Part shown: positions 1 to 64,000 of the stretch, piece by piece
Layout of the letters: the number at the start of each line of letters is the position of its first letter
How positions within the stretch are numbered: position 1 is the stretch's first letter
NCBI GenBank assembly: GCA_964399675.1
Contig: CAYNRK010000001.1
Span: 137,221 to 201,220 of the forward strand
Length of the DNA stretch: 64,000 nt
Direction of reading: 5' to 3'
Source of the DNA: an uncultured Gammaproteobacteria bacterium
GTDB lineage: Bacteria > Patescibacteriota > Patescibacteriia > UBA9934 > GWF2-40-263
Notes under the pieces: model-generated
Told to the model about the DNA's origin: nothing
What the model saw: the letters and a program-made list of their open reading frames with translations, nothing else
Database searches by the model: none
Position numbers and translations under genes: made by a program

Positions 1-6
1 ATAACC

Positions 7-909
7 GTGCGTACATTCGTTCATTTCTTTGCAGTATCCATTCTTCTCCTCGGCCTGGTTGGTTGTACCGAGGTGATCAAACCTGTTCGTTCCGCCGGGG
101 CCATGGGTTCGGATGGTGGCGCTGCCGAGGGAGAGGGCGAGGGAGAAGGTGAGGGCGAGGGGGATGTTGTCGCTGTGGGCGTGTGTGATGTTGTGGGCGT
201 GGGCGTCGGTGTGGGGGAGGGCGAGGGAGAGGGGATTGCCGAGGGCGAAGGCGAAGGCGCTGCCGAAGGTGAAGGCGAAGGCGAAGGCGAAGGCTCTGCC
301 GAGGGCGAAGGCTCTGCCGAAGGTGAGGGCGAGGGCGAAGGCGAAGGCGCTGCCGAGGGAGAAGGAGAAGGAGAGGGCTCTGCCGAAGGTGAGGGCGAAG
401 GCGAAGGTGAAGGCGCTGCCGAGGGAGAAGGTGAAGGAGACCTCCCTGATCCGCTGCCCGACAGCTTCGTTCTTGTAGGCATCTTCGGTGGCTACCCGGC
501 GATCCAGCTCAATGTCGAGCCTTACAGCTCGGCGAACGTGCTCGGTCGGGGCTGGCTCGAGTCTGCACAGGTGCTCAACGGTGATGAGGTCGTGGTCGAC
601 CTTTTGGCCGACGTGTACCCGCCAGACACCCTGTGTGGCATTCGCCTCAACGCATCCTTCTATCACGACGCAGGGGACGTGAACCAGGACAACGAGATTA
701 TTGGCGAGCCCGAGAGCTGGCTCTGTGAGGTCATCTCACCGGGCGAGGAGAACCAGCGCTTGGTGCTCGAAGCAGCCGCCTGGAGCGAGGTCAGGGTCAA
801 CAATCTCGAATACTCCCTTGATGACATGGTGCCATACCAGGTTCCCGGCGAGGCCGGTTGCTCGGCCTTGCTCATCATCAGCGAGAATGGGCTCTGCGCC
901 CTGAACTGA
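7..909 (+). CDS. Secreted lipoprotein with an N-terminal (Gly-Glu)n low-complexity repeat region. GTG start; the product is unknown.
   Basis: Signal peptide [20 protein letters not shown] with lipobox L-V-G-C. Residues 40-140 are [14 protein letters not shown] repeats encoded by GAAGGC hexamer tandem repeats. About 60% GC. Confidence 0.5.
120..440 (+). repeat. Tandem hexanucleotide (GAGGGC/GAAGGC)n array inside the lipoprotein gene. It is likely hypervariable.
   Basis: Directly visible runs of ggcgaaggcgaaggc with periodic gctgccgag punctuations. Confidence 0.7.
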
Positions 910-980
910 GCAACAACACCCTTTTGCTCAACCACCCGTCACTCGGGTGGTTTTCAAATTGAAAAATTTTGCCAATTACC

Positions 981-1009
981 TTGACTTCTTTGTTTTTTTC
1001 TGGTATTAT
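981..1009 (+). promoter_or_regulatory. Sigma70-like promoter TTGACT-17-TATTAT upstream of the 1037 CDS.
   Basis: ttgact at 981-986, a 17-nt spacer, tattat at 1004-1009, then AGGAG ribosome-binding site at about 1025 and ATG at 1037. Confidence 0.55.
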
Positions 1010-1036
1010 CATTTGTTTCCCAAAAGGAGTAGGGCC

Positions 1037-1537
1037 ATGAGAACAGCGCAAAGTGCATCTCGGGTTCTCTCCAACAGGGAACTCGTACAATTCGTTCATC
1101 TTCCAACAGGACTGACAGGCGAAGAGGTTCGTGATCGTCTTGATGCAGCCGAGCGGTTCATTGATTTCGATGACACGCTTTGGCTGGTTGATAGAGGATT
1201 TGCGCGAATGGATTTTTGTGGGAAGCCTCTTGCCAGGTTTCTTGCAGAGCGTCCATTTGTGATGCAGACCTGGAATCCAGAAGATGCCTCACGGTTTTTT
1301 CTGGAATCTCCTGGTTTGGCACAACCTCTTCTGGTAGTCGAACCGCCAACACTGCAGGTACGAGTCGAAGATCTCGACTTTGATCCTTGCACAGCTGACT
1401 CTAACTTTGACGGTCTTTTCTGGGTTTGGAAAGACCTTTCAGCTTTGGGGGTTCATGGAAAAGAAGTCTTCGACGACGACCCAGATCATCTCTTCGCGCC
1501 AGGGTGTCGAGTAGTGACAGAATTCGACCCTTGGTAA
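1037..1537 (+). CDS. Hypothetical protein (166 aa, about 50% GC).
   Basis: ORF preceded by promoter-like and AGGAG ribosome-binding motifs. No recognisable family motif. Confidence 0.5.
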   Translation: MRTAQSASRVLSNRELVQFVHLPTGLTGEEVRDRLDAAERFIDFDDTLWLVDRGFARMDFCGKPLARFLAERPFVMQTWNPEDASRFFLESPGLAQPLLVVEPPTLQVRVEDLDFDPCTADSNFDGLFWVWKDLSALGVHGKEVFDDDPDHLFAPGCRVVTEFDPW

Positions 1538-1562
1538 AACGGGCAGCTCATGCCCGTTTTTC
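1537..1562. terminator. Bidirectional rho-independent terminator aaaacgggcagctcatgcccgttttt between convergent genes.
   Basis: GC stem gggc/gccc flanked by an A-run and a T-run. Confidence 0.6.
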
Positions 1563-1578
1563 AATTTAATAAGAAAAG

Positions 1579-1598
1579 ACGAGTCAGATGACTCGTCA
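1579..1598 (-). terminator. Perfect 9-bp inverted repeat gacgagtca-gat-gactcgtc immediately 3' of the minus-strand GNAT gene.
   Basis: Inverted repeat followed on the minus strand by a U-rich tract tcttttctt. Confidence 0.5.
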
Positions 1599-1600
1599 GT

Positions 1601-2239
1601 TTAGGCGGCATAGGCCAGACGTTCTGGTTGACCCATGCGGATCCAGGTTTCGCGCGTTACGCGAACCTTGCAGAGTTGATCCTTGATTCGACAGTGCACG
1701 GGGCCATCAACACCGGTCTTGTCTGCAGGACAAATGCAACTGGCTATACGCACTGCATCAGGCAGTTGGCCAAAGCGGATCATTTGCATGTTATGCCGAC
1801 GACCAGTCTTGATTGCCTTGTGATTGGTCGTGGTTCCCAGGATGTTCTTGTCCTGGTGAGTTGCCAGAAGGCGGCTGTAGAGTTCGTCGCCAATTGGAAG
1901 TCCTGAAGTAGCGAATCGATATTCAGGAATCACCAGAAAAGTCCCAAGCTCATACCACATTGCACCTTGAGAATCTTCAGCAAGTTCCCACAAGACAATG
2001 CAGCCAATCACGCGGTTGCTAACCCCCCTTTTCTCCCCCCTTGAAAAGGGGGGAGAACTTCGGTCGAGTGCAATGATGACACGGTTGTCAAGTACCGTAG
2101 GTTCAAGATCATCTCGCGTCTTGGTGAGTAGGTGAGCTTCTGCGCGCGTGATTACTTCGACTTGTGTGTACCAAGATTCATCAAGTGTACACAAATCATG
2201 GCCGGACACGTAAACGATCTCCGGCTTCGGAATTGGCAT
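1601..2239 (-). CDS. GNAT-family N-acetyltransferase-like protein with a Cys-rich C-terminal region. It carries an in-frame PPF repeat insertion (SPPFSRGEKRG).
   Basis: GNAT-like core RVIGCIVLW...WYELGTFLVIPEYRFATSGLPIGDELYSRLL. AGGAG ribosome-binding site 7 nt before ATG at 2239. Repeat at 2021-2056. Confidence 0.5.
   Translation of the reverse strand: MPIPKPEIVYVSGHDLCTLDESWYTQVEVITRAEAHLLTKTRDDLEPTVLDNRVIIALDRSSPPFSRGEKRGVSNRVIGCIVLWELAEDSQGAMWYELGTFLVIPEYRFATSGLPIGDELYSRLLATHQDKNILGTTTNHKAIKTGRRHNMQMIRFGQLPDAVRIASCICPADKTGVDGPVHCRIKDQLCKVRVTRETWIRMGQPERLAYAA
2021..2056 (-). repeat. PPF palindromic repeat element, copy 1 (reverse orientation), in-frame inside the GNAT gene.
   Basis: taacccccctttTctccccccttgaaaaggggggag is the reverse complement of the CCCCCCTTTTCAAGGGGGG.CAAAAGGGGGGTTA consensus seen at five other sites. 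Confidence 0.8.
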
Positions 2240-2263
2240 TTCTCTCTCCTTAAAGTTACACAA

Positions 2264-2296
2264 ACAAAACAACCGCCTGCGGGCGGTTGTTTTGTC
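2264..2296. terminator. Strong hairpin aacaaccgcc-tgc-gggcggttgtttt, with an A-run on one side and a T-run on the other, in a divergent intergenic region.
   Basis: 9-bp perfect stem. Member of a recurring AACAACC..GGTTGTTTTG hairpin family (also 6101-6133 and 12075-12098). Confidence 0.5.
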
Positions 2297-2405
2297 GTAC
2301 GAAATTCGTGATCAAAAAAACCTACCCAGCGGGCAATGTCTTTTTGTCTTTCTTTGTTGCAAGAATGAATCTCATACGCTATCTTTGTATCAATTGCATG
2401 AGCTT

Positions 2406-3293
2406 ATGTCAATAAAAGAAATCAAAGAAAAAATTTGGGAAATCAAAACCAACCAACCTGGAAAAACAGTTTGCATTCTTGGTGGCACACACGGAAACGA
2501 ACTAACCGGTATTGAGGTTGTAAAAAAATTTGTTAGCGAGTTTGAAAACGAAAAGCTCAAACTAGAAACCGGTAGATTAATTTTTGCACTTTCAAATCCA
2601 AAAGCAATTGAACGCAACACAAGAGGTGCTGAAGATCACCAAGATTTAAATCGAAGTTTTTTTCTTGATGTTATTGAAAGGCCAGGCAATGAAACTTACG
2701 AAGACAAGCGCGCAAAAGAGTTGGCTCCTTTTTTAAAACAGTCAGACATCTCAATAGACATTCATTCAACAAACAAACCTTCTGAGCCAATGTTTTGTAT
2801 GAAGGACGATCAAGAACACAAAGAAATTGCAAAATGGTTTGAATGCCCGAGAATTCTAGATGATCCAAAATTGGTGATCGGTCAGGGGGTCAATGTAACA
2901 ACGGATGAATATGTAGATAATAATGGTGGAATTGGTATTGCGTATGAATCCGGGGCTGTGAGCGATCTTTCAAAAATCGGAGAAGTTTACAAAAGCATTT
3001 TAAACATTTTTCGATCTGAAAAAATGATCAACGACGGGGTTCTTGTTAAAGATCCTCAAGTAAAATGGGAATCATTTCAAATGGAACAAGCAATTCTTTT
3101 GGATAAAAGAGGGTTCAGTTTTGCAAAGGACCGAGGTGTTAGTTCGTTTGAACCATTTTCCAAAGGTGATCTGCTCGGGTATTATGGACAAGACGAACTG
3201 ATCGCTCAATTTGATGGAGTTATCATGTTTCCCAAAGTAAAAGAATTATTCAAAATCGGAAAGCCAGTTGTATATTTAGCAAAACAAAAATGA
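2406..3293 (+). CDS. Succinylglutamate desuccinylase/aspartoacylase (AstE/AspA, M14-like) family zinc hydrolase.
   Basis: ILGGTHGNELTG zinc-binding HGNE motif near the N-terminus, with the later H and E ligands. Start chosen at MSIKEIK; the ORF track extends to 2292. Confidence 0.6.
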   Translation: MSIKEIKEKIWEIKTNQPGKTVCILGGTHGNELTGIEVVKKFVSEFENEKLKLETGRLIFALSNPKAIERNTRGAEDHQDLNRSFFLDVIERPGNETYEDKRAKELAPFLKQSDISIDIHSTNKPSEPMFCMKDDQEHKEIAKWFECPRILDDPKLVIGQGVNVTTDEYVDNNGGIGIAYESGAVSDLSKIGEVYKSILNIFRSEKMINDGVLVKDPQVKWESFQMEQAILLDKRGFSFAKDRGVSSFEPFSKGDLLGYYGQDELIAQFDGVIMFPKVKELFKIGKPVVYLAKQK

Positions 3294-4564
3294 TTATGCA
3301 CTATTCAAAACAATTCGGAAAAACAAACAAGGAAGCACCGCATGATGCGGATTCCATAAACGCACGCTTGCTAACACAAGCCGGTTTTATAAACCAGACA
3401 ATGGCTGGAGTGTTTTCTTATCTACCACTTGGCTTGCGTGTTCTTAACAAAATTCAAAACATTGTTCGTGAGGAAATGAATGCGCTTGGTGCAAGTGAGA
3501 TTTACATGCCAGCACTTCATCCAAAAGATTTGTATGACAAAACAAACAGGTGGGACAAGATTGATGTGATATTTAAATTAGAGGGACATGGAAAAAAAGA
3601 ATACGCACTGGGCTCCACGCACGAGGAAGTTGTTACACCTTTGGTAAAACAGTACGTGAAGTCATACAAAGATTTGCCTTTGTCGGTTTATCAAATTCAA
3701 GACAAGTTTCGAAATGAACCGCGTGCAAAGTCAGGTCTGCTTCGCGGAAGGGAATTCTCAATGAAAGATCTTTACAGTTTTCATTTGGATGAGAAAGATT
3801 TTAATGATTTTTATGAGAAGTCTAAAGGAGCATACTTGAATGTGTTTAAGCGATGTGGTTTGGAAGCACTTGTTGTAGAAGCTGATGGTGGAGTGTTCTC
3901 AAAGTTCTCACATGAGTTTCAAGTTGAAACACCAAACGGCGAAGATATTATTTTTACTTGCAAGTGTGGTTTTGCGCAAAATAAGGAAATTGCAAAAGTT
4001 AAAGATGGAGATGATTGCCCTTCATGTAAAAAAGGAAAAGTTCAAGAAACAAAATCAATTGAGGTTGGAAATATTTTCCCTTTAAAAACCAGATTCTCTG
4101 AAGCGTTTGGTTTTAAAGTAAATGGATCTGACGGAAAGCTGGTTGATATTTTAATGGGGTGTTATGGAATTGGACCATCTCGTGTTATGGGTTCAATTGT
4201 TGAAGTTCACTCTGATGAGAATGGAATGATCTGGCCAAAGTCAGTAGCTCCAGCGCATGTGCATTTGGTTTCTCTTGCCAGCAAGGATTCTAAAGTTGTC
4301 AATAAGATTACAAAAGTGTGCGAAGGACTGCATAACGATTTAGAAGCTGCTGGTGTGGAAGTTTTATGGGACGACCGCGAGGACGTCTCCGCAGGCGCAA
4401 AGTTTGCTGACGCAGATTTAATTGGAATTCCAGTGAGGCTTGTTGTATCCGAGAAAACGTTGAAAGAAGATTCGGTGGAATGGAAAGAACGGAGTGAAAA
4501 AGATAAGCGGCTTGTTAAGTTAACGGATGTTATCGAGGAGGCAAAAGAGTTTATTAGCAGCTAA
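3290..4564 (+). CDS. proS: Prolyl-tRNA synthetase. Short form lacking the editing insertion, with a Cys-cluster insertion.
   Basis: Class II motifs: motif 2 FRNEPRAKSGLLRGREFSMKDLYSFH, and the GCYGIGPSR motif 3 region. The anticodon-binding C-terminus is present. Confidence 0.9.
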   Translation: MIMHYSKQFGKTNKEAPHDADSINARLLTQAGFINQTMAGVFSYLPLGLRVLNKIQNIVREEMNALGASEIYMPALHPKDLYDKTNRWDKIDVIFKLEGHGKKEYALGSTHEEVVTPLVKQYVKSYKDLPLSVYQIQDKFRNEPRAKSGLLRGREFSMKDLYSFHLDEKDFNDFYEKSKGAYLNVFKRCGLEALVVEADGGVFSKFSHEFQVETPNGEDIIFTCKCGFAQNKEIAKVKDGDDCPSCKKGKVQETKSIEVGNIFPLKTRFSEAFGFKVNGSDGKLVDILMGCYGIGPSRVMGSIVEVHSDENGMIWPKSVAPAHVHLVSLASKDSKVVNKITKVCEGLHNDLEAAGVEVLWDDREDVSAGAKFADADLIGIPVRLVVSEKTLKEDSVEWKERSEKDKRLVKLTDVIEEAKEFISS

Positions 4565-4565
4565 T

Positions 4566-4640
4566 CCTTGCGTCTTTGCGAGGAGGCCCGTTTGACGGGC
4601 CGACGAAGCAATCTCCGTACAGGAGGTTGTTTTGTTTTTT
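4566..4640. repeat. GC-rich intergenic palindromic element related to the TGTCAT family.
   Basis: It contains ggcccgtttgacgggccgacgaagcaatc. The hairpin ggcccgtYWgacgggcc and the cgaagcaatc block recur at 16340, 23556 and 62941. Confidence 0.5.
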
Positions 4641-4686
4641 TGAAAAGAAAGAACCGATCGTAAGACCGGTAGTGTGGACGAGAGGT

Positions 4687-5877
4687 CTACTCAACACCCT
4701 CTCTTTTTTTGGGCCCTTCGACATCGATGATAGAGCCTCCCGGAAGCCCGACCTCCGGGAGACGATCCCTTCGAACGAGGGTGGGCTTAACCCAGACGGT
4801 TTTTTCAGCGGTCGGGTCGTTGCCTTTGCCCCGAGGTCTACGCCAATGCGCACGTCGCCAATGAGGAGCAACTTCCCCACCTGAAGCTGATGCTTTGCCC
4901 TCGAGGGCGTCCCATTCAGCTTGGGTGAGTCGAAATCGATTACGGACGACGGTTATGTCGGCACCTGTCGTTATCGCCTTCGGGTCGATTGTTTCCACCT
5001 TCGCGCTTTTCACGGCTGTGGCATGTCGGCTCTTGGGTTGAAGCGAGGCAAGGTACTGACAAAGACTCGCAACGATTCGGAAAACACCTTGTGAGCAGCG
5101 TATTGCTTCGAGCCTTTTTTCGTCGAGATCAACACCTGAGGAGAGCTTGCGGTTTGAGAGCCAATCTGCGCTTTCAACGACTCTCGTGTTATCGGTTGCG
5201 CCGAAATGGAGTCTCGTTGGGGCTCTTGTCTTGTATCGACGGATAGTTGCCAACAACGTTCGGCCCGCTTTTGAGAGGCGTTTTTTTCGAATCGACTTTG
5301 CTATAGCCCGAAACTTTGCCTCGGGTATCATCTGGAAGCTAGCTTTTGGCGGCCCATACGCGCTGATGAGTGTAAACCACCCATCATCTTCGAATTCAAG
5401 TCGACACACGACAATACAATCGCAGCTGAAATTATCGTCGATAAGAAGCGGTTCTTCTAGCGTGATCGCAAACGAATCAAATGGCCAAAGAACCTCTGAC
5501 CAGGAGAGTGTGTGCAGAGAGGTGCCCCGAAAGATGCTTGAGACTTCTCTGTTAAGGTGGAATACTTTTCTTGAAGACTGGGTCCACCCAAAAAGCGCCA
5601 ATGCGTCATAGTCTTCGGGGCTCATGTGTTCGTTCAACGTGTCGGAATAAAAGAAGCGACTCTTGTCGAAGTCTGTTTCCGGTCTGGTGCGAAGGAGAAA
5701 CTTACGAAAGGCTCGCCAGTTCCTTACAGGTCCGCTTTTTCGAGTTAGCTTATCTGGAAGATTTTGACCCACTACTGTCTGGCTAAGCCCAGTGAAGCGC
5801 GCTTCCTGCTCCCAAGTTTGGAGCACCTGATCGATTCTGGTGATAGGAATTTTGTATCCCGACACTTTGCACCCCAC
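4687..5877 (-). CDS. Hypothetical protein on a high-GC island (about 56% GC). GTG start.
   Basis: Long ORF in a GC-rich segment. No recognisable motif. Several overlapping antisense ORFs are GC artefacts. Confidence 0.45.
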   Translation of the reverse strand: MGCKVSGYKIPITRIDQVLQTWEQEARFTGLSQTVVGQNLPDKLTRKSGPVRNWRAFRKFLLRTRPETDFDKSRFFYSDTLNEHMSPEDYDALALFGWTQSSRKVFHLNREVSSIFRGTSLHTLSWSEVLWPFDSFAITLEEPLLIDDNFSCDCIVVCRLEFEDDGWFTLISAYGPPKASFQMIPEAKFRAIAKSIRKKRLSKAGRTLLATIRRYKTRAPTRLHFGATDNTRVVESADWLSNRKLSSGVDLDEKRLEAIRCSQGVFRIVASLCQYLASLQPKSRHATAVKSAKVETIDPKAITTGADITVVRNRFRLTQAEWDALEGKASASGGEVAPHWRRAHWRRPRGKGNDPTAEKTVWVKPTLVRRDRLPEVGLPGGSIIDVEGPKKREGVE

Positions 5878-6100
5878 TCTTGAAAGGAACGCAAGATATC
5901 AATTTAAGACCATTATTGGTATCTTGTCAAGTCATAAACAACCATTGACAAACACCCAAAAACAAGCAACAATACTCAAGTATGCAACAACCTTGCTACC
6001 TAATTACAGATATGAAATTCGCCGGACAAGTTTCTCCGGCTAATTTTCGTTTCTCGGGTAGCAAAGTGTTGATGTAATATTTTTCTTAGATATCAATACT

Positions 6101-6133
6101 AAAACAACCCGGGAAACCGGGTTGTTTTGTTGT
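6101..6133. terminator. Hairpin aaaacaacccgggaaaccgggttgttttg.
   Basis: Stem cccgg/ccggg with flanking AACAACC/GGTTGTT extension and a T-run. Confidence 0.5.
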
Positions 6134-6226
6134 GTAAAAGCAACATCAATAACTCAATGAGCTCAAACGGATCGTGATCGAACTGATCCGGTTGGTTTGA
6201 GCTCGCTAAATCTAAGCCGGCGTCGG

Positions 6227-6250
6227 ACCCAGGCTAAAGCCTGGGGCTAC
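6227..6250 (+). repeat. GPSL element copy (acccaggctaaagcctggggctac), intergenic.
   Basis: Matches the 25-mer cgcccaggctaaagcctggggctac found inside truB and rpsE with a single base difference. Confidence 0.75.
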
Positions 6251-6266
6251 TGCAACAGGAGATCAA

Positions 6267-7439
6267 ATGTCAGCTAGGAGAATCTACTACACTTTCTCAG
6301 CACTGATGTGTTTGGGAATGGGAGCGACTGTAACGGTTTACGCACCGTTCCTGCTTTCGATTGGCCTGACACTTGGAGAGGTGGCTTTGGTCAACTCAGT
6401 CTTCTGGGCAGTCATGATCTTGGCCGAGCTACCAACCGGAATGCTCGCTGACGGAAGATCCCGTGCGTGGTCACTCAAGGTTGGTGTTGTGCTGCAGTCG
6501 ATCGGGGCTGTTGTGTATCTAAGTGCTGTTGGTTTTTGGACAGCTGCTCTTGCAGAAGCAATTGTTGCTGTTGGCATGGCGTTTCTTTCAGGGGCGCAAT
6601 CCGCCTGGATCGCAGACGCGCTTACAAGGGAAGGCAAGTTCGATGACCTAAGGCATGTGTACGCAACCGAGCTCTTGATTCGCACGCCAATGTTTCTGGT
6701 GGGCGGAGCTATTGGAGCGCTTTTGGCACTAGTGTCGTATCGTCTGATCTGGGTGCCCCTGATTGTCATGGGAATTGTTACCGCACTTACGGCACACAGA
6801 TTCATGAACGGCCAAGGTGAACCGCTTGAACAAGTAACGGAAAAGGAAGCCTTGCTTTTGAGTCTCAGACATCTTCGCTCAAGCCGTGCGCTAAAGTGGG
6901 TGATCGCAACAATGATTGTGTTTGGATGTGTTGTATCCTTTAACCACTTTTGGGCGCCGTTTTTTGAGCCAAAGGTTGGTACACTCGGACTCTCATGGGT
7001 TTGGGCAATCATCTACCTTTCATTCATCCCATCTGGGTGGATGGTAAGAAAACTCGGAATCGGTGCCGGACAAGAAGGGAAGTACATTGTACTCTCGATT
7101 CTTATGAGTGGTCTTGGGCTTATGCTGATCGGTGTGACCGACGTGCTTGTTGGATCGCTTGTGATAGCCATGTTCCATGAGTTTGGTAGAGGCATGTTCC
7201 AACCGCTCACAGATTCGTTTGTGCAGCATCGGGTCAAGAGTGCGTATCGCGCAACGTTTGGATCACTTCAATCGTTTCTTGGAAAGATCGGCTTTGCTGT
7301 GGTGCCATTTGTAGTATGGCTCCTCATTCTTGGAAAGCCTGACACGCCCGAGACCATTACAAAAGTCTGGGTAGTGTGTGGTGCGATCATGGTGGTTGGC
7401 TCTCTTGCGCTATTCGTGCTTCGGCCGAAAAAGAACTGA
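6267..7439 (+). CDS. MFS-type transporter (about 12 TM helices). High GC (about 55%).
   Basis: Hydrophobic helices throughout. LAELPTGMLADGRSR-like loop 2-3 motif typical of MFS. Confidence 0.6.
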   Translation: MSARRIYYTFSALMCLGMGATVTVYAPFLLSIGLTLGEVALVNSVFWAVMILAELPTGMLADGRSRAWSLKVGVVLQSIGAVVYLSAVGFWTAALAEAIVAVGMAFLSGAQSAWIADALTREGKFDDLRHVYATELLIRTPMFLVGGAIGALLALVSYRLIWVPLIVMGIVTALTAHRFMNGQGEPLEQVTEKEALLLSLRHLRSSRALKWVIATMIVFGCVVSFNHFWAPFFEPKVGTLGLSWVWAIIYLSFIPSGWMVRKLGIGAGQEGKYIVLSILMSGLGLMLIGVTDVLVGSLVIAMFHEFGRGMFQPLTDSFVQHRVKSAYRATFGSLQSFLGKIGFAVVPFVVWLLILGKPDTPETITKVWVVCGAIMVVGSLALFVLRPKKN

Positions 7440-7493
7440 ACGCATCTTCGGGTGCGTTCTTTCAAATAGAAAGGATCGCCTTTTAGAAGACGA

Positions 7494-8132
7494 TCAGGCG
7501 CTTGATCTGCTCAAGCGTAGAGAGTTGCCTTTGCAGGCAGCGATCATGCGGGCGCGAGTTCGCTTGACCCAGCGATCCGCTTTTGCTTTTGTGGGAAAAG
7601 CGGCAAGCAGTACTTCGGTAAACCGATTTCCTGTCTTTGGCTCACCATCAGGCCGGATAAGGCAGGTTCGATCTGGCGACTCGTACTTGGGGTCAGGGAA
7701 CAGGGGGCCGAAGTTGGACCAGCTGACTTGGATCAAGTCTTCTTTGAAGGTAAGGTTGCTGTAACCTTCTTCATCAGGTGTTACGCTGAATCCGAGCCTG
7801 TCTGCTGAGCGTTCGATGTGTTTACCGATGCGCTCTGTATCTACACAGACCGATGTGCCCACAGGGATGAAGCGGAACGTGTAACCGTTCATTGTGAACG
7901 AATGTTCAGCCGAAGCTGGGCCAACGTGCACAACAGGCAAATCATGCTCTTCACGCAAGCTGCCTGACGTGTAGTCGTCAATGGTCCATGTTGGAACACA
8001 CACCATGCCGACCCACGCTTTTGCGGTCTTGCGCGCAAGACGCGGTTTGGTAACGCGACGGTGATACATCGCCCTTGCCATAGCAAGGTGCACCTCAAGA
8101 CCTTCGTCACGATCCTTAGGTTTAGTAGGCAT
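7494..8132 (-). CDS. Hypothetical protein, high GC.
   Basis: ORF with an AAGGGGGTG ribosome-binding site before ATG at 8132. No family motif recognised. Confidence 0.45.
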   Translation of the reverse strand: MPTKPKDRDEGLEVHLAMARAMYHRRVTKPRLARKTAKAWVGMVCVPTWTIDDYTSGSLREEHDLPVVHVGPASAEHSFTMNGYTFRFIPVGTSVCVDTERIGKHIERSADRLGFSVTPDEEGYSNLTFKEDLIQVSWSNFGPLFPDPKYESPDRTCLIRPDGEPKTGNRFTEVLLAAFPTKAKADRWVKRTRARMIAACKGNSLRLSRSSA

Positions 8133-8207
8133 GGGACACCCCCTTATATATTTAGTATTTCATAACAAAAAAAATCGCCAATAGCATTTGACGAAATTTT
8201 CGACAAC

Positions 8208-8237
8208 AAAAAATAGACCCTATGGCCTATTTTTTTA
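8208..8237. terminator. Bidirectional terminator aaaaaatagaccctatggcctattttttt (3' of the HU gene).
   Basis: Stem tagacc/ggccta with an A-run on one side and a T-run on the other. Confidence 0.55.
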
Positions 8238-8244
8238 TCTCTAG

Positions 8245-8535
8245 TTAAATACTTCGTTTTCCTTTCAGTGTATCCTTTAATGCTTTTCCAGCTTTGAACT
8301 TTGGAACAACAACAGATGGGATTTGGATTTTTTCAGAAGGGTTTTGTGGATTAACACCCATACGTCCTTTGCGTTCGCGTGAGCTAAATGTTCCAAAACC
8401 GGCAATCGTAACATCATCCCCGCGCACAAGTGTGCGTGTAACAATTTCTTCAAAAGCTTCGATAAAATCTTCGCTTAATTTTTTTGAGACATCGAGTTTT
8501 TCCGCAATTTGTGCGGCAAGATCAGCTTTGTTCAT
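8245..8535 (-). CDS. hup: HU family DNA-binding protein.
   Basis: MNKADLAAQIAEK...GFGTFSSRERKGRMGVNPQNPSEKIQIP is the canonical HU/IHF signature. Confidence 0.9.
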   Translation of the reverse strand: MNKADLAAQIAEKLDVSKKLSEDFIEAFEEIVTRTLVRGDDVTIAGFGTFSSRERKGRMGVNPQNPSEKIQIPSVVVPKFKAGKALKDTLKGKRSI

Positions 8536-8574
8536 ACTTAGTTTTAATTTGTACTTGAAGTAATGTTAGCACAA

Positions 8575-10140
8575 TTATCTTGCGTATTCAATGACGCGTG
8601 TTTCACGAATGATAGTAACCTTAATCTCACCGGGATAACTAAGTTCTGCCTCGATTTTATTGGCAATATCTTTAGCCAATCTGTAGGCTGTTAGGTCATC
8701 AATTTTTTCAGGTTGAACAAAGATGCGTATTTCACGGCCGGCTTGGATAGCATAAACTTTTTCCACTCCCTCAAAAGCTGAAGCAGTTCGTTCAAGTTCT
8801 TCCATGCGTTGAATGAATTGTTCAAGCGATTGCTTGCGTGCTCCGGGACGAGCTCCACTAATAGCATCCGCAGCTTTGATTATTGCACCTTCAATTGTTC
8901 GCGGCCTGTCTTCATGATGGGCAACGGATTGATAGCAAATCTCTTCTGGGAAACCAAATTTTTTCATGATGTTGTAACCGATCTCCGGATGAGCACCTTG
9001 CATATCATGGTCAACCGCTTTTCCAATGTCATGGAACAGTCCACCTTTTTTACACACAAAAACATCAGCCCCAAGTTCTTCCGCAATCATCCCTGACAGC
9101 ATTCCAACTTCAATCGAGTGCTGAAGCGCATTCTGTCCGTAGCTTGTTCGATATCTCATGCGACCCAAAATAGAAATAAGTTTTGGATCAACGGATGAGA
9201 CTGGAATTCCAAGTTGATACAAAGCGTCTTCTCCAACTTTTCGAAGATCCTTTGCAAGAGATTTCTTTGCTGTTTGAACGGCTTCTTCAATACGTGCCGG
9301 ATGGATTCGTCCATCTTTAATAAGTGCATCAAGAGACCGCTTGGCAACTTGACGTCGGATCGGTGAAAAACCACTTACAGTGATCATCTCCGGAGTGTCG
9401 TCAACTATGATTTCTGTTCCTGTAAGCATTTCAATTGCTTTGATATTTCGACCTTCTTTTCCAATAATGCGTCCTTTCATTTCGTCATTTGGGAGTTGAA
9501 CAGATGTTGTTGTTGTGTCAGTTGAAACAGAAGAAGCAAATCGTGTTAATGCAAGAGAAAGAACTTTGCGAGATTTTTTCTCCAGTTCTTCTTCGTTCTC
9601 CTGTTCCAATTTTCTTAAGCGGCTCATAAGAGCGACTTGAGATTCCTTTTCAACAGCTTTAAGCAAACGTTCTTCTGCTTGCTCACGACTGAGCCCTGCC
9701 ACCTCTTGGAGTTTTTTAACCTGTTCTTCTTTTATGGAATGAATTTTTTCTTTGACTTCCTCTAACTGTTTGAGCTTTTCATCAAGTTTGTTTTTCTTGT
9801 CCTCAAACTCGTTCAGTTTTTGATCAAACATGTTCTCACGCTTTTCAATGCGTTTTTGTTGATCTTGTATGTCCCTGCGTCGTGTTTGTTCTTCTCGCTT
9901 TGCCTCATCAATAATTTTGATGGTTTTTTCTTTGGCAGCTAACAGAAGTTCTTGCTGCTTGGTTTTTGTTTCTTGCAGCACTTGGTGTTGTTTTGTTTTT
10001 GCTTCGGAGATCAATTTTTCAGCGCGTGCTTCAGAAGCATCAGCCATTTTTTTAGCTTGAGCTTTTCGGAATACATATCCAAGCACACCACCGATCAAAA
10101 GACCAAGAGCAATTGCAACAATAAGGTCAGTTGATAACAT
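8575..10140 (-). CDS. rny: Ribonuclease Y (N-terminal TM helix, KH domain, HD domain).
   Basis: TM helix LIVAIALGLLIGGVLGY, then a coiled coil, then KH GKEGRNIKAIE and HD HHEDRP...HDIGK. ATG at 10140; the ORF track starts at an upstream TTG. Confidence 0.9.
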   Translation of the reverse strand: MLSTDLIVAIALGLLIGGVLGYVFRKAQAKKMADASEARAEKLISEAKTKQHQVLQETKTKQQELLLAAKEKTIKIIDEAKREEQTRRRDIQDQQKRIEKRENMFDQKLNEFEDKKNKLDEKLKQLEEVKEKIHSIKEEQVKKLQEVAGLSREQAEERLLKAVEKESQVALMSRLRKLEQENEEELEKKSRKVLSLALTRFASSVSTDTTTTSVQLPNDEMKGRIIGKEGRNIKAIEMLTGTEIIVDDTPEMITVSGFSPIRRQVAKRSLDALIKDGRIHPARIEEAVQTAKKSLAKDLRKVGEDALYQLGIPVSSVDPKLISILGRMRYRTSYGQNALQHSIEVGMLSGMIAEELGADVFVCKKGGLFHDIGKAVDHDMQGAHPEIGYNIMKKFGFPEEICYQSVAHHEDRPRTIEGAIIKAADAISGARPGARKQSLEQFIQRMEELERTASAFEGVEKVYAIQAGREIRIFVQPEKIDDLTAYRLAKDIANKIEAELSYPGEIKVTIIRETRVIEYAR

Positions 10141-10445
10141 AAAACTTCTCAATGGCTTGAGAAGTCAACAGCAGGCTCGCGCTTGCGAGCTAAACGAAAT
10201 CAGATTTTAGGCAGCACGCTTTTATAACAAAAAACCTCGCTTGATATACAAGAGAGATGAATTGATTGTAGTTGATAAAGCGTTTATTTGCATAAAATGT
10301 CTGCTTTCGAGCAAGGTCTGTTGATGCCTCCCAAGTCAGATAATCAATAATTACGTGCGCTTAGCTTAGCAAAAAGTCGGATATATGTCAAAGGCTTTAA
10401 TTTATCTTAAATTCGTCCAATTATTGATTGAAATGAAAAAGGGTG

Positions 10446-11849
10446 TCACCGTTTGGCAGCACCCGAGCAAAGACGCAGTGTTTCAAGATGCGATGGATCA
10501 TCGTTGATTCCCGCGCAGAGAGGTTCTTCGTATTCGATCCATGTTCCGGCTGGATGTGGGATTTTGTAACGCACAATCCCTTCTTCGGGAATGACATCCA
10601 TTTCGATCGCCCACAGCGAGTGGAAGGACAGGTTGAGGTTTCCTTCGGCTCTTGGAAGGAGCAAGGCAAAGGACGTTGGACGGGCGATATCTGAATCCGT
10701 CTGGTGTCGATCGTGAACACGGCGCCATAGTTCTATTGCTGAGATCAGCGGAACGCCGCCCTGCATATCCAAGATCCATTTGTAACTCCTCGTACCTATG
10801 ACTAACGCGAGGAGACGATCGAGTTGACGAAGTGTTTTCTCCGTCCTGTCCAGATCATCAATCCAGAAGTTCACTCCTGGCTCAAGTGGACACTGTGGAA
10901 GGAGTTCGATTCCGGCATTGATCAGCTGTCGTGCAAAGTGTGCAGACTCAGGTGTCACGTGCTCTGGATGAGAGACATGGGCTGAGAGCTTGATCTGGAC
11001 ACCGGTCTCATCACGAAACCCGGTAAGCAAGCGAACGAACTCTTCGTCAAACCGGAATGGAAGCCCAAGAAAGAGTGCTCCTGTGCAGATTCTGAAGCTC
11101 CGCAGGTACTTGGCTGTCTTGAGTTCATTGAGGATGCTTCTCCAGACGTTGTTCGACAGAAGCATTGGTTCGCCGCCAGAGAAGAGAATGTCATACACTC
11201 CGGAGAACTCCGGCCTTGTATTCCATTCTTGCACCAGCCATGCTGTCTGTTGAACCGGCTGTGGGATCCAAACAGTCTCTGACCTCCCATCCTTATGGAT
11301 TACTCGAAGCGGCTCTTGGAAACGCGTTTGCGGACCACGATAGCAACCTGCGCAGCCGATAGGACAGGATACGCGTCCTGCACCTCTACCAAGAATCGGG
11401 AGGAATGAGGCATATCCCGGTTTGTGCGTTGCTAGGTAAAACTTCCTGTGTCCTCCGTCGCGCAAAACGACTGAATTCGCCCTTTGGACACCGTAGGGAT
11501 CTGGAGCGGGTTTTAGTCCGAGTCGAGGAAGAAACTTCCTCACCCCTTCGTGTTGAAGGAGATTGAGCGGGAGAAGACTGAGGTCGAATGAACTCAGATA
11601 TTCTCTTAGCAGATCCTCTTTGCCTCGGAATTCCGGAAAGAGGTTAAGAAAGGAATCAAGGTCGCTGGACGTCAAGCGATTCTTGACATGCCATTTCCAA
11701 TCGCCCCAAGAAGATTCCTTGTCTCCAGTGTGCGAGGATTCGATTCCGATTCCGTTCCGGCCACAGAGTATTGCAGCCTCGGAATCGAGATGACGCGCCA
11801 TCCAGGCGTTGCGAGCTTGTCGCAAAGTCTCGGTTAAGAAGGTGCACAT
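10446..11849 (-). CDS. KamA-family radical-SAM aminomutase-like protein (lysine 2,3-aminomutase/EpmB family), on a high-GC island.
   Basis: N-terminal W-K-W-H-V-K-N-R motif. CPIGCAGCYRG is a CxxxCxxC 4Fe-4S site. FSGGEPML and SFRICTGAL correspond to KamA ISGGDGLL and RIGTRAP. AGGAG ribosome-binding site before ATG at 11849. About 57% GC. Confidence 0.65.
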   Translation of the reverse strand: MCTFLTETLRQARNAWMARHLDSEAAILCGRNGIGIESSHTGDKESSWGDWKWHVKNRLTSSDLDSFLNLFPEFRGKEDLLREYLSSFDLSLLPLNLLQHEGVRKFLPRLGLKPAPDPYGVQRANSVVLRDGGHRKFYLATHKPGYASFLPILGRGAGRVSCPIGCAGCYRGPQTRFQEPLRVIHKDGRSETVWIPQPVQQTAWLVQEWNTRPEFSGVYDILFSGGEPMLLSNNVWRSILNELKTAKYLRSFRICTGALFLGLPFRFDEEFVRLLTGFRDETGVQIKLSAHVSHPEHVTPESAHFARQLINAGIELLPQCPLEPGVNFWIDDLDRTEKTLRQLDRLLALVIGTRSYKWILDMQGGVPLISAIELWRRVHDRHQTDSDIARPTSFALLLPRAEGNLNLSFHSLWAIEMDVIPEEGIVRYKIPHPAGTWIEYEEPLCAGINDDPSHLETLRLCSGAAKR

Positions 11850-11977
11850 GTGTACTCCTAAGCCAAGTGGCACGTTCTTCTTATCAGAGATTGTTTTTGA
11901 AATCAATTTTTCAAACCAAACCAGCCGCTTTTACACGGCTGGTTTGTTGGTCCCAGATGGCCTGCCTGTCGGCAGGT

Positions 11978-12054
11978 TGGTGGACCCGACCGGATTCGAA
12001 CCGGTAATTCTCGGTGCTAACGCGAACGGGGTTACCAATTACCCCCACGGGCCC
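11978..12054 (-). tRNA. tRNA-like sequence. The acceptor stem with a G3:U70 pair (Ala-like), the D-arm, the T-arm GGTTCGAATCC and a CCA end are canonical. The anticodon arm is aberrant, so this is possibly a pseudo-tRNA or an integration-site remnant.
   Basis: Minus-strand read GGGCCCGTGGGGGTAATTGGTAACCCCGTTCGCGTTAGCACCGAGAATTACCGGTTCGAATCCGGTCGGGTCCACCA. The anticodon stem TTCGC/CCGAG has a C-C mismatch, and the loop GTTAGCA has a non-purine at position 37. Confidence 0.4.
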
Positions 12055-12098
12055 AGATCCAATCTGGGTTATGAAACAAAAAACAACCTCGTTCGAGG

Positions 12099-12183
12099 CG
12101 TCTTTTGTTAGCACCGAGATAGACCCGTGTGGATCCCCACTCGCTTATAGAAGATTGTAGCAACAAAATCGTGTTTTGTCAAA
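12099..12183 (+). repeat. About 85-bp direct repeat, copy A, upstream of the TylF-like methyltransferase gene.
   Basis: The sequence ...cttatagaagattgtagcaacaaaatcgtgttttgtcaaac is identical to 13166-13206. The left part gttagcaccgagat is an inverted copy of tRNA-like nt 12009-12021. Confidence 0.7.
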
Positions 12184-12250
12184 CTGATTCAAGAGAATTG
12201 ATTTAGCGAGAAAAATTGAAAAACAAATTTGAGAACGATACAATAGGTTT

Positions 12251-13000
12251 ATGAAAAACTACAGATATACTGCCCTGCAAAGGGTTGGCAAAAATATTTA
12301 CCGCAAGTTTTTTCCAGTTCCAAAGTCTCCGTGGACTGCTGGACATGTAGAAGATATTTGCAAAGTTAATCTCGTGCCTCCTGAAAAGCTCGTGGAGTTT
12401 TTTAAGGGAGCCATCAAAAAACTTCGTCATTTAAAAGAAGATGACATTGGTGATTATCTTGAGTTTGGGGTATTCAATGGAAATTCTATTGGGAGCATGC
12501 ATATAGCGAAAAAAAGTATGGGTGAAACATCAATGCGCCTCTTTGGGTTTGATGCCTTTGAAGGATTGCCTGCTGGTGCAGAGAATGAAGATGATGGTGT
12601 GTGGAAGAAAGGATTTTATTCATGTTCATTTGAAGAAATGAAAGAATGTCTTCGACGAAGAGGGGTTGATCCAGAAGATATTACTTGGGTATGTGGTTGG
12701 TATGATTCAATGCTTACAAAAGAGACTGCCAAAAAGTATAAGTTGGATAATCTCGGGATTGTTTTTGTTGATTGCGACACCTACAGTTCATCAAAGTCAG
12801 CTCTTGATTTTATTGGTCCGCTCATTACCAAACCTGTGATTATTTGTTTTGATGATTGGAAGCTCAATAATCTTGATCTAAAAGGAATGGGTGAATACAA
12901 ATCTTTTAATGAATTCTTAGATTTAAATTCTCACCTAAAGGCCGAGGAGATAAAATCCTGCAATCGAAAATCAAAATCGTTTCTTGTAACTCTGAAGTGA
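12251..13000 (+). CDS. Class I SAM-dependent O-methyltransferase, TylF/MycF (macrocin-O-MT) family-like.
   Basis: LEFGVFNGNS (Gly-rich SAM loop) and VFVDCDTYSS...ICFDDW acidic motifs typical of the TylF family. Confidence 0.55.
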   Translation: MKNYRYTALQRVGKNIYRKFFPVPKSPWTAGHVEDICKVNLVPPEKLVEFFKGAIKKLRHLKEDDIGDYLEFGVFNGNSIGSMHIAKKSMGETSMRLFGFDAFEGLPAGAENEDDGVWKKGFYSCSFEEMKECLRRRGVDPEDITWVCGWYDSMLTKETAKKYKLDNLGIVFVDCDTYSSSKSALDFIGPLITKPVIICFDDWKLNNLDLKGMGEYKSFNEFLDLNSHLKAEEIKSCNRKSKSFLVTLK

Positions 13001-13121
13001 GATTAGTCAAACCAAACTAACCCCTCCGGAACAATCCTAACGATCGTTAGGATTGTTCCGGAGAGTATTGAAGCAGTTCTTAATCAAAAACTCCCCACCG
13101 CAATAAACGAAAGGGAGCTTT

Positions 13122-13206
13122 TTGTTGGCACCAAGATTTCGATCCGTGTGGACCCAACTTGCTTATAGAAGATTGTAGCAACAAAATCGTGTTTTGTCAA
13201 ACAGTT
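13122..13206 (+). repeat. About 85-bp direct repeat, copy B, flanking the other side of the methyltransferase gene and abutting the truB 3' end.
   Basis: About 85% identical to 12099-12183, including an identical 41-bp core. Confidence 0.7.
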
Positions 13207-13893
13207 TTAGAGCTGCGAAAGGAAGTCTTTGACTGGCAAAATTTTTAATTCAATATTTTCTTTTGTAAGTTTCTCAAGAGAGTAAGCGTTCTTTAAAAAG
13301 TAAGGGCCAATGCTGGTGCGTTTAAGTTCCTGGACATAACCACCAGTGCCAAGTTCTTTTCCAAGGTCGCGTGCAATCGCTCGGATGTAAGTTCCAGAAG
13401 AGCAATGGATTCTAACTCGCAACGGTGTTTCTGAAACCAGTTCTAAATTAAATATCGTTACCAAACGCGACTTGGCTTTAATAGGCTTTCCTTTGCGAGC
13501 AGCTTCATACATTTTTTGGCCTTTGATTTTTATGGCTGAGTAAGCCGGTGGAATTTGTTCAATCTTTCCCACAAATTGTTGTAATGCTTTTTTGATTTCT
13601 TTTTCGCCCAGGCTAAAGCCTGGGGCTACCTTTTCGAGTGTTCCGGTTCGATCGTCAGTATCAGAACTTGCACCCAACACAAACTCTGCTTCATATTTTT
13701 TATCAAGCCCAACAAGTTTTGACATCTCACGTGTTGCAGCACGTCCAATGCCAACAATAAGCAACCCTGTTGCAAACGGATCTAAAGTTCCGGCGTGCCC
13801 AACACGTTTCTCATTGGTTAAACGCCTTATGCGTGCGACCACATCATGTGAAGTCATACCATCCGGTTTGTCTGTAAGAAGAAACCCTTCCAT
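13207..13893 (-). CDS. truB: tRNA pseudouridine(55) synthase TruB, with an in-frame GPSL element (VAPGFSLGE).
   Basis: LLTDKPDGMTSHDVVARIRR...GHAGTLDPFATGLL is the catalytic Asp motif. The element is at 13605-13630. Confidence 0.9.
   Translation of the reverse strand: MEGFLLTDKPDGMTSHDVVARIRRLTNEKRVGHAGTLDPFATGLLIVGIGRAATREMSKLVGLDKKYEAEFVLGASSDTDDRTGTLEKVAPGFSLGEKEIKKALQQFVGKIEQIPPAYSAIKIKGQKMYEAARKGKPIKAKSRLVTIFNLELVSETPLRVRIHCSSGTYIRAIARDLGKELGTGGYVQELKRTSIGPYFLKNAYSLEKLTKENIELKILPVKDFLSQL
13605..13630 (+). repeat. GPSL element copy inside truB, in-frame, encoding APGFSLGE.
   Basis: cgcccaggctaaagcctggggctac is identical to the reverse complement of 60284-60308. Confidence 0.8.
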
Positions 13894-13943
13894 ATATTGA
13901 CCAGTTTATGAATTTAAGCTAAACTTTGACCAGTTTTTCTTCT

Positions 13944-15977
13944 ATGAATATAACCGAACTTGCAAGAAGACTCAAAGTCAGACCAGAAGAACTTAGGCAA
14001 AAACTTCCTGAGCTTGGATTTAGTGTTGGGAAAAAGGCAATCAAAATCGACGGTCGTCAGGCAAATCGTATTATGGTTGCATGGTCAGAAATGAAGCGAA
14101 AAGAACGTCTTGCAGAAAAAGCTGAGCGACAAAAAAACATGGGGCGCCAGGAGAAAGATGAGAACATAGAGCGAAAGCCTATTAATCTTCCATCCATTAT
14201 TACTGTTCGTGATTTTGCTTCCAAGCTTGAGCTCCCTGTTCCGCGCGTTATGCAAGAACTTATGCGAAATGGAATTTTGGCTTCGCTTAATGAACGTATT
14301 GATTTTGACACAGCTTCCATTATTGCAGAAGACCTTGGGTTTAAAGCAACGCTGGAGGGTGAAGAAGTACAAGAGGATGAAGAGGGTCTCGACAAGATTA
14401 GAAAACGTGTTGAAAAAGATGATAAGACAAGCCTAAAGGAACGGCCGCCGGTTGTTGTTGTAATGGGTCATGTTGATCATGGAAAAACACGACTTTTAGA
14501 TGCGGTTAGACGTACAAACGTGATGGACTCAGAGGCTGGGGGAATCACTCAGCACATTGGAGCTTACCAGGTTAAGCGCAAGAACACTGCTCTTACATTT
14601 ATTGATACTCCAGGTCACGAAGCTTTTACTGTTATGCGATCCCGTGGTGCAAAGGTGGCTGACATTGCAATTCTGGTTGTGGCTGCTGATGATGGAGTGC
14701 AACCGCAAACAAAAGAAGCAATCGACATTATCACCTCAGCCAAACTTCCATATTTGGTAGCACTCAACAAGATCGATCGCAAAGAGGCAAACGTTGATCG
14801 TGTAAAAGGTGAGCTTGCCGAATATAAGTTAGTATCAGAAGACTGGGGCGGTAAAACAATAATGGTGCCGATCAGTGCTAAAGAGGGAACGAACATTGAT
14901 GATTTATTGGATCACCTTTTGCTTGTTGCTGATGTGGAAAAGGAACACATTGTTGCCAATCCAGACGATCGAGCTATTGGAACAGTGATTGAATCTAATG
15001 TAAATCCAAACTCTGGTCCTGTGGCAACGGTTTTGGTTCAATCAGGAACACTTCGTATTGGAGACATTCTTGGTGTTCGGGCTTCGCTTTTTGGCCGTGT
15101 GCGCGCAATGCAAAACTGGAAGGGTGATGAAATTAAAGCAGCTCCTCCATCAACCCCTGTTCGTATTATTGGATGGAAGTTGGCTCCAACAGTTGGTGAT
15201 ATAATGGAGGTGCCATTGAATGTAAAGGATCTTAGAAAAATTAAGTCAACAGATATTTCAACAAAAGCAACAGAAGAAGTGGCTGCGATCAAGCAAGTTG
15301 TAAATGTGGAAGAGGGAGAAGAAGGGGAAGAGGTGAAAAAGGAAATGTTGAACTTGGTTATTCGCACAGACGTGCTCGGATCGCTTGAGGCGATTTTGGG
15401 AATGCTTGATAAGATTAAGCATGAAGACATTGGAGTGAAGGTTGTACAAAAAGGATTGGGCAACATTACAGAGACAGATGTGCTCACAGCAGAAGCAACA
15501 AAAGCAATTGTTTTGGGATTTAATGTGCAGAGCATAGGAGCTGCTGAGGAGCTTGCGCGTGACAAGGAGGTTGATGTGCGTCGGTTTAAAGTGATTTATA
15601 AGTTATTTGAGGAAGTGATTGATGAGCTGCAAAAGCGTTTGCCGTCAGAAACCGTGATTACAGAAATGGGTAAGTTTGAAGTAATTAAAAATTTCAAAAA
15701 AGATGATAAAGGTTGGATTGTTGGCGGAAAGGTTAAAGAAGAAAAAATTATTCCAAAGGCAAAAGTGCGACTATTGCGAAATGGGGAGTATGTTGGTGAA
15801 GGGGAAATCCTTACATTACAGCTGGGTAATGCTCAACTTAAGGATGGAAAACCTGGGCAGGAAGTTGGAATGATGTACAAAGGAAAAGTGAAACCAGAGG
15901 AAGGGGATGTGTTTGAGACATATGTTGAACAGAGAAAATCTCGTGAATTAAAATTGGAGGGTATTGACCTTCGCTAA
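13944..15977 (+). CDS. infB: Translation initiation factor IF-2.
   Basis: G-domain [22 protein letters not shown]. Full C-terminal domains are present. ATG at 13944; the ORF track starts at a TTG at 13926. Confidence 0.9.
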   Translation: MNITELARRLKVRPEELRQKLPELGFSVGKKAIKIDGRQANRIMVAWSEMKRKERLAEKAERQKNMGRQEKDENIERKPINLPSIITVRDFASKLELPVPRVMQELMRNGILASLNERIDFDTASIIAEDLGFKATLEGEEVQEDEEGLDKIRKRVEKDDKTSLKERPPVVVVMGHVDHGKTRLLDAVRRTNVMDSEAGGITQHIGAYQVKRKNTALTFIDTPGHEAFTVMRSRGAKVADIAILVVAADDGVQPQTKEAIDIITSAKLPYLVALNKIDRKEANVDRVKGELAEYKLVSEDWGGKTIMVPISAKEGTNIDDLLDHLLLVADVEKEHIVANPDDRAIGTVIESNVNPNSGPVATVLVQSGTLRIGDILGVRASLFGRVRAMQNWKGDEIKAAPPSTPVRIIGWKLAPTVGDIMEVPLNVKDLRKIKSTDISTKATEEVAAIKQVVNVEEGEEGEEVKKEMLNLVIRTDVLGSLEAILGMLDKIKHEDIGVKVVQKGLGNITETDVLTAEATKAIVLGFNVQSIGAAEELARDKEVDVRRFKVIYKLFEEVIDELQKRLPSETVITEMGKFEVIKNFKKDDKGWIVGGKVKEEKIIPKAKVRLLRNGEYVGEGEILTLQLGNAQLKDGKPGQEVGMMYKGKVKPEEGDVFETYVEQRKSRELKLEGIDLR

Positions 15978-15982
15978 TCGTT

Positions 15983-16315
15983 TTGGAAACCATGCTTATG
16001 CTACACATTGAGTTAACCTCTGAAAATTTTGACGAGTCTGTTCTTCAAGCAGACAAACCTGTTCTTGTAGATTTTTGGGCGCCGTGGTGTGGTCCGTGTA
16101 AAATTGTTGGTCCGATTATTGAGGAGCTTGCCAGTGAAATGGACACAGCAGTTATTGGTAAAGTAAATGTGGACGACCACTCGGCTGTTGCACAGCGATA
16201 TAATATTCTTTCGATCCCAACTTTTATTATTTTTAAAGGCGGGCAAGTGGTTGAACAATTTTCTGGTTCAATGAGCAAGGAGGATTTGAAAGCTAAGATT
16301 GAAAAACATTTATAA
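15983..16315 (+). CDS. trxA: Thioredoxin.
   Basis: WAPWCGPCK active site. Confidence 0.9.
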   Translation: METMLMLHIELTSENFDESVLQADKPVLVDFWAPWCGPCKIVGPIIEELASEMDTAVIGKVNVDDHSAVAQRYNILSIPTFIIFKGGQVVEQFSGSMSKEDLKAKIEKHL

Positions 16316-16324
16316 AATTATTTT

Positions 16325-16456
16325 TGTCATCCCGAGCGAAGGCCCGTCAGACGGGCCGAAGCCGAGGGATCTCGAATTATTTATGCGAGATCTCTCCGCT
16401 CGCGGAGCCTGCCCTGAGCGAACGAAGTGAGTCGAATGGGCTCGGTCGAGATGACA
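16325..16456. repeat. TGTCAT-family GC-rich palindromic intergenic element (tgtcatcccgagcgaag...ggtcgagatgaca), copy 1.
   Basis: Terminal inverted repeats TGTCATCCCGAG/CTCGGTCGAGATGACA. Internal nested palindromes ggcccgtcagacgggcc and gagatctc. About 60% GC in an AT-rich context. Confidence 0.75.
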
Positions 16457-16462
16457 GTGTTT

Positions 16463-17401
16463 ATGAACACTCAAAACGTAACCATAATCGGTTCTGGTCC
16501 GGCAGGGTATACTGCTGCCATTTATTGCGCGCGAGCTGAGCTTGCGCCGCTTTTGTTTGAAGGTCGTCAGCTTGGTGGTCAGCCAGGTGGCCAACTCATG
16601 CTTACAACAGAGGTTGAAAATTTTCCTGGGTTTCCAGATGGGCTAATGGGGCCTGAGATAATGGAAAAGTTTAAAAAGCAAGCTGAGCGATTTGGAACAA
16701 AAATTATCACAGACGATATTGTTGAGGTTGATTTTTCCGCACGTCCGTTTGTACTCAAAACCAGTGATCAAGAATTCAAGTCACAGACAGTGATAATCTG
16801 CACAGGGGCTCAAGCAATGTGGCTTGGTGTGCCTGGCGAAGAAAAGTATAAAGGGAATGGTGTTTCAGCTTGTGCCACTTGTGATGGATTCTTTTTTAAA
16901 GATAAACAGGTGGTTATTGTTGGTGGTGGTGATGCAGCGATGGAAGAGGCAAATTTTCTCACCAAGTTTGCAAGTAAGGTTACTGTAATGGTCAGACGCG
17001 ATGAACTTCGAGCTTCAAAGATTATGCAAAAGCGTGCAATGGACAACGAGAAGATTGAGTTTGTTTGGAACACAGAAGTACAAGAAGTTCTGGGTGATGA
17101 GCAAAAAATGACTGGCGTGAAACTACTTAACAACAAAACAAACGAAACTTCAGAGTTTTCAGCAGACGGACTTTTTGTAGCTATTGGTCACAAGCCAAAT
17201 ACGGACATTTTTAAAGGCCAGCTTGATCTGGATAAAAAAGGATATATAACAGTTGAACCTGGAACAACCAAAACCAGCATAGAAGGAGTATTTGCAGGAG
17301 GCGATGTGATCGATTATAAATATCGCCAAGCAATAACAGCCGCTGGAACCGGATGCATGGCAGCACTGGACGCAGAACGTTGGCTGAGTTCAAGGGGATA
17401 A
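16463..17401 (+). CDS. trxB: Thioredoxin reductase.
   Basis: [17 protein letters not shown] motif, CATCDGFFF redox-active CxxC, and [17 protein letters not shown] motif. The ORF-track N-terminal extension overlaps the repeat element. Confidence 0.9.
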
Positions 17402-17411
17402 TCCGAATATT

Positions 17412-17450
17412 TCCCCCCTTTTCAAGGGGGGATTAAGGGGGGTTAGCATA
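17412..17450 (+). repeat. PPF element copy, intergenic, between trxB and the high-GC lipoprotein gene.
   Basis: ttcccccctttTcaaggggggattaaggggggttagcataa is nearly identical to 45633-45675. Confidence 0.8.
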
Positions 17451-17463
17451 ATTGCTAATTGAC

Positions 17464-17488
17464 AAATAGCCCTAAACGGGCTATTTTT
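17464..17488 (+). terminator. Terminator hairpin aaatagccctaaacgggctattttt after trxB.
   Basis: Stem atagccc/gggctat plus a T-run. The same stem recurs at 18186-18211. Confidence 0.6.
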
Positions 17489-17514
17489 GGTTGTCATCCT
17501 AAAAGGAGAAATGG

Positions 17515-18189
17515 ATGAAGCTTTCAGTCCTTTTCATCATCTCGCTCATATCTGCGACCGGTTGCATTTCCATGCGGCCAATTCCTGATGACTCGCAGGT
17601 CTCTTACTACGAGCCAAGGGTCGAGCGCATATTCAAAAGGCTGAAGGCCGAGTTGCCGGCAAATAGTCCCCGAATGACCTATCAGATCTGGGACTCCTCG
17701 TCTGTTCCAGAAGGAAAAAGACTTTTCGAAGCTAATCTGGACACGAACACGGTCTACATACGTGTCTTGGTTCTCAGATCCTTTAGTGAAGATACTCTTG
17801 CCTTCGGGATCGCTCATGAGATAGGTCATCTTGTGGAACACGAACGCCGTCACTCTCAGATGAGGTTGGCTTGGATCGGTGGCTCAGGAGCGATCGGTGC
17901 TGCAGTGGGTTACGCAACGGTCTGGTGGGCAGGAGCAATCTCCGGAGGTGTGGCACTTTTGGTGATTGGTCCTCCTGTCTTACTCGGTATGTTGCGTTCA
18001 GGTGAAACCGATATTGATCGATTCGCAGTTCAGCTCACCAAACGAGCTGGATTCGATGCCACGCGCGCTGTTGAAGAATGGTGCGACCTTTTCGAAGCTC
18101 TTGAAGTTTCATCTGGCCAAACTCCAGTCACTCATCCGCCTGCGCAGAAGCGATGCCCTGACTTGCAAAGAGCTCTTCATCAACCTTAG
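17515..18189 (+). CDS. Lipoprotein with an HExxH zinc-metalloprotease motif and two C-terminal TM helices (M48/M56-like). Higher GC (about 52%).
   Basis: Signal peptide with lipobox ISATGC. HEIGHLVEHE motif. Hydrophobic WIGGSGAIGAAVGYATVWWAGAISGGVALLVIGPPVLLGML. Confidence 0.5.
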   Translation: MKLSVLFIISLISATGCISMRPIPDDSQVSYYEPRVERIFKRLKAELPANSPRMTYQIWDSSSVPEGKRLFEANLDTNTVYIRVLVLRSFSEDTLAFGIAHEIGHLVEHERRHSQMRLAWIGGSGAIGAAVGYATVWWAGAISGGVALLVIGPPVLLGMLRSGETDIDRFAVQLTKRAGFDATRAVEEWCDLFEALEVSSGQTPVTHPPAQKRCPDLQRALHQP

Positions 18190-18211
18190 CCCTTACGGGC
18201 TATTTCTTTTT
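18186..18211 (+). terminator. Terminator hairpin ttagcccttacgggctatttcttttt.
   Basis: Stem tagccc/gggcta plus a T-run. Near-duplicate of 17464-17488. Confidence 0.6.
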
Positions 18212-18272
18212 GTAATTCTTGAGCTAAAGAAAATTCTCAAGTACCATGTGGGCATTACATTATCAAAATTGT

Positions 18273-19496
18273 ATGCCAAACCCATTTGAAAACGCTCTAA
18301 AGCAACTTGATCGCGCAACAGCAATTCAATCGTTTGATCAGGACTTTTTAGATAAATTGAAAAAACCAAATCAAGAAATTAGAAAAATTGTTCAACTAGA
18401 AATGAATGATGGTTCAAAAAGAGATATAGAGATTTATCGCGTTCAACACAACAACTCGCGCGGACCTTACAAAGGTGGAATTAGGTTTCATCAAGACACT
18501 GATATCGAAGAAGTCAAAGCTCTTGCGTTTTGGATGACTTTGAAAACCGCAGTAGCCAACATCCCAATGGGCGGAGGAAAAGGTGGGGCAACAATCAATC
18601 CAAAAGAATTATCAAAAGCAGAGCTTGAGAGATTGTCTCGCGCATGGATGCAAGCAATGGTCGAGCATGTTGGCCCTCAAAAAGATGTTCCAGCTCCGGA
18701 CGTAAATACAACTCCAGAAATTATGAAATGGATGGCAGACGAGTTTGAGAAAATTACAGGTGACTCAAGCGGTGCTGTGATTACAGGAAAGCCAATTGAA
18801 AATGGTGGATCAGAAGGTCGGGGAGTTGCAACAGCGCTTGGAGGGTTTTATGTTTTTGAAGCACTTAAAGATAAATTAAATCTTCCAGAACAATGTCGGG
18901 TTGTGATTCAAGGATTTGGAAATGCAGGTCAGTATGCTGCAAAGTTTTTTAAAGACGCAGGACACAAAGTGATTGCTGTTTCAGATTCTCGTGCTGCAAT
19001 TCATAACCCTGATGGACATCACGTTGATTCATTAATGGAACATAAAAGTTCAACCAGAGCAGTTACAGATTTTTCCGGCGCTAGTCAAATCGAACACGAT
19101 TCTTTGCTAGAGCTTGAGTGTGATGTTTTAATTCCTGCTTTTATTGAAAATCAGATTACAAAAGAAAATGCTGACCGTATTAATACAAAAGTTGTTCTTG
19201 AGCTTGCTAATGGTCCAATAACCCCAGAAGCTGATGACATTTTGTTTGCTAAAGGAATTCAGGTGATTCCTGACATTTTGGCAAACAGTGGGGGGGTGAC
19301 TGTTTCAACTTTTGAATGGGAGCAAAATGTAAAAGGTGAGCATTGGTCTGAAAAAGAAGTTCTGGATAAACTTAAAGAAAATATTCAACGCGAAGCTTTG
19401 AATATTTATAATCGCGCACAAGAGCTAAACACTGACATGCGTTGCGCAGCTTTTATTGTGGCTCTAGAGCGGCTTGAGCAAGCACAGCAAAACTGA
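18273..19496 (+). CDS. gdhA: Glutamate dehydrogenase.
   Basis: KGGIRFH...GGGKGG catalytic Lys/Gly-rich motif and C-terminal Rossmann GFGNAG. Confidence 0.9.
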   Translation: MPNPFENALKQLDRATAIQSFDQDFLDKLKKPNQEIRKIVQLEMNDGSKRDIEIYRVQHNNSRGPYKGGIRFHQDTDIEEVKALAFWMTLKTAVANIPMGGGKGGATINPKELSKAELERLSRAWMQAMVEHVGPQKDVPAPDVNTTPEIMKWMADEFEKITGDSSGAVITGKPIENGGSEGRGVATALGGFYVFEALKDKLNLPEQCRVVIQGFGNAGQYAAKFFKDAGHKVIAVSDSRAAIHNPDGHHVDSLMEHKSSTRAVTDFSGASQIEHDSLLELECDVLIPAFIENQITKENADRINTKVVLELANGPITPEADDILFAKGIQVIPDILANSGGVTVSTFEWEQNVKGEHWSEKEVLDKLKENIQREALNIYNRAQELNTDMRCAAFIVALERLEQAQQN

Positions 19497-19513
19497 TAAT
19501 ATCTCGATATTCT

Positions 19514-20344
19514 ATGCCAGAAACCCCAATTCCATTTGAGAAAAGTAGAGAAGTTGAAAAAAGAAGTCTTTCTTTTGCAACAATTGAAATGATGGGTTCT
19601 AAAACAACTCAGCAAGATGCACATAGAATTAGAGAAATTGAAATAGATGGACGGCCTGCTGTTATGGCAGTTGTGGCAGATGGTCATGGACCAGATGGTG
19701 ATTTTATTGCACAACGTACATGCGAAGTTTTAACAAGACAGGATCCTGAGTTTGTGGATCCGGAATTAATAAGACAACTCTTTGAAAAAGCAGCAACAGA
19801 ATTTCAAGATTCAGACAGCGGAACAACAGCCAGTATGGTTTTTGTCTCACAAGAAAAAGCTTTGATAGGATATGTGGGCGACAGCGAGGCCTGGCTTGCA
19901 AAAAAAGATGGCAGCTCTCAAACACTTACAACACCTCACAGATATGGTAGAAACCCTAAAGAAACAGAAAGATTAGATGATTCTGGTGCAAATATATGGG
20001 GTAGTTCTGAATTAGACGATGAAAGAAAAACAACAGGACGTATTCAAGTTGCAGGACGAACGCTTGCAGTCTCTCGGTCAATTGGAGATGTGTACTATTC
20101 AGAGTTTGTTGGTTCTGAGCCAGAAATTATTGAGCAAGATTTGTCTGATAATGATAAGTTCTTAATTGTTGCTTCTGATGGGTTTTGGTATTTTTTTGAA
20201 GACAGACGCGGACAAAAGATATTAAAAGAAGTGCTAGAGTCGTCAGAAAATGCTGAACAAGCAAAAGAAAAATTTACAGAATTATTAGAACAATGGGATC
20301 TTTTTGACAATGTAACAGTCATCGTCGTAGATGTATCAAAATAA
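19514..20344 (+). CDS. PP2C-family (PPM) serine/threonine protein phosphatase.
   Basis: Metal-binding motifs AVVADGHG, GYVGDSEA, LAVSRSIGD, ASDGFW. Confidence 0.75.
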   Translation: MPETPIPFEKSREVEKRSLSFATIEMMGSKTTQQDAHRIREIEIDGRPAVMAVVADGHGPDGDFIAQRTCEVLTRQDPEFVDPELIRQLFEKAATEFQDSDSGTTASMVFVSQEKALIGYVGDSEAWLAKKDGSSQTLTTPHRYGRNPKETERLDDSGANIWGSSELDDERKTTGRIQVAGRTLAVSRSIGDVYYSEFVGSEPEIIEQDLSDNDKFLIVASDGFWYFFEDRRGQKILKEVLESSENAEQAKEKFTELLEQWDLFDNVTVIVVDVSK

Positions 20345-20346
20345 AT

Positions 20347-22827
20347 ATGCCATACAATCATTTAGAAATTGAAAAAAAGTGGCAAGATAAATGGGAAGAC
20401 TCAGGTCTCTTTCATGCCAAAGATAATTCAGACAAGCAAAAGTTTTACTGTTTGATTGAATTTCCATATCCATCAGGTGTTGGACTTCATATTGGTCATT
20501 TGCGCAGCAACACAGCAATGGACATAATTGCTCGCAAACGCCGAATGGAAGGATTTAATGTTTTGTATCCAATTGGTTGGGATGCGTTTGGACTTCCAAC
20601 AGAAAACTACGCAATCAAAACTGGTCGCAAACCACAAGATGTTACAAAAGAAAATGTTGCAACTTTTAAGCAACAACTCCAGTCAATTGGTTTTTCTTTT
20701 GATTGGTCTCGAGAAATCAACACAACTGATCCGGATTATTACAAATGGACGCAGTGGATGTTTTTGGAGTTTTACAAAGCCGGCTTGGCTTACAAAGACA
20801 AGGTACGAATTAATTGGTGTTTGTCTTGCAAGATTGGTTTGGCTAATGAGGAAGTGGTTGAAGGTAAGTGTGAGCGTTGTGGAGGGGAGATTGAAAAGCG
20901 CGACAAAGAGCAATGGATGATTGCAATTACAAAGTACGCTGATCGTTTGCTCGAAGATTTGGAAACCGTTGACTACTTGGACAAGATTAAAACTCAGCAA
21001 GTAAATTGGATTGGAAAAAGTGAGGGGGCTGTTGTGAAATTTGAAGTTCTCCCCCCTTTTCAAGGGGGGACAAAAGGGGGGTTATCAGTTGGCAAAGAGC
21101 TCGAAGTTTTCACAACTCGCCCCGATACTTTGTTCGGAGCAACCTACATGGTTCTCGCACCTGAGCACCCTTTAGTGGATCAGATTACAACCGATGAGCA
21201 ACGCGTAGCTGTTGAACAATACGTAAAAGAAGCAAAAGCGCAGACAGACATTGATCGACAAAATATTGAAAAAGAAAAGACGGGGATATTTACTGGTGCT
21301 TATGCAATTAATCCAGTTAACGAGGAGGAGATTCCAATTTGGGTAGCTGACTATGTGATGATGGGTTATGGAACAGGAGCCATCATGGCAGTTCCAGCTC
21401 ATGATGAAAGAGACTCTGAGTTTGCGAAGAAGTTCGGTCAAAAAGTTATAAAGGTTATTGCAGGCGAAACGATAGGAAAAGAAGTTTATACAGGAGACGG
21501 TAAACTTATCAATTCAAGTTTCCTTAACGGTTTATTGGTTTCGGAAGCTAAAGAAGCGATAATTGAATGGCTTGAGGAAAATGGAAAAGGAAAGCGTTCA
21601 ACAAGTTACAAACTCCGTGATTGGGTTTTTTCTCGTCAAAGATATTGGGGAGAACCTATACCTCTTGTTTTTTGTGAACAATGTGCAAAACAAGAGGTAA
21701 ATTCCAAATCACAAATCACAAATTCCAGAAATGCAGGATGGGTTCCAGTTGAGGATTTGCCAGTTGAGCTTCCTGAAGTTGAAAAGTATGAACCAACTGA
21801 TACAGGCGAATCACCACTTGCTGCAATTGAAGATTGGGTGAACACAACTTGTCCAAAATGTAAGGGTCCTGCAAAACGAGAAACAGACACAATGCCAAAT
21901 TGGGCTGGATCAAGCTGGTACTTTTTGGCTTACATTATGAAAGGCATTAGCGAGAATTACCAATTTTCAATAACCAAATACCAATCTCAATTGAAAAAAT
22001 GGATGCCGGTTGATTGGTACAACGGTGGAATGGAACACACGGTTCTTCATCTTTTATATTCTCGATTTTGGAATAAGTTTTTGTTTGACCAAGGTCATGT
22101 GCCAACCAGTGAACCTTATGCAAAACGCACAAGCCATGGATTAATTTTGGCAGAGGATGGATCAAAGATGTCAAAGTCAAAGGGCAATGTTGTAAATCCA
22201 GATGAGTTGGTAACTGAGTACGGCGCTGATGCTGTGCGACTCTATCAAATGTTCATGGGGCCATTTTCAGAGCCAGTGCCATGGAGTATGAACGGCTTGA
22301 TTGGAATGCGACGATTTTTGGAAAAAGCCACAAACCTTTCTGGTCTCGTTAAAGACACTGAATCCAAAGACGTTACAAAGTCTCTTCATCAAACAATTAG
22401 AAAAGTTACAAACGATATTGAAAAGATGCGGTTCAACACAGCTGTTTCGCAGATGATGATTTTTGTGAATCTTGTAAAAGAGCAGGGGAGTATTACAAAA
22501 GAAAGTCTTGTAACATTTTTGACAATCCTGTGTCCATTTGCGCCCCATCTTACAAACGAGCTTTATGAATCTTTGGGTGGAAAAGAATTTTTGGAAACAT
22601 TAAGTTGGCCAGAGTTTGACGAAAAGCTTGCAAAGGAAGAGTTGGTTGAAGTTGCTGTGCAGATAAATGGAAAAGTTCGAAGTTCAATTATGATCGCGCC
22701 AGAGGCTGATGAAGAAGCTGCAAAAGAATTAGCACTTGCAGACGAAAATGTTATTAAGCATCTGGACGGAAAAGAAATCAAAAAAGTAATTTACGTTCAG
22801 GGGAGAATTTTAAACCTTGTTGTCTAG
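20347..22827 (+). CDS. leuS: Leucyl-tRNA synthetase. It carries an in-frame 13-aa PPF-element insertion (LPPFQGGTKGGLS) at the entry to the CP1 editing domain.
   Basis: HIGH (PYPSGVGLHIGH), KMSKS, and editing domain TTRPDTLFGATYMVLAPEHP. Confidence 0.95.
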   Translation: MPYNHLEIEKKWQDKWEDSGLFHAKDNSDKQKFYCLIEFPYPSGVGLHIGHLRSNTAMDIIARKRRMEGFNVLYPIGWDAFGLPTENYAIKTGRKPQDVTKENVATFKQQLQSIGFSFDWSREINTTDPDYYKWTQWMFLEFYKAGLAYKDKVRINWCLSCKIGLANEEVVEGKCERCGGEIEKRDKEQWMIAITKYADRLLEDLETVDYLDKIKTQQVNWIGKSEGAVVKFEVLPPFQGGTKGGLSVGKELEVFTTRPDTLFGATYMVLAPEHPLVDQITTDEQRVAVEQYVKEAKAQTDIDRQNIEKEKTGIFTGAYAINPVNEEEIPIWVADYVMMGYGTGAIMAVPAHDERDSEFAKKFGQKVIKVIAGETIGKEVYTGDGKLINSSFLNGLLVSEAKEAIIEWLEENGKGKRSTSYKLRDWVFSRQRYWGEPIPLVFCEQCAKQEVNSKSQITNSRNAGWVPVEDLPVELPEVEKYEPTDTGESPLAAIEDWVNTTCPKCKGPAKRETDTMPNWAGSSWYFLAYIMKGISENYQFSITKYQSQLKKWMPVDWYNGGMEHTVLHLLYSRFWNKFLFDQGHVPTSEPYAKRTSHGLILAEDGSKMSKSKGNVVNPDELVTEYGADAVRLYQMFMGPFSEPVPWSMNGLIGMRRFLEKATNLSGLVKDTESKDVTKSLHQTIRKVTNDIEKMRFNTAVSQMMIFVNLVKEQGSITKESLVTFLTILCPFAPHLTNELYESLGGKEFLETLSWPEFDEKLAKEELVEVAVQINGKVRSSIMIAPEADEEAAKELALADENVIKHLDGKEIKKVIYVQGRILNLVV
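21051..21086 (+). repeat. PPF element copy inside leuS (in-frame).
   Basis: ccccccttttcaaggggggacaaaaggggggtta. Confidence 0.85.
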
Positions 22828-22830
22828 CTG

Positions 22831-22907
22831 TGTCATCTCGACTAAGGCCAAAGGCCGCACGGAGAGATCTCGTATATTCGAGGTCTCTCGGTAAGCTCGA
22901 GATGACA
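22831..22907. repeat. TGTCAT-family element, copy 2 (tgtcatctcgactaaggcc...ctcgagatgaca).
   Basis: Terminal inverted repeats. It sits between the leuS stop and the NUDIX gene start, and its right inverted repeat supplies a candidate ATG. Confidence 0.7.
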
Positions 22908-23477
22908 AAATATATGATTCCAGAGAATGCAAAAAAAGTTTTTGAGGGCGTGATATTTGATGTTTATCAATGGGAGCAAGAAATGTATGACGGAAGCTTT
23001 TCAACGTTTGAGATGCTAAAGCGACCTGGTACGGTTGAGATATTAGTTGTGACTGATAAAGGAAAAATCATGATTCAACATCAGCGGCAACCCGACAAAG
23101 ATGAGTCATTTTTGTGTCCAGTCGGTGGACGTGTAGATCCTGGAGAAGATCCTCTTACAGCGGCAAAAAGAGAAATGTTAGAAGAAACAGGATATGAAGC
23201 TGATGAATGGGAGCTATTGCATGAAGTAAATCCAATGAGTAAGATTGATTGGAAGATGTCAGTATTTATTGCTCGTAATATCAAGCAGGTGAGCGAGCAG
23301 CACTTGGACGCTGGCGAGAAGATTGATTTATTGGAAGTTGATTTTGATGAGTTTATTCAACTTGTTGATCAAGCTAAAATACGACGCATTGAACAGGATT
23401 TGCGAACCATGTGCGTTCGCGCTGTTTACGACAAAGATAAGTATCAAGAATTAAAGCAAAAAATATTTGGGGGCTAG
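22902..23477 (+). CDS. NUDIX hydrolase.
   Basis: Nudix box GGRVDPGEDPLTAAKREMLEETG. The start is ambiguous (22902 within the repeat, or 22914). Confidence 0.75.
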   Translation: MTKYMIPENAKKVFEGVIFDVYQWEQEMYDGSFSTFEMLKRPGTVEILVVTDKGKIMIQHQRQPDKDESFLCPVGGRVDPGEDPLTAAKREMLEETGYEADEWELLHEVNPMSKIDWKMSVFIARNIKQVSEQHLDAGEKIDLLEVDFDEFIQLVDQAKIRRIEQDLRTMCVRAVYDKDKYQELKQKIFGG

Positions 23478-23519
23478 CAAAGCCCTCATTTAATTAAAAT
23501 GATATTCAAAACTAATTTG

Positions 23520-23605
23520 TGTCATTGCGAGGGAGCAAAGCGACCGAAGCAATCCTCGTATACGAAGATTGCCACGTCGGCCTGTGGGCCTCCTCGCAAT
23601 GACGC
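23520..23605. repeat. TGTCAT-family element variant (tgtcattgcgaggg...cctcgcaatgacgc), copy 3.
   Basis: Terminal inverted repeats TGTCATTGCGAGG/CCTCGCAATGAC. Shares cgaagcaatcctcgt with 62941. Confidence 0.7.
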
Positions 23606-23614
23606 AAGAGTTGT

Positions 23615-24931
23615 ATGAACATTATAATGATCGGGACCGGATACGTCGGTCTAACAACCGGAGTAGGATTTGCCGAACTTGGGCACAAGGTCGCGTGCGT
23701 TGATATTGATCAGCAAAAAATTGCACAGCTTGATCTTGGTAAGTGTCCAATTTACGAACCCGGTCTTGAGGAGCTTCTCAAAAAAAATCAAGAGAATGGC
23801 AATATTGTTTTTACAACCAATTTGTCTTTGGTTATCGGCCAGGCAGAAGTTATCATCCTTGCGGTTCAAACTCCTCCAAAAGCAAATGGCGAATCCAATC
23901 TTGATTACATAATGAAAGCAGCAGAGCAGATTGGTGAACTCTTGGATCACGAAGCAATTGTTATTGTTAAAAGCACTGTGCCGGTTGGAACCAACAGAAA
24001 GATTATTGAGTGTATAAGAAAAGCACTTGAAGAAAATGGAAAAAGCGATCTCACAACAGTGGTGCAAATTGCTTCAGTTCCGGAATTTTTGCGCGAAGGG
24101 TGTGCAATGAAAGATTTTTTCAAATCAGATCGCGTGGTTATTGGAACTGATGACGAAATAGTATCTGCGATTGTGGAGCAAATGCACAGCGGAATTGAGG
24201 CTCCGGTTTTAAAAACAACACTAGAATCAGCTGAGCTCATTAAGTCAGCTTCAAATGCATTTTTGGCAACAAAGATTTCTTTCATTAATGAAATGGCAAA
24301 CATTGCAGAAATGTCTGGTGCTGATGTGCGTGAAATTGCAAAAGGAGTTGGTATGGATAGTCGAATCGGTTCAAAGTTTTTACAAGCTGGTATAGGTTAT
24401 GGCGGTTCTTGTTTTCCAAAAGATGTTTCAGCGCTTAAGGTTTTGGCAGGAGTGCGTGGATACGATTTTCATTTACTTAAAGCAGTTATTGAGGTTAACA
24501 ACAAACAAAGAGAACTTTTTTTTAAAAAGGTTCAAAAAGCCCTAAGCCCATTGAAAGGTCGTCGTATTGGTGTTTGGGGAATTACATTTAAACCAGACAC
24601 AGATGACATTCGTGATTCAGCATCAATGGATATTGTTAAGCAACTTATTGCACATGGGGCTGATGTTAGTGTTTATGATCCAAAAGGAATGGAGCATGCC
24701 AGACACGTGCTTCCGGATCACATCACCTTTGCCCCAACTCCGATTGATGCGGCAAATGGTGCGGATGCATTACTTGTTCTTACAGAATGGCCAGAGTTTA
24801 AAGACGTTTCTTTTCCAACACTTAAAGCTCGCATGATAGGCACTCAGATTTTTGATGGGCGTAACTGTCTTGCTGATTTGCATCTTGATCAATTCGGCTT
24901 TGAGTATTGTGGAGTTGGGTTGTGTACTTAA
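23615..24931 (+). CDS. ugd: UDP-glucose 6-dehydrogenase (nucleotide-sugar dehydrogenase family).
   Basis: N-terminal GTGYVGL Rossmann motif, catalytic GGSCFPKD, and C-terminal UDP-binding domain. Confidence 0.85.
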   Translation: MNIIMIGTGYVGLTTGVGFAELGHKVACVDIDQQKIAQLDLGKCPIYEPGLEELLKKNQENGNIVFTTNLSLVIGQAEVIILAVQTPPKANGESNLDYIMKAAEQIGELLDHEAIVIVKSTVPVGTNRKIIECIRKALEENGKSDLTTVVQIASVPEFLREGCAMKDFFKSDRVVIGTDDEIVSAIVEQMHSGIEAPVLKTTLESAELIKSASNAFLATKISFINEMANIAEMSGADVREIAKGVGMDSRIGSKFLQAGIGYGGSCFPKDVSALKVLAGVRGYDFHLLKAVIEVNNKQRELFFKKVQKALSPLKGRRIGVWGITFKPDTDDIRDSASMDIVKQLIAHGADVSVYDPKGMEHARHVLPDHITFAPTPIDAANGADALLVLTEWPEFKDVSFPTLKARMIGTQIFDGRNCLADLHLDQFGFEYCGVGLCT

Positions 24932-24933
24932 AC

Positions 24934-26406
24934 ATGATTGCCAACTCGCGATCCAAAACACTTGCCAGCATTCTGGCGGTTTTTTGTTTGGGGATTTTAA
25001 TTGGTCCTTTGTTTTTATTTGTACCGCAAGAAGTTTTCTTGATACTAATCATTTTGGGACTTTCAATTCTTTTTTTTAGATTTACTAAACCAACTCGTCT
25101 CATTATATTTATTTTGCTTGCTCTTTTGGTTGGGTTGTGGAGGTATGGGCAAAGTGAGATTCCTAAAAACATTTCAACTGTTCAGGATCATGTTGGTGTT
25201 GCAACACAAGTTTCAGGCACTGTCTCCTCAGAAGTGGAAAAACGTATTTCGTATCAACAATTGATTATTGATGATGTTTCTGTTGCCGGCTCTGTTTCTT
25301 ATGGAAAAGTATTGCTACGAGCACCACTTTATCCTGAGGTTTTTTATGGCAATAATGTTCAGTTTAATTGCAAACTTGAAAAACCGGAACCATTCAATGG
25401 ATTTGCTTATGACAAATTTTTGCAAACTAAAGGCGTGCTTGCTGTTTGTGCTTTTCCTCAATACTTAGACGTGATCTCAAACGAAAAGCCTTCCATGATC
25501 GGAATGTTGCTTTCTTTAAAACGTAATCTTGTTCATAGACTTCGAGAGCTTGTGCCCGAACCGCACGCTTCATTTTTATCAGGTCTTGTCTTTGGCGGAA
25601 GTTCATCATTGTCAAAAGACATTAAGGATGATTTTGCAAGAACCGGCACGTCTCATATTTTGGCAGCTTCAGGTTTTAATGTTTCACTTTTCTCGCTTAT
25701 ATTTCTTGGTTGGCTTTTAAGGAGTCCACTTGGAAGAAAAAAATCACTTGTGCTCACTGTTGGATTGTTGTTTGTATATTTGGTTTTAGCAGGAGCAACT
25801 CCAGCCGTGCTGCGTGCAACACTTATGGGGCTTTTGGTTTTGGCTTCGCAATGGGTAAAGCGAAAACCGTATTATCTTAATCTGATTCTTTTGACTGCTG
25901 CGTTCATGCTTTTTATCAACCCAAGGATTCTTCTTCATGACGTTGGGTTCCAACTATCATTTGCTGCAACCATTGCACTTATCACAATTCCACAAAAATG
26001 GGACAAAGCCTTTTCGTTTATTCCAAACAGGCTCAGGCTTAGAACGTCTTTTGTTGCATCTCTTGCCGCAATTGTTGTCACACTTCCAATTGTGCTATGG
26101 CATTTTGGAACCATCTCAGTAGTCGCACCGATTGTGAATCTTTTTGTGCTTCCGCTTGTGCCGTACGCAATGGCGATCGTGCTTGCAATGCTTGCTGTTA
26201 GTTTTGTTTCAGGCGCATTGGGATTGGTTATTAGCCTTGGAGCTTGGGCGTTCTCTTTTATCATGCTTTCAATTATTCACCTTTTCGGTCAGTTGAATTT
26301 TGCATTGGTTGAAGTTGAATACGCACAAATTTTAGGGAGCGTCATCGCAGTAATTATCGCCAGCTTTTTTCTCCGAAAACACTTATACAAAACTTCTCGA
26401 TCGTAA
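24934..26406 (+). CDS. comEC: ComEC/Rec2 competence-channel membrane part (DUF4131 plus competence domain).
   Basis: Multi-TM. GTSHILAASGFNVSL corresponds to the ComEC HLLAISGLH motif. Confidence 0.7.
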   Translation: MIANSRSKTLASILAVFCLGILIGPLFLFVPQEVFLILIILGLSILFFRFTKPTRLIIFILLALLVGLWRYGQSEIPKNISTVQDHVGVATQVSGTVSSEVEKRISYQQLIIDDVSVAGSVSYGKVLLRAPLYPEVFYGNNVQFNCKLEKPEPFNGFAYDKFLQTKGVLAVCAFPQYLDVISNEKPSMIGMLLSLKRNLVHRLRELVPEPHASFLSGLVFGGSSSLSKDIKDDFARTGTSHILAASGFNVSLFSLIFLGWLLRSPLGRKKSLVLTVGLLFVYLVLAGATPAVLRATLMGLLVLASQWVKRKPYYLNLILLTAAFMLFINPRILLHDVGFQLSFAATIALITIPQKWDKAFSFIPNRLRLRTSFVASLAAIVVTLPIVLWHFGTISVVAPIVNLFVLPLVPYAMAIVLAMLAVSFVSGALGLVISLGAWAFSFIMLSIIHLFGQLNFALVEVEYAQILGSVIAVIIASFFLRKHLYKTSRS

Positions 26407-26423
26407 ACAAAATTATAAGAGTT

Positions 26424-27305
26424 ATGATGCAAGTTAGGGTTAAACCAAAAAGGTCACAAATAAAATTTGAGTTTATTTTTATTGGCTTAGTTTGTTTTTT
26501 TACAATTGGTTTGTTTGTTTTTAAAACCTTGCCAACTCATGGCGAATTTCGTGTTTGGTTTTTTGATGTGGGCCAAGGTGATGCAACGCTTCTCATCAGT
26601 CCAAAAGGCGAGCGGCTTCTTATTGATGGTGGACCAGATCAATCTGTGTTGAGCAAGCTTGGTACGATTCTTCCTCCTTGGGATCGTCGTATTGATGCCG
26701 TTCTTTTGACACACCCTGATGCAGATCACATGCTTGGGCTCATCTCTGTTTTGGAATTTTATGATGTGCAACAAGTTTATGTTTCCGGAGAGGAAGCGCA
26801 GAATGCTTTTTTTAAGGCTTGGAGTAAGAGGCTTCAAGAGGAGCAGGCAACAGTGATTAAATTAAAGCAGGGAGAGGAGTTTAAGTTTGGTGGTTTGGAT
26901 GTTCATGTTCTTTGGCCAAGAGCTGACAGAGAGGATTTCAGTCGTAACAACCAGTCGATTGTTTTGGATGTTCATTATGGTGATACGTCCATTCTTTTGA
27001 CAGGAGATCTTGAAGAAGAAGGTGAAACAGAACTCTTGGCAATTGTTAAGCCAATTGATGTGCTCAAGGCCGGACATCATGGCAGTCTTTCTTCCTCCTC
27101 TTATGCTTTTGTTCAAAAAACAAAATCTGATTTCTCGATTATCTCAGCCGGTCTGGATAATCGTTATGGTCATCCTCACCCAACAGTTCTTGAGCGTTTA
27201 AAAGATGTTGGCAGTCGCATTTTTCGAACAGATCTGGATGGTGACATTTTGCTTTCCAGTTTTGGGGGCGAACCAGTTGTTAAGGAAAAACCCTTGCCAT
27301 TTTGA
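26424..27305 (+). CDS. ComEC-associated metallo-beta-lactamase domain protein, encoded as a separate ORF.
   Basis: N-terminal TM, then MBL motifs DVGQGDATLL, HPDADH, GHHGS. Confidence 0.65.
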   Translation: MMQVRVKPKRSQIKFEFIFIGLVCFFTIGLFVFKTLPTHGEFRVWFFDVGQGDATLLISPKGERLLIDGGPDQSVLSKLGTILPPWDRRIDAVLLTHPDADHMLGLISVLEFYDVQQVYVSGEEAQNAFFKAWSKRLQEEQATVIKLKQGEEFKFGGLDVHVLWPRADREDFSRNNQSIVLDVHYGDTSILLTGDLEEEGETELLAIVKPIDVLKAGHHGSLSSSSYAFVQKTKSDFSIISAGLDNRYGHPHPTVLERLKDVGSRIFRTDLDGDILLSSFGGEPVVKEKPLPF

Positions 27306-27344
27306 TTGTTTAATGTTAGCCTTTCGCTATTAACGAACAAATTT

Positions 27345-27812
27345 ATGTCACAAATAGAAAAAACAGTGGTTCTTCTAAAACCTGATGCATTGCAAAGAGA
27401 TTTGCTTGGAAGCATTGTGTCTCGTTTTGAGAGAAAGGGTTTAAAAATAATTGCAATGAAGTTTATTAGATTGTCTGATGAGCTTTTAGATGAGCATTAT
27501 TCTCATCATGCTGACAAGTCATTTTTTGGTGATCTAAAAAAGTTCATGATGCAAACACCGGTTGTTGGAATGGTTTTTGAAGGACACGATGCTATTTCCG
27601 AAGTGAGAAAAATTGTTGGTTCAACTGATCCTAGAAAAGCAGATGCAGGAACTATTCGCGCTGACTTTTCAATGAACATGCCATCAAATCTGATTCACGC
27701 ATCAGACTCATTAGAAACCGCACAAACAGAAGTTGAGCGATTTTTTAAAGAAGACGAGTTGTTCTCATACGAGAAAATAACCGATAAGTACATTTTTGGA
27801 GAGGGGATTTAA
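27345..27812 (+). CDS. ndk: Nucleoside diphosphate kinase.
   Basis: EKTVVLLKPDALQR...NLIHASDS active-site His region. Confidence 0.9.
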   Translation: MSQIEKTVVLLKPDALQRDLLGSIVSRFERKGLKIIAMKFIRLSDELLDEHYSHHADKSFFGDLKKFMMQTPVVGMVFEGHDAISEVRKIVGSTDPRKADAGTIRADFSMNMPSNLIHASDSLETAQTEVERFFKEDELFSYEKITDKYIFGEGI

Positions 27813-27844
27813 GAGAAAATAAAAAACAGACCGCAGAGGGCCTG

Positions 27845-27889
27845 CCCGCCCGCCGAAGCTCTGAAAGAGCGAAGGCGGGTTTTTTTTTG
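27845..27889 (+). terminator. Rho-independent terminator after ndk (cccgcc...ggcgggttttttttt).
   Basis: GC stem with a nested gctc/gagc stem, followed by nine T. Confidence 0.65.
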
Positions 27890-27961
27890 GTTTGGATATT
27901 TAAGATTGACTTTTTTGAGATTTTTGATTATCGTGACATTCGCCTGGCATTGAGGAGGGGT

Positions 27962-29095
27962 ATGTATAGCTGGCAGGAACTTCAGCGACTGCATTCAGAC
28001 TGGGTGAAGATTCATAAAGGAGCAATCGACAAACGAAGAGCACTGCTTGATAGCGCGTCGTTTATGGATCGTTGGTTGTTCATCAACGCGATCCAGACCG
28101 TGCGAACAGGTCGCATGCGACTTGTTACCAACTGCGCGTACGGCTTTGCCGATCAGCTCTATCTGGATGCTAGTGTTGCTGCAACACCTCATCTTGATAG
28201 GTTGCTTGATCTGGCACTAAAGCCTGGGCCAGATGGTCAACCCGATCCTCAAAGGTGGTTTGAGGGCATTAGCCTTTTCGATCAAGCAATCGCAATTACT
28301 AAGATCGAAAAAGAAGAACCGCTTGAGAGAATTGGTCGCGTTCTTGACATGTTTGTTGATCTGCTTGAGCGAGAGATCTTCACTGGAGAGTTCAACAAGA
28401 TCGACTTCTACGCATACCATGATCCAGAACAAGAGTTTGTGGTAGCGCGTGAGAATGTTGGGATTGGCAAACACCTTACTCGTCCAGGACTTCAGAGACG
28501 CAAGTCCAGACTCGCTTGTAGGCAGGTGCAAAAAGGAAGCATTGCCTACATGCATCACAGGATCAAGGATCCCTTTCTGACATGGCTCAAAATGCAGCGT
28601 CAATGCAAGTTGGCCAGGAAAGAGGATGTCTTCAGCATTAATGATCGTTGCGGCTTGACCAAGGTTGTTCCAACCCAGCAAGATGTTCTGGCCTTGTGGG
28701 GAAGCATACGTCGGCTTGTTGTGGTTAGTGGTGGAACCATCACACAAGAACTTCGCGCTAACTACAACATTGGTGAACCACTTGATGAGGAAAACGGTTC
28801 TTCATCAAGCAAGTATCGATTTGCTCAGGCGTGTTTTGTTTGGCAGGGAGTGGAAATCGAACTTCAGTTCATGACTTTCCACGACTACTTCACAAGCCTT
28901 CGATCACTCTCAGAAGCAAACCACGAACTCTACAAAATCCGTCAGGCTTACAACCACACCTTTCCTCTTATTTGGCCGGTTCAAATCTACGAAGTGAATT
29001 GGTCAAATCCTTACGTTCGTCATCAGATGTCAGCTTGGAAACAGGCGCAACTTGGTTGGCGGGTCAACGGGGACTCTTCGGAACGCTCAAGCTAA
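27962..29095 (+). CDS. Hypothetical protein (about 50% GC).
   Basis: GGAGG ribosome-binding site immediately before ATG at 27962. No family motif recognised. Confidence 0.45.
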   Translation: MYSWQELQRLHSDWVKIHKGAIDKRRALLDSASFMDRWLFINAIQTVRTGRMRLVTNCAYGFADQLYLDASVAATPHLDRLLDLALKPGPDGQPDPQRWFEGISLFDQAIAITKIEKEEPLERIGRVLDMFVDLLEREIFTGEFNKIDFYAYHDPEQEFVVARENVGIGKHLTRPGLQRRKSRLACRQVQKGSIAYMHHRIKDPFLTWLKMQRQCKLARKEDVFSINDRCGLTKVVPTQQDVLALWGSIRRLVVVSGGTITQELRANYNIGEPLDEENGSSSSKYRFAQACFVWQGVEIELQFMTFHDYFTSLRSLSEANHELYKIRQAYNHTFPLIWPVQIYEVNWSNPYVRHQMSAWKQAQLGWRVNGDSSERSS

Positions 29096-29122
29096 GGGCG
29101 TTTCTTTCTTTTGCCCGATTGG

Positions 29123-30199
29123 TTAATAAGACACAAAATTTTTAAGGAATTCGAAAATTTCTAGCATGTCAGCCAAGTTTGCTTCTTCTGTATATTGATG
29201 GGCATTATAGTAGCCAGAACCAATTGGCACGCAAGTGATGCCATTGGCATTAAAAACGTTTGCATCAGATCCGCCAAACGTTTCAAAGTAGTTTGGTTTC
29301 AGATTTATTTTCTTAAAAGTTTCTTCCAGGAGTTCAAAGAGTTCGTGATCTTGTGTTAGCTGGTAACCCTCGAATTCGAGTTGTTGATCGATCTTGCATT
29401 CTGCATTGTGCTTTGCAATTACATCTTTGATTGTTTTTTCAATGCGCTTGCCTTCGCTTACAACTTTGTCAGTGTCAAAACTTCTAAGCTCTGCTTTGAA
29501 CTTTGCAGATCCCGGCACGCTGTTGCGCGCTGTTCCTGATTCAAACATTCCAACATTCCATGTCACACCTTCGGCGCTGTGTCCCCATGGCAAGGACATC
29601 AAAGCATCACTCATTGCATGCAACGCATTGATGCCGAGTTCTGGTTCTCGAGGGTGAACAATCTTTCCAATACACTCAGCATCAATTTTAACAAAGGCTG
29701 GTGCTCGCGTAACAACTTGTGTGACAGGACCATCTTCATCAAGTACAAGTCCGATTTTTGCAGTGAGAAGATTATAGTCAGCCTTTAATGCTCCAAACAG
29801 CCCAGTCTCTTCTCCACGAGTTAGCAAAACCTCAATCGGCCTGTGTGTGGAATGATCTTGGTCTGCCATGTAGATTAAAAATTCAATTAAAACAGCAAGT
29901 CCTGTTTTTGGATCAGCACCTAGAATACCGGTTCCATTTGAGCGAATTACATCACCATCAATTGTGTAATCTGGATTTGGAAGCGATTCAGGAATATCAA
30001 GATGCGTGGAAAGTAAGATTGCTTTGCCATTGCCTGGGATTTTGGCAATGATATTTCTAAAGCCATCTTGCTCATGATTAACATTCGCCTCAGTGAGGCG
30101 ATTTTGCGTATAAGTAATTATTTCTTTTTCGTTTGGGTAGATCTCGTTAATGTGAACTAGATCCAGAAAAGTTTTTTTGAGTTGGTTTTTTGTAATCAT
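29123..30199 (-). CDS. Peptidase M20 family (PepT-like tripeptidase).
   Basis: STHLD, GADPKTG and RGEETGLFGA match the M20 metal-ligand and catalytic motifs. Confidence 0.7.
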   Translation of the reverse strand: MITKNQLKKTFLDLVHINEIYPNEKEIITYTQNRLTEANVNHEQDGFRNIIAKIPGNGKAILLSTHLDIPESLPNPDYTIDGDVIRSNGTGILGADPKTGLAVLIEFLIYMADQDHSTHRPIEVLLTRGEETGLFGALKADYNLLTAKIGLVLDEDGPVTQVVTRAPAFVKIDAECIGKIVHPREPELGINALHAMSDALMSLPWGHSAEGVTWNVGMFESGTARNSVPGSAKFKAELRSFDTDKVVSEGKRIEKTIKDVIAKHNAECKIDQQLEFEGYQLTQDHELFELLEETFKKINLKPNYFETFGGSDANVFNANGITCVPIGSGYYNAHQYTEEANLADMLEIFEFLKNFVSY

Positions 30200-30263
30200 A
30201 TTGTCATGTGCATACTTTTATGATTGCACAAAAGTCTGCACACGAGAAGAAGAAAGAAAGGGT

Positions 30264-30296
30264 GTGAGGCGGCAGACAGCCCGTCTGCCGCCTCAC
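30264..30296 (-). terminator. Perfect 14-bp inverted repeat gtgaggcggcagac-agccc-gtctgccgcctcac. It is the terminator of the high-GC minus-strand operon and the left island boundary.
   Basis: 14-bp perfect stem overlapping the stop codon, followed on the minus strand by a U-rich tract. Confidence 0.6.
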
Positions 30297-31123
30297 GTCG
30301 TTGTTGAGTTGCCAAGCCACCAGGTTGACCGGGCAATCATGCCCAGCTCGCCTGTGTCTAGCTTGTAGTAGGGATTGAGATCGGTTGCCTTGCCGCACGA
30401 ATGTACGGGCATGCCAACCCTTGCGAAGTGGTCGACGACCTGATCGTCACCCAAGATGAGCTTTTGGTACGCACCGCGCCAGACCTTGCGGTCGGTAGCG
30501 CGGTCGGTGACCTTGACATTGATTGTCATGATGCCTGTTGTTGGGTCAAAGCGTGGGGTGCGTGCGTCGTTGACAGGGGTGCCGTCGAGTTCAGCTTGCC
30601 AGACAACAGTTTTCCCAACACGACATCGATCAAGGTAGCCTTGTCCGATGAAGTCCATGAGAAACGCTCCGTCTTTTGCCAGCGGATCGATCATGCCGCG
30701 CGTGATGCGCAGCAGGAGATCCGGATCAACAACATCACCGAAGGAGTTGCCAAGCAAGATACTCGCATCGAAGCGTTCATTAGTGCGCCATGTGGTGAGA
30801 TCTCCAATGTGGAGTTGGACACGTGGATCTTGGCCGTGGCTTTTGAGAGCCTTGGCCACGCACTTTGGCGAAAGATCTACACCAACGATTCGTTGAACAC
30901 CGGACCACAGCAGAGCGTTGATGTGTCTGCCCGTGCCAAAACAGGGCAGGAAGACGCTCCTGGGTACGTGGCCAATAAGTCGGATGGCAGTTCCGACTTC
31001 AGCCCAGGCAAGCGCGCTGTTGTCATGGACATCTCTATCGAGCTGTTCCATCACGTCATAGTGACGCGCAACATCGAACTGGGCCGGAGGTTCTGTTCTG
31101 TGTTGATGAGCGGTAGCTTGCAT
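30293..31123 (-). CDS. Class I SAM-dependent methyltransferase (high GC, about 60%).
   Basis: LPCFGTGRH...VGVDLS SAM-binding motif I and post-I acidic residue. Its start overlaps the stop of the upstream gene (TGATG). Confidence 0.65.
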   Translation of the reverse strand: MQATAHQHRTEPPAQFDVARHYDVMEQLDRDVHDNSALAWAEVGTAIRLIGHVPRSVFLPCFGTGRHINALLWSGVQRIVGVDLSPKCVAKALKSHGQDPRVQLHIGDLTTWRTNERFDASILLGNSFGDVVDPDLLLRITRGMIDPLAKDGAFLMDFIGQGYLDRCRVGKTVVWQAELDGTPVNDARTPRFDPTTGIMTINVKVTDRATDRKVWRGAYQKLILGDDQVVDHFARVGMPVHSCGKATDLNPYYKLDTGELGMIARSTWWLGNSTTT

Positions 31124-33051
31124 CACTCCCCTTGGTAGATGACCGGACCCTCTTCAGCGTCGTCAGCGCCGTGGATTCGGAAGCTACCGGTTCGCAGGGT
31201 CATGGTGGATCCAACAAGATCGACATGACCATCCGTTTCCGCGTCCCCTGAGAAGAGGAAGAACGGAGTCAGACGCGTGCGCGCACCACGATCGAGCCGG
31301 ACGTTGCCATCACTGTCGCGGTAGGCCACGGTGTAGCGATGCGAAGCAATGATGTGCTGGGCCACAACCGGGTGGGGGAGTCTGGCTCGCACAGCAAGCT
31401 CTTTTTCCCATTTCATCTGATTCTGAGCCTGGCTGCCAAGCGAAAGGCTGCGTGCACCCCAGGACTTGTTGTCGCCGTCCCAGGCACCGAACTTGGTCAG
31501 CCAGAGATGTCGCTCGTCTCTCACTTGTGGGAGAACACGATCGAGCAGACGCGTCTCTGCCACACAGTTATGCAATGTGGTGAGCGCTGCGGGATCGCGG
31601 CTTTTGATCCAGTGCATCACGTTCGGGTGCCAGAGCGCGGCCATGAGAGCCTTGTTTTCCAGACAGTGCCAGAGCGGGTTCATCATGAAGGTATCTTGGC
31701 TGTCCCAGGCGACCAGTTGATCCAGTCCTCCTGTGTTGACGAAGTTGTCGAAGTAGCCGAAGCGGAAGACAACTGTGTTCGGACCGAGCGTTTGAGGGAA
31801 ACCCTCGTCGCTGCCGTGAACGAATTCGTCGAACCCGAGCGCTTTGAGACGCCCCAGGAAGTCGCTGTTCCATGTGGCCTTGGCTGCATCAGACATGTTG
31901 TCGTGTGGCCACCAGCCTTTCCGTGTCAGCTTTGAGGGGCCGCCGCGCTGGCGAACCGCATCGTGGATCTGTTGAAGGGGCGTGTCGAACCAGATCTCGG
32001 CATCAAGGCCGCGCTCGCGAAGAGCAGCAACGAAGACGGCCTGATCCCACACGTACTCAGCCCATTCGTTGGTGGCGAACACGATGAGTTTGCGACCATC
32101 CAGTAGACGGACGTAACCGTCCAGCATGGTTGTGTCCAGTCCGTAGCCGAGCTCCATGGCGTGCGACATACCCTGTCCGGCAGGGCAAGATTCGAACTCA
32201 GTGATGACCGGGCGGAGTACGCCAGTCACCGGGTCCTTGACCACTACGATGTCCGGTCGCATGAGCATGACCGGGCCGCCTTGCATGAGTGCGGGAATAC
32301 GATCCGGGCGGCCATGATTGAGGATGTGCTGGACGCCGGGATTGCTTTTGTGCAGCGCATGGATCGCCTTGAATGCGAGTGCAAGCGCTTGCCCAAGCTC
32401 TCCCAACTTGTCCAGGAAGTACGTGGGCAGGGTGAAGGGATCGATGAGCTGGCGCCAGGAGACGCCACTGAGCCCTTTGTACCCAATACCAGTCTTGTTC
32501 ATGCGAACGCGCGCGGCCTCGACCTTGTCGCCGGCCGGTTGATTGACTCGGCGGACATGGGGTCCAGCGGCTTCTGCTTCTTGCCAGCCGTCAACGAGCT
32601 CAGGCTCGATGAGCAGGGCATCAGCCAGGTTGAGGCCATGGCCTCCAACTGTGGGCATGTTCTGGATGTCTACCCAGCGGCGCTCGATCGGATGCTCCAG
32701 GGGGCGACCTCGCCTGCCTTTTGTGTCGGTTCGACTTCCTGTTGTCCAGTCAAAACCGAGCATTGCGAACTTCACCTTCAGCGCGTCCAGGATAGGTCCG
32801 TTCTTGGGCCAGGTATCTGACTGTGCTGGAATGGCTACTCCGTTGTCTGGTAGTGTGCTGCCGCTGAGCACCTTGTTGCGCCATTCCCTTGTGGAGCGCT
32901 TGACACCGGATCCTCTCTCAGGACCACTGAGACCATGCTTGCGTCGCATCTCAAGCACCCTTTCGGGCACCACGACCGTGCTCTGGCCTCGTCGGCGTCT
33001 GGTGTTCCAAGTTGCGCCAGTTGTCTGGGAGGTCCTCGTGACTGAGTGCAT
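31123..33051 (-). CDS. Large protein carrying a glutathionylspermidine-synthase-like (GSP_synth/YgiC-YjfC family) ATP-grasp amide-ligase domain in residues about 250-600. The first ~200 residues are Arg-rich and of unknown function.
   Basis: RPDIVVVKDPVTGVLRPVITEFES (compare YgiC [22 protein letters not shown]), ENKALMAALWHPNVMHW (compare [20 protein letters not shown]), and WLTKFGAWDGDNKSWGA (compare VVKPIFSREGANV). GGAGAAAG ribosome-binding site before ATG at 33051. About 62% GC. Confidence 0.55.
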   Translation of the reverse strand: MHSVTRTSQTTGATWNTRRRRGQSTVVVPERVLEMRRKHGLSGPERGSGVKRSTREWRNKVLSGSTLPDNGVAIPAQSDTWPKNGPILDALKVKFAMLGFDWTTGSRTDTKGRRGRPLEHPIERRWVDIQNMPTVGGHGLNLADALLIEPELVDGWQEAEAAGPHVRRVNQPAGDKVEAARVRMNKTGIGYKGLSGVSWRQLIDPFTLPTYFLDKLGELGQALALAFKAIHALHKSNPGVQHILNHGRPDRIPALMQGGPVMLMRPDIVVVKDPVTGVLRPVITEFESCPAGQGMSHAMELGYGLDTTMLDGYVRLLDGRKLIVFATNEWAEYVWDQAVFVAALRERGLDAEIWFDTPLQQIHDAVRQRGGPSKLTRKGWWPHDNMSDAAKATWNSDFLGRLKALGFDEFVHGSDEGFPQTLGPNTVVFRFGYFDNFVNTGGLDQLVAWDSQDTFMMNPLWHCLENKALMAALWHPNVMHWIKSRDPAALTTLHNCVAETRLLDRVLPQVRDERHLWLTKFGAWDGDNKSWGARSLSLGSQAQNQMKWEKELAVRARLPHPVVAQHIIASHRYTVAYRDSDGNVRLDRGARTRLTPFFLFSGDAETDGHVDLVGSTMTLRTGSFRIHGADDAEEGPVIYQGE

Positions 33052-33151
33052 TCAACTTTCTCCGTCTGAATCTGTGTTCTGGTTTTCCGCTCGCAAAACC
33101 GTTTTTAAGTGACAGTATTGTGAGCAGGAAACAGAACAAGATCCAGAAAAG

Positions 33152-33183
33152 AAAATCGCTACGGGTTTTTCCGTAGCGATTTA
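33152..33183. terminator. Hairpin aaatcgctacgg-gttttt-ccgtagcgattt at the right boundary of the high-GC island.
   Basis: 12-bp perfect stem. A-rich upstream and U-rich on the minus strand. Confidence 0.5.
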
Positions 33184-33770
33184 TCTGACTGTTTGTTTAA
33201 ACAGTTTAAAGCTTATGCATACGGAAAGAAATTGGAGTCATAACAAAAAGAACGCGGATAGATCGCATCCAATATGTCAAACAAAGATTTTCTTTCTTTC
33301 CGATTGAAATCATACTCAAATAAGGCTATACGATCTTAAATTAGTTGTCAAATAGTTTATTTGTTCAAGAGAACAAGCTTGTGAATGATCCTGTGGAAAA
33401 AAAGTGGACAGATACTCCTTTTCAAACTTGCGAAATTCTGTCAGGATGATAAGTTTAATATGCCTTTCGGATAGATGGGTTCGTCTCAAAATTACAAATA
33501 ACACTTTGGTCTGGGAATGCTCGGTTTCGACAGGGCAACAGGACCTAACGGTTTTTCTGAGAATCGCTGACGACATGGTGGGTACGACAAGCTGCCATCA
33601 TCGCAACGCTCTTGGATCGGAACAGTCTTGAGCTGATCTGGAAAGATTTGTACCAAAACCGGATGATATTCCAAAAATCAATTGGGACACCCATTTATCC
33701 GTCAGGCACCAAAAAATTATGAAAAATGATAAGATGAGTTGAGTCAATCAACTTTTTTTTAATACCGACT

Positions 33771-34223
33771 ATGCAGATAACAAGCCCGGCTTTTAATCAT
33801 AAAAAACAAATCCCACCTTTGTTTACTTGTGATGGAGAAAATACAAGCCCACCACTTGAGTTTCATAATGTGCCAGAGGGAACAGAATCGCTTGCGCTCA
33901 TAATGGAAGATCCGGATGTGCCAAAACATTTGCGAGAAGACGGGATGTGGGATCATTGGATTATTTGGAACATGCCAGCCAACACAACAGTGATTGAAGA
34001 AGGATCAAAACCAAACGGTGTAGTTGGTCTTTCAACAAGGCAAGTAAACGAATACGGTGGTCCGTGTCCACCAGATAGAGAACATAGATATTTCTTTTAT
34101 TTGTACGCACTTGACAGCAAACTTGATCTTCCTGAATCATCAACAAAAGCAGATTTACTTTCTGCAATGAAAGGTCATGTTATTGAAAAAGCAGAATTAA
34201 TGGGAAGGTATGAAAGACAATAA
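33771..34223 (+). CDS. YbhB/YbcL (PEBP/Raf-kinase-inhibitor-like) family protein.
   Basis: DPDVP...HRYFFYLYALD is the PEBP signature. Confidence 0.8.
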   Translation: MQITSPAFNHKKQIPPLFTCDGENTSPPLEFHNVPEGTESLALIMEDPDVPKHLREDGMWDHWIIWNMPANTTVIEEGSKPNGVVGLSTRQVNEYGGPCPPDREHRYFFYLYALDSKLDLPESSTKADLLSAMKGHVIEKAELMGRYERQ

Positions 34224-34590
34224 AACACCTTCAATGGTTTACTTGAGAATTTTTGTTCATACTCTAATAGCATGGACAATTGTGTTGGTTGTGCAATTGT
34301 TGTTAATAGACGCATCTTCTTGGCTTTTTGTTTTAGGCCACTATATTGCTGCAGTAATTGTTTTTGGTTATTCATTTCGTCTCTTTTTCAAAACAGAAAA
34401 AAAACTTACCTCATATCATGTCACCCTTGTTGCATTGACGTTTTTTCTATTTGCAGAGGCGGTTTATTGGATTGGGTTTTATAATGGAGAACAGAATTAC
34501 TTGAATTTTGTTAATTGGATGTTGCCGGCATTTTTAATTGTCAGCACGATTTATATGGTTGGTTTTACAAAGCAAAAGAAATTATTTTAA
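34210..34590 (+). CDS. Small 4-TM membrane protein (paralog A).
   Basis: Shares HTLIAW...YLNFVNWMLPAFLIVSTIYMVGF with 37784-38137 (FLNYVDWIVPIFIAASSIYFIGI). Confidence 0.5.
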   Translation: MKDNKTPSMVYLRIFVHTLIAWTIVLVVQLLLIDASSWLFVLGHYIAAVIVFGYSFRLFFKTEKKLTSYHVTLVALTFFLFAEAVYWIGFYNGEQNYLNFVNWMLPAFLIVSTIYMVGFTKQKKLF

Positions 34591-34595
34591 GCGCT

Positions 34596-34970
34596 ATGGC
34601 CAAGCCAATATTTTTATTTGATGCAGACTGTGAGTTTTGTCAATATTGGAAAAATCGCTGGCAAAAAACTGTTGGAGAAAGTGTTGATTTTCAATCAATA
34701 CAAAGTGCAGCCGATCGCTTCCCTCAAATTTCAAAAAAAGATCTTGAAAACTCCTCGCAGTTTATTGATGAAAAAGGTATTGTTTATTCAGGAGCAAAAG
34801 GTGTGTTTGAGATGTTAGCTTGTTCTCCAAAAAAACAATGGCCAAAATGGTTGTATGATCGCATTGCGTTTTTTAGATTAGTTTCAGAATTTGTTTACAA
34901 GAAAATATCTTCATGCAAAATTTGTGCTACAAAATTTATGAAATTCTTTTTAAGAAAAAAACATTTATAA
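34596..34970 (+). CDS. DCC1-like thiol-disulfide oxidoreductase (DUF393).
   Basis: FLFDADCEFCQYW is the CxxC motif characteristic of the DCC family. Confidence 0.6.
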   Translation: MAKPIFLFDADCEFCQYWKNRWQKTVGESVDFQSIQSAADRFPQISKKDLENSSQFIDEKGIVYSGAKGVFEMLACSPKKQWPKWLYDRIAFFRLVSEFVYKKISSCKICATKFMKFFLRKKHL

Positions 34971-34976
34971 AAATAT

Positions 34977-35177
34977 ATGACTCAACAAAGCTATTTAAAA
35001 ATTTCCGGTTTCCTTTTTGTGATCGTGGCCATTGTGCATGGTGTACGTATCTTTAATAGTTGGCCAATGGTGTTTGGGCCATATCAGATTTCAATGTGGT
35101 TTTCTTGGGTTGCTGCAATCATAACCGGCATCCTGGGCTTGCATGCGCTTTGGTACGCAAGTCGGTATAAATATTAA
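34977..35177 (+). CDS. Small 2-TM membrane protein.
   Basis: Two hydrophobic helices. Compact 6-nt spacing after the previous gene. Confidence 0.4.
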   Translation: MTQQSYLKISGFLFVIVAIVHGVRIFNSWPMVFGPYQISMWFSWVAAIITGILGLHALWYASRYKY

Positions 35178-35295
35178 TGGCAGTTTTTTATAAGAGGCTG
35201 AAAAACAGTCTCTTTTTTGGTTTCATCCACAAAAAGGGTTAACTGAAATCAAAATTTATGGTAAACTTTTGCCCGTTTTTAATATAAGAAATTTT

Positions 35296-36693
35296 ATGTT
35301 TACTATTCTTCAAAAAGTTCGATCTCAGAAAAAGCTTTACATAATCTCACTCGCCTTTTTGCTCGCAATTGTTGCTTCTCAACTTTTTGCTTCAAGTGGT
35401 ACTGAGGGCCATGGTGCAAGCACAACAATCCTTTGGATCGCAGTCGTTCTCATTGCTGCCAAACTTGCAAGTCTGGTTGAGCGAATCGGCCAACCCGCTG
35501 TTTTAGGGGAGCTTGTTATGGGAGTGATTCTTGGAAATTTGTTTTTGTTAGGCATTGATTTGTTTGAACCACTTAAGCACGACAGCATTCTCAAATTTCT
35601 TTCTGAACTTGGTGTGATCATTTTGTTATTCCAGATTGGGCTTGAGTCAAACATTCAAGAAATGAAAAAAGTTGGTGTGCGAGCTCTTCTGGTTGCCATT
35701 ATTGGAGTAGTTGCTCCGTTTGTGCTTGGAACGTATATTGTTGGACCTTGGCTTATGCCAGGACTTGAAAGCACGGCTTATTTATTTTTAGGAGCAGCAC
35801 TTACTGCAACATCTGTTGGAATCACTGCACGTGTGTTTAAAGATCTTGGAAAGTTGCAGATTCCAGAAGCGCAAATCGTTCTTGGGGCAGCTGTGTTTGA
35901 TGATGTTTTTGGATTGATTATCTTGGCGGTTGTTAGCGCGATTGCAACTGTTGGAGCAGTTAGCTTTGGAATAGTCAGTTGGATTGTTGCAAAAGCAATT
36001 TTGTTTTTGGTTGGATCAATTGTTTTGGGTGCGCTTGGTGCACCAACTCTTGGAAAGTTTTTTTCAAAGGTTCACACAGGCGTTGGAATGAAGTTCACAC
36101 TTGCTGTGTCGTTTTGTCTTGTGTTTGCCTATGTGGCAGGATTGATCGGGTTAGCTCCAATTATTGGAGCGTTTGCAGCCGGGCTTGTTCTTGATCCAAT
36201 GCACTTCCGTTATTTTAAAGCACCAAAAATGGTTCGCGATGTTCGAAAGGTTGTCAATGAGCACGTTAAAGAACACGATGATGATAATCATTTGAAAAAG
36301 GAAATGAACAAGGCGATTGAACATCATTCACATCGTCATATTGAAGATTTGATTGAGCCGCTTGCATACTTCTTGGTTCCGATCTTTTTCATCCTAACCG
36401 GGACTGAAGTGTCACTTGCAACTTTTGGAAATGTAAGCATCCTTTGGGTTGCGCTTGCAATCACACTTGTTGCAATCATTGGAAAGTATGTTGCGGGTTG
36501 GGTTGCTGGTCCTGTAAATAAAGCAATTGTGGGAGTTGGTATGATTCCTCGTGGAGAAGTTGGACTTATTTTTGCAGCAATTGGAAAAGGTTTGGGAGTG
36601 CTTTCAGATGATTTGTTTTCAGTGATTGTTGTGATGGTGATTCTAACAACACTTCTTGCCCCACCAGTACTTGCAAGGCAACTCAAGAAGTAA
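35296..36693 (+). CDS. Cation:proton antiporter (CPA1/CPA2 Na+/H+ exchanger family).
   Basis: About 12 TM helices. The sequence contains GELVMGVILG, ELGVIILLFQIGLE and IPRGEVGLIF. Start could be 35269. Confidence 0.75.
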   Translation: MFTILQKVRSQKKLYIISLAFLLAIVASQLFASSGTEGHGASTTILWIAVVLIAAKLASLVERIGQPAVLGELVMGVILGNLFLLGIDLFEPLKHDSILKFLSELGVIILLFQIGLESNIQEMKKVGVRALLVAIIGVVAPFVLGTYIVGPWLMPGLESTAYLFLGAALTATSVGITARVFKDLGKLQIPEAQIVLGAAVFDDVFGLIILAVVSAIATVGAVSFGIVSWIVAKAILFLVGSIVLGALGAPTLGKFFSKVHTGVGMKFTLAVSFCLVFAYVAGLIGLAPIIGAFAAGLVLDPMHFRYFKAPKMVRDVRKVVNEHVKEHDDDNHLKKEMNKAIEHHSHRHIEDLIEPLAYFLVPIFFILTGTEVSLATFGNVSILWVALAITLVAIIGKYVAGWVAGPVNKAIVGVGMIPRGEVGLIFAAIGKGLGVLSDDLFSVIVVMVILTTLLAPPVLARQLKK

Positions 36694-36713
36694 AAACAAC
36701 CCCGATAGATTAT

Positions 36714-36929
36714 ATGGCAAAAAAGAGACCAAAGGTCAGTTACGATTCAGATGCAAAGATTCTTTCTATAAGAGTTTCGTCTAAAAAAAGTGTGGATTCA
36801 GATATTCATGGTAATGTTGTTGTTGATTATGGAAAAGACGGACAACTTGTGAACGTTGACATTATGGACATATCGCTCTCGGAGTTTAAACGAGAACCAG
36901 TTATTAGAAAAATAATCGCCACAGTATAA
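36714..36929 (+). CDS. DUF2283-family small protein.
   Basis: YDSDAKILSIRVS...GNVVVDYGKDGQLVNVDIMD pattern typical of DUF2283. Confidence 0.5.
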   Translation: MAKKRPKVSYDSDAKILSIRVSSKKSVDSDIHGNVVVDYGKDGQLVNVDIMDISLSEFKREPVIRKIIATV

Positions 36930-36950
36930 AAGTTTTTTAATAAAAAAATC

Positions 36951-36977
36951 AAAAAACCGGCCTTAGGTCGGTTTTTT
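36951..36977 (+). terminator. Terminator aaaaaaccggccttaggtcggtttttt.
   Basis: GC stem with A/T flanks. Confidence 0.5.
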
Positions 36978-37075
36978 AAATTGGATTTTTTTGATATAAT
37001 AATTTCTGTCCAAACACCGGCTTGGTTGCGCATAGCCAAGAAGGGCATTGAACAACGAGCGACAAGGAGGACACC

Positions 37076-37645
37076 ATGCGAGCACTCTTGCCTGACAGAG
37101 GGCGAGTCATCGGGTTCTGCGTCCTGATCAGCGCGATGCTGTTGCTGGCCGCAGTACCGGCAACCGCGGAGGTGAAGGCGACCGACCAGTCCCACGACGC
37201 GGACTCGGGGGTCATCTGCTTCCTGAACAACGACGCCAGCCAGGAGCTGACCTGCATCAACCGACGCGCAGAGTCGGACATGTGGGCGATCACCTGCGCG
37301 CTGCGGGACGGCGGCAAGTGCCTGAGCCGAGACAGCGAGCTCATCCTCGTGGACGGCAACCGCTTCATCATGCGAGACGGTCAGCTCATCCTCTGTGACG
37401 GCAACCGCTTCATCATGCGGGATGGGCAACCGCCGTTCATCATGAGGACACCAGCAACAGCTATGCTCCTGCTCAAGGAGATCGGGATGAACCACCCGGC
37501 GGTGGCGCTCCTGATCATGATGCGCGACGAGTTCATCATGCGCACGCCAACAACGCTCGCGCTCAAGAAGTGGCGCGGCGCAACCCAAGCGGTGTCCAAG
37601 GCCGAACTCACGGACGGGACCGCTCCGTTCTCGTTCTGCGTGTAG
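37076..37645 (+). CDS. Secreted/exported protein with tandem FIMRDGQ repeats, on a very high-GC (about 62%) island.
   Basis: Signal peptide MRALLPDRGRVIGFCVLISAMLLLAAVPATA. Repeat LIL(V/C)DGNRFIMRDGQ x2 plus FIMRTP x2. Confidence 0.45.
   Translation: MRALLPDRGRVIGFCVLISAMLLLAAVPATAEVKATDQSHDADSGVICFLNNDASQELTCINRRAESDMWAITCALRDGGKCLSRDSELILVDGNRFIMRDGQLILCDGNRFIMRDGQPPFIMRTPATAMLLLKEIGMNHPAVALLIMMRDEFIMRTPTTLALKKWRGATQAVSKAELTDGTAPFSFCV
37333..37422 (+). repeat. 45-bp perfect-ish tandem duplication (ctcatcctc[gt]tg[gt]gacggcaaccgcttcatcatgcg[ag]ga[ct]gg[tg]ca[ga]) x2.
   Basis: Directly visible at 37333-37377 and 37378-37422. Confidence 0.75.
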
Positions 37646-37783
37646 CGCGACCCCGGCGCAACGCACGAGACAACGGCTCCACACTCAAGGGTGTAGAAAA
37701 GCTGACTTCGGTCGGCTGCTCCTGCATCCTTTTTCATTTTCTTGTGTTTCCAAAGAGCTTTCTGTACATTGAATAGCACAACT

Positions 37784-38137
37784 ATGCCACTTATTGCCAA
37801 TATTCTTCTGGTTTGTTTTCACACACTTATTGCCTGGGTGCTTGTTGAAATTTTTGTGAATTTGTCGCATCGTCTAAAACGTTACGTGTTTATCATCTCT
37901 CACTATTTGTTTGTGGCGTTTGCTTTTACATCAACCTTTTTTCTCTACAACACTTTCTTTGTTACGTTTACCGCGTTTACCACCATGGCCATTGCCATGC
38001 TTTTTGTTTTCTTTCTTGAAATACTTGTCTTTAAATATATGTACAGTGGTGATAGATGGTTTTTGAATTATGTTGATTGGATTGTCCCGATTTTCATTGC
38101 TGCATCATCTATTTATTTTATAGGAATATTGGTTTGA
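37784..38137 (+). CDS. Small 4-TM membrane protein (paralog B of 34210-34590).
   Basis: Shared motifs HTLIAWVLV and NYVDWIVPIFIAASSIYFIGI. Confidence 0.5.
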   Translation: MPLIANILLVCFHTLIAWVLVEIFVNLSHRLKRYVFIISHYLFVAFAFTSTFFLYNTFFVTFTAFTTMAIAMLFVFFLEILVFKYMYSGDRWFLNYVDWIVPIFIAASSIYFIGILV

Positions 38138-38170
38138 CGAAATGAGTCAAAAGAGTATTCTATCGACGGT

Positions 38171-39472
38171 ATGCCTGATACATTTCATATAACAGGAGGA
38201 CGTCCACTTAACGGAGAGGTTGTTCTGTCAGGAGCAAAAAATGGTGCGTCCAAAATGATGATTGCAAGTCTGCTTACTAACGAGCCGGTTGTTTTGAATA
38301 ATGTTCCTGTACAGCAGGAAACAAAAATCACACAGGAAATTATTGAAATGATTGGTGCACAAGTTGATTGGGTAGAAGATCATCGGTTGGATATTCATAC
38401 ACCAACCATAAAATCGACTTCTGTTCAAAACATTTCACGAAAAAATCGCATTAGCATTCTTACACTTGCACCACTTCTTCATAGAGCCGGCGAAGCATTT
38501 GTTGCGCTTCCTGGAGGGGATGATATTGGGCCTCGTCCTGTTGGTTTTCACATTACCGCTCTTCAAAAAATGGGTGCAAAGATAGAGGAAACAAAAGAAG
38601 GATTTCAGGCTTCTGTAAAAGGTCGTCTTAAAGGCGCTTTGATCGAACTTCCGTTTCCATCGGTTGGTGCAACTGAAACTTCAATCCTTGCAGGTGTGTT
38701 AGCAGATGGCCGTACCACTATTCGAAACGCAGCTATTGAGCCGGAAATTCAGGAGCTTGTAATGATGCTTCAGAAGATGGGGGCAATTGTTCAAATTAAT
38801 GCAAATCGGTCTATTGAAATTTTAGGGGTTGATCAGTTGCACACCACAACAGCTCGAGTTATGCCTGACCGAATTGAAGCTGCGTCATATGCTTCAATGG
38901 CACTTGGAACAAAAGGAGAAATTTTTGTGCGCGATGCTGAGCACAAACACATGATCACTTTTTTGAACACTGTTCGTAGACTTGGTGGTAACTATGAAGT
39001 AAAAGAAGACGGCATCCTTTTTCAAGGATCAGACGAATATAAAGGGATTGAACTTGAAACAGACACTCATCCCGGTTTTATGACCGATTGGCAACAGCCG
39101 TTTGTTGTTGCACTAACTCAAGCAAAAGGAACTTCGGTTGTTCACGAAACAGTATATGAAAAACGTTTTGGTTATACAGAAGCATTAAATAAAATGGGCG
39201 CTGACATTACTCTTTTTAAAAAATGTCTTGGCGAAATTGAATGCAGATTTAAAGGTGAAAATTATAAGCACTCTGCTGTTATAAACGGGCCAACCAAGTT
39301 GCATGCAACAGATGTAGAAGTGCAAGACATAAGAGCAGGGCTTGCGCTTGTAATTGGTGCGCTTGTTGCAGAGGGCACATCTGTTTTAACAAATATTAAA
39401 CATTTGGATCGCGGTTACGAGCGTCTTGAAGAAAAACTAAAAGGTGTTGGTGCTGTGATAGAACGCAAATAA
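38171..39472 (+). CDS. murA: UDP-N-acetylglucosamine 1-carboxyvinyltransferase.
   Basis: ITGGRPLNGEVVLSGAKNGASK N-terminus, EPSP-synthase fold repeats, and catalytic-loop region. Confidence 0.9.
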   Translation: MPDTFHITGGRPLNGEVVLSGAKNGASKMMIASLLTNEPVVLNNVPVQQETKITQEIIEMIGAQVDWVEDHRLDIHTPTIKSTSVQNISRKNRISILTLAPLLHRAGEAFVALPGGDDIGPRPVGFHITALQKMGAKIEETKEGFQASVKGRLKGALIELPFPSVGATETSILAGVLADGRTTIRNAAIEPEIQELVMMLQKMGAIVQINANRSIEILGVDQLHTTTARVMPDRIEAASYASMALGTKGEIFVRDAEHKHMITFLNTVRRLGGNYEVKEDGILFQGSDEYKGIELETDTHPGFMTDWQQPFVVALTQAKGTSVVHETVYEKRFGYTEALNKMGADITLFKKCLGEIECRFKGENYKHSAVINGPTKLHATDVEVQDIRAGLALVIGALVAEGTSVLTNIKHLDRGYERLEEKLKGVGAVIERK

Positions 39473-39476
39473 CTTT

Positions 39477-39551
39477 TGTCATCTCGACTAAGCGAGCTTT
39501 GCGAGCGCACGGAGAGATCTCTCGGCTCGCTGGTGCTCGCTCGAGATGACA
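39477..39551. repeat. TGTCAT-family element, copy 4 (tgtcatctcgactaagcg...ctcgagatgaca).
   Basis: Terminal inverted repeats. Internal ggagagatctctc palindrome. Confidence 0.7.
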
Positions 39552-39567
39552 CGTATAATTTATAATT

Positions 39568-40251
39568 ATGCTTCTTAGTATTCTTTTTTCATCACCAGCT
39601 ATTGCTCTTGTATGGGTTGTTGCGATTTTTACTTCTCTTACCATTCATGAATTTTCTCATGCTCTTGCTGGAAAATTGCGTGGTGACAGAACAGCAGAAC
39701 GAGAAGGTCGTCTTACACTTAACCCTCTTGCGCACATTGATTTGATGGGGCTTATCCCTCTTTTTATTTTTGGGTTTGGTTGGGCAAAGCCTGTTCCGTT
39801 TAATCCGTATAATTTAAAAAATCCAAAATGGGATTCTGTTTTGATCGCGCTTGCGGGCCCTGCATCAAATTTAATTTTAGCAATCATTTCAGCAATAGCA
39901 TTTCGCATTCTGATTGGCACTGGTGTAATTGAAGGAATTAATCTGCTTGCAATCTTTTTATTCTTTTTGATTCTTTTAAATTTGTTTTTGTTATTTTTTA
40001 ACATTGTTCCAATCCATCCACTTGATGGCTCAAAACTTTTCTTTGCTTTGTTTGATAAACCACAGTACGCACAGTTGCGACAATGGGTTGCAGTCCGCGG
40101 CCCTCAAGTTTTAATGATCGCAATCGTAATAGCGATTCTCACAAACATAAACATTTTCTTTTTTGTCTCAGCTCCATCTTTTGCAACTTGTAATGCTTTA
40201 ATTGGAGGAAGTTGCAGTGGTTTTTTTGGAGCGATTTTTTCTCTTATTTAG
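39568..40251 (+). CDS. M50-family (site-2 protease-like) zinc metalloprotease.
   Basis: HEFSHA HExxH in a TM helix and second ligand region LDGS. Multi-TM. Confidence 0.7.
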   Translation: MLLSILFSSPAIALVWVVAIFTSLTIHEFSHALAGKLRGDRTAEREGRLTLNPLAHIDLMGLIPLFIFGFGWAKPVPFNPYNLKNPKWDSVLIALAGPASNLILAIISAIAFRILIGTGVIEGINLLAIFLFFLILLNLFLLFFNIVPIHPLDGSKLFFALFDKPQYAQLRQWVAVRGPQVLMIAIVIAILTNINIFFFVSAPSFATCNALIGGSCSGFFGAIFSLI

Positions 40252-40256
40252 CACCT

Positions 40257-40329
40257 TGTCATCTCGAGCTTGTCGAGAGATCTCGAAAACGCGAGATCCC
40301 TCGGCTCCCGTTGGTTGCTCGGGATGACA
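40257..40329. repeat. TGTCAT-family element, copy 5 (tgtcatctcgagcttg...ctcgggatgaca).
   Basis: Terminal inverted repeats. Confidence 0.7.
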
Positions 40330-40335
40330 GGGGTG

Positions 40336-40372
40336 CGTGAAACTCCACCGGCTCTGCCGGTGGAGTTTCACG
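40336..40372. promoter_or_regulatory. Perfect 16-bp inverted repeat cgtgaaactccaccgg-ctctg-ccggtggagtttcacg immediately upstream of the rpsL promoter region.
   Basis: 16-bp perfect stem with a 5-nt loop and no T-run. Putative -35 TTGACG about 20 nt downstream. Confidence 0.5.
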
Positions 40373-40432
40373 CAAAGCATTCACAATAAAAGTATTGACG
40401 GTTTAAAAGGCTCATGTTATCCTTTCCGCGCT

Positions 40433-40852
40433 ATGCCTACAGTAAACCAGCTGATCCGCAAGGGTCGAAAAACAAAAGCAGATAAAAGCAAATCACCAGC
40501 AATGCAATATACGCTGGATTCTTTGCATCGCAAACGTACATCTTTGAAAAAAGGAAGCGCTTTTAAGCGAGGTGTTTGTGTGAAAGTCACAACAAAGACT
40601 CCAAAGAAACCAAACTCAGCTATTCGAAAAGTTGCTCGTGTGCGCTTGTCAAACGGAACAGAAGTCAATGCTTATATTCCAGGTGAGGGTCACAACTTGC
40701 AAGAGCACTCAATCGTAATGATCAGAGGTGGGCGTGTGAAAGATTTGCCGGGAGTTCGTTACCACATTGTTCGTGGTGTTTATGACACTCAAGGTGTTGA
40801 CGGAAGAAAACAGAGTAGGTCAAAGTACGGAGTGAAAAAGCCAAAAAAATAA
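40433..40852 (+). CDS. rpsL: 30S ribosomal protein S12.
   Basis: [13 protein letters not shown]...[16 protein letters not shown]. Confidence 0.95.
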
Positions 40853-40858
40853 ATCCTT

Positions 40859-40993
40859 TGTCATCCCGAGCGAAGCCGAGGGATCTCGCATATTCGAGAT
40901 TTCTCCACTCGCGGAGCCTGTCCTGAGCGAACGAGGTGAGTCGAATGGGCTCGGTCGAAATGACATTAGTAAACAGGCTCGGTCGAGATGACA
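40859..40993. repeat. TGTCAT-family element, copy 6, with a duplicated right terminus (..gtcgaaatgaca...ggtcgagatgaca).
   Basis: About 90% identical to 16325-16456 over about 110 bp. Confidence 0.75.
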
Positions 40994-41061
40994 CGTTAAA
41001 AAACGATGGAGTACCTCGACCATGTCCGGGGGAATAGATTCCATTAGACTAAGTCAAAACT

Positions 41062-41529
41062 ATGCGTGGGAAAAAAGCAACAAAACGTCAGATTATCCCT
41101 GATCCAAAGTTTGGCAATGTACAAGTTGCCAAGCTTATTAATTATGTGATGAAAGATGGAAAGAAGACTACTGCTCAAAAAGTGATTTACGATACTCTTG
41201 ACATCATTTCAGACAAAACAAAACAAGACGCACTTGATGTATTTGAACAAGCTCTCAAAAATGTCATGCCAACACTTGAGGTGAAATCAAAACGTGTTGG
41301 TGGAGCCAACTATCAAATCCCAATGTCTGTTCGTGGCGACCGTCGATATGTTCTTGCATATAGATGGATCATCACAGCAGCAAGAACAAAGAAAGGCCGT
41401 CGCATGGCTGAAAAACTTGCAGACGAACTCATTGCAGCTTCAAACAACGAAGGCGATGCTATTAAAAAGAAAAACGACGTGCAAAAAATGGCCGAGGCCA
41501 ATAGAGCATTTGCACATTTTGCAAGGTAA
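41062..41529 (+). CDS. rpsG: 30S ribosomal protein S7.
   Basis: Conserved S7 sequence. Confidence 0.95.
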
Positions 41530-41634
41530 GTATAAAAAGAAACTAATAGAAATAAATTGAAATAGATGGAAATAGGTTGAATACAACTTTATTTCTACAT
41601 ATTTCTACTATATTTCAACCTATTTCTACAAAAT

Positions 41635-43728
41635 ATGCCTAGATCATACTCACTTGATAAAATTCGCAACTTTGGAATTTTTGCGCACATTGATGCCGGA
41701 AAAACAACCGTGTCAGAGCGCATCCTGTTTTACACAGGAAAGAAACACAAAATTGGAGAGGTGCATGAGGGAGAAGCAACAATGGACTGGATGGAACAAG
41801 AGCAAGAGCGTGGGATCACTATCACATCTGCTGCAACCACAGCATTTTGGAAAGATCACCGTTTAAATCTTATTGATACTCCGGGTCACATTGATTTTAC
41901 TGTTGAGGTAAAACGTTCAATGCGAGTTCTTGATGGAGGTGTTGCTGTGTTTGATGGTGTTGCAGGTGTTGAACCACAGTCTGAAACCAACTGGCGATAT
42001 GCGGATGAATATAAAGTTCCAAGACTTGTTTTCATTAACAAACTGGATAGAACCGGAGCAGATTTTTACAAGGACCTAGATTCTGTTCACGACCGATTAA
42101 CAAAAAACGCACATCCGATTCAACTTCCTATTGGTGCTGAGGCAAATTTTTCAGGTGTGATTGATCTTATTAAAAATAAGGCTTTTATTTATAAAGATGA
42201 TCTTGGGCGTGAAATTGAAGAAACAGAAATTCCAGATGATATGAAAGCATTGGCAGAAGAGTGGCGAGGAAAACTTTTTGAAGCTGTTGCAGAAAACGAT
42301 GAAGCATTAATGAATAAATATCTTGGAGGCGAAGAGCTTGATATTAAAGAAGTGAAAGCTGTTATTAGAAAAGCAACAATTGCAAATGATTTTATTCCAG
42401 TGCTTTGTGGGACTGCTCTAAAAAATAAAGGAGTACAGCTTTTGCTTGACGCTGTTGTAGATTATTTGCCAAATCCATTGGAAGTACCACCTGTTCAAGG
42501 TATTGATCCGGATGATGAGGAAAAGGTACTTACACGAAAGGCAGATGACAATGAGCCTTTTGCTGCTCTTGCTTTTAAAATTGCTGCAGATCCGTTTGTT
42601 GGAAAGCTTGCATTTTTCCGCGTGTACTCAGGTATGGTCAAAGCTGGTTCTTATATTTTGAATTCATCAACAGGAAAAAAAGAACGTGTTGGACGCATTG
42701 TGCGCTTGCACGCAAATTCACGTGAAGAAGTGCCTGATGTGTTTGCCGGAGAAATTGCTGCAATGGTTGGACTTAAAGAAACATTTACCGGACACTCGCT
42801 TTGTGATCCGGATCATCCAATAATTCTTGAGGCCATTACATTTCCAGAGCCGGTTATCTCGATTGCGATTGAACCAAAAACAAAACCAGACCAAGAAAAA
42901 ATGGCTATTGCACTTCAAAAGCTTGCTGAAGAAGATCCAACTTTCCGTGTTCGAACAGACGAGGAAACAAATCAGGTTATTATTTCAGGAATGGGAGAGT
43001 TGCATTTGGATATTATTGTCGAACGTCTTAAGCGCGAGTTCAGTGTTGAATGTAATGTTGGAACACCGCAAGTTTCTTATCGAGAAACAATCAAGGGAGA
43101 TTCAGAAGGAGAAGGAAAGTATATTCGACAAACTGGTGGTCGCGGACAGTATGGTCATTGTCAGGTCAAAATTGAAAAGTTAGAACCAGGTTCTGGAATC
43201 GAATTTGAAGAAAAGATTAAGGGAGGCTCAGTTCCGCGCGAGTACTTTAATGCAATTGAAAAAGGGTACAGAGAAGCAACCGAACGTGGTGTTATTGCTG
43301 GGTATCCAATTCTGGATGTAAAAATGACTTTGCTTGATGGAAGTTATCACGAAGTTGACTCTTCAGAAGCTGCCTTTAAGATTGCCGGTTCTATGGCATT
43401 CCAGGATGCTGCAAAGAAAGCAGGTCTTGAGTTGCTTGAGCCAATGATGAAAGTTGAAGCTATAACACCGGAAGATTTTATGGGAACTGTTGTGGGAGAT
43501 TTAAATGCAAAGCGAGGACAGATTCAGGAAATGTCGGATCGGTCCGGGGCAAAGGCGATTTCAGCTTTTGTGCCGCTTGCAGAAATGTTTGGTTATGCAA
43601 CAACACTTAGATCGCTTACCCAAGGTAGAGCAAGTTATTCCATGGAATTTGATCATTACAGTGCAGTGCCATCAAATGTTGCAAAAGAAATTATTGAAAA
43701 ACGTGGAGGTGGTGGTTCGAAAAAATAA
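41635..43728 (+). CDS. fusA: Elongation factor G.
   Basis: [22 protein letters not shown] and domains II-V. Confidence 0.95.
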
Positions 43729-43740
43729 AAATTGAAAAAG

Positions 43741-43769
43741 AAAAATGAGGCCCAGGCCTCATTTTTTGT
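43741..43769. terminator. Bidirectional terminator aaaaatgaggcc-cag-gcctcattttttg.
   Basis: Perfect 9-bp stem with symmetric A and T runs. Confidence 0.7.
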
Positions 43770-44298
43770 ATGTCACAACATCACCCAAATCTTGTTCAGG
43801 TTCCCAATCCGGAAACTTAAAAGCATTAGAAATAATCCGCCCACCTTCTTTAAGTTCTTGCATTACCTTTTTTTCAATTCCTTTCATAGAGAAAGGAATT
43901 TGATACAAGAGAATCACATCAACATCAGATAAGTCAGCTTTCCAAAACGATTTCTTTTTGATTTCAATTTTATCCTCAAGTCCCAGTTTTTTTATGTGTC
44001 TTCTGGAAAGTCTTACAAGCCCTGGGTGAACTTCATATCCAACTGCTGATTTTGCTCCTGCCTTAATGGCAGCAACCAGCAACCGACCGTCTCCTGAGCC
44101 CAAGTCCACAACATGATCGGTCTCTTTTATTTTTGCAAGCTTGATCATCCTTTTTACTTTTGCAGGTTCTGTTGCAACATAAGGCGCTCCTCGATTAATG
44201 AGCGGGATCAACATGCCGCCAAACCAATAGAGCACTACTAAAGCCACTATTAAAATGACAAGCAAGAAAAAAAGAAGTAAAAATGTGATAGGATCCAT
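43759..44298 (-). CDS. Membrane-anchored class I SAM-dependent methyltransferase.
   Basis: N-terminal TM helix, then VVDLGSGDGRL SAM motif I. Confidence 0.6.
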   Translation of the reverse strand: MDPITFLLLFFLLVILIVALVVLYWFGGMLIPLINRGAPYVATEPAKVKRMIKLAKIKETDHVVDLGSGDGRLLVAAIKAGAKSAVGYEVHPGLVRLSRRHIKKLGLEDKIEIKKKSFWKADLSDVDVILLYQIPFSMKGIEKKVMQELKEGGRIISNAFKFPDWEPEQDLGDVVTYKK

Positions 44299-44303
44299 AA
44301 AGT

Positions 44304-45341
44304 ATGACTGTTTCAAAAAAGGTATTAGCTCAATATGAGATTGGAAAAGTGAAGTCAGTAAAGCCAGTTGAATCTGGTTTGGTTCATAATACGTTTGCAA
44401 TCAAAACATCTACCGGTGATTATATCATTCAAAAGCTTCATCCCATACTTTCTGATCAAGGAACAGCCAGAGATTTTTTGGCTGTGGCTGAACATCTTGA
44501 AAAGGAAGAATTTTTAGCACCCAAGTGTGTGCTTAGTAAAACAGGGAAAGTTTTAGCTCGTGAAGGAAAAGAGGTTTGGAGAATGCAAACAAAATTGTCA
44601 GGCAACACATACGACGTTATAAAGGATCTTTCAATGCTCAGAGAAGCTGGAAAAATTTATGCGCAGTTTCACAAGACAATGGACCACATGGATTATAAGT
44701 TTAAATCAAAATTGGTTTTGCACGAGACAGAGAAGATTTATAAGAAGTTTTTAAAAATTCTCCCCCTTTTCAAGGGGGAGTTAGAGGGGGTTAGTAATGA
44801 GGTTGAGTTTATAAAAAAAGAATTTCCAAAATATTTTTTGCCAAAAAGTTTGCCGCTTAGAGTAATTCATGGAGATCCAAAAGTATCGAATATTTTGTTT
44901 AAGAAGGTCCCCCCCCTTTTCAAGGGGGGGTTAGGGGGGGTTACCGCTGCTGCAATTATTGATTTGGATACTTGTAGTCGCAGTTCGATTCTGGTTGAGC
45001 TTGGCGATGCGTTTAGATCCTGGTGTGGTAATGAAGAAGATGATCCAAAGAACAGGTTTTGTCTTCGCAAGTTTCGTTCAGCTTGGTCTGGGTATAAAAA
45101 AGGCTCTGATGGGTTTTTAACAGCCAGAGAAAAAAGTTTGATTCCAAAGTGTATTGGTACAATCACACTTGAACTAGCTTGTAGATTTTTAACAGATTAT
45201 TTTGAAGATAGTTATTTTGGTTGGGACTCAAAGCGTTACAAATCCAGAAAAGAACATAACTTGGCGCGATGCCGCGGACAGATAAAAGAGTTTCAAGATT
45301 ATAAAAAAAAGCTTTCGAAAATAAGAAGAGTGGTCAATTGA
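44304..45341 (+). CDS. APH/choline-kinase-like phosphotransferase (protein-kinase-like fold), with two in-frame PPF-element insertions.
   Basis: Catalytic HGDPKVSNILF (HGDxxxxN) and IIDLDTC (DxD). Insertions LPLFKGELEGVS at 44757-44792 and PPLFKGGLGGVT at 44903-44945. Confidence 0.6.
   Translation: MTVSKKVLAQYEIGKVKSVKPVESGLVHNTFAIKTSTGDYIIQKLHPILSDQGTARDFLAVAEHLEKEEFLAPKCVLSKTGKVLAREGKEVWRMQTKLSGNTYDVIKDLSMLREAGKIYAQFHKTMDHMDYKFKSKLVLHETEKIYKKFLKILPLFKGELEGVSNEVEFIKKEFPKYFLPKSLPLRVIHGDPKVSNILFKKVPPLFKGGLGGVTAAAIIDLDTCSRSSILVELGDAFRSWCGNEEDDPKNRFCLRKFRSAWSGYKKGSDGFLTAREKSLIPKCIGTITLELACRFLTDYFEDSYFGWDSKRYKSRKEHNLARCRGQIKEFQDYKKKLSKIRRVVN
44757..44792 (+). repeat. PPF element copy (in-frame, phosphotransferase gene), first.
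   Basis: ctcccccttttcaagggggagttagagggggttagt. Confidence 0.8.
44903..44945 (+). repeat. PPF element copy (in-frame, phosphotransferase gene), second.
   Basis: gtcccccccctttTcaagggggggttagggggggttacc. Confidence 0.8.
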
Positions 45342-45374
45342 CATAAAGTTTCCATATGGAAACTTTATGTCAAT
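45337..45374. repeat. 38-bp perfect palindrome attgacataaagtttccat|atggaaactttatgtcaat overlapping the phosphotransferase stop codon.
   Basis: 19+19 perfect dyad symmetry with no mismatches. Confidence 0.8.
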
Positions 45375-45634
45375 GTGTTAGCAAAAACAAAACAACTCCC
45401 GATTGAGAGTCGTTTCTTGTCCACCGAAGCCTCTTGGCGAAGGTGGATACATCTGAATGTTGAGATTTCGTTTCAGGCTTGCAGTGTTACTTTATCCTGT
45501 TCATCAACCTCTTTCCTGTGCAGCTATAGTTCAGATGTCTTCTGTTTGGACTAATCCAGACAGGTATCACGTGATTGCACAAGAGGGAATACTACCATAT
45601 ATAGGCGATTTTGTCAACCCCAAAGAGTCATTTC

Positions 45635-45672
45635 CCCCCTTTTCAAGGGGGGATTAAGGGAGGTTAGCATAA
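45635..45672 (+). repeat. PPF element copy, intergenic, at the left edge of the 45.7-49.4 kb high-GC island.
   Basis: tccccccttttcaaggggggattaagggaggttagcataa. Confidence 0.8.
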
Positions 45673-45719
45673 AATAAAGCAAATTGAAAAGCCCGCCTTT
45701 TGAGCGGACTGAGTGGCTG

Positions 45720-47057
45720 TTAGGCCGGGAGTTCGTAGCGGACTACGTGGAAGGTATTGTCGACTACGAACCAGCTCATCACAGCATGACCATCGACCTC
45801 AGTGAGGCGATCGAAGTCTGAGTAGAGCGGGAAGGTGCCGACCCCAGAGATCGAGTAAGGAGGCATCCTGGACCAGGAGAAGATGTCCGAAGAACCGCCT
45901 GCCCACATGGTCAATCCATCGTGGAGCCGGCGATATATGGGAATGTGTCTGGTGGTAACCGCTGGAGTGACGAGCGACTCAACGCCGTCTTCTGAGAACC
46001 ACACGACAGGTCTGGCCTGGTTTCCATCGGCTTCGTGTCCGATGATCGCGACGCCATTGGGGAGCACAACAATGTCTTCAACGGACAAGATGCGTTTGTG
46101 AGGGAGTCGGCGATTGCTGGCTGAATGCTCGCGCAGGGTGAGCGTCTTCCCATCATCTGAATGTACCCAGAACGTCCTGCCATCTTTCGCGAAGATCTTG
46201 TCATTGCGACAGAATCCATTCCCACCCATCCCATTGGGGGTATGGGAGTTCAGGTAGTTGCCATCAGTTGTGCTGACATGCAACACACCGTCATCATCAA
46301 GGAACAGGCTGTTTGGGATGATCCGATCTTCGTTCCTGAGCTTGATCACCTGACGGCCAAACAGAACCTCTTTGTAGTCTGAACAGCGATGTACAATCGC
46401 AGGAGTGTTATCGCTTCTTGCGACCTTGAGAACGGTTCGTTCGTCCTTTGCCCAGAGAACATCTTCTTCAAAGACCAAGCGGCGGTGTTCCTCACTTTGG
46501 CAGAAGACCCGCACAAACTGTTGGCGATCGTCGGATCTGTCATTTCCTGGGTCAAAGGAAACTGCACACCACTTCGAGCACCCTGCTGTCCAGAAGGTTG
46601 GCGCTTCGATCGGGGTCAGATCCAGATCGAATTCCCAGTCGCCCCAACGAACACCGAAGTGCTCAGCTTCTGCATCTGTGTAAACGAACGCCAGTTTGTT
46701 GCTTCCCTCAGGGAAGTGCGGGTACAGAAGATTGTCTGTATTGTCGATCGGTTCAGAAAGACCCGAAGTAGCTGTCCAGGTTCGAACACCCCGCTTTTGA
46801 TCCCCCACGGCACTGCAGACAAGCGCGATCGTTCCGTCGTGTGCAATGCACACGCTGTCATGGATCACGTTGACTCCTGGCGGGAGTCGAAATGCGTGCG
46901 TTACGTGCGGAGGCAGGCCGATGGGCTTTCCAGCAAGAACTTTGACCGCCTGTTCAAGTCTACCTGGACTGACCTTGCCTGGATGAGCACCAAGGTATAC
47001 AAGGATTTGCGCAAGCGCTTTTTCTCTTCGTGTTGGTCCTACTACTGGACTTGCCAT
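45720..47057 (-). CDS. Hypothetical protein (445 aa), high GC (about 58%).
   Basis: Long ORF. No motif recognised. Confidence 0.5.
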   Translation of the reverse strand: MASPVVGPTRREKALAQILVYLGAHPGKVSPGRLEQAVKVLAGKPIGLPPHVTHAFRLPPGVNVIHDSVCIAHDGTIALVCSAVGDQKRGVRTWTATSGLSEPIDNTDNLLYPHFPEGSNKLAFVYTDAEAEHFGVRWGDWEFDLDLTPIEAPTFWTAGCSKWCAVSFDPGNDRSDDRQQFVRVFCQSEEHRRLVFEEDVLWAKDERTVLKVARSDNTPAIVHRCSDYKEVLFGRQVIKLRNEDRIIPNSLFLDDDGVLHVSTTDGNYLNSHTPNGMGGNGFCRNDKIFAKDGRTFWVHSDDGKTLTLREHSASNRRLPHKRILSVEDIVVLPNGVAIIGHEADGNQARPVVWFSEDGVESLVTPAVTTRHIPIYRRLHDGLTMWAGGSSDIFSWSRMPPYSISGVGTFPLYSDFDRLTEVDGHAVMSWFVVDNTFHVVRYELPA

Positions 47058-47202
47058 GATGAAAGGTCCTTTGCCCGGTCAAAAGACTTACATTTGCGCC
47101 GAAGTTTTCCCCGGACGCACTTGATTGCTTTTGCCGAACTTTAGTGATTGCCACGGGATTGTGACGAAGTTATCTCAACACAATCCATATTTTGAGTCAA
47201 TA

Positions 47203-47246
47203 AATTAAATTGAAAAGCCGTTCGTCACCAGGTGGTGTCGAACGGC
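47203..47246 (-). terminator. Terminator gccgttcgacaccacctggtgacgaacggc plus cttttcaattt (minus-strand sense), 3' of paralog 1.
   Basis: 8-bp GC stem with a nested cacc/ggtg stem. Duplicated at 48401-48444. Confidence 0.6.
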
Positions 47247-47278
47247 TCGTGAGTGGTTGTTGCCCTGAAAGGGCTTGT

Positions 47279-48217
47279 CTACGGCGTGGCCGCGGCCGGC
47301 TCGGGCTCGCTCGCGGTCGGGTCGCCGTTGGTCGGCTTGGCCTCGGCTTCGGGTTCCTCCGCGGTCTCGTCCGCTTCGGACTCCTTGATCTCGGGCGCCA
47401 GGTGCGCGTGCAGGTCCTCGATGCCGTAGGTGGGCGCGGCTGCGCTGAGCTCGGTGAACACGCTGCGCACGACCGTGTCGAAGATCTCGTCCTGCCGCCG
47501 CTCCCACAGCTCGTTGAGCCACTCCTGGAACTCGTGGAGCAGTGCATCGTAGTACGAGCCGGTTGGGTCGAAGCACGCGATCGGGATGTTGTGATCCTCG
47601 CGAGCCACCTGCTGGGCACGCTCGTGCTCGTGCTGGTATACCCCCATGTCTTTGTCGCTGGCGTTGGTCACCACCGTGAGCTGGTTTCGGTGGAGGCCGG
47701 TCAGCGCCTCTATCGCTCCCATCGGGCCGTTGTTGCCGACCGCGATCAGTTGCACGCCGTGTGCATCAAGGGCGCGGTCGTTGTTGAGACGATCGAAGAA
47801 GATCGCACGGATCAGCGGAACGAGCCGCTTGACCAGCGGTTCCTCCTTGCGCCAGCCGTACTCGAGCTCGCTGCTCAGTTCCTCGCGCAGATCCACGAGC
47901 GTGCTGCGCAGGGTCTCGGTCAGGAGCTCCCTGGTCGCGGCCGCGTGCTTCTTCCTGGGCGAGCGTACGAACACCATGCCGGCGTCCACGCTGTGATGCA
48001 GCTCGTAGAGGCCGCTACAGAGCGGACCGTCGTGATCCACGACTGCGGTTTCAGCCAACACCTGGATCCTGCCCGTGGTGGCTGAGTTGAACATGGGTGT
48101 GGTGTTGCACACCACGACCACGCCGGTGTCGGCATCAATCTCCACGCAGATCCGTACTGCCGCGGTGATCGGGTCTGCTGCCACGTCCCTCAGTGACTGT
48201 GTGCTAACGTCTGACAT
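47279..48217 (-). CDS. Hypothetical protein, paralog 1 (312 aa). Acidic Pro/Glu-rich C-terminal tail. High GC (about 63%).
   Basis: About 35% identity to 48475-49401 over the N-terminal 230 aa. The last ~75 aa are nearly identical (FDTVVRSVFTELSAAAPTYGIEDLHAHLAPEIKESEADETAEEPEAEAKPTNGDP). Confidence 0.5.
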   Translation of the reverse strand: MSDVSTQSLRDVAADPITAAVRICVEIDADTGVVVVCNTTPMFNSATTGRIQVLAETAVVDHDGPLCSGLYELHHSVDAGMVFVRSPRKKHAAATRELLTETLRSTLVDLREELSSELEYGWRKEEPLVKRLVPLIRAIFFDRLNNDRALDAHGVQLIAVGNNGPMGAIEALTGLHRNQLTVVTNASDKDMGVYQHEHERAQQVAREDHNIPIACFDPTGSYYDALLHEFQEWLNELWERRQDEIFDTVVRSVFTELSAAAPTYGIEDLHAHLAPEIKESEADETAEEPEAEAKPTNGDPTASEPEPAAATP

Positions 48218-48400
48218 CTTAGCCCCTATGTTTCAGTATTGGCGAGAGACCATCCAGGTTTGCCAGGTTCCTGGAATAGAAACGGACATAGTTGTCCGCA
48301 ACGAACAGAATATAGCAGAGATTTGGGCGGATGTCAATGGTTGAACTGAGCATATTTAACTAAAGAATTGAGAGATTTTGAGAGTAATTACTTAAATTGA

Positions 48401-48444
48401 AAAGCCGTTCGTCACCAGGGTGGTGTCGAACGGCTCGTGTGTTG
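48401..48444 (-). terminator. Duplicate of the 47203-47246 terminator, 3' of paralog 2.
   Basis: Same hairpin, with one extra G. Confidence 0.6.
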
Positions 48445-48474
48445 TCGTTGCCCTGAAAGGGCTTATAGCTCAGG

Positions 48475-49401
48475 CTAGCCCGGCGAAGCGGCGGTCTCGG
48501 CCTCGGGCTCGCTCGCGGCTGGGTCGCCGTTGGTCGGCTTGGCCTCGGCTTCGGGTTCCTCCGCGGTCTCGTCCGCTTCGGACTCCTTGATCTCGGGCGC
48601 CAGGTGCGCGTGCAGGTCCTCGATGCCGTAGGTGGGCGCGGCTGCGCTGAGCTCAGTGAACACGCTGCGCACGACCGTGTCGAACAGGGTCGGAGCGTGC
48701 TCGACCCAGAGCTCGTTCAGGTAGTTCTGGAACTCGCGGAGCAGCGCGTCGAAGTACGTACCGGTCGGGTCGAAGCAGTGCACTGCGATGTTGTTGTTCT
48801 CGACCACCTCGCTCGCACGTCGCTTCTGTGCCTCGCGTGCCTGGCTGCTTCCGCATTCGCAGCCGGGAGGGCAGCCGCCCTCGAGCATCGCCATGATGCC
48901 TTCGGGGCGACCCTGACCCACGGCCACGAGCTCGATCGCGTTCCTGTTGAACGGCCGCCCTTCCTTGATGCGGTCGAAGATCACGCGTCGCAGCTGGCCG
49001 GGCAGCCACTCGAGCAGCCGTTCTTCGCTGACCCACCAGTCGGTGAGCTCTTGGGCGAGCTCGGCGTGCAGACCGGGCAGCAGGCTGATGACCAGTCCGG
49101 TCAGCATCTCTCTGGTGCTGGCCGCGTGCGTCTTCCTGGGTCCCTGGATGAACACGATGCCACCCTCGATGCTGTACCGCATCGTGTAGTCGCCGCTGCA
49201 GAGCGGAGCCTCGTGCTGTCCGGCCTCTCGTGTGAGCTTGTCCGTGATCTTGTCCGCGGTCGACCACGCCATTGCTGGCTCGGTGGCCACAACCACGACC
49301 TCGCGTCCTTCGGCCCTGACCCTGAAGGTCAGCTGCACGCAAGCGTGGATCGGTTCGTCAGCGACCTCTCTGGGGCTGGGGAAGCTGATGTCTATCGACA
49401 T
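48475..49401 (-). CDS. Hypothetical protein, paralog 2 (308 aa).
   Basis: See paralog 1. It contains a Cys cluster GGCPPGCECGSS that is absent from paralog 1. Confidence 0.5.
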   Translation of the reverse strand: MSIDISFPSPREVADEPIHACVQLTFRVRAEGREVVVVATEPAMAWSTADKITDKLTREAGQHEAPLCSGDYTMRYSIEGGIVFIQGPRKTHAASTREMLTGLVISLLPGLHAELAQELTDWWVSEERLLEWLPGQLRRVIFDRIKEGRPFNRNAIELVAVGQGRPEGIMAMLEGGCPPGCECGSSQAREAQKRRASEVVENNNIAVHCFDPTGTYFDALLREFQNYLNELWVEHAPTLFDTVVRSVFTELSAAAPTYGIEDLHAHLAPEIKESEADETAEEPEAEAKPTNGDPAASEPEAETAASPG

Positions 49402-49547
49402 GGTGTCTTTGCCTTTTCATCTTGTATTGGCAGGTTGGTCTAGGCTTGCCAATAACCTAGACAAGAAGCAGACGAACATGTCCGCAACGCACGAATGCTA
49501 CAGCAAAACACATAAATTGTCAAGGGTTTCTGGAATAAAAAATTTGC

Positions 49548-49575
49548 TTGACAGTCCAATAAAATAAGCTAAAAT
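49548..49575 (+). promoter_or_regulatory. Sigma70 consensus-like promoter TTGACA-16-TAAAAT, 10 nt upstream of the 49585 ATG.
   Basis: ttgaca at 49548 and taaaat at 49570. Confidence 0.6.
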
Positions 49576-49584
49576 GCTCGCACT

Positions 49585-50037
49585 ATGAACAATCAATTTC
49601 AAAGAATTCTAAATCTTGTAAAAAAGACCGGCGATAGGCTTGTTGTAACTGATCAAGACGGTGAAAATACCTATGTGGTCATGGATATTGATGACTACGA
49701 AATGCTTGTTGATTCAGAAAACATGCCTCTTTTTGATGAGGACGATTATGAAGACTTTGATCTTCATGATGAAGTTGAGCCAGAAGAAGGCCAAACAAAA
49801 GAAATATCTGAGCCTCAAGACATCTGGAATGTTATGCAGTCTGCAGAAGATGGGGGAGAAACATGGGATCCATCAACTCTCTCAGAGGAAGAACTTTCAG
49901 ATTTGGAAGAGCAATATCAAAAATTTGCCGCTCGAAACATAGAACAAGCAATTGAAGAAGTGGTCCCTGAAGCTCCTAAAGTTGAGGAAAAACCAGACAT
50001 TGCAGAAGAGGAATTTTACCTTGAGCCAATTGAGTAA
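49585..50037 (+). CDS. Highly acidic hypothetical protein (150 aa, pI about 3.5).
   Basis: Strong promoter. N-terminal 40 aa mixed, then D/E-rich. Confidence 0.45.
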   Translation: MNNQFQRILNLVKKTGDRLVVTDQDGENTYVVMDIDDYEMLVDSENMPLFDEDDYEDFDLHDEVEPEEGQTKEISEPQDIWNVMQSAEDGGETWDPSTLSEEELSDLEEQYQKFAARNIEQAIEEVVPEAPKVEEKPDIAEEEFYLEPIE

Positions 50038-50113
50038 TTTGGCTAACTTTAGCTACCTGATACTTGCTACCTGATACTTGCTACTTGTTGTGAACAACCT
50101 GTGCCCCAGACAC

Positions 50114-50142
50114 TTGCGCGTTTTATGGCATTTTGCTATACT
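50114..50142 (+). promoter_or_regulatory. Promoter-like TTGCGC-17-TATACT upstream of tuf.
   Basis: Hexamers at 50114-50119 and 50137-50142. Confidence 0.45.
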
Positions 50143-50199
50143 TTCGCACGTCTCTAAATAAACAAATATTTACTAAGATAAGTTAATTTTATAAAGAAT

Positions 50200-51393
50200 A
50201 TGGCTGAAGTCTTTGACCGAACAAAGCCACACGTTAATGTGGGAACCATTGGTCACGTTGATCATGGAAAAACAACATTAACGGCAGCTATTTTGGTTGC
50301 GTTAAAAGAAAAAGGTTTGAGTGCCCAAACAAAGGGTGTTGATGACCTTGATAAAGCCCCTGAGTCAAAAGCTCGTGGAATTACTATTGCCACAGCTCAC
50401 TGTGAGTACGAGTCTGCAAATCGTCACTATGCTCACGTTGACTGTCCAGGACACGCTGACTACATTAAAAACATGATTACCGGTGCCGCTCAGATGGACG
50501 GTGCGATTTTGGTTGTAAATGCTGCAGATGGCCCAATGCCACAAACTCGAGAGCACATCTTGCTTGCAAAACAAGTTGGTGTACCGGCAATGGTTGTCTT
50601 TCTTAATAAAACAGATCAAGTGGATGATCCAGAGCTTATTGATCTTGTTGAAGAGGAAGTTCGAGATCTTTTGAAAAAATATGAATTTCCTGGAGATGAG
50701 GTTCCAGTAATTCGTGGATCTGCTTTGAAAGCTCTTGAGAACCCAACAGATGAAGAGGCAGTAAAACCAATTCTAGAGCTTGTTGAAAAACTTGATACAT
50801 ATATTCCAGAGCCGGTTCGTGAAACAGACAAGCCATACCTCATGCCTATTGAAGATGTGTTTTCAATTGAAGGTCGTGGAACTGTTGTTACAGGTCGAAT
50901 CGAGCGTGGAATCGTCAAGGTGGGAGAAGAAATTGAAATCGTTGGGATCAAAGAAAAAGCAAAGAAAACAACAGTGACAGGAGTTGAAATGTTTAACAAG
51001 TCACTTGAAGAAGGGCGTGCTGGAGACAATGCTGGAATCTTGCTTCGTGGTATTAAGAAAGAAGAGGTTGAGCGCGGAATGGTTTTGGCTGCACCTGGAT
51101 CCATTACTCCACACACAGAAATCGAGGCAGAAGTATATGCTTTGACAAAGGAAGAAGGTGGTCGTCATAAACCATTCTTCAAAGGCTACAAGCCGCAGTT
51201 TTATATCCGAACCACAGATGTAACAGGTGATGTGACTCTTCCGGAAGGAACTGAAATGGTCATGCCGGGAGATACGGTCAATTTAACGATCAAGCTCATT
51301 CATCCGGTTGCTCTTGAAGAAAAGATGTCTTTTGCTATCCGAGAAGGTGGGCGAACTGTTGGGGCAGGAATCGTAACTAAAATTATCAATTAA
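50200..51393 (+). CDS. tuf: Elongation factor Tu.
   Basis: [22 protein letters not shown]. Full length. Confidence 0.95.
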
Positions 51394-51397
51394 CCAA

Positions 51398-51440
51398 TGG
51401 GAGGGGTGACTAGTCACTCCTCCTTTTCGTTCCTTTTTTA
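51398..51440 (+). terminator. Hairpin gggaggggtgac-tag-tcactcctcc plus a T-rich tract after tuf. Terminator or attenuator before rpsJ.
   Basis: 11-bp stem with one mismatch, then ttttcgttcctttttt. Confidence 0.55.
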
Positions 51441-51445
51441 CGCTT

Positions 51446-51787
51446 GTGACTAACACAACTACAACAAAGAAAAAAGAAGAAGAAAAGACACGCATCCGCA
51501 TTAAGATCAAGGCGTACGATAGTAAACTTATCGATCAAGCAACGCAAACGATCATGAAAACTGCAGAGCGATCCGGTGCAAAGATTATTGGCCCTGTTCC
51601 GCTTCCAACAGAGAAGCGTAAGTACACTGTCAATAAATCAACCTTTGTGCACAAAGATTCGCGTGAGCAATACGAGATGCGCATCCATAAACGGTTAATT
51701 GATATTACTGATCCAACCGAACGGACAATTGATTCTCTTATGAGTCTTAATTTGCCAGCTGGTGTAGACGTGGAAATCAAAACTTAG
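51446..51787 (+). CDS. rpsJ: 30S ribosomal protein S10.
   Basis: IRIKIKAYD...Conserved S10. Confidence 0.9.
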
Positions 51788-51985
51788 TAATCCAAGCAAC
51801 TCTTGGACATAGAAGAAAGATCCTGTGAGCAAAGGCCGCAGACCATTGGGGAAAACCTTCTAGAGATCTATAAAGTTGCTAAAGGAGAAATCGCCAATTA
51901 CATAACCTACAATTCCTTCAGTTAATTGAAGGTCAGAAGCTGTTTTCTAACGTCTTATTTGGGAAACAACTTCTGGCTTTTATAT

Positions 51986-52612
51986 ATGCCATTTATTATC
52001 GGACGCAAAATTGAAATGACACAAAAGTTCCAAGACAATGGAACGGTTGTTGCGGTTTCTCTTGTAAAAGTGGAACCAAATACTGTTACTCAGATTCGTG
52101 ATCTTGAAAAAGATGGCTATGTTGCTGTGCAACTTGGAACTGGAAAAGCAAAGCATTTAAAAAAGCCACAAGCCGGTCATCTTAAAGATTTGTCTGAGCT
52201 TCGAACTCTTCGCGAGTTTCGTGTAGACGAAACAGATTTGAAGCGAGGGGATATAGTTGATGTAAATGCGTTTGAACCAGGAACAAAAGTTGATGTTACA
52301 GGGTTTTCAAAAGGCCGTGGTTTTGCTGGTGTGATGAAACGATACAACTTTAAATGTGGACGAGCTACACATGGAAACAAAGATCAGCAACGCATGCCAG
52401 GTTCCATTGCTTCTCATCCACAAGGAAAAGTGATTAAGGGACAGAAAATGCCAGGACGCATGGGAAACGATCGTGTGACTGTAAAGAATTTGGAAGTTGT
52501 TTCAGTAGATCCAGATAAAAATATCATTGCAATAAAAGGCGCTATTCCAGGTGCTCGTGGTGGAGTTATTTTGATTAAAGCGCGTGATGGAAAATCAATA
52601 TGGCAACAGTAA
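51986..52612 (+). CDS. rplC: 50S ribosomal protein L3.
   Basis: IGRKIEMTQKF...Conserved L3. The ORF track extends to 51926. Confidence 0.9.
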   Translation: MPFIIGRKIEMTQKFQDNGTVVAVSLVKVEPNTVTQIRDLEKDGYVAVQLGTGKAKHLKKPQAGHLKDLSELRTLREFRVDETDLKRGDIVDVNAFEPGTKVDVTGFSKGRGFAGVMKRYNFKCGRATHGNKDQQRMPGSIASHPQGKVIKGQKMPGRMGNDRVTVKNLEVVSVDPDKNIIAIKGAIPGARGGVILIKARDGKSIWQQ

Positions 52613-53235
52613 AGATTTACAATATAGAAGGTCAAGAAACAGGAACAGTTGAACTGAGTGCTGCTTTATTTGAAGTGTCAGTAAATCCAGCGTTGGTGCA
52701 TGAAGCTGTTGTTGCTCAAAGTGCCAATGCTCGCGATGTGATTGCGCATGCCAAAGATCGGTCAGAAGTTCGTGGTGGTGGAAGAAAGCCTTGGAAACAA
52801 AAAGGAACAGGACGAGCTCGGCACGGATCTCGTAGATCACCGATTTGGTCTGGTGGTGGAGTAACTTTTGGTCCTCAAAAGATTCGAAATTTTGCAAGAA
52901 AGATCAATGCCAAAGCAAAGCGCAAAGCACTTGCAATGGTTCTGTCCGATAAGGTGAGTAGCAATCAGTTTGTTGTTGTTGAAAAACTTGATGTGGTTGA
53001 CGCAAAGACAAAGCAGCTTTCAGGTTTTGTGAAGAAACTTCCTATTGAAGGAAAAAAGATGCTTTTGATTGCAAAACCAGAAAATACATCAGTTGCACTT
53101 GCTGCACAGAATATTCAAAATGTCTCAACACTTCCATCAAACAGTTTGAATGTGATTGATCTTCTCAGACACGACTCAGTGGTTGTGACAAAATTAGCTC
53201 TTGAACAAATTGAAGAGATTTACGGCAAAAAGTAA
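52600..53235 (+). CDS. rplD: 50S ribosomal protein L4.
   Basis: Conserved L4. Confidence 0.9.
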   Translation: MATVKIYNIEGQETGTVELSAALFEVSVNPALVHEAVVAQSANARDVIAHAKDRSEVRGGGRKPWKQKGTGRARHGSRRSPIWSGGGVTFGPQKIRNFARKINAKAKRKALAMVLSDKVSSNQFVVVEKLDVVDAKTKQLSGFVKKLPIEGKKMLLIAKPENTSVALAAQNIQNVSTLPSNSLNVIDLLRHDSVVVTKLALEQIEEIYGKK

Positions 53236-53236
53236 T

Positions 53237-53722
53237 ATGGGAATCTTGAAGAAATTTACAAAGAAAGCAGACAAGAAAGTGTTTGAAGAAAAAAAGAATG
53301 ACACGCAGAAACCAACTGTGCTGGCTTCAGTTCCCAAAAAAGTAGATAGCAAAAAGAAAGTAGAAAAACCCGCCCGGCCATTAGGCCGTTCGGACGGGAA
53401 GCCGGTTGTAAAGAAATCATCTAAAACAAAATCAACCTTTTATCTTACTGAAGCGGTTTTGTATCCAGTGGTTACCGAGAAATCAGCAGTACTTGCATCA
53501 AGCAACAAGTATGTGTTTGCGATTGATAAGAACGCAAATAAGATTCAAGTACGTTCAGCAATCAAAGCAATGTACGGAATCACACCTGTTTCTGTGAATA
53601 TCCAAAACATGAAAGGAAAAAAGGTTCGACATGGTCGAAAGTTTGGAAAGCGAAAAGATTGGAAAAAAGCGATTGTGACTTTGCCTGAAGGAAAAACTAT
53701 TGATGTTTACGAAGGAGTCTAA
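53237..53722 (+). CDS. rplW: 50S ribosomal protein L23 with a ~65-aa lysine-rich N-terminal extension.
   Basis: The L23 core is [49 protein letters not shown]. Basic extension [14 protein letters not shown].... Confidence 0.8.
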
Positions 53723-53723
53723 T

Positions 53724-54572
53724 ATGCCGATTCGAAAATACAAACCAACAACTCCAGGACGTCGCATTTCCAGTGTGGACACTTTTGAAGATGTAACAGC
53801 AAAGAAACCACACAAGAAACTCACCAAGATCCGAAAGCAACATGCTGGTCGTACAAAAGGAAAGATTACAGTACGACACAGAGGTGGCGGTGCAAGGCGA
53901 CGAGTTCGACTCATTGATTTCAAACGAGACAAGTTTGATATTCCCGCAAAAGTTGCAACAATTGAGTATGATCCAAATCGAGGTGCACGTGTAGCATTAC
54001 TTAATTATGCTGATGGGGAAAAGCGATACATGCTAGCACCTGTTGGTTTAAAAGTTGGCGATACAGTTGTTTCTTCAAAGAAGAAGGGCGAGATTCACAA
54101 AGGAAACCGTTATCCATTAGAGTTGATTCCAATCGGCATGCAGGTGTACAACATTGAGTTGTTGCCTGGAAAAGGTGGTCAGCTTGTTCGTGGCGCTGGA
54201 GCCAGTGCACAGCTTATGGCAGTTGAAGGAGCTCATGCAACATTTAAGCTTCCATCTGGTGAGGTTCGTATGGTACTCAAAACATGCATGGCAACACTTG
54301 GACAATCATCAAATCCCGATTACCGATTGATTCGTTGGGGAAAAGCTGGTAGAACAAGACATCGAGGCATTAGACCAACGGTTCGCGGAAAAGCAATGAA
54401 TCCATGTGATCACCCTCACGGAGGTGGAGAAGGCGGATCACCAATTGGGCTCAAGCGTCCAAAGACACCGACTGGAAAGGCTGCGCTTGGTGTAAAGACC
54501 AGACGAAAAAGAGGAAGCGATAAACTAATAATCAAACGTCGAAAAAAAGGTAGGTTCGTAGGCGGAAAGTAA
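53724..54572 (+). CDS. rplB: 50S ribosomal protein L2.
   Basis: Conserved L2 (GRNxxGxITxRHRGGG). Confidence 0.9.
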
Positions 54573-54573
54573 T

Positions 54574-54849
54574 ATGTCTAGAAGTTTGAAAAAAGGACCT
54601 TACGTCCACCCAAAATTACTCAAAAAGCTCTTAAAGATGAAGCAGGGTGATCAGACCCCGATTAAGACTTGGGCACGGGCATCAACAATCACACCACAAA
54701 TGGTTGGATTCATCTTTGCTGTTCATAACGGCAAGGACTTCATCAAAGTAAGAGTCGTTGAGAACATGGTTGGTCACAAGCTTGGTGAATTTTCACCAAC
54801 AAAGAAGTTTGTCCGCCATGGTGGTAAGTTGGCCAAAGGTCAAAAATAA
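54574..54849 (+). CDS. rpsS: 30S ribosomal protein S19.
   Basis: Conserved S19. Confidence 0.9.
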
Positions 54850-54852
54850 AAG

Positions 54853-54925
54853 TGGAACTGGGTTCTGGGGCCTGGGAACTGGGAATGAAATCCCAGCGCC
54901 TAGCCCCCAGTCCCTAGTACCAATA
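54853..54925 (+). repeat. r-operon intergenic element (ggaactggg repeats, then a hairpin ctgggaatgaaatcccag, then ccagtccctagt).
   Basis: About 75% identical to 58119-58192. Confidence 0.7.
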
Positions 54926-54932
54926 AGTTACT

Positions 54933-55343
54933 ATGCAAGTTAAAGCAAAAGCACGGTTTATCCGCATGTCCCCCCGAAAAGTTCGACTCGTTGTCGACCA
55001 GATTCGTGGCATGCAGGTTGCTGGTGCGCAGACTCAGCTTAAGTTCATGAACAAGGCAGCTGCTCAACCTGTGCTAAAGCTTTTAGATTCTGCTATTGCA
55101 AATGCTAAGAATAACTTTGGACTGGATGAGACAAAGCTTTTTGTAAAAGCGATTGCTGCTGATGAAGGTCCAACACTTCATAGATGGAAACCAAGAGCGT
55201 TTGGACGAGCAACACCAATTAGAAAACGTTCAACTCACATCTCGATTATTTTGGAAGAAAAAGGGACAAAGGTAGAAAAGGTAGAGAAGGTGGAAAGGAA
55301 AGAGAAGAAGGTAGAGAAAGCAAAACCAATAACTAACAAATAG
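54933..55343 (+). CDS. rplV: 50S ribosomal protein L22 with a C-terminal (KVE)n repeat tail.
   Basis: L22 core plus KGTKVEKVEKVERKEKKVEKAKP. Confidence 0.9.
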   Translation: MQVKAKARFIRMSPRKVRLVVDQIRGMQVAGAQTQLKFMNKAAAQPVLKLLDSAIANAKNNFGLDETKLFVKAIAADEGPTLHRWKPRAFGRATPIRKRSTHISIILEEKGTKVEKVEKVERKEKKVEKAKPITNK

Positions 55344-55345
55344 AT

Positions 55346-55996
55346 ATGGGACAAAAAGTACATCCACGATCATTCCGCATCGCAGTCACCAAAGGGTGGG
55401 ATGGAATTTGGTTTGCAAATAAAAAGGCTTACAGAGACAACCTGCAGGAAGACATTCGTATTCGGGCGTTTTTGAAAGAGCTTTTAAAAGAAGCTTTGAT
55501 TGATCGAATTGAAATTGGGCGTTCAAGAGAAGAAGTCAAATTTACAATTCATGCTGCAAAGCCGGGAATAATTATTGGACGTGCTGGTTCTGGTATTGAA
55601 GAGATTAATAAAAAATTAAAGAAAAATTTTTTCCGAGGTCGCAGAGTCAAAGTGAGTATCAATGTGAAGGAGTTGCAAAAGCCATCATTATCAGCACATG
55701 TGGTTGCACAGCAAATCGTGGCTGATCTTGAACGTCGTATGCCGTTTCGTCGTGTGATGAAAGGTGCTATTGAACGAGTTTTAAAGGCTGATGCTGTAGG
55801 GGTAAAGGTGACCGTTGGTGGTCGTCTAAACGGAGCAGAAATTGCTCGATCAGAAACCATTTCAAAAGGTAAGATTCCTTTGCACACTCTTCGCGCTGAT
55901 ATTGACTTTGCTTCTGTGATGGCACGAACCATCTGGGGAGCTATTGGAATTAAAGTTTGGATTAATCGCGGCGAAGTCTTTGAGAGCAAGAAGTAA
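55346..55996 (+). CDS. rpsC: 30S ribosomal protein S3.
   Basis: KH domain. Conserved S3. Confidence 0.9.
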
Positions 55997-55998
55997 TT

Positions 55999-56421
55999 AT
56001 GTTGATCCCAAAGAAAGTAAAACATAGAAAATGGCACAAAGGTCGCGGTCGCGGCAAGCGTTTGGCTACTCGCAAGACTCGAATTGCGTTTGGTCAATTT
56101 GGTTTGAAGGCTACTACTGAGTGTTGGGTAACTTCACGACAGATTGAGGCAGCACGTCGAGCAATGACCCGTGCGGTTAAGCGTGGTGGAAAAATTTGGA
56201 TTAGAATTTTTCCAGACAAACCAGTAACTGCAAAAGGTTCTGAAATGCCAATGGGAAAAGGAAAAGGTGCTGTTGATCATTATGTCTGTGTTGTAAGACC
56301 TGGGACGGTTATGTTTGAAATGGCTGGAATCGAAGAAGACCTTGCAAGAAAGGCGTTAACACTTGCGGCACATAAACTGCCAGTGAAGACAAAAATAATC
56401 AAAAAAGGGTTGGGGAATTAA
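55999..56421 (+). CDS. rplP: 50S ribosomal protein L16.
   Basis: Conserved L16. Confidence 0.9.
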
Positions 56422-56428
56422 TAGAAGT

Positions 56429-56626
56429 ATGGATGCAAAAACATTAAGGACAAAAACTGTGCAAGGACTCGAGCGTGAGTTAGAAGAAGCACAAGAGCAA
56501 TTAAAAGAGCTCAGATTCAAGTTGTCTTCTCATCAACTCAAAAACGTGCGAGAAGTGCGAAAGGTTCGTCAGGGTATTGCGCGGATTAAAACAGTTTTAA
56601 AAGAGTTGGCGCAAAAAAGTGAATAA
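56429..56626 (+). CDS. rpmC: 50S ribosomal protein L29.
   Basis: Conserved L29. Confidence 0.85.
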
Positions 56627-56627
56627 T

Positions 56628-56873
56628 ATGACAGAACAAACACGAACAATCCGAAGAACGCTTACCGGAAAAGTGGTTTCAACGAAAATGAATAAAACCA
56701 TTGTGGTTCAGGTTGACCGAACTGTTGTGCATCCAAAGTATAAGAAGCGATATCTGCAAAGTAAGAAGTTTCATGTACATGATGAAGAAGGAAAAGCTAA
56801 AGTTGGTGATAAGGTAACTTTCCGTGAGTGCAGACCAGTGTCTAAGACTAAGCGATGGAGACTAGTTAAATAA
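56628..56873 (+). CDS. rpsQ: 30S ribosomal protein S17.
   Basis: Conserved S17. Confidence 0.85.
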
Positions 56874-56874
56874 T

Positions 56875-57246
56875 ATGGTACAGGAAGAATCAGTGCTCAA
56901 AGTTGCAGACAACTCAGGTGCGAAAAAGCTCAAAGTCATTCGCGTTCTGGGTGGGTATAAGAAACGATATGCTTTTATCGGAGATTTGGTGACCGCAACT
57001 GTCAAAGAGGCAATCCCACACGCAAACGTAAAAAAGAGTGATATTGTAATAGCTGTAATTGTGCGATCACGAAAAGAAACTCGACGTAAAGATGGAACTT
57101 ATATACGATTTGATGAAAATGCGGCAGTTATTATTGATAAGAAAACCAAGGAGCCAAGGGGAACACGAATCTTTGGACCAGTCCCCAGAGAATTAAGGGC
57201 ATTGGGTTATAACAAAATAGTCTCACTTGCTCCCGAGGTGCTTTAA
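56875..57246 (+). CDS. rplN: 50S ribosomal protein L14.
   Basis: Conserved L14. Confidence 0.9.
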
Positions 57247-57252
57247 TTGAGT

Positions 57253-57576
57253 ATGAAAATCAAAACAGGCGACAATGTAAAAATCCTCGCAGGAAAGGAT
57301 CGAGGAAAAGAAGGAAAAGTGCTTCAGGTATTTCCAAAGCACCAGCGTGTTGTGGTTGAGGGAGTAAACTTGATGACAAAGCATTTGAAAAAGCGCGGAA
57401 ATCATCCCGGACAAAAAATTCAGTTTTCATCCCCGGTTCACATTTCAAATGTGAAATTGATTTCACCAAAGTCAGGAACAAGTGGACGGGTTGGATTCAA
57501 GTCTATTGAAAAGGAAGGGTCAAAGCAAAAAATTCGCGTTATTCGATCAAAAGGTAAAGTAGAAGATATTGATTAA
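57253..57576 (+). CDS. rplX: 50S ribosomal protein L24.
   Basis: KOW motif MKIKTGDNVKILAGKDRGKEGKV. Confidence 0.85.
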   Translation: MKIKTGDNVKILAGKDRGKEGKVLQVFPKHQRVVVEGVNLMTKHLKKRGNHPGQKIQFSSPVHISNVKLISPKSGTSGRVGFKSIEKEGSKQKIRVIRSKGKVEDID

Positions 57577-57577
57577 T

Positions 57578-58117
57578 ATGGATTTCAAACAGTTCTACAA
57601 TAAAGAAGTTATTCCAAAGCTCAAGAAAGAATTTGGGTATAAGAATGTTAACGCTGTCCCAACTATTAAGACAATAACGCTTAATGTTGGTTTGGGCCAA
57701 GGGCTTAAGGATGCTCGATATCTTGAGACTGCTGAAAATACCCTCAGTCGCATAACAGGGCAAAAGCCTGTTATGACCAAAGCAAGAAAGTCTATTGCTG
57801 GATTCAAAATTCGAGAGGGCAATACCGTTGGAATGAAAGTTACTCTGCGTGGAAAGCGAATGTGGGACTTTTTGGAAAAGCTAATCAAAGTATCCCTGCC
57901 GCGTGTGCGAGACTTTCGAGGGCTTCCACCAAAAGCTTTTGATCGTTCAGGAAATTATTCCATAGGATTTAAAGAGCACATGGCTTTTCCAGAGATCAGA
58001 AGTGATGAGATTGAATTGGTTCACGGGTTACAGGTAACGATCGGTACAACAGCAAAGAATAGTCAGGAAGGAAAAGCACTGCTAAAAAATCTAGGACTTC
58101 CATTAAAGAAAAAATAA
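57578..58117 (+). CDS. rplE: 50S ribosomal protein L5.
   Basis: Conserved L5. Confidence 0.9.
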   Translation: MDFKQFYNKEVIPKLKKEFGYKNVNAVPTIKTITLNVGLGQGLKDARYLETAENTLSRITGQKPVMTKARKSIAGFKIREGNTVGMKVTLRGKRMWDFLEKLIKVSLPRVRDFRGLPPKAFDRSGNYSIGFKEHMAFPEIRSDEIELVHGLQVTIGTTAKNSQEGKALLKNLGLPLKKK

Positions 58118-58118
58118 A

Positions 58119-58192
58119 AGGAACTTGGAACTGGGTTCTGGGAACTGGGAATTCAAATCCCAGCACCCAGCACCCATGTCCTAGTCCCCAAT
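58119..58192 (+). repeat. r-operon intergenic element, copy 2.
   Basis: ggaacttggaactgggttctgggaactgggaattcaaatcccagcacccagcacccatgtcctagtcccc. Confidence 0.7.
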
Positions 58193-58196
58193 ACCT

Positions 58197-58382
58197 ATGG
58201 CCACGGAAAATCAAATAGCAAAATCAAAGAAACGACCAAAGTTTTCATCACGGAAGGTGAACCGTTGTTGGAAATGTGGACGAAATCGTGGGTACATGCG
58301 TGCATTTGACATGTGTCGTATCTGCTTCCGTGAGCTTGCTAACCGTGGTGAGATTCCAGGTATTCGAAAATCAAGTTGGTAA
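58197..58382 (+). CDS. rpsN: 30S ribosomal protein S14, Zn-ribbon type (type Z).
   Basis: [20 protein letters not shown] has four Cys. 61 aa. Confidence 0.85.
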
Positions 58383-58383
58383 T

Positions 58384-58776
58384 ATGATGACAGATCCAAT
58401 TTCAGACATGCTTACACAAATTCGCAATGCGCAGGCTGTGAAAAAACCTGACATAACTTTGAATTATTCAAAGGTCAAATTTCACATTGCAAAAATTTTG
58501 GAAAAAGAAGGTTTTGTAGTGGGTGTAAAACAGGTGACAGAGGCAAAGTTTCCAAAATTACACATCGGACTTAAGTACAGTGGCAGCAAGCCGGCAATCT
58601 TGTCACTGAAGCGTATTAGTAAGCCTGGTCGACGAATTTATGCAAAGTCAACAGAACTTCCTCGTGTTTTATCTGATATGGGAATTGCCATTATCTCCAC
58701 ACCAAACGGTCTTATGACTAATAAAGAAGCCCGTGCCAGAAAGCTTGGCGGTGAGGTTATTTGCGAAATCACCTAA
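58384..58776 (+). CDS. rpsH: 30S ribosomal protein S8.
   Basis: MMTDPISDMLTQIRNA. Conserved S8. Confidence 0.9.
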   Translation: MMTDPISDMLTQIRNAQAVKKPDITLNYSKVKFHIAKILEKEGFVVGVKQVTEAKFPKLHIGLKYSGSKPAILSLKRISKPGRRIYAKSTELPRVLSDMGIAIISTPNGLMTNKEARARKLGGEVICEIT

Positions 58777-58780
58777 ACCT

Positions 58781-59338
58781 ATGTCTAGAGTAGGAAAAAA
58801 ACCAATTGAAATTCCTTCAGGCGTTGATGTGAAATTTGAGAATAATCACATAAATGTTAAAGGTCCAAAAGGAGAACTTGCACGTGATGTTCATCCGTTG
58901 GTTTCGGTTGCTATTGAAGATGTAGATGGTGCAGAACAAGTGGTCTTGACTATTGATGATCTAAATGACAAACAGAAAAAAGCTCAATGGGGGACTGCAA
59001 GAGCAAATATTGCAAACATGGTGCACGGTGTTACAGAAGAGTTTGAAAAAAAGTTGGAAGTTAATGGTGTTGGATATCGTGTGAATTTGCAAGGTCGCGA
59101 GGTTGTGTTAAATGTTGGTTTCTCTCATGAGGTTCGATTTGCACTTCCAGAAGGAGTGGACGCAGTAATTGAAGGAAATCTTATTACTCTTTCCGGAATC
59201 GATCGACAGTTGGTTGGTGAAGTTGCTGCAAACATTCGTAAAGTTAAAAAGCCAGAGCCTTATAAAGGAAAGGGAATTAAATATGTTGATGAGGTGATTC
59301 GCCGCAAGGCAGGTAAGGCTCAAAAGAGTGCAGAATAA
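58781..59338 (+). CDS. rplF: 50S ribosomal protein L6.
   Basis: [15 protein letters not shown]. Conserved L6. Confidence 0.9.
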
Positions 59339-59339
59339 T

Positions 59340-59696
59340 ATGACACGAAAAATTAAGGACAAACCAACACTAAAATCTCGCCGAGCAATTAGGACTCGTG
59401 CGCGACTTCATGGTACAAAGAAACGACCAAGACTCAGTGTTTCAAGAAGCTTGCGTGCTATCTCAGCGCAACTCATTAACGATGATAAGGGCGAGACATT
59501 AGCCGCTGTTTCTGACAAAGGGTTGGCTTCAGCACTTAAACCGGTTGAAAGGGCTAAAGAGGTTGGAAAGAAAATAGCAGAGATTGCAAAAGAAAAAGGA
59601 ATTGAATCTGTAATCTTTGACAGAGGATCGAATCGATATCACGGGCGTGTTGCAGCAGTTGCAGAGGGCGCTAGAGAAGGTGGACTCAAAATTTAA
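59340..59696 (+). CDS. rplR: 50S ribosomal protein L18.
   Basis: Conserved L18. Confidence 0.85.
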
Positions 59697-59700
59697 TGAT

Positions 59701-60387
59701 ATGACAGAACAAACTATAAAAACAGCAACCAAGAAAGGTTCAGCCACCAAGACCAAAAAGAATGAAAAAGGTAAGGGGCGTGGGCGCGGACGTGGCAAGG
59801 GCCGAGGGCGTCAAAGAGAAGTTCGAGAGTTCGAACAAAAGATTTTGGATTTATCCCGTGTTACTCGTGTGACTGCTGGTGGAAAGAGAATGTCATTCCG
59901 CTGTGCTCTTGTTATTGGAGATAAAAAAGGACGTGTTGGACTTGGTGTTGCAAAAGGAGCTGATGTGCAAATTTCAGTTGAAAAAGCTTATAAGCAAGCC
60001 AAACGAAATTTGGTAACAGTGCCACTTGTTAATGAAACAATTCCACATCTGATTTGGGTAAAGTATGGTGCAGCTCTTGTTATGCTCAAACCAGCTCCAG
60101 AAGGAACCGGGCTTAAATCTGGTGGTGCAATGCGTATGGTGCTTGAGTTTGCTGGTGTTCCAAATGCTGTGACCAAGATTGTTAATTCAAGTAATAAGAT
60201 TAATATCGCTCGGGCAACATTAGAGGCGATTAAGCAGTTGAGGAAGGTGGAAAAGGTGGAGAAGGTAGAAAAGGGAGAAAAGGTAGCCCCAGGCTTTAGC
60301 CTGGGCGAAGAAGTCAAAGAGGTCAAAGAAGCCCGAGAGGTGAAAGAGGTTGAAGAGGTTAAAGAAGCGAAGGAGAAAGTAGAATAA
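59701..60387 (+). CDS. rpsE: 30S ribosomal protein S5 with a basic N-terminal extension and a (KVE)n/KE-rich C-terminal tail. The tail contains an in-frame GPSL element (VAPGFSLGE).
   Basis: S5 core REFEQKILDLSRVTRVTAGGKRMSFRCALVIGDKKGRVGLGVAKG. Tail KVEKVEKVEKGEKVAPGFSLGEEVKEVKE. Confidence 0.85.
   Translation: MTEQTIKTATKKGSATKTKKNEKGKGRGRGRGKGRGRQREVREFEQKILDLSRVTRVTAGGKRMSFRCALVIGDKKGRVGLGVAKGADVQISVEKAYKQAKRNLVTVPLVNETIPHLIWVKYGAALVMLKPAPEGTGLKSGGAMRMVLEFAGVPNAVTKIVNSSNKINIARATLEAIKQLRKVEKVEKVEKGEKVAPGFSLGEEVKEVKEAREVKEVEEVKEAKEKVE
60284..60308 (-). repeat. GPSL element copy (reverse orientation) inside the rpsE 3' tail.
   Basis: The reverse complement is cgcccaggctaaagcctggggctac, identical to the truB copy. 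Confidence 0.8.
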
Positions 60388-60391
60388 TTGT

Positions 60392-60841
60392 ATGTCATTA
60401 ACACTTCACAATATTCAGCCAAAAAAAGGTTCCAAAAAGACCAAGAAACGAATTGGTCGTGGTTTGGCTAGCAAAGGTAGATATTCAGGACGGGGTCTTA
60501 AAGGGCAGCGTGCGCGTTCTGGTGGAAAGTCAGGTTTGAAATTGAGGGGTTTGCGTCAGGTCATGTTGGCAACGCCAAAGAAACGTGGTTTTAAGAGTCA
60601 AAAACCAAAGCCGGAAGCAGTTAACTTGGCGACAATTGCAAAGTATTTTGCAAATGATGCTAAAATTACTCCAAAGATTTTGATTTCCCGCGGCCTTGTT
60701 GATAAATCACCGGCCGGTGTAAAGATTTTGGGTCGTGGAAATATTACAATCAAGCTTACAGTCTCAGATTGTTATTTGTCTGCAGAGGCAAAGAAGAAAA
60801 TCAAAGCGGCCGGTGGAACAGTCATTGAAAAAACAAAATAG
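60392..60841 (+). CDS. rplO: 50S ribosomal protein L15. No L30 gene precedes it.
   Basis: Conserved L15. rpsE to rplO is a 4-nt gap. Confidence 0.85.
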   Translation: MSLTLHNIQPKKGSKKTKKRIGRGLASKGRYSGRGLKGQRARSGGKSGLKLRGLRQVMLATPKKRGFKSQKPKPEAVNLATIAKYFANDAKITPKILISRGLVDKSPAGVKILGRGNITIKLTVSDCYLSAEAKKKIKAAGGTVIEKTK

Positions 60842-60844
60842 GAT

Positions 60845-62107
60845 ATGAATACGTTAATCCGCATCTTTAAAACCAAAGATGTTCGAAACAGCATTCTTTT
60901 CATTATTGGGATGTTGATAATTTTTCGTATTTGCGCACACATTCCAGTTCCCGGAGTTGACGCAGAGGCTTTGAAAGAGATTTTTTCTGGGAATCAATTT
61001 TTTGGTCTTTTGAATATTTTCTCAGGTGGAACACTTGAGAATTTTTCAATTGTGGCAATGGGAGTGATGCCGTACATTACATCTTCGATTATTTTCCAGT
61101 TGCTTGGCATGACTATTCCGGCTCTTGAAGAAATGCAAAAAGAAGAACAAGGACGACAAAAGATAAATCAATGGACACGACTTCTTACCATTCCGCTTTG
61201 TGTAATTCAAGCATATGGACTCATTTTACTTCTTTCACAACAAAGTCAGTTTTTCCAAAACACAGAAATAACAACAGTTTTGTTTGCAATGACCAGCATG
61301 ACGGCCGGAACGATTTTCTTAATGTGGATTGGAGAATTGATTTCTGAAAAAAATGTTGGAAACGGAATTTCCATTCTGATTCTTGCGGGAATTATTGCCG
61401 GTCTCCCAACTTTTCTTAGTCAGTCGCTTACAGTTTATGACAAGAGCCAACTTGTAACATTGATCCTATTTGTGGTTGCAGCAATCATTACTGTTGTGTC
61501 GATCGTTGTTATGAATGAAGCGCAGCGGAATATACCAGTGCAATATGCACGTCATGTACGAGGCTCGCGATTGTCAGGTGCGGTAAGTTCACATATTCCA
61601 CTTCGATTAAATATGGGTGGAGTGATTCCAATTATCTTTGCGATTTCAATCATTTTGTTTCCAACTGTTATTGCGCAGTTTTTTACAAATGCAAAAACAG
61701 AATTTTTAAGAAGCGCAGCAACCTGGGTAGTGCAAGTATTTCAAAATCAATTATTTTACGGAATCATTTATTTCTTGTTGGTATTCGTATTCGCATACTT
61801 TTACACAGCCGTCATCTTTCATCCTAATCAGGTTGCAGAGAACGTTCAAAAACAAGGCGGATTTATTCCCGGTATTCGTCCTGGGAAAAACACAGCGGAT
61901 TTCTTAGGCTGGGTTTCAAATCGACTGCTTCTTGTTGGAGCCACATTCTTGTCCCTTGTTGCTGTTTTACCACTTATTGTCCAGCAGTTTACCGGAAACG
62001 CAAATCTGGTGATTGGTGGAACTTCGATTCTAATTATCGTGGCAGTGGTCATTGATTCGGTCAAACAAGTAGAGGCGCAATTGACAATGAGAGAATACGA
62101 TTTATAA
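60845..62107 (+). CDS. secY: Preprotein translocase SecY.
   Basis: 10 TM helices. Conserved SecY. Confidence 0.9.
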   Translation: MNTLIRIFKTKDVRNSILFIIGMLIIFRICAHIPVPGVDAEALKEIFSGNQFFGLLNIFSGGTLENFSIVAMGVMPYITSSIIFQLLGMTIPALEEMQKEEQGRQKINQWTRLLTIPLCVIQAYGLILLLSQQSQFFQNTEITTVLFAMTSMTAGTIFLMWIGELISEKNVGNGISILILAGIIAGLPTFLSQSLTVYDKSQLVTLILFVVAAIITVVSIVVMNEAQRNIPVQYARHVRGSRLSGAVSSHIPLRLNMGGVIPIIFAISIILFPTVIAQFFTNAKTEFLRSAATWVVQVFQNQLFYGIIYFLLVFVFAYFYTAVIFHPNQVAENVQKQGGFIPGIRPGKNTADFLGWVSNRLLLVGATFLSLVAVLPLIVQQFTGNANLVIGGTSILIIVAVVIDSVKQVEAQLTMREYDL

Positions 62108-62301
62108 GCAATAAAGAAAAACCAACGTTAAGCGTTGGTTTTTATAATACCTACAAGGAAAAATTTTCTTGCTGCGGAACTCGTGCTTTTTTACTGTCTG
62201 TTTTATAAGTAAGCACTCAAACAGTCCTCGCTGCTAAAATTTTCCCTTGTAGGCATTATTAGTTCTCGACGAAATCGCCCATTTTGCTATACTACTGCCG
62301 T

Positions 62302-62940
62302 ATGAATAAAATATTTATTATGGGTCCACAAGGATCCGGAAAAGGAACACAAGCCGAGCTTCTTTCAAAAAAACTTGGTATTCCAGCGTTTGCCATGGGG
62401 CAGTTGATAAGAGACGAAGCTGCAACCGGTTCAGAGCTTGGAAAAAAGATTGACGAGATAATTAACAGAGGCGAGCTTGTTTCTGATAAAGATGCAGCCA
62501 ATCTTTTGAAATTACGTCTTGCAAAACCAGATGTCAAAAACGGATATATTCTTGATGGTTATCCGCGCAACATGGAGCAATTTAATGCTTTTGATTTTGA
62601 TGCTCCAACCCATGTGGTTTTGATTGAGATTCCACGAGACATCTCACTAAAGCGTTTGTCAAATCGATTGACATGTTCTGCTTGCAGTAAAATTGGTAGA
62701 ACAAAAGATGGGATTAAAGCAGGGGATGCTTGCGATTGTGGAGGAAAGTGGCACCAGCGAGTGGATGATAAGCCAGAGGCAATTGAAAGACGACTTGAAA
62801 TTTATGAAAAGGATACAGCGCCTGTGATTGCACAGTATGATGATAAAGGGATTGTCTATCGTGTTGATGGTGCAGGAGATATTGAAGAAGTAAATGCAAG
62901 AGTTGAACAAATTTTTAACCTGTGTCATTGCGAGCGCTAG
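62302..62940 (+). CDS. adk: Adenylate kinase with a Zn-binding lid. Its last six codons lie inside a TGTCAT-family element.
   Basis: GPQGSGKGTQ P-loop. Lid CSAC...CDCGG. Confidence 0.9.
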   Translation: MNKIFIMGPQGSGKGTQAELLSKKLGIPAFAMGQLIRDEAATGSELGKKIDEIINRGELVSDKDAANLLKLRLAKPDVKNGYILDGYPRNMEQFNAFDFDAPTHVVLIEIPRDISLKRLSNRLTCSACSKIGRTKDGIKAGDACDCGGKWHQRVDDKPEAIERRLEIYEKDTAPVIAQYDDKGIVYRVDGAGDIEEVNARVEQIFNLCHCER

Positions 62941-62996
62941 CGAAGCAATCCTCGTGCACGGAGATTGCTTCGTCGCTTCGCTCCTCGCAATGACGC
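62923..62996. repeat. TGTCAT-family element variant, copy 7 (tgtcattgcgagcgc...cctcgcaatgacgcg).
   Basis: About 80% identical to 23520-23605. Confidence 0.7.
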
Positions 62997-63002
62997 GACT
63001 GT

Positions 63003-63785
63003 ATGGCTCTAACTAAAACAAAAAAGGAAATAGAATCGCTTCGCAAAGGCGGAGCACTTTTATCGTCTGCTCTTAAAGCGGCAATTGATACTGTTGGTAT
63101 TGGTGTGTCAGTAAAGGATGTTGATGCAATTGCCGAAAAAGTGATTCGTGATGGCGGCGGCACACCTTCTTTTAAAGGGTATAAAGAAAAAGAAGCAGAT
63201 CCACCATTTCCAAGCACTGTTTGTGTTTCAGTAAACGAGGAGGTTGTTCATGGTTCAGGCCAGAGAGACATTGTTTTAAAAGAAGGTGATGTTGTTGGTT
63301 TGGATATTGGTTGTTGGTATGAAGGGTTGTGTACTGACATGGCGGCAACTGTTCCGGTTGGAAAGGTGGGTGATGATGCGCTTAAGCTTATGGAAGTAAC
63401 AAAGCAAGCTCTTCTTGCCGGGGTTGCAGCGGCAAAAGTAGGTGGAGATATTAAAGATATATCGCAAGCTGTTGAAGGTGTTGTAAAACCCAATGGCTAT
63501 GGAATTGTTCAAGCTCTTGTTGGGCACGGTGTTGGTCACGAAGTTCATGAAGCTCCTCATGTTCCAAACTTTATTTCAGATCGTTATCCAAATGTTGAGA
63601 TTTTGAACGGCATGGTTCTTGCGATTGAGCCAATGCTTGGTCTTGGGGGTGATCACAGAATAGAAACAACAGATGATTGCTGTCGGGGCATCTTGATGAA
63701 AGACAGGACAACTGGTTCGCATTTTGAAGTCACAATTGCTATTACAAACGAGGGCACAGAAATTTTAACACCATTGCCAGTTTAA
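63003..63785 (+). CDS. map: Methionine aminopeptidase type I.
   Basis: Pita-bread fold. Metal ligands D..D..H..E..E in conserved positions. Confidence 0.9.
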   Translation: MALTKTKKEIESLRKGGALLSSALKAAIDTVGIGVSVKDVDAIAEKVIRDGGGTPSFKGYKEKEADPPFPSTVCVSVNEEVVHGSGQRDIVLKEGDVVGLDIGCWYEGLCTDMAATVPVGKVGDDALKLMEVTKQALLAGVAAAKVGGDIKDISQAVEGVVKPNGYGIVQALVGHGVGHEVHEAPHVPNFISDRYPNVEILNGMVLAIEPMLGLGGDHRIETTDDCCRGILMKDRTTGSHFEVTIAITNEGTEILTPLPV

Positions 63786-63791
63786 AGGCCC

Positions 63792-63906
63792 TGTCATTTC
63801 GACCGAGCCCATTCGACTCACCTCGTTCGCTCAGGACAGGCTCCGCGAGTGGAGAAATCTCGAATATGCGAGATCCCTCGGCTCGCTGTGCTCGCTCGGG
63901 ATGACA
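63792..63906. repeat. TGTCAT-family element, copy 8 (reverse orientation of the 40859 copy).
   Basis: ctgtcatttcgaccgagcccattcgactcacctcgttcgctcaggacaggctccgcgagtggagaaatctcgaatatgcgagatccctcggctcgc...gggatgaca is the reverse complement of the 40861-40960 sequence. Confidence 0.75.
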
Positions 63907-63917
63907 AAGGAAAAATT

Positions 63918-64000
63918 ATGAAAATTCTTGGAATTGATTATGGACTTAAAAAAATCGGACTTGCTTTTGGGGATAGTGAAATAAAGGTTGCTGTTCCTTT
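63918..64000 (+). CDS. ruvX: YqgF/RuvX-like putative Holliday-junction resolvase/pre-16S nuclease (5' partial, runs off the window).
   Basis: MKILGIDYGLKKIGLAFGDS N-terminal signature. Confidence 0.5.
   Translation, partial: MKILGIDYGLKKIGLAFGDSEIKVAVP

Follow-up and report, generated by a model that had tools for sequence, protein, structure and literature searches.

Why does the genome of an ultra-small bacterium of the Patescibacteria (candidate phyla radiation, CPR), at about 40% GC, carry scattered single genes whose GC content is 47-66%? We addressed this question in a window of 64,000 nucleotides, the whole stretch of DNA that was analyzed. Two-state segmentation assigned 48.8 kb to a backbone of 40.4% GC and 15.2 kb to nine high-GC segments averaging 56.0% GC (1-2150, 4566-5833, 6216-8143, 10441-12144, 16331-16592, 17552-18200, 30260-33049, 37015-37729 and 45691-49387). 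The standard deviation of GC content over 500-bp intervals was 0.069, compared with a binomial expectation of 0.022 and a maximum of 0.032 in 500 block shuffles. Similarly, the 15 island genes, which form nine clusters and cover about 15 kb (24% of the window), had GC3 values of 0.416-0.858 vs 0.209-0.404 for the 50 backbone genes, without overlap (Mann-Whitney p = 3e-9); islands reached a GC3 of 0.615, compared with 0.314 for the backbone, and their GC1 and GC2 were raised too. Segmentation, shuffles and GC3 thus confirm the discrete high-GC islands claimed by a sequence-only reading of this DNA, with a backbone of about 40% GC rather than the 38% given there. The eight segments listed in that reading had 54.3, 50.5, 52.3, 51.5, 48.2, 58.0, 61.0 and 58.7% GC, and the DNA outside them 40.5%; one (27960-29100) stands out little by its DNA composition (47-48% GC), although its GC3 of 0.48 still lies beyond the backbone range, and another (4570-8130) consists of two islands with a 40%-GC spacer between them. 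The small spike at 16331-16592 is no gene island, because a GC-rich palindromic MITE-like element lies there (16327..16459; terminal inverted repeats TGTCATCCCGAG...CTCGGTCGAGATGACA; families D4, D7 and D9).

Composition switches at gene borders, and the spacers carry shared host repeats. Since the spacers within multi-gene islands fall to 41-46% GC, GC-richness is a property of the coding sequence. Terminator-like hairpins, earlier proposed as island boundaries, flank most islands; they are not island-specific, since 30 occurred in 20 kb, compared with an expectation of 22 +/- 5.5, and backbone genes carry them as well. The earlier description of the islands as non-core was borne out: they encode a transporter, a peptidase, a radical-SAM protein, a methyltransferase, a ligase, an AcrVA2-like protein, secreted repeat proteins and ORFans. 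A TylF-like methyltransferase, APH, PBP and NUDIX are accessory in character yet are encoded at backbone GC. The highly expressed genes of the window, for ribosomal proteins and EF-Tu, use AT-rich codons.

One island stands apart. It contains two genes on the minus strand, encoding an ATP-grasp ligase (31123..33051; 59.7% GC, GC3 0.68; 616 aa from the JGI start, 31123-32973) and a SAM-dependent methyltransferase (30293..31126; 55.6% GC, GC3 0.60; Pfam Methyltransf_25). Beside them, on the same strand, lies an M20 peptidase gene (29123..30199; 40.5% GC, GC3 0.34) at backbone level, which provides an internal control. The ligase is predicted to have a eukaryotic-type glutathione-synthetase fold, as judged from its AlphaFold model (pLDDT 86.7), for which the best Foldseek match was 8fbz (E = 4e-15); YgiC/YjfC matched too. 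We found 33 homologues of the ligase, and every named one belongs to Patescibacteria; for the pair as a whole, too, named homologues come from this group only. The methyltransferase orthologue directly follows the ligase gene in every locus, and the pair adjoins the M20 gene in 10 of 10 lineages spanning several candidate phyla within CPR/Patescibacteria. In each of the 10, M20 is at host GC and the pair is GC-richer than its neighbor (GC3 +0.12 to +0.47): the ligase gene is a GC island in every lineage, and the methyltransferase exceeds M20 in GC3 in all 10. Identity at fourfold sites is mostly near the composition expectation (for example, 0.35 vs 0.31), and these sites are thus near saturation. 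The trees of the three proteins broadly agree at depth. Together, these results demonstrate that the ligase-methyltransferase pair is an ancient resident that is still GC-rich. Because of the conserved synteny, the near-saturated fourfold sites and the GC-richness everywhere, the proposal of recent transfer with little amelioration fails for the pair. The earlier reading had looked to uniform codon adaptation as the mark of ancient residence; the pair has the residence and lacks the adaptation. A GC-rich pair fixed at one spot in all 10 lineages goes beyond a simple case of transferred genes that have not yet adapted.

The ligase is also hypervariable. Between relatives L002 and L031, whose EF-G proteins are 96% identical, 12 conserved proteins other than those of the pair share 70-99% identity, whereas the methyltransferase retains 66% and the ligase only 48%; the intergenic DNA upstream of the ligase gene is 81% identical. 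The ratio of ligase to M20 distance is 5.1 for these two genomes, compared with a mean of 2.07, and the placement of the window, L002 and L031 relative to one another differs between the ligase and M20 trees. Fast or diversifying evolution in place could be a partial cause, because the ligase alleles of these three still group with one another to the exclusion of other lineages, and the branch leading to L031 is long in general.

Other islands differ among relatives. The gene for a 402-aa predicted protein (27887..29095, plus strand; 47.3% GC, GC3 0.48), a weak island, is missing between NDK and M20 in L002 and L031 (genomes of 46-47% GC), and no homologue of its product was found in any of the fetched loci. 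The gene for a secreted 189-aa protein with internal 'DGNRFIMRDGQ' repeats (37076..37645, plus strand; 63% GC, GC3 0.86) is a single-gene cassette with sharp edges at 37015-37729, found in two assemblies and missing at the syntenic site in the same two relatives. L031 shows a clean cassette gain of its own: where the corresponding site of L002 is empty, it carries one additional single-gene cassette of 819 bp, whose coding sequence has 54.5% GC. The KamA-like radical-SAM gene (10446..11906, minus strand; JGI 467 aa; 51.7% GC), with NCBIfam KamA-family matches under cutoff, has homologues of 56-69% identity in unrelated gene contexts. In most genomes their GC follows that of the host (difference -4.5 to +6 points), and among those compared the gene is an island only in the window (+11) and in L018 (+9); it thus plausibly behaves as a horizontally mobile gene. 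Directly upstream of it on the minus strand, ARAGORN predicts a tRNA-Ala with anticodon AGC (11981..12054; 38.6 bits against the Rfam tRNA model, gathering score 29; G3:U70 pair read off the Rfam alignment), a possible integration landmark. Horizontal acquisition, as earlier proposed, is accordingly plausible for several islands, with the missing 402-aa and 189-aa genes and the KamA-like gene as the examples.

An AcrVA2-like protein, of an anti-CRISPR-type family typical of mobile elements, is predicted at 4687..5877 (minus strand; 52% GC; Pfam PF26125, JGI gene call); it has a weak PHROG match (phrog_6160), and tblastn against phages and plasmids gave no match. The MFS transporter gene (6267..7439, plus strand; 50.6% GC, GC3 0.51; Pfam MFS_1) has an orthologue of 59% identity in L028, a 58%-GC relative with a syntenic RNase Y 80% identical to that of the window. 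There the gene is also GC-elevated (64.4%, GC3 0.82) and comes directly after the same class-II aminoacyl-tRNA synthetase gene; in L028, the MFS, 388-aa and 419-aa genes are at 63-64% GC. The remaining islands of the first 18 kb encode a lipoprotein whose signal peptide and Cys precede a long (Glu-Gly)n repeat (7..909, plus strand; 62.5% GC; EGEG repeats; an 18-copy 12/18-nt repeat family), a predicted protein from a 196-aa ORF (947..1537, plus strand; JGI 166 aa; 47% GC, GC3 0.42), the weakest island gene, another from a 223-aa ORF (1601..2272, minus strand; JGI 212 aa; 50% GC) with a single in-frame copy of a C6/G6 palindromic element, a 212-aa predicted protein (7494..8132, minus strand; 53.8% GC), and an M48 peptidase, a predicted lipoprotein with the N-terminal sequence MKLSVLFIISLISATGC (17515..18189, plus strand; 51.4% GC; Pfam Peptidase_M48), whose gene has its own terminator (18187-18202). 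Family searches with the 947..1537 and 7494..8132 products gave no match.

The cluster at 45.7-49.4 kb comprises three genes, all on the minus strand. A 445-aa predicted protein (45720..47057; 54% GC, GC3 0.58) belongs to a small, fast-diverging family in GC-rich settings, with 19 matches at E <= 1e-3 among 1.84 billion representatives (best non-self E = 5e-12) and relatives in L028 and in the 67%-GC contig L030. Paralogues A (47279..48217; 312-aa ORF, JGI 301 aa; 65% GC, GC3 0.85) and B (48475..49401; 308 aa; 66% GC, GC3 0.86) are 49-51% identical and, among 5.8 billion proteins, matched only themselves and each other; the structure model of B (pLDDT 51) is too poor for use. A 183-nt tract at 47300..47482, in the C-terminal coding ends of both paralogues, is 98% identical to 48502-48684 (family D2). 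The only base substitutions among five clonal assemblies (47375-47389) fall inside this gene-conversion tract, which shows active recombination within an island. All three genes of the cluster have a 21-nt motif (family D18) in common at their 3' ends.

The explanation that we favor, and to which we give about an even chance, combines turnover of cassettes drawn from a gene pool of Patescibacteria that is itself GC-rich with a persistent GC-favoring process; we infer both that such a shared pool exists and how old residents stay GC-rich. The 40%-GC housekeeping backbone is interrupted, at intergenic gaps between conserved genes, by cassettes of one or a few genes, each with its own promoter region and terminator and with GC-richness confined to the coding sequence, and these would be drawn from a flexible pool circulating inside CPR. 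The GC content of close relatives lies between 46% and 58%, and that of their accessory genes between 54% and 65%. The divergence of the ligase between L002 and L031 fits a turnover of alleles. Codon usage of the most GC-rich window genes correlated best with that of the pair in L002 (r = 0.90) and of accessory genes in L028 (r = 0.87), compared with 0.77 for the 67%-GC contig L030; these correlations largely reflect GC3 level itself. The 402-aa, 189-aa, AcrVA2-like and KamA-like genes, the latter beside its tRNA, and the three-gene ORFan cluster would be lineage-specific gains. The ligase-methyltransferase pair and the MFS gene would instead have long occupied the positions where they now lie. 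In such old residents, GC-richness would be continually restored and not a remnant, most probably because alleles from the pool repeatedly replace the resident copies, or recombine with them, in place; GC-biased gene conversion may assist. Several observations weigh against this explanation. No donor allele was found for any island, and no integrase, transposase, attachment-site repeat or target-site duplication flanks any cassette. Replacing the pair while M20 stays native needs repeated breakpoints at gene borders. Finally, flexible genes at backbone GC exist, and flexibility alone does not predict GC-richness.

A less probable explanation, although one that we take seriously, is that the GC-rich genes have been inherited vertically, as ordinary residents, and that a gene-specific force keeps them GC-rich. 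One candidate for this force is GC-biased gene conversion, at loci with frequent recombination within populations; another is selection on coding sequence or mRNA, for instance if rare codons attenuate translation or if GC-rich transcripts resist RNases with a preference for AU, such as RNase Y. The GC3 step inside the conserved three-gene cluster, the need to renew the excess at near-saturated sites, the broadly congruent trees and the end of GC-richness at coding borders, with host-like repeats in the spacers, all fit this explanation, as do the syntenic MFS gene, elevated in both 40% and 58% genomes, and the conversion tract. There is also precedent for resisting amelioration, in the AT-rich direction, in SPI-1 (PMC7232297). 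However, maintenance in place leaves unexplained the lineage-specific ORFans of GC3 0.86 and the empty sites in relatives, and KamA-like homologues assume host GC in other genomes. With AT-rich codons in highly expressed genes, GC-rich codons would be the poorly adapted ones, with no evident benefit. The GC3 excess of 0.3-0.5 is far above the effects known for biased gene conversion in bacteria, which are much smaller, and the five assemblies, being clonal, hold no polymorphism to show a fixation bias from AT to GC.

Recent, independent gains from unrelated high-GC donors such as Actinobacteria, with no time to ameliorate, are unlikely. The GC3 > GC1 > GC2 pattern and GARP-rich proteins do resemble genes of 55-67% GC genomes, GC3 falls into graded classes (0.86, about 0.6 and about 0.5) that look like an amelioration series, several islands are missing in relatives, and the 67%-GC contig encodes a protein distantly related to the 445-aa one. 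According to a survey, horizontal transfer accounts for as much as 13% of the length of Patescibacteria genomes, in which hundreds of islands were reported; most transfers that it detected, however, ran between Patescibacteria (PMC12455944). Four island proteins searched against large collections, in which high-GC phyla are densely sampled, had no close non-CPR homologue, and no phage or plasmid matches were found for the islands. We found no trace of Actinobacteria or another non-CPR high-GC donor; named homologues are from Patescibacteria, or there are none. The earlier guess of Actinobacteria thus finds no support, given the Patescibacteria homologues of the ligase, the ORFan paralogues and the only remote relatives of the 445-aa protein. 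Spacers within islands are host-like, not donor-like. For the island at 30293-33051, recent donation is contradicted by the synteny, GC-richness and near-saturated sites of the pair in all 10 lineages.

The earlier alternative of a chimeric assembly, in which a low-GC contig would have taken up high-GC reads from the rest of the community, could appeal to the metagenome source and the abrupt composition switches, but it is exceedingly improbable and we excluded it, as identical island junctions recur at 99.85-99.99% identity in five or more independent metagenome assemblies of the JGI, from different samples and with differing contig ends, the switches fall at gene borders between spacers with common host repeats, and independent MAGs of other studies carry GC-rich orthologues at matching syntenic positions.

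How do these cassettes compare with known systems? Like the horizontally acquired, compositionally atypical islands and islets of the Lawrence-Ochman amelioration framework and of the Patescibacteria survey (PMC12455944), they are discrete blocks of odd GC and codon usage with accessory functions. Their presence varies among relatives, and one block adjoins a tRNA. Unlike typical genomic islands, the blocks are single-gene units of 0.7-3.7 kb without integrase, transposase or flanking repeats, and at least one is ancient, syntenic across several CPR/Patescibacteria candidate phyla and not ameliorated. They are also GC-richer than the host, whereas mobile or acquired DNA is usually AT-richer. 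Small one-gene modules between conserved genes, and the 21-nt 3' motif at 45.7-49.4 kb, recall integron gene cassette arrays; unlike those, the window cassettes lack an integron integrase and attC-like sites, have their own promoter regions and terminators, and are mixed in orientation. GC-biased gene conversion at recombining bacterial loci, reportedly described by Lassalle and colleagues in 2015, is similar in its locus-specific raised GC3, independent of expression, and in the signs of recombination at the islands (the paralogue tract and the incongruent, hypervariable ligase); the window excess of +0.1 to +0.5 is much larger than the effects reported for it. Salmonella SPI-1 is long-resident, syntenically fixed and atypical in composition in all lineages; its bias is toward AT, with membership in the H-NS silencing regulon, concentrated at promoters, as the proposed force (PMC7232297). 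In the window, unlike SPI-1, the deviation is toward GC and in coding sequence only. We know of no regulator comparable to H-NS for these islands. What the window shares with SPI-1 is an atypical base composition that persists in a fixed, old gene set, which argues for an active force rather than recency.

The window divides into a backbone of 40.4% GC (48.8 kb) and nine high-GC segments with a mean of 56.0% (15.2 kb), which two-state segmentation together with a 500-bp profile placed at 1-2150, 4566-5833, 6216-8143, 10441-12144, 16331-16592, 17552-18200, 30260-33049, 37015-37729 and 45691-49387. The standard deviation of the 500-bp profile, 0.069, was three times the binomial value of 0.022 and exceeded that of all 500 block shuffles (maximum 0.032). 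Third-position GC (GC3) was 0.416-0.858 in the 15 island ORFs, which form nine clusters, and 0.209-0.404 in 50 backbone ORFs, with no overlap (p = 3e-9); GC1 and GC2 were raised too (0.62 and 0.45 in islands, 0.53 and 0.36 in the backbone). The sequence-only reading had described discrete high-GC islands of non-core function, and we found this to be a fair description: the segments that it listed measured 48-61% GC against 40.5% outside them. Some details needed correction. Its backbone estimate of about 38% GC becomes about 40%; its segment 4570-8130 is high-GC but comprises two islands; and its segment 27960-29100 shows only a weak elevation in DNA composition, although its GC3 still lies beyond the backbone range. 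Similarly, the hairpins or terminators reported at island borders are present but not island-specific, as backbone genes carry them also.

The islands encode a lipoprotein with (Glu-Gly)n repeats (7-909), a 396-aa AcrVA2-like protein (4687-5877; precomputed Pfam PF26125 and a weak PHROG match), an MFS transporter (6267-7439), a KamA-like radical-SAM protein (10446-11906), an M48 lipoprotein peptidase without relatives in a metagenome scan (17515-18189), a SAM methyltransferase (30293-31126), an ATP-grasp ligase (31123-33051) and a secreted 189-aa repeat protein (37076-37645). Proteins of 196, 223, 212, 402 and 445 aa, and a paralogue pair of 312 and 308 aa (47279-49401), have no assigned family. 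Backbone genes include those for RNase Y, IF-2, thioredoxin, thioredoxin reductase, LeuRS, ComEC, EF-G, EF-Tu and the S10 ribosomal operon. The two paralogues match only each other, and the structure model of the 308-aa protein was too poor for use (pLDDT 51). They are about 40% identical over the first 240 residues; the last 65 or so residues are identical, as are the terminators, and the DNA carries paired repeat tracts at 47300-47482 and 48502-48684 (183 nt, 98%) and at 47231-47276 and 48419-48464. The shared 3' tract is a recent gene-conversion tract.

The spacers between GC-rich genes fall to 41-46% GC, which indicates that the GC-richness belongs to the coding sequences. We rejected several simpler causes of the GC peaks. 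Structured RNAs were not responsible, as a search with Rfam at gathering thresholds returned nothing in the 64 kb and the sole RNA gene is one tRNA; a strand or orientation effect fails because the minus-strand backbone genes for RNase Y, TruB and M20 peptidase have backbone GC; and a pure effect of amino-acid composition fails because the largest shifts are in GC3 and fourfold-site GC. Nor is each island one foreign block: at 45.7-49.4 kb, the spacers have 45-46% GC and carry repeats that occur elsewhere in the window. The segment at 16331-16592 contains no gene and is a repeat element. GC-rich elements 70-130 bp long, which carry terminal inverted repeats (TGTCATCYCGAG...CTCGRGATGACA), make up an intergenic family at 16327-16459, 39476-39552, 40257-40329, 40858-40996 and 63790-63906, with related copies at 23523-23605 and 62930-63000. 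They sit a short way 5' of genes that include trxB, rpsL and rpsG, match no Rfam family at gathering thresholds, and look like MITEs or conserved leader structures. Single hypothetical genes standing 8-12 GC points above their flanks also occur in other CPR genomes from which we fetched loci (L003/L004, 14292-15596, 57%; L031, 2072-2680, 54.5%; L032, 8358-8840, 53%; L028, 16871-17227, 69.5%), and thus the mosaic is not peculiar to this organism.

Among the islands, the ligase-methyltransferase pair is conserved. The order ligase, methyltransferase, M20 peptidase recurs in every locus, and the pair shows no presence/absence variation, being found in all ten lineages. In each of the ten with data it forms a GC island (50-65%, with flanks at 40-50%), and its GC3 exceeds that of the adjacent M20 gene, which always has host-level GC, by 0.12-0.47. 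Fourfold-site identity is mostly near the composition expectation: 0.35 observed and 0.31 expected for the ligase between the window and its syntenic relative L002, and 0.22 for both values for M20 between the window and a second locus, L007. In several deep comparisons the ligase exceeds expectation by about 0.10-0.14; the M20 and methyltransferase controls of deeper lineages are essentially at expectation. The closest comparison retains some signal (M20, window and L002, 0.37 observed and 0.27 expected), and the argument from amelioration is strong but not absolute when drawn from the window-L002 split alone. All three protein trees (ligase, methyltransferase and M20), built before the relative L031 was added, are broadly concordant at depth and place the window and L002 as sisters. 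By synteny, fourfold sites and tree agreement, this island is ancient and fixed in position, and the proposed lack of amelioration does not account for it.

The pair and the M20 gene make up a cluster of three that is conserved in many CPR lineages (window 29123-33051; syntenic in L002-L013, L031 and L032), which suggests a putative small peptide or amide modification pathway. The 616-aa ligase is predicted to adopt a eukaryotic-type glutathione synthetase/YgiC-like ATP-grasp fold: its model (pLDDT 86.7) matches over most of the chain (Foldseek best hit 8fbz, E = 4e-15, target TM-score 0.64) and also matches E. coli YgiC/YjfC (YgiC, 7uk8, E = 2e-8). Sequence identity to these matches is only 10-13%, and there is no Pfam match.

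The ligase is also unusually variable. Between L002 and L031 it is 48% identical and the methyltransferase 66%, while 12 other conserved proteins are 70-99% identical and the intergenic DNA 5' of the ligase keeps 81% identity. These two relatives have a ligase/M20 distance ratio of 5.1, where the mean is 2.07; the ligase joins the window with L002, whereas M20 joins L002 with L031; and identity along the ligase is mosaic in a sliding comparison. L031 is a somewhat long branch, so fast evolution explains some, though not all, of the excess divergence.

Other islands differ among relatives in presence. L002 and L031, whose EF-G is 80% identical to that of the window, lack the 402-aa gene found in the window between NDK and M20, and also the 189-aa gene that precedes the EPSP-synthase block, each at an otherwise tight junction. 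Conversely, L031 has an 819-bp insertion with one 202-aa gene (coding sequence 54.5% GC), which brings a terminator and an AT-rich upstream region of its own; L002 has nothing inserted at this site, despite 96% EF-G identity between the two. These three genes thus show presence/absence polymorphism among relatives. Homologues of the KamA-like gene are 56-69% identical and lie in unrelated contexts, where their GC follows the host (-4.5 to +6 points); only the window copy (+11) and that in locus L018 (+9) are outliers. By these comparisons, the 402-aa, 189-aa, L031 202-aa and KamA-like islands behave as gained cassettes.

The KamA-like island is the only one next to a tRNA gene, and directly adjoins it. 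This tRNA-Ala (11981-12054, minus strand) was missed in the whole-window Rfam scan with gathering threshold and fast filters and scored 38.6 bits in a sensitive scan; it has anticodon AGC and a G3:U70 pair. Alanine tRNAs with A34 are unusual in bacteria. Nearby, 55-nt direct repeats (93% identical; 12135-12189 and 13153-13207) flank a TylF-like methyltransferase gene of backbone GC. Each holds a near-consensus minus-strand promoter (TTGACA, 17 nt, TACAAT, with a TG extension), and the repeats could be a duplicated promoter module or a cassette-insertion scar.

A 58%-GC relative, represented by a groundwater contig (L028), places these observations in a wider range of composition. It shares the window's gene order (aminoacyl-tRNA synthetase, MFS, HU, RNase Y, TruB, IF-2, Trx, TrxB), with identities of 80% for RNase Y, 69% for IF-2 and 67% for TrxB. 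Its backbone has 57-59% GC (GC3 0.68-0.75), and its MFS, 388-aa and 419-aa genes reach 63-64% (GC3 0.81-0.83), the 419-aa protein being a member of the 445-aa family. GC-rich relatives therefore exist, and the 40% and 58% genomes both have the MFS island in synteny and with raised GC. The window genes of highest GC correlate best in codon usage with the ligase-methyltransferase pair of L002 (r = 0.90) and with the accessory genes of L028 (r = 0.87), correlations that mostly reflect the level of GC3 itself.

The best-supported explanation is a GC-rich, CPR-restricted pool of flexible genes, out of which the 40%-GC backbone would carry cassettes. The pool would turn over by insertion into intergenic gaps, and at fixed loci alleles would be replaced or recombined from it. 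The main rival, in which biased gene conversion or selection on coding RNA maintains GC in place, accounts well for the GC step within the operon and for the restriction to coding sequence, but leaves the ORFans and the empty sites unexplained. On GC-biased gene conversion, the observations are raised GC3 in the islands, the paralogue conversion tract, and incongruent topology and excess divergence of the ligase, which might or might not mark conversion hot spots. We consider it rather unlikely, though worth stating, that in this CPR clade a continuous, gene-specific, GC-favouring process (biased gene conversion at loci prone to recombination, or selection acting on coding RNA of high GC) holds particular genes 10-25 GC points above their operon neighbours across lineages past synonymous saturation, making the flexible genome systematically GC-richer than the core. 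If true, this would reverse the usual bacterial rule.

Gain from high-GC donors with little amelioration, as first proposed, survives only for the lineage-specific cassettes, and without the proposed donors. The ligase had 33 homologues among 5.8 billion proteins, and every named one was from Patescibacteria, as were all the closest named genomes to the window. In a scan of one genome per species, it occurred in eight loci, seven of them in named CPR lineages; lineages with the locus are Uhr-, Magasanik-, Kerfeld-, Woyke- and Jacksonbacteria and an unclassified Patescibacteria MAG. The remaining locus (CAYIQM010000073.1), a 3.6-kb contig, is binned as "uncultured Gammaproteobacteria"; it has the CPR gene order of the three-gene cluster and is probably misbinned. 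The 445-aa protein had 19 weak relatives among 1.84 billion representatives (best E = 5e-12). Searches with the ligase, the KamA-like protein, the 312/308-aa paralogues and the 445-aa protein returned no close homologue in a donor of island-like composition: the best non-self ligase match (58-60% identity) was in CPR, and the best for the KamA-like protein reached 69% identity. A phage or plasmid origin was rejected, with one weak PHROGs match, no PADLOC match and empty viral, phage and plasmid searches; the latter included viral-contig scans with the 445-aa and 396-aa proteins and, for the 396-aa protein, which has no sequence relative in the PDB, tblastn against phage and plasmid collections. 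With every named ligase homologue from Patescibacteria, no homologues of the paralogues beyond each other, only weak relatives of the 445-aa protein, and no such phage or plasmid matches, the suggested actinobacterial source is unsupported. Scans of island and flanking ORFs (Pfam, PHROGs, NCBIfam, PADLOC and JGI precomputed Pfam tables) found no integrase, recombinase or other mobility gene. No island has flanking direct repeats, and no target duplication is visible between the filled L031 site and the empty L002 site. The only motif common among cassettes is a 21-nt AT-rich 3' motif (family D18).

A chimeric assembly, the other alternative raised earlier, is excluded as far as sequence comparison can show, because the same junctions recur, with few differences, in five JGI samples (3300009332, 3300009374, 3300009106, 3300009107 and 3300009128). 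Contig Ga0117915_1000118 of the first sample encodes the 189-aa protein and is 99.98% identical to window 27076-47646; contigs of the other four, with differing ends, encode the 308-aa and KamA-like proteins. Only 3-4 bases differ among the assemblies, all inside the paralogue conversion tract (47375-47389), and the sole other difference is a homopolymer indel in a G-run at 44924. The five assemblies are essentially clonal, and thus no substitution spectrum can be obtained from them.

The variable G-run lies inside one of six copies of a 43-nt palindromic element (C6-TTTTCAA-G6 then TTAAGGGGGGTTAGC), at 2031-2073, 17409-17451, 21047-21089, 44757-44799, 44907-44949 and 45630-45672. Three copies are in frame within conserved protein-coding genes: the LeuRS copy reads "LPPFQGGTKGGLS", and those in an APH-family kinase read "LPLFKGELEGV" and "PPLFKGGLGGV". 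Both proteins have extra residues at the element that are missing in relatives, in the kinase a clean 10-residue insertion relative to L031; a fourth in-frame copy lies in the 223-aa ORF (1601-2272). We take these in-gene copies to resemble Rickettsia palindromic elements, which insert into genes. The kinase is encoded by an intact 345-aa gene in both the window and sample 3300009374, but sample 3300009332 has it split (209 + 125 aa); the change reflects either an error in sequencing or a switch that resembles phase variation.

Our data point to a CPR-restricted pool of small GC-rich cassettes that includes ORFans, secreted proteins and an anti-CRISPR-like protein, and that may carry the host-interaction and defence repertoire of CPR episymbionts. 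Composition-based island finders and the amelioration clock equate atypical GC with recent foreign origin. An old pair, fixed in position, whose GC3 stays far above that of its immediate operon neighbour in ten lineages implies that such tools would mis-date and mis-source CPR genes. Whether mutation, selection or biased gene conversion sets the GC content of bacteria has long been an open question, for which a conserved within-operon GC step, in a clade with backbones of 40%-58% GC, offers a natural experiment. Our literature search turned up no account of islands in CPR genomes that are GC-rich, restricted to coding sequence and conserved in position, and nothing specific on biased gene conversion in Patescibacteria.

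The islands (47-66% GC in a 40.4% backbone) share atypical composition and codon usage with the classical integrative genomic island. DNA that is mobile or has been acquired usually has a higher AT content than the host, which makes their GC-ward direction unusual. An integron cassette array has an IntI integrase, attC sites and promoterless cassettes; in contrast, family scans of the window islands found no integrase, and their cassettes, which lie in mixed orientations, come with terminators and AT-rich upstream regions of their own. Patescibacteria are known to carry many genomic islands, with transfer mostly within the phylum (PMC12455944). Resistance to amelioration is documented for Salmonella SPI-1, where the AT-rich deviation has been attributed to control by H-NS (PMC7232297); SPI-1 thus deviates towards AT, whereas the islands described here deviate towards GC.

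Follow-up and report, generated by a model that had tools for sequence, protein, structure and literature searches.

The 64,000-nucleotide (nt) stretch of DNA that we analysed (hereafter, the window) belongs to an Uhrbacteria-like member of the Patescibacteria and carries six copies of a C5-8/TTTTCAA/G5-7/linker/G5-7/TTA module, which are probably solo units of a tiny dispersed repeat. The module is repeated and mirror-symmetric, and within genes it is an insertion relative to orthologues; insertion has recurred at the LeuRS and kinase sites. In other genomes, related modules are evidently associated with genes for DUF559 nucleases, suggesting a candidate partner for their mobilization.

Read 5′ to 3′, each module comprises an arm of pyrimidines, a loop of 7 nt, an arm of purines, a short linker, a mirror copy of the purine arm and a terminal TTA. 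With hairpin and third segment, modules span 32–45 nt; the window copies 1 to 6 measure 36, 33, 34, 32, 35 and 33 nt, respectively, counting from the first C of the run through the closing TTA. For the 17-mer CCCCCTTTTCAAGGGGG, 100 shuffles give an expectation of 0.10 occurrences, and the window has exactly six, approximately 60 times chance, in agreement with the count in the original prediction, and a general pattern scan of the window found no C-run/loop/G-run/G-run units beyond these six. The loop TTTTCAA is common to all of them. Rather than the 36-bp palindrome first described, only the 17–21 nt of C-run, loop and G-run are palindromic, and the second G-run mirrors the first. Folding, proposed as a check of the hairpin, gave energies no better than those of dinucleotide-preserving shuffles (z of −0.6 to −2.3); energy is uninformative here, because any C-run with a G-run folds. 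Rfam searches at the gathering score returned no families in the window and only tRNAs in 16 related loci, and an E-value search around copy 6 gave matches at chance level only. No terminal inverted repeat (TIR) or target-site duplication is definable for the window copies, a 5′ GTAG tetranucleotide is absent from their alignment, and a Pfam scan of 20 window open reading frames (ORFs) yielded neither a transposase nor a partner nuclease.

Four of the six copies lie within three genes whose frames stay open throughout, encoding the peptides originally quoted, and the alignment with orthologues that had been suggested confirms all four as insertions. Copy 1 (2020..2055, reverse strand; CT-C6-TTTTCAA-G6-AGAAAA-G6-TTA) is in frame in ORF 1601..2272(−), where its peptide PPFSRGEKRGV forms an 11-residue (33-nt) insertion missing from 13 aligned homologues. 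Copy 3 (21049..21084, forward; CT-C6-TTTTCAA-G6-ACAAAA-G6-TTA) is in frame in LeuRS (20347..22827) and encodes LPPFQGGTKGGLS in a variable loop immediately before the conserved VFTTRPDT motif. Copies 1 and 3 are preceded by GAAGTTCT, which may be native coding sequence. An APH-type kinase gene (44304..45341) holds two in-frame copies, both on the forward strand. Copy 4 (44760..44793; CT-C5-TTTTCAA-G5-AG-TTA-GAG5-TTA) encodes LPLFKGELEGVS and contains the perfect mirror repeat GGGGGAG/GAGGGGG, a variant also seen in unrelated metagenome contigs. Copy 5 (44909..44943; C8-TTTTCAA-G7-TTA-G7-TTA) encodes PPLFKGGLGG between the HGDPK..N catalytic loop and the IIDLD motif. Both kinase inserts fall in loops of an AlphaFold model, copy 4 as a non-helical stretch between two helices (block mean pLDDT 87) and copy 5 as the loop of a β-hairpin. 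The two remaining copies are intergenic and on the forward strand. Copy 2 (17413..17451; C6-TTTTCAA-G6-ATTAA-G6-TTAGCATAA) begins 12 nt past the thioredoxin-reductase stop codon (17399–17401), with a terminator-like hairpin (17464–17486) 13 nt downstream. Copy 6 (45631..45672; TTT-C6-TTTTCAA-G6-ATTAA-GGGAGG-TTAGCATAA) agrees with copy 2 at all but one of 44 nt; on one side of it is the kinase gene and on the other the terminator that belongs to the convergent gene 45720..47057(−).

The original prediction inferred selection on reading frame from a unit length that was always a multiple of three and from Pro-Pro and Gly-Gly coded in one frame. That argument fails. The units are 32–36 nt long; divisibility by three applies solely to the net length gained against orthologues, and no copy could persist in an intact gene otherwise. 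All three forward frames are represented among the four coding copies (PPFSRG, PPFQGG, PLFKG), and Pro and Gly are no evidence of frame, since a C-run reads as Pro and a G-run as Gly in every one. Nor are four intragenic copies in six an enrichment, because the host genome is approximately 90% coding (88–93%).

The insertion at the LeuRS loop is missing in most of 60 orthologues. Other module variants occupy the same loop in LeuRS proteins from separate clades (P0008, P0009 and P0051), giving four lineages with different variants at one loop and nearest relatives without any; the in-frame insert of P0051 comprises a DUF559 domain and the modules on either side of it. Both kinase sites repeat this pattern, with variants in other lineages and absence in the nearest relatives. 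Related modules thus appear to have entered the same LeuRS and kinase loops independently, although an old insertion, renewed by gene conversion and precisely lost many times, could account for the recurrence as well. In an unrelated metagenome contig (L150), read by eye, a module lies directly upstream of an apparent VFTTR-encoding sequence.

The motif was originally presented as a feature of a low-GC, CPR-like genome. It proves far more widespread, occurring in at least 119 loci of many phyla, including Cyanobacteria, gammaproteobacteria, Chloroflexi and Bacteroidota; approximately 85% of the copies in those loci are intergenic and approximately 15% lie inside ORFs. Of the refuting outcomes named in the original prediction, absence of the motif elsewhere is clearly contradicted, and a like peptide in orthologues without repeat DNA is contradicted as well, since the orthologues with such a peptide have that DNA too. 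Cyanobacteria account for the majority of matches, which are embedded in larger MITE-like palindromes with TIRs. In metagenomes, the window-specific pattern gave no matches and a broader one retrieved 31 contigs. Viral contigs gave four matches only, and we rejected a mainly phage-borne element on that count. Loops evidently differ between genomes and are shared within them, as TTTTCAA is by the six window copies, TTCCCAA by two copies in L124 and TTACCAA in L123. A resemblance of the window loop to an anticodon loop (UU-UUC-AA) was dropped, as loops vary by genome (TTACCAA, TTCCCAA, TTAAATAA). A literature search covering the motif, CPR palindromic elements, SDRs and DUF559 found no description of the element.

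DUF559 is, to our knowledge, a very common family with almost no assigned function. The genes considered here are free-standing and encode single-domain, Vsr-like PD-(D/E)xK proteins of approximately 120 residues; precomputed Pfam assignments give PF04480 and PF18741 for nearly all those listed, and a DUF559 profile searched against the PDB matches 3hrl best (E = 1e-29) and also 3r3p, the homing endonuclease I-Bth0305I (E = 1.6e-4). Among loci collected by motif, every stand-alone DUF559 ORF (L141, L129, L050 and L157) has a reverse module located at the stop codon or overlapping it; in two of them, L141 and L129, a forward module also lies shortly before the ORF. Among four loci collected by DUF559, three have a strict-pattern reverse module starting −18 to +27 nt from the ORF end, and the fourth (L167) has a degenerate module only, approximately 43 nt downstream. 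Module-encoded peptides (IPPTPLEKGG, IPPSPP and others) form the C terminus of 49 of 120 DUF559 proteins, compared with 0/120, 0/120 and 2/72 in three control families; this sample derives from a profile built on motif-adjacent genes, and the link may be limited to one subfamily. Most motif-anchored loci (approximately 150) have no DUF559 gene within approximately 4 kb, and scans of the window and of the next 10 kb on its right found none.

We favour, with moderate confidence, an overall explanation in which the window copies are solo modules of an element mobilized in the DUF559 manner. In other genomes, modules of this family flank a small DUF559 gene in inverted orientation, as in the REP/RAYT and NTS/Ssn systems. 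The nuclease, or host repair acting on structured DNA, would spread the module within a genome. Because most landing sites in a compact genome would be coding, the copies found in genes would be survivors, confined to permissive loops and to net lengths that are multiples of three. Linker and run-length variants in the coding copies would remove the TAA and TAG of the intergenic consensus; the Pro-Pro…Gly-Gly…Gly-Gly peptide would be a by-product of the DNA sequence, and the homopolymer runs would leave the host gene prone to frameshifts. We infer that a DUF559 protein mobilizes the module, along with the copying route and the present or past existence of such a nuclease in this genome. The association would also fit the reverse dependence, with the module serving as a landing site for the nuclease gene. 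More tentatively, and with slightly less than an even chance of being right, DUF559 proteins and modules may constitute a previously undescribed nuclease–repeat partnership, a third system beside REP–RAYT and NTS–Ssn, spanning Cyanobacteria, Bacteroidota, Chloroflexi, Proteobacteria and Patescibacteria, in which triplex-capable or two-register DNA would be recognized and spread by the nuclease, even into genes as essential as that for LeuRS.

The module might instead be structured DNA or RNA that is useful to the host, in mRNA 3′-end protection, in controlling translation of the nuclease gene downstream of it, or in tagging DNA as a target for a single-strand nuclease that tunes natural transformation, the part played by NTS for Ssn; such a role would be compatible with mobility, and we regard it as unlikely while giving it some weight. 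One argument for it is the third segment: 50 informative copies have it as a mirror of the 3′ arm, and none has it as a direct copy. Extensions of the arm covary with its mirror (AG/GA, AGG/GGA, AGA/AGA and AC/CA), as do the lengths of the three runs (r = 0.83, 0.78 and 0.70; 5-5-5 in 92 copies and 6-6-6 in 34), and a mirror arm would allow an intramolecular triple helix or alternative pairing. These counts are inflated, however, by the relatedness of module copies to one another. The symmetry is also explained equally well if a solo module is two-thirds of a two-sided palindrome, and L150, L164 and L157 contain that arrangement, C-linker-C-loop-G-linker-G. The same 50-to-0 result led us to reject an alternative hairpin that takes the second G-run as a direct copy.

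Position and orientation bear on a host function in both directions. In the window, each of the six copies runs in the same direction as transcription, and copy 2 has a stop codon before it and a terminator after it; modules in other genomes gather near gene 3′ ends (80, versus 29 near 5′ ends). Upstream of two nuclease genes (L163 and L141), the last G-run occupies a Shine–Dalgarno position, 8–11 nt before the start codon, and the window encodes the competence protein ComEC. Across genomes, however, orientation is unbiased, at 3′ ends (35 co-oriented, 45 anti-oriented) as well as inside ORFs (8 forward, 9–10 reverse), and copies in essential genes are difficult to explain as regulators.

We consider it improbable that the module is a phase-variation switch, in which the C8, G7 and G7 tracts of copy 5 slip and toggle the kinase within a population. 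Assemblies of this organism are 99.98–100% identical, and the sole indels among them are losses of one nucleotide from homopolymer runs in copy 5. L162, compared over 20.6 kb, has C7 in place of C8 and otherwise equals the window; L161, compared over 20.8 kb, has the second G-run shortened from G7 to G6, plus only three substitutions, two of them within 40 nt of the shortened run. Both changes truncate the kinase, the L162 and L161 variants yielding P0138 (209 residues) and P0128 (271 residues), and copy 5 thus has three alleles. These are assembly-level data, however, and homopolymer indels are the most common assembly and sequencing error. Only one copy in six varies, with copies 2 and 3 identical across three independent assemblies, and a switch explains neither the intergenic copies nor the spread across phyla. 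Finally, it is hardly credible that the Pro-Pro/Gly-Gly peptide is ancestral and selected, or that the copies are chance or assembly artefacts: the few orthologues with similar peptides at the same positions belong to separate clades, in each of which the closest relatives are without it, they carry the repeat DNA too, with perfect C- and G-runs at approximately 66% protein identity where synonymous sites should be randomized, two copies are non-coding, identical copies recur in independent assemblies from different samples, and the motif count is far above chance.

If mobilization by DUF559 nucleases is correct, a cognate repeat would give this family a testable substrate, and Pro-Pro/Gly-Gly stretches at the ends of many hypothetical proteins and inside some conserved ones could be recognized as module-encoded. 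In small candidate-phylum genomes, selfish repeats can evidently reshape loops of essential enzymes and introduce frameshift-prone homopolymer runs, and the truncated gene calls P0128 and P0138 can be flagged in annotation as repeat-driven. A nuclease specific for the sequence or structure of the module might become a tool, like Ssn.

Among known systems, Rickettsia palindromic elements (RPEs) are palindromic repeats of approximately 100–150 bp with long palindromic ends, not known outside Rickettsia, and we know of no nuclease partner for them. The likeness drawn in the original prediction stands in so far as both are dispersed palindromic repeats, also intergenic, whose in-frame insertions in conserved genes are tolerated as peptides. 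The module is nevertheless not an RPE: it measures 33–45 nt, consists of a hairpin plus mirror arm, occurs outside Rickettsia in many phyla and is linked to DUF559 elsewhere. The small dispersed repeats (SDRs) of Elhai et al. (2008, Genome Res 18:1484) are reportedly 21–27 nt long, some of them palindromic, common across cyanobacteria and found within genes, MITEs and other repeats; our motif is also mostly cyanobacterial and lies inside MITE-like palindromes, a likeness in description that offers a lead. I-Bth0305I, whose catalytic domain (3r3p) the DUF559 profile matches, is said to be a multidomain enzyme encoded in a group I intron and to illustrate that a Vsr-like fold is able to mobilize the gene that encodes it; DUF559 genes, by contrast, are free-standing and bounded by hairpin modules.

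Parallels are also found in two repeat–nuclease systems. In REP/RAYT, short hairpin repeats occur in many copies and an inverted pair flanks one small nuclease-type gene (PMC3116915, PMC6006769). The modules resemble REPs as short (20–40 nt), numerous hairpins that are mostly solo or paired and non-autonomous, with inverted copies flanking a nuclease gene. They differ in their partner, a Vsr-like PD-(D/E)xK protein rather than the HUH Y1 RAYT, in lacking the conserved 5′ GTAG, in having a mirror-repeat third arm, and in location, REPs being extragenic whereas four of the six window copies are in genes. In the widely distributed NTS/SRM–Ssn system, a small gene for a single-strand nuclease is flanked by its own hairpin repeat, and NTS repeats are rarely intragenic (2%; PMC11893778). 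Characteristic of that system is cutting of single-stranded DNA at specific sites beside the repeat. Shared with the modules are oriented hairpins of 20–50 nt amplified to many copies and, in other genomes only, the order of repeat, single-domain nuclease gene and repeat. Ssn, however, is a GIY-YIG enzyme and DUF559 a Vsr-like one, and the pairing of DUF559 with the module is a sequence-based association.

The six units in the window, each consisting of a C-run, a 7-nt loop, a G-run, a linker, a mirror G-run and TTA, represent a genuine repeat, very small and structured. The window has six occurrences of the 17-mer CCCCCTTTTCAAGGGGG where 0.10 would be expected, and the part made up of G-run, linker, G-run and TTA also lies well over chance level; a general scan of the window for C-run/loop/G-run/G-run found no copies beyond these six. 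Copy 1 (2020-2055, minus strand) lies in ORF 1601..2272(-), copy 3 (21049-21084) in the LeuRS gene (20347..22827), and copies 4 (44760-44793) and 5 (44909-44943) in an APH-type kinase gene (44304..45341), whereas copies 2 (17413-17451) and 6 (45631-45672) are intergenic. Both the count and the in-frame location of the four genic copies agree with the original prediction; the long ORFs remain open through all four. Every copy carries the loop TTTTCAA, with arms of C5-C8, G5-G7 and G5-G7 and linkers of 3-7 nt. The intergenic copies differ by one mismatch over 44 nt (ATTTCCCCCCTTTTCAAGGGGGGATTAAGGGGGGTTAGCATAA), and their consensus contains TAA and TAG; the coding copies have linkers of another length or sequence, and the host frame stays open. 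Another locus, L124, has two copies sharing the loop TTCCCAA, and such loops common to one genome's copies point to spread or homogenisation inside each genome. Copies 1, 4, 5 and 6 lie in or adjoin segments (1-8000, 28000-32000 and 44000-52000) with a GC content of 47-50%, compared with about 40-43% elsewhere, in which several ORFs have no Pfam hit.

Selection on frame, previously argued from a single reading frame and lengths always divisible by three, does not emerge from our analysis. The coding copies use three forward frames (S-PPFSRGEKRG; L-PPFQGGTKGG; PLFKGELEG / PPLFKGGLGG), and no frame bias is shown because the C-run encodes Pro and the G-run Gly whatever the frame. Measured from landmark to landmark the units span 32-36 nt, and some of these lengths are not divisible by 3; the net insertion length is a multiple of 3 in coding copies, which is a survivor effect. 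Nor are genes enriched, four of six copies being no excess at a coding density of 88-93%.

Comparison with orthologues confirms that the coding copies are insertions. Most of 60 LeuRS orthologues, all from Patescibacteria and mostly Uhrbacteria-like, have no insert between GKSEGAxVxF and VFTTRPDT. Related inserts occupy this loop in three others: PPLTKGGRGG in P0008, SPLPKGGQRGV in P0009 and, in P0051 (L125 4772-8545, a related member of the Patescibacteria), a complete DUF559 nuclease domain with hairpin modules encoding LPFGEDLGEV-type units on either side, in frame before VFTTRPDT within a single ORF of 1257 aa. In the DNA of these three, the modules are perfect and their loops differ (C8-TTACCAA-G7-CGA-G7 and C6-TTCCCAA-G6-ACAAA-G6). 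A neighbour-joining tree places the four carriers in clades apart from one another, their nearest relatives being without an insert. In an unrelated metagenome contig (L150), a module directly precedes, on its 5′ side, sequence that by eye apparently encodes VFTTR. This loop is a general insertion hotspot. Among other orthologues, including P0026, P0029, P0037 and P0039, some have another repeat-like peptide there (SLPRNDA, LLPRNDN, ASPRNDQ), and some have whole domains inserted or fused (alpha/beta hydrolase, NUDIX).

Both kinase inserts are absent from most kinase orthologues, and module-type peptides occur at the two sites in several lineages (LPLPKGELEGV in P0135, SPPAKGGLGGV in P0127, PPPARGGARGGG in P0137/P0140/P0144, and others in P0122 and P0134). 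When the kinase is modelled with AlphaFold (mean pLDDT 95), copy 5 forms a beta-hairpin loop and copy 4 lies between two helices, the two coinciding with the model's two confidence dips. The 11-residue PPFSRGEKRGV is confined to the window's ORF 1601 protein among 14 aligned family members. Five further assemblies from the window's organism match the window at 99.98-100% identity, and copy 5 is the sole site of indels: L162 has C7 instead of C8, and in L161 the second G-run is G6 instead of G7. Either change cuts the kinase short (P0138 and P0128, respectively), and the altered run length could be real slippage or homopolymer error.

Between copies 5 and 6, the minus strand of 45389-45585 may encode a small structured RNA, with a promoter-like site (45617-45589) and a terminator-like hairpin (45416-45389) on the same strand, a fold energy z-score of -3.5 (0/200 shuffles fold as well) and no Rfam match. 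The window holds other repeats: an 84-nt inverted repeat of 89% identity (12103-12184 and 13120-13202) on either side of a TylF-like methyltransferase ORF (12251..13000); a direct repeat of about 400 bp and 86% identity (47189-47575 and 48375-48777) within a GC-richer stretch of ORFs without Pfam hits (45720-49400); and a 97-nt inverted repeat of 99% identity, with copies (40869-40965 and 63792-63887) one of which sits between the genes for ribosomal proteins S12 and S7 and the other just after the methionine aminopeptidase gene. ARAGORN calls a tRNA-Ala at 11978-12054 (minus strand) with anticodon AGC, unusual for bacteria; Rfam reports no tRNA in the window at the gathering threshold.

The proposed hairpin is not significant in energy against dinucleotide-preserving shuffles. 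In copies whose stem is longer than the C- and G-runs, the segment after the linker is a mirror image of the 3′ arm (GGGGGAGG...GGAGGGGG; GGGGGAG...GAGGGGG; GGGGGAC...CAGGGGG): 50 copies are mirror-only and 0 are direct-only, with 35 ambiguous and 12 fitting neither. The three run lengths also covary. Two readings remain: an intramolecular triple helix (for the G-rich strand, of the purine motif; for the C-rich strand, C+GC/TAT), or a two-sided palindrome, C-linker-C-loop-G-linker-G, of which the solo module makes up two thirds and which is present in L150, L164 and L157. A simple alternative hairpin using the second G-run is ruled out by the mirror arrangement.

Across species-representative genomes, at least 119 loci carry the motif together with the second G-run, and about 85% of their copies are intergenic. 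Among the matches listed, Cyanobacteria are the majority, where units form inverted pairs within larger MITE-like palindromes, and the others include Cellvibrio, Photobacterium, Marinomonas, Chloroflexia, Bacteroidota, Leptospiraceae, Planctomycetes and Patescibacteria. These matches include 8 forward and 9-10 reverse in-ORF copies in other genomes, and 80 intergenic copies near gene 3′ ends versus 29 near 5′ ends, with no orientation bias seen near gene ends. Thirty-one metagenome contigs carry the motif, versus only four viral contigs.

Most likely, the element is a nuclease-associated repeat in a non-autonomous copy. The DUF559 domain of P0051, used as a query against the collected loci, returned stand-alone DUF559 ORFs in L141, L129, L050 and L157, all four with a reverse-oriented module at or overlapping the stop codon; in L129 the reversed module TTA is itself the TAA stop, and in L141 and L129 a forward module is also present just 5′ of the ORF. 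With a profile built from these proteins, 120 DUF559 proteins were recovered in several phyla; 49 of the 120 end in a module-encoded peptide, compared with 0/120, 0/120 and 2/72 in three control families. Four of the 120 genes were picked for DNA context. In three, a reverse module of the strict pattern begins -18 to +27 nt from the ORF end, and the remaining one (L167) has only a degenerate module, about 43 nt past the end; a forward module also lies 8 nt ahead of the start codon in L163. The DUF559 profile has a match to PDB 3hrl and a weaker one to the homing endonuclease I-Bth0305I. Neither the window nor the next 10 kb contains a DUF559 gene, and for the window's genome the link to DUF559 is an inference. 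The surveyed literature mentioning DUF559 describes no link to a repeat, and this association is the part that deserves further work.

The original comparison with Rickettsia palindromic elements holds for behaviour and fails for kinship, the window's element coming from a separate family that spans phyla. The module-nuclease-module layout around DUF559 resembles REP-RAYT and the recently described NTS-Ssn systems.

Follow-up and report, generated by a model that had tools for sequence, protein, structure and literature searches.

The 64,000-nt stretch of DNA analysed here (the window) raises the question of how one short hairpin sequence came to be read in frame in two unrelated genes, truB and rpsE, and to recur in a spacer of the same genome. 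Structural and comparative analysis identifies this 25-mer as a GTAG-tagged REP in a groundwater Candidatus Uhrbacteria (Patescibacteria) genome.

Three copies of one tagged hairpin

A search of the window finds the 25-mer CGCCCAGGCTAAAGCCTGGGGCTAC exactly at 13605-13629 (+) and 60283-60307 (-), and both sites encode VAPGFSLG(E), as an earlier note on this DNA had claimed for truB and the S5 tail. The intergenic copy that it also described is present at 6226-6250 (+) as GACCCAGGCTAAAGCCTGGGGCTAC, with the 23-nt core identical, but the full 25-mer is matched at only 23/25 positions; the sites in that note were right, with some ends off by one base. Chance matches to the 25-mer have a mean of 0.00 in 100 dinucleotide shuffles. 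Spacing between the copies is 7 kb and 47 kb, and a further 10 kb of extensions beyond the window contains no additional copy. The three copies are the sole recurring perfect GTAG-tagged hairpin in the 64 kb; a fourth, unrelated GTAG-tagged hairpin at 48121 is at shuffle level (shuffles mean 0.1, maximum 1).

The element consensus comprises: G-GTAG-C; a 7-bp G+C-rich stem enclosing a TTYA loop; and then usually TG. In the window, the stem is CCCAGGC/GCCTGGG (7 bp, or 8 bp if the loop is taken as 2 nt), the loop is TTTA (4 nt), and the stem-loop folds as DNA with an energy of -7.6 to -9.5 kcal/mol (z -2.6 to -3.5). The likeness between the truB and S5 copies extends over 37 nt with one mismatch (13599-13635, minus strand, GAAAAG-GTAG...GGGCGAA(A/G)AAG; counterpart 60277-60313). 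Outside the 25-mer, the flanks either belong to the unit or represent a preferred target. Long ORFs of the window also hold at least one more family of hairpins.

The intergenic copy (6226-6250) has its GTAG tag on the minus strand, as CTAC at 6247-6250. It lies in a divergent spacer, with an AcrVA2-like gene (4687-5877, minus strand) on one side and an MFS transporter gene (6267-7439, plus strand) on the other, ending 16 nt before the MFS ATG (6267) and just 5' of AGGAG at 6257-6261. This copy sits in the 5' leader of the MFS gene.

The truB gene (13207-13893, minus strand; 228 aa; Pfam TruB_N, 1.3e-46) holds its copy at 13605-13629, also on the minus strand and in sense orientation, where it encodes V89-G96 (VAPGFSLG) within the translation ...TLEKVAPGFSLGEKEI... 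On the plus strand, the layout is: CG; stem 13607-13613; loop TAAA 13614-13617; stem 13618-13624; G; and the CTAC tag 13626-13629. In an AlphaFold2 model, the peptide forms a coil between strand 85-87 and helix 96-104, and the loop holding it is hypervariable across Uhrbacteria. The nearest TruB orthologs lack the element, and no clean insertion footprint was found in truB. The element has been added to a variable loop, though not by simple addition, since the loop with the element is 18 residues long and thus within the ortholog range of 14-23. A distant ortholog carries the element at the same codon, with a compensatory C:G to G:C change in the stem, and P0008 and P0018 agree in the TruB codon at which they carry the CGCAGGC stem variant; homologs with the element at this codon are not close relatives. 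The TruB alleles of P0008 and P0104 are 93% identical and have identical flanks, differing in a divergent patch of 80 nt, in which the element lies. This patch favours recombination over fresh insertion.

The rpsE ORF (59617-60387, plus strand) contains Pfam S5 N and C domains, ending at ORF residue 216, followed by a K/E/V-rich tail. The position 59617 is the mechanical ORF start; in public assemblies the product has 228 aa, with a start at about 59701 (the Met position in the ORF translation), or 235 aa from a start 21 nt further upstream. The copy lies in the C-terminal tail at 60283-60307 (plus strand), encodes VAPGFSLG within ...KGEKVAPGFSLGEEVKE..., and is arranged as: GTAG 60283-60286; C; stem 60288-60294; loop TTTA 60295-60298; stem 60299-60305; and CG. 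Around it runs a 9-nt periodic array encoding (K/E)(V/G/A)(E/K) (60244-60384, plus strand). Deletion of 60287-60307 (21 nt) gives perfect periodicity and a unit, AAGGTAGAA, as at 60262-60270; deletion of 30 nt leaves the array equally periodic. The reading frame is kept because the net insertion into this 9-nt array is 21 nt (or 30 nt).

Assignment to the GTAG-REP class

The RNAMotif rules for REPs specify: GTAG or GTGG 0-2 nt 5' of a hairpin; a stem of 7-20 bp without mismatches, at least three of whose first four bases are G/C; and a loop of 2-5 nt (PMC6006769). The window copies have a 7-bp stem and a 4-nt loop. All three, together with 40/40 related Patescibacteria hairpins (10 of which had not been preselected by the GTAG tag), carry GTAG plus 1 nt on exactly one side. 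Read from the tag, the loop is TTYA in all 40. Stems form sub-families with a compensatory 3' arm, namely CCCAGGC (33 copies), CCCGGGC (4) and CGCAGGC (3). Across 43 copies, intergenic ones included, the G before GTAG is kept in 88% and the T after the stem in 77%.

Dimers with GTAG outside (HH) occur at L001 (19-nt spacer), L058, L088 (5-nt spacer) and inside the L113 TruB gene; no inverted dimers were seen in the 64-kb window. Other hairpins also split the element's loop in L113, where folding of the region as a whole gives z = -6.3.

These features align with GTAG REPs, SMAGs and REPINs, in which a perfect 7-bp G+C-rich stem with a 4-nt loop likewise follows the tag after a single base (PMC3733652, PMC6006769, PMC3116915), a membership that the earlier note did not recognise (PMC3733652, PMC6006769). 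GTAG REPs are also multi-copy and dispersed, occur as singletons and HH dimers with compensatory-stem sub-families, are occasionally intragenic and in frame (truB, UvrD and other repair- or RNA-related genes), and can supply a stop codon. The count bearing on copy number per genome is three in the 64-kb window. Location is a point of difference: REPs are usually extragenic, typically downstream of genes, whereas two of the three window copies are intragenic, and so are many of those in Patescibacteria loci, where 25/38 copies fall within a stop-free stretch of at least 200 codons. Intragenic GTAG REPs are a documented minority of the family, with truB genes among the hosts (PMC3733652), and an intragenic location is therefore compatible with membership. 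Further differences are the occurrence in Patescibacteria, a group not linked with REPs in the literature searched, and a core that stays identical in at least eight phyla, whereas most families of REPs keep to one species or genus. A REPtron has its cognate RAYT usually flanked by REPs, whereas none was located for the element in the DNA scanned.

Other short repeats share some of this behaviour. Cyanobacterial small dispersed repeats (SDRs), reportedly described by Elhai et al. in 2008 as insertions of 21-27 nt, sometimes nested mutually and in genes, resemble the element in short size, insertion habit, nesting and presence in genes; we know of no enzyme for them. Rickettsia palindromic elements (RPEs), the original work on which is said to be that of Ogata et al. 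in 2000, are palindromic repeats that likewise lie in frame in functional genes and prefer tolerant sites of the product. RPE-1 is 100-150 bp long, is not known outside Rickettsia, and is not known to have a layout of GTAG plus short hairpin. The present element, at 21-30 nt, resembles RPEs in behaviour (in-frame insertion) alone. The R. conorii truB carries RPE-1, and the shorter RPE-4 and RPE-6 are classed as REPs (PMC3733652).

Several further assignments were rejected: a MITE, for which 70-300 bp, terminal inverted repeats and a duplicated target site would be expected, as the element is a single 18-nt hairpin with non-repeated, differing flanks; a CRISPR repeat, which would recur at regular intervals with unique spacers, given the wide spacing of the window copies and their occurrence elsewhere as singletons or inverted dimers; an RPE-1-type element (100-150 bp, Rickettsia), as the unit is 21-37 nt and the host is Uhrbacteria; and an intrinsic terminator, as the sense strand has no T-run, two copies are intragenic, and copy 1 is unflagged. 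No Rfam family matches the element.

Spread across genomes and reading frames

The exact 23-mer occurs at more than 111 loci in at least eight phyla, including Patescibacteria, Planctomycetota, Cyanobacteria (isolates included), Chloroflexota and Acidobacteriota. Most matches come from metagenome-assembled genomes, one of which, the Patescibacteria genome JBBTRQ01, has at least 11 exact copies; isolate genomes with the element are Microseira wollei NIES-4236, Calothrix PCC 7103 and Dulcicalothrix PCC 7102. In filamentous cyanobacteria the 23-mer is abundant, as a module followed by a second hairpin.

Patescibacteria translate this DNA as VAPGFSLG, GSPRLQPG, PRLKPGAT or xQAKAWGY, and it occurs between genes as well. 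Because it is read in four frames and stands in spacers, the peptide is not the conserved feature; conservation of the element is at the DNA level. Intragenic copies use any frame without a stop codon, and the eight host genes checked are real. Confirmed hosts in other Patescibacteria encode SMC, SecA, UvrD, RadA, LytR_cpsA_psr, Wzy_C and a TraG-like ATPase, and orthologous copies are common to several species (four genomes for RadA, two each for SecA and SMC).

This distribution bears on what had been proposed earlier for the window. Ortholog comparison confirms a dispersed hairpin repeat in place of an ancestral peptide: the element is absent from all 118 non-self S5 homologs, the nearest orthologs included, and any trace of its family is missing from about 113/120 TruB homologs. 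The suggestion that hairpins are seeded in frame within coding sequence is borne out as a lineage-wide tendency, seen in SMC, SecA, UvrD, RadA and others. The proposal that a near-palindrome yields the shared peptide from both orientations fails: with truB on the minus strand and rpsE on the plus strand, GTAGCCCCAGGCTTTAGCCTGGGCG has one and the same sense orientation in the two genes. Reversed, the element would be translated as PRLKPGAT or QAKAWGY, readings found in other loci.

Copying route and consequences for core genes

REPs that flank known RAYT genes offer a candidate for the copying enzyme. Those beside the Ignavibacterium album RAYT AFH48914.1 (subclass 2.7), GTAGGACAGGCTTTAGCCTGTC plus TTCA-loop variants, have the inner 14 nt CAGGCTTTAGCCTG in common with the element, and the D. 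alkenivorans RAYT ACL02651.1 is flanked by GGTAGCCCAGGCAGC...GCTGCCTGGG. This suggests mobilisation of the element by a RAYT. The element is probably best read as a whole as a GTAG-tagged REP that is copied by a RAYT-type transposase, survives in tolerant gene segments and is recombined between alleles. In this mechanism, an HUH tyrosine transposase of RAYT (TnpA-REP) type, which recognises hairpins in single-strand DNA, would copy the element at or next to GTAG; surviving intragenic copies would be those with a net length divisible by three that lie in segments that are tolerant, at the surface or disordered; and existing copies may also be shifted between alleles by homologous recombination. 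To our knowledge, RAYT-driven REP transposition in vivo has been shown in no organism.

A HuH...Y scan of six-frame ORFs found no RAYT/Y1 transposase in the window, the 111 8-kb loci or the 10-kb extensions, which are a small part of any genome, and a Pfam scan of 20 window ORFs, G+C-rich orphans included, gave no transposase match. A REP-like hairpin copied by a non-RAYT agent, with GTAG (or GAAAAGGTAG) as a preferred target outside the unit, would suit this result, although we consider such a route unlikely. Such an agent could be a TnpA of IS200/IS605 type working in trans, a different nuclease specific for hairpins, or template-switching of replication at hairpins. The nested insertions in hairpin loops would suit any single-strand-hairpin enzyme. 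Because the pre-insertion S5 array already holds AAGGTAGAA units, GTAG may predate the insertion there, and GAAAAGGTAG occurs three times in the window with 2/3 filled, against 1/177 other GTAG sites. IS200/IS605 elements (IS608) provide a possible analogy, with single-strand hairpin recognition and insertion 3' of a tetranucleotide without target duplication, and one may regard the S5 site as such an insertion, 3' of a GTAG already in place; unlike them, the element is a single hairpin that has neither a transposase gene nor left and right ends. However, the conserved G and T around tag and stem fit a longer unit with its own tag, the S5 array keeps an equal periodicity when 30 nt are taken out, and true RAYT-flanking REPs show the same layout of tag, stem and loop.

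It is rather unlikely that the element is an actively spreading cross-phylum module that has no need of a resident RAYT in streamlined Patescibacteria genomes, making automatically frame-preserving 21-nt insertions 3' of (G)GTAG recurrently at tolerant sites of essential genes. Such sites would be the loop of TruB, linkers in RadA and SecA, and the tails of ribosomal proteins.

The opposite position, that the copies are old and immobile and owe their distribution to vertical inheritance with short-patch homologous recombination or gene conversion between alleles and copies, appears quite improbable. The P0008/P0104 patch in TruB, the orthologous copies of RadA, SecA and SMC, and the retention of both the truB and S5 copies in all strain variants of the source organism fit this position. 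The 37-nt near-identity in two unrelated genes of one genome does not: it calls for a copying event at some point. The element-free nearest orthologs of S5 and TruB, and the distant relationship of the same-codon TruB carriers, also argue against it, and vertical descent cannot account for an exact core in at least eight phyla.

Retention of the sequence for a function of its own, as a VAPGFSLG peptide module, an antisense terminator or a protein-binding site, is very improbable. The truB hairpin precedes CTTTT on the antisense strand and is flagged there as terminator-like, the S5 copy has a like antisense context, and copy 1 is right at a ribosome-binding site. The truB antisense match is marginal, however, and depends on the flanking lysine codons; the spread over four frames and spacers, the missing sense-strand T-run, the lack of a terminator flag on copy 1 and the empty Rfam search also speak against a retained function. 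Lastly, chimeric contigs or a contaminant repeat, suggested by the prevalence of metagenome-assembled genomes among the matches, can be dismissed as an explanation because independent JGI (3300009374), ENA (ERZ23499038), NCBI and Logan (SRR8062331) assemblies of different samples carry the element at the same sites, with truB and rpsE frames intact and isolate genomes also among its carriers.

Intragenic REPs are not in themselves a new kind of biology, since they have already been published, even in truB; the finding extends the GTAG-REP class to Patescibacteria. Genomes in this group typically measure about 1 Mb and are regarded as streamlined. They tolerate small hairpin repeats in core genes, including truB, rpsE, secA, smc, radA and uvrD. 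The shared 23-base core and the inner sequence in common with RAYT-flanking REPs provide a handle on the copying enzyme, on horizontal movement, and on whether GTAG is target or cargo. Such elements yield spurious "conserved peptides" in annotation and can mislead alignment-based marker-gene phylogenies. They also enlarge and diversify the loops and tails of conserved proteins, and if the element were an active cross-phylum module, it would serve generally to supply the proteins of reduced genomes with new loop and linker sequence.

Three copies of a GTAG-tagged hairpin

The element, a GTAG-tagged REP hairpin of 23-25 bases, is present three times in the window. The exact 25-mer CGCCCAGGCTAAAGCCTGGGGCTAC lies at 13605-13629 (plus strand), within the minus-strand TruB ORF (13207-13893), and at 60283-60307 (minus strand), within the plus-strand ORF of ribosomal protein S5 (59617-60387), both ORFs being assigned by Pfam. 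Copy 1 (6226-6250, plus strand) carries two 5' mismatches. Identity between the two intragenic copies extends over 37 nt with one base different, and no match to the 25-mer is expected in shuffled window sequence. The core folds into a 7-bp stem with a 4-nt loop. Among perfect GTAG-tagged hairpins in the window, the only recurring one is the element with its three copies; a fourth, unrelated hairpin at 48121 is at shuffle level (mean 0.1, maximum 1). An assembly artefact is rejected, since the same sequences are recovered from independent JGI, ENA, NCBI and Logan assemblies and from strain variants. In the near-identical strains seen so far, the truB and rpsE sites are all filled.

Copy 1 lies where an AcrVA2-like gene and an MFS transporter gene diverge, in the spacer separating them and next to a ribosome-binding site, the AGGAG and ATG of the transporter gene directly following it. 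The AcrVA2-like gene (4687-5877, minus strand) is a 396-aa G+C-rich ORF; a Pfam scan of this window ORF gave no match, and PF26125 (AcrVA2-like) is the precomputed annotation of the same gene in locus L120.

In both the TruB and S5 ORFs the element is read as VAPGFSLG followed by E. The palindrome, proposed as the reason for this shared peptide, does not explain it: the two genes are on opposite strands (truB minus, rpsE plus), and GTAGCCCCAGGCTTTAGCCTGGGCG therefore sits in the same sense orientation in both genes. The opposite reading is PRLKPGAT or xQAKAWGY, both found in other genomes. A stop is unavoidable in two of the six frames (xxG-TAG and the antisense frame that runs across the loop). 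A further frame, GSPRLQPG, is open only with a TTCA loop; a TTTA loop yields ...SPRL-stop, where atpF of comparison locus L088 ends.

Alignment with TruB and S5 orthologs, which the earlier note had proposed, indicates that the peptide is not ancestral. VAPGFSLG is found in none of 118 non-self S5 homologs (60-88% identity), and element-family peptides occur in only about 7 of 120 TruB homologs, at several positions, the closest TruB homologs lacking the element. A conserved peptide motif was also considered and rejected, four reading frames of this DNA being in use and some copies lying in spacers. S5 tails past KQLR are K/E/A/P-rich and span 0-60 residues in the 118 homologs (10 residues in an ortholog at 81% identity); the S5 copy lies beyond the Pfam domains, within this low-complexity tail. 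Most orthologs have a TruB loop of 14-23 residues after DTDDRTGxIxx; in a few, inserts lengthen it to about 60, many of the loop inserts consisting of other hairpin-derived peptides. An AlphaFold2 model of TruB (pLDDT 92.5) places the element peptide in a coil between strand 85-87 and helix 96-104. By these comparisons, the element is not ancestral in either gene. The best TruB and S5 matches come from Candidatus Uhrbacteria (Patescibacteria) in groundwater metagenomes, and the source contig reaches 226 kb in length.

Element architecture and the repeat families of the window

In 30 Patescibacteria loci, 40 hairpins (10 chosen independently of the tag) all carry GTAG on one side only, a single base away from the stem, and reading from the tag the loop is invariably TTYA. 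Three stems occur, CCCAGGC (33), CCCGGGC (4) and CGCAGGC (3), with the complementary arm always matching. Among 43 copies, G precedes GTAG in 88%, and the stem is followed by T (77%) and then G (58%). These observations establish a DNA-level, hairpin-constrained, multi-copy element of GTAG-REP type. It fits the GTAG super-family described by Di Nocera et al. 2013 (PMC3733652) as well as the operational REP definition given by Quentin et al. 2018 (PMC6006769).

Close look-alikes are tabulated beside RAYT transposases (PMC6006769): GTAGGACAGGCTTTAGCCTGTC, with TTCA-loop variants, flanking Ignavibacterium album AFH48914.1 (subclass 2.7); GGTAGCCCAGGCAGC...GCTGCCTGGG flanking D. alkenivorans ACL02651.1; and GTAGGCGCGCGATTTATCGCGCGC in Aequorivita (subclass 2.4). 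The commonest REP dimer in the literature is GTAG-outside (PMC6006769, PMC3733652), and such dimers of the element were found in L001, L058, L088 and L113. The element in the L113 TruB gene is split within its loop by 60 nt of additional hairpins, and an inverted partner follows (region fold z = -6.3).

A CRISPR repeat and a MITE were considered for the element and rejected, as was a terminator, the terminator-like match being marginal and only on the strand antisense to truB. An Rfam gathering search of the window returned no family, the element sequence is absent from the Di Nocera supplements (PMC3733652), a full-text search for it gave unrelated eukaryotic matches only, and a literature search returned no paper linking REPs or REPINs with Patescibacteria.

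The window holds other repeats. A second hairpin family, TCCCCCCTTTTCAAGGGGGGA + TTAAGGGGGGTTAGCA, bears no GTAG tag and occurs at 2017-2073, 17409-17451, 21047-21089, 44757-44799, 44907-44949 and 45630-45672. Four of these six copies are within long ORFs: that at 21047 is inside an 839-codon ORF (peptide VLPPFQGGTKGGLSV), two are in the 346-codon ORF 44304-45341, and one is in a 236-codon minus-strand ORF. This is probably the "first" in-frame element of the earlier note. A third family (60-115 nt; 16382-16468, 22862-22908, 39514-39554, 40272-40329, 40874-40965, 63780-63906) has the core GAGRGATCTCG-NNNN-CGAGATYYCTC, ends in GCTCGGGATGACA and lies mostly between genes; 40874-40965 and 63792-63883 are 100% complementary over 92 nt. 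A fourth comprises CGAAGCAATC...GATTGCTTCGTCG and TTGCGTCATTGCGAGGAGGCC hairpins (4567-4626, 23517-23608, 62936-62975). Because some of its copies end in CGTC, it is a candidate member of the CGTC-tagged REP super-family that Di Nocera et al. described.

Window G+C alternates in blocks of about 0.37-0.42 and 0.50-0.57, which suggests acquired islands. A G+C-rich gene pair region is tandemly duplicated at 47199-48217 and 48386-49401 (183 nt at 98% and 46 nt at 93% identity, spacing about 1.2 kb), and its minus-strand ORFs 47279-48217 and 48475-49401 match no Pfam family. At 103-461, a G+C-rich array with 6-, 12- and 18-nt periodicity (GAAGGC/GAGGGC) codes a Gly/Glu/Ala-rich stretch of ORF 7-909.

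Entry into the S5 tail and the TruB loop

The S5 tail is a 9-nt periodic array encoding (K/E)(V/G/A)(E/K). Removal of 60287-60307 (21 nt, CCCCAGGCTTTAGCCTGGGCG) makes the array perfectly periodic again and recreates AAGGTAGAA, a unit found two repeats upstream; removal of 30 nt gives equally good periodicity. The net insertion is thus either 21 or 30 nt, in both cases divisible by three.

The flank GAAAAGGTAG occurs three times in the window, twice at the filled truB and S5 sites, and 1 of 177 other GTAG sites holds an element copy. The shared flanks reflect either a longer unit in this genome or a preferred target. The only other occurrence of this flank, at 55275, is unfilled. The K-V-E repeat DNA GAAAAGGTAGARAAGGT is common to the C-terminal tails of L22 and S5 (55257-55291 and 60232-60284); L22 is ORF 54933-55343, identified through Ribosomal_L22 in co-linear locus L118.

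The element-bearing truB is no longer than its orthologs. Two distant TruB homologs, P0008 and P0018 (63-64% identity to the window TruB), carry the CGCAGGC form of the stem at the identical codon; relative to the window stem, this form has a compensatory C:G to G:C change. Their candidacy as closest relatives is rejected: they rank 34 and 61 of 119, and in a neighbour-joining tree, weak because the protein is short, the common ancestor spans 100 of 120 sequences.

A third homolog, P0104, shares 93% identity with P0008 and has no copy of the element. A clean empty site was sought between the two; there is no indel, and an 80-nt divergent patch lies between identical flanks, which points to recombination shuffling filled and unfilled loop alleles. 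In the element-free P0104 truB (locus L116), the REP position is taken by AAAGCCGCTTTAGTGGCG, a weak hairpin that shares the TTTAG centre; it might represent a decayed element and not an empty site.

Between tRNA-Ala (11978-12054) and truB, a TylF-like methyltransferase gene (12251-13000) is flanked by two 55-nt direct repeats (12135-12189 and 13153-13207, 93% identical). The arrangement resembles a cassette that was inserted beside a tRNA gene and has duplicated ends.

Distribution, host genes and copying

A scan with one genome per species found CCCAGGCTNNAGCCTGGGGCTAC in more than 111 loci. Tallied by record titles, under which some Patescibacteria are mislabelled, the matches listed include about 45 loci in Planctomycetota, about 28 in Patescibacteria, about 20 in Cyanobacteria (isolates included), 6 in Chloroflexota, 5 in Acidobacteriota and a few in Bacteroidota, Deltaproteobacteria and Actinobacteria. 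Cyanobacteria and planctomycetes carry the 23-mer as a single module within longer lineage-specific repeats. Phages are no obvious vector, because 2.9 million viral contigs gave one match.

Within Patescibacteria, 25 of 38 copies lie inside a stop-free stretch of at least 200 codons, an upper bound because the longest open frame on either strand was counted and long frames arise spuriously at 50-57% G+C; at least two of the 25 are demonstrably non-coding (the L088 dimer at 2739-2790, between atpH and atpA). Sense and antisense use in these stretches is about equal (13 versus 12). Hosts identified by Pfam include SMC, LytR_cpsA_psr, SecA (in two genomes, in the linker that precedes the SEC-C motif), UvrD (where it splits UvrD_C), RadA (in four genomes, at one shared site in the linker following the zinc ribbon), a TraG-like ATPase (tail) and a Wzy_C protein (three copies). 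Intragenic REPs were already described by Di Nocera et al. (PMC3733652), who name repair genes and the truB of several species as notable hosts and recall RPE-1 in R. conorii truB.

In the related Uhrbacteria locus L016 (JACQSF010000032.1), the SMC gene has a large insertion directly after Walker A (GPNGSGK), which the L024 ortholog lacks. Judged by eye from sequence, it resembles an intein that carries a homing-endonuclease domain.

From the family (PMC6006769, PMC3733652), we infer RAYT-type copying: a RAYT-type HUH transposase would copy the element, recognising GTAG and the stem on single-stranded DNA. A HuH...Y regular-expression scan found no RAYT/IS200-like ORF in the window, 111 eight-kb loci and extensions, a tiny sample of any genome, and Pfam found no transposase among the window's G+C-rich orphan ORFs. 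No evidence was found for a function of the element itself.

The REP class, its intragenic behaviour and truB as a host are already published. New here are Patescibacteria as hosts, an exact core shared across phyla, the copy in S5 and the recurrent site in the TruB loop. Within this genome, the element has reached two unrelated genes by at least one copying event, and it survives where the protein tolerates insertion.
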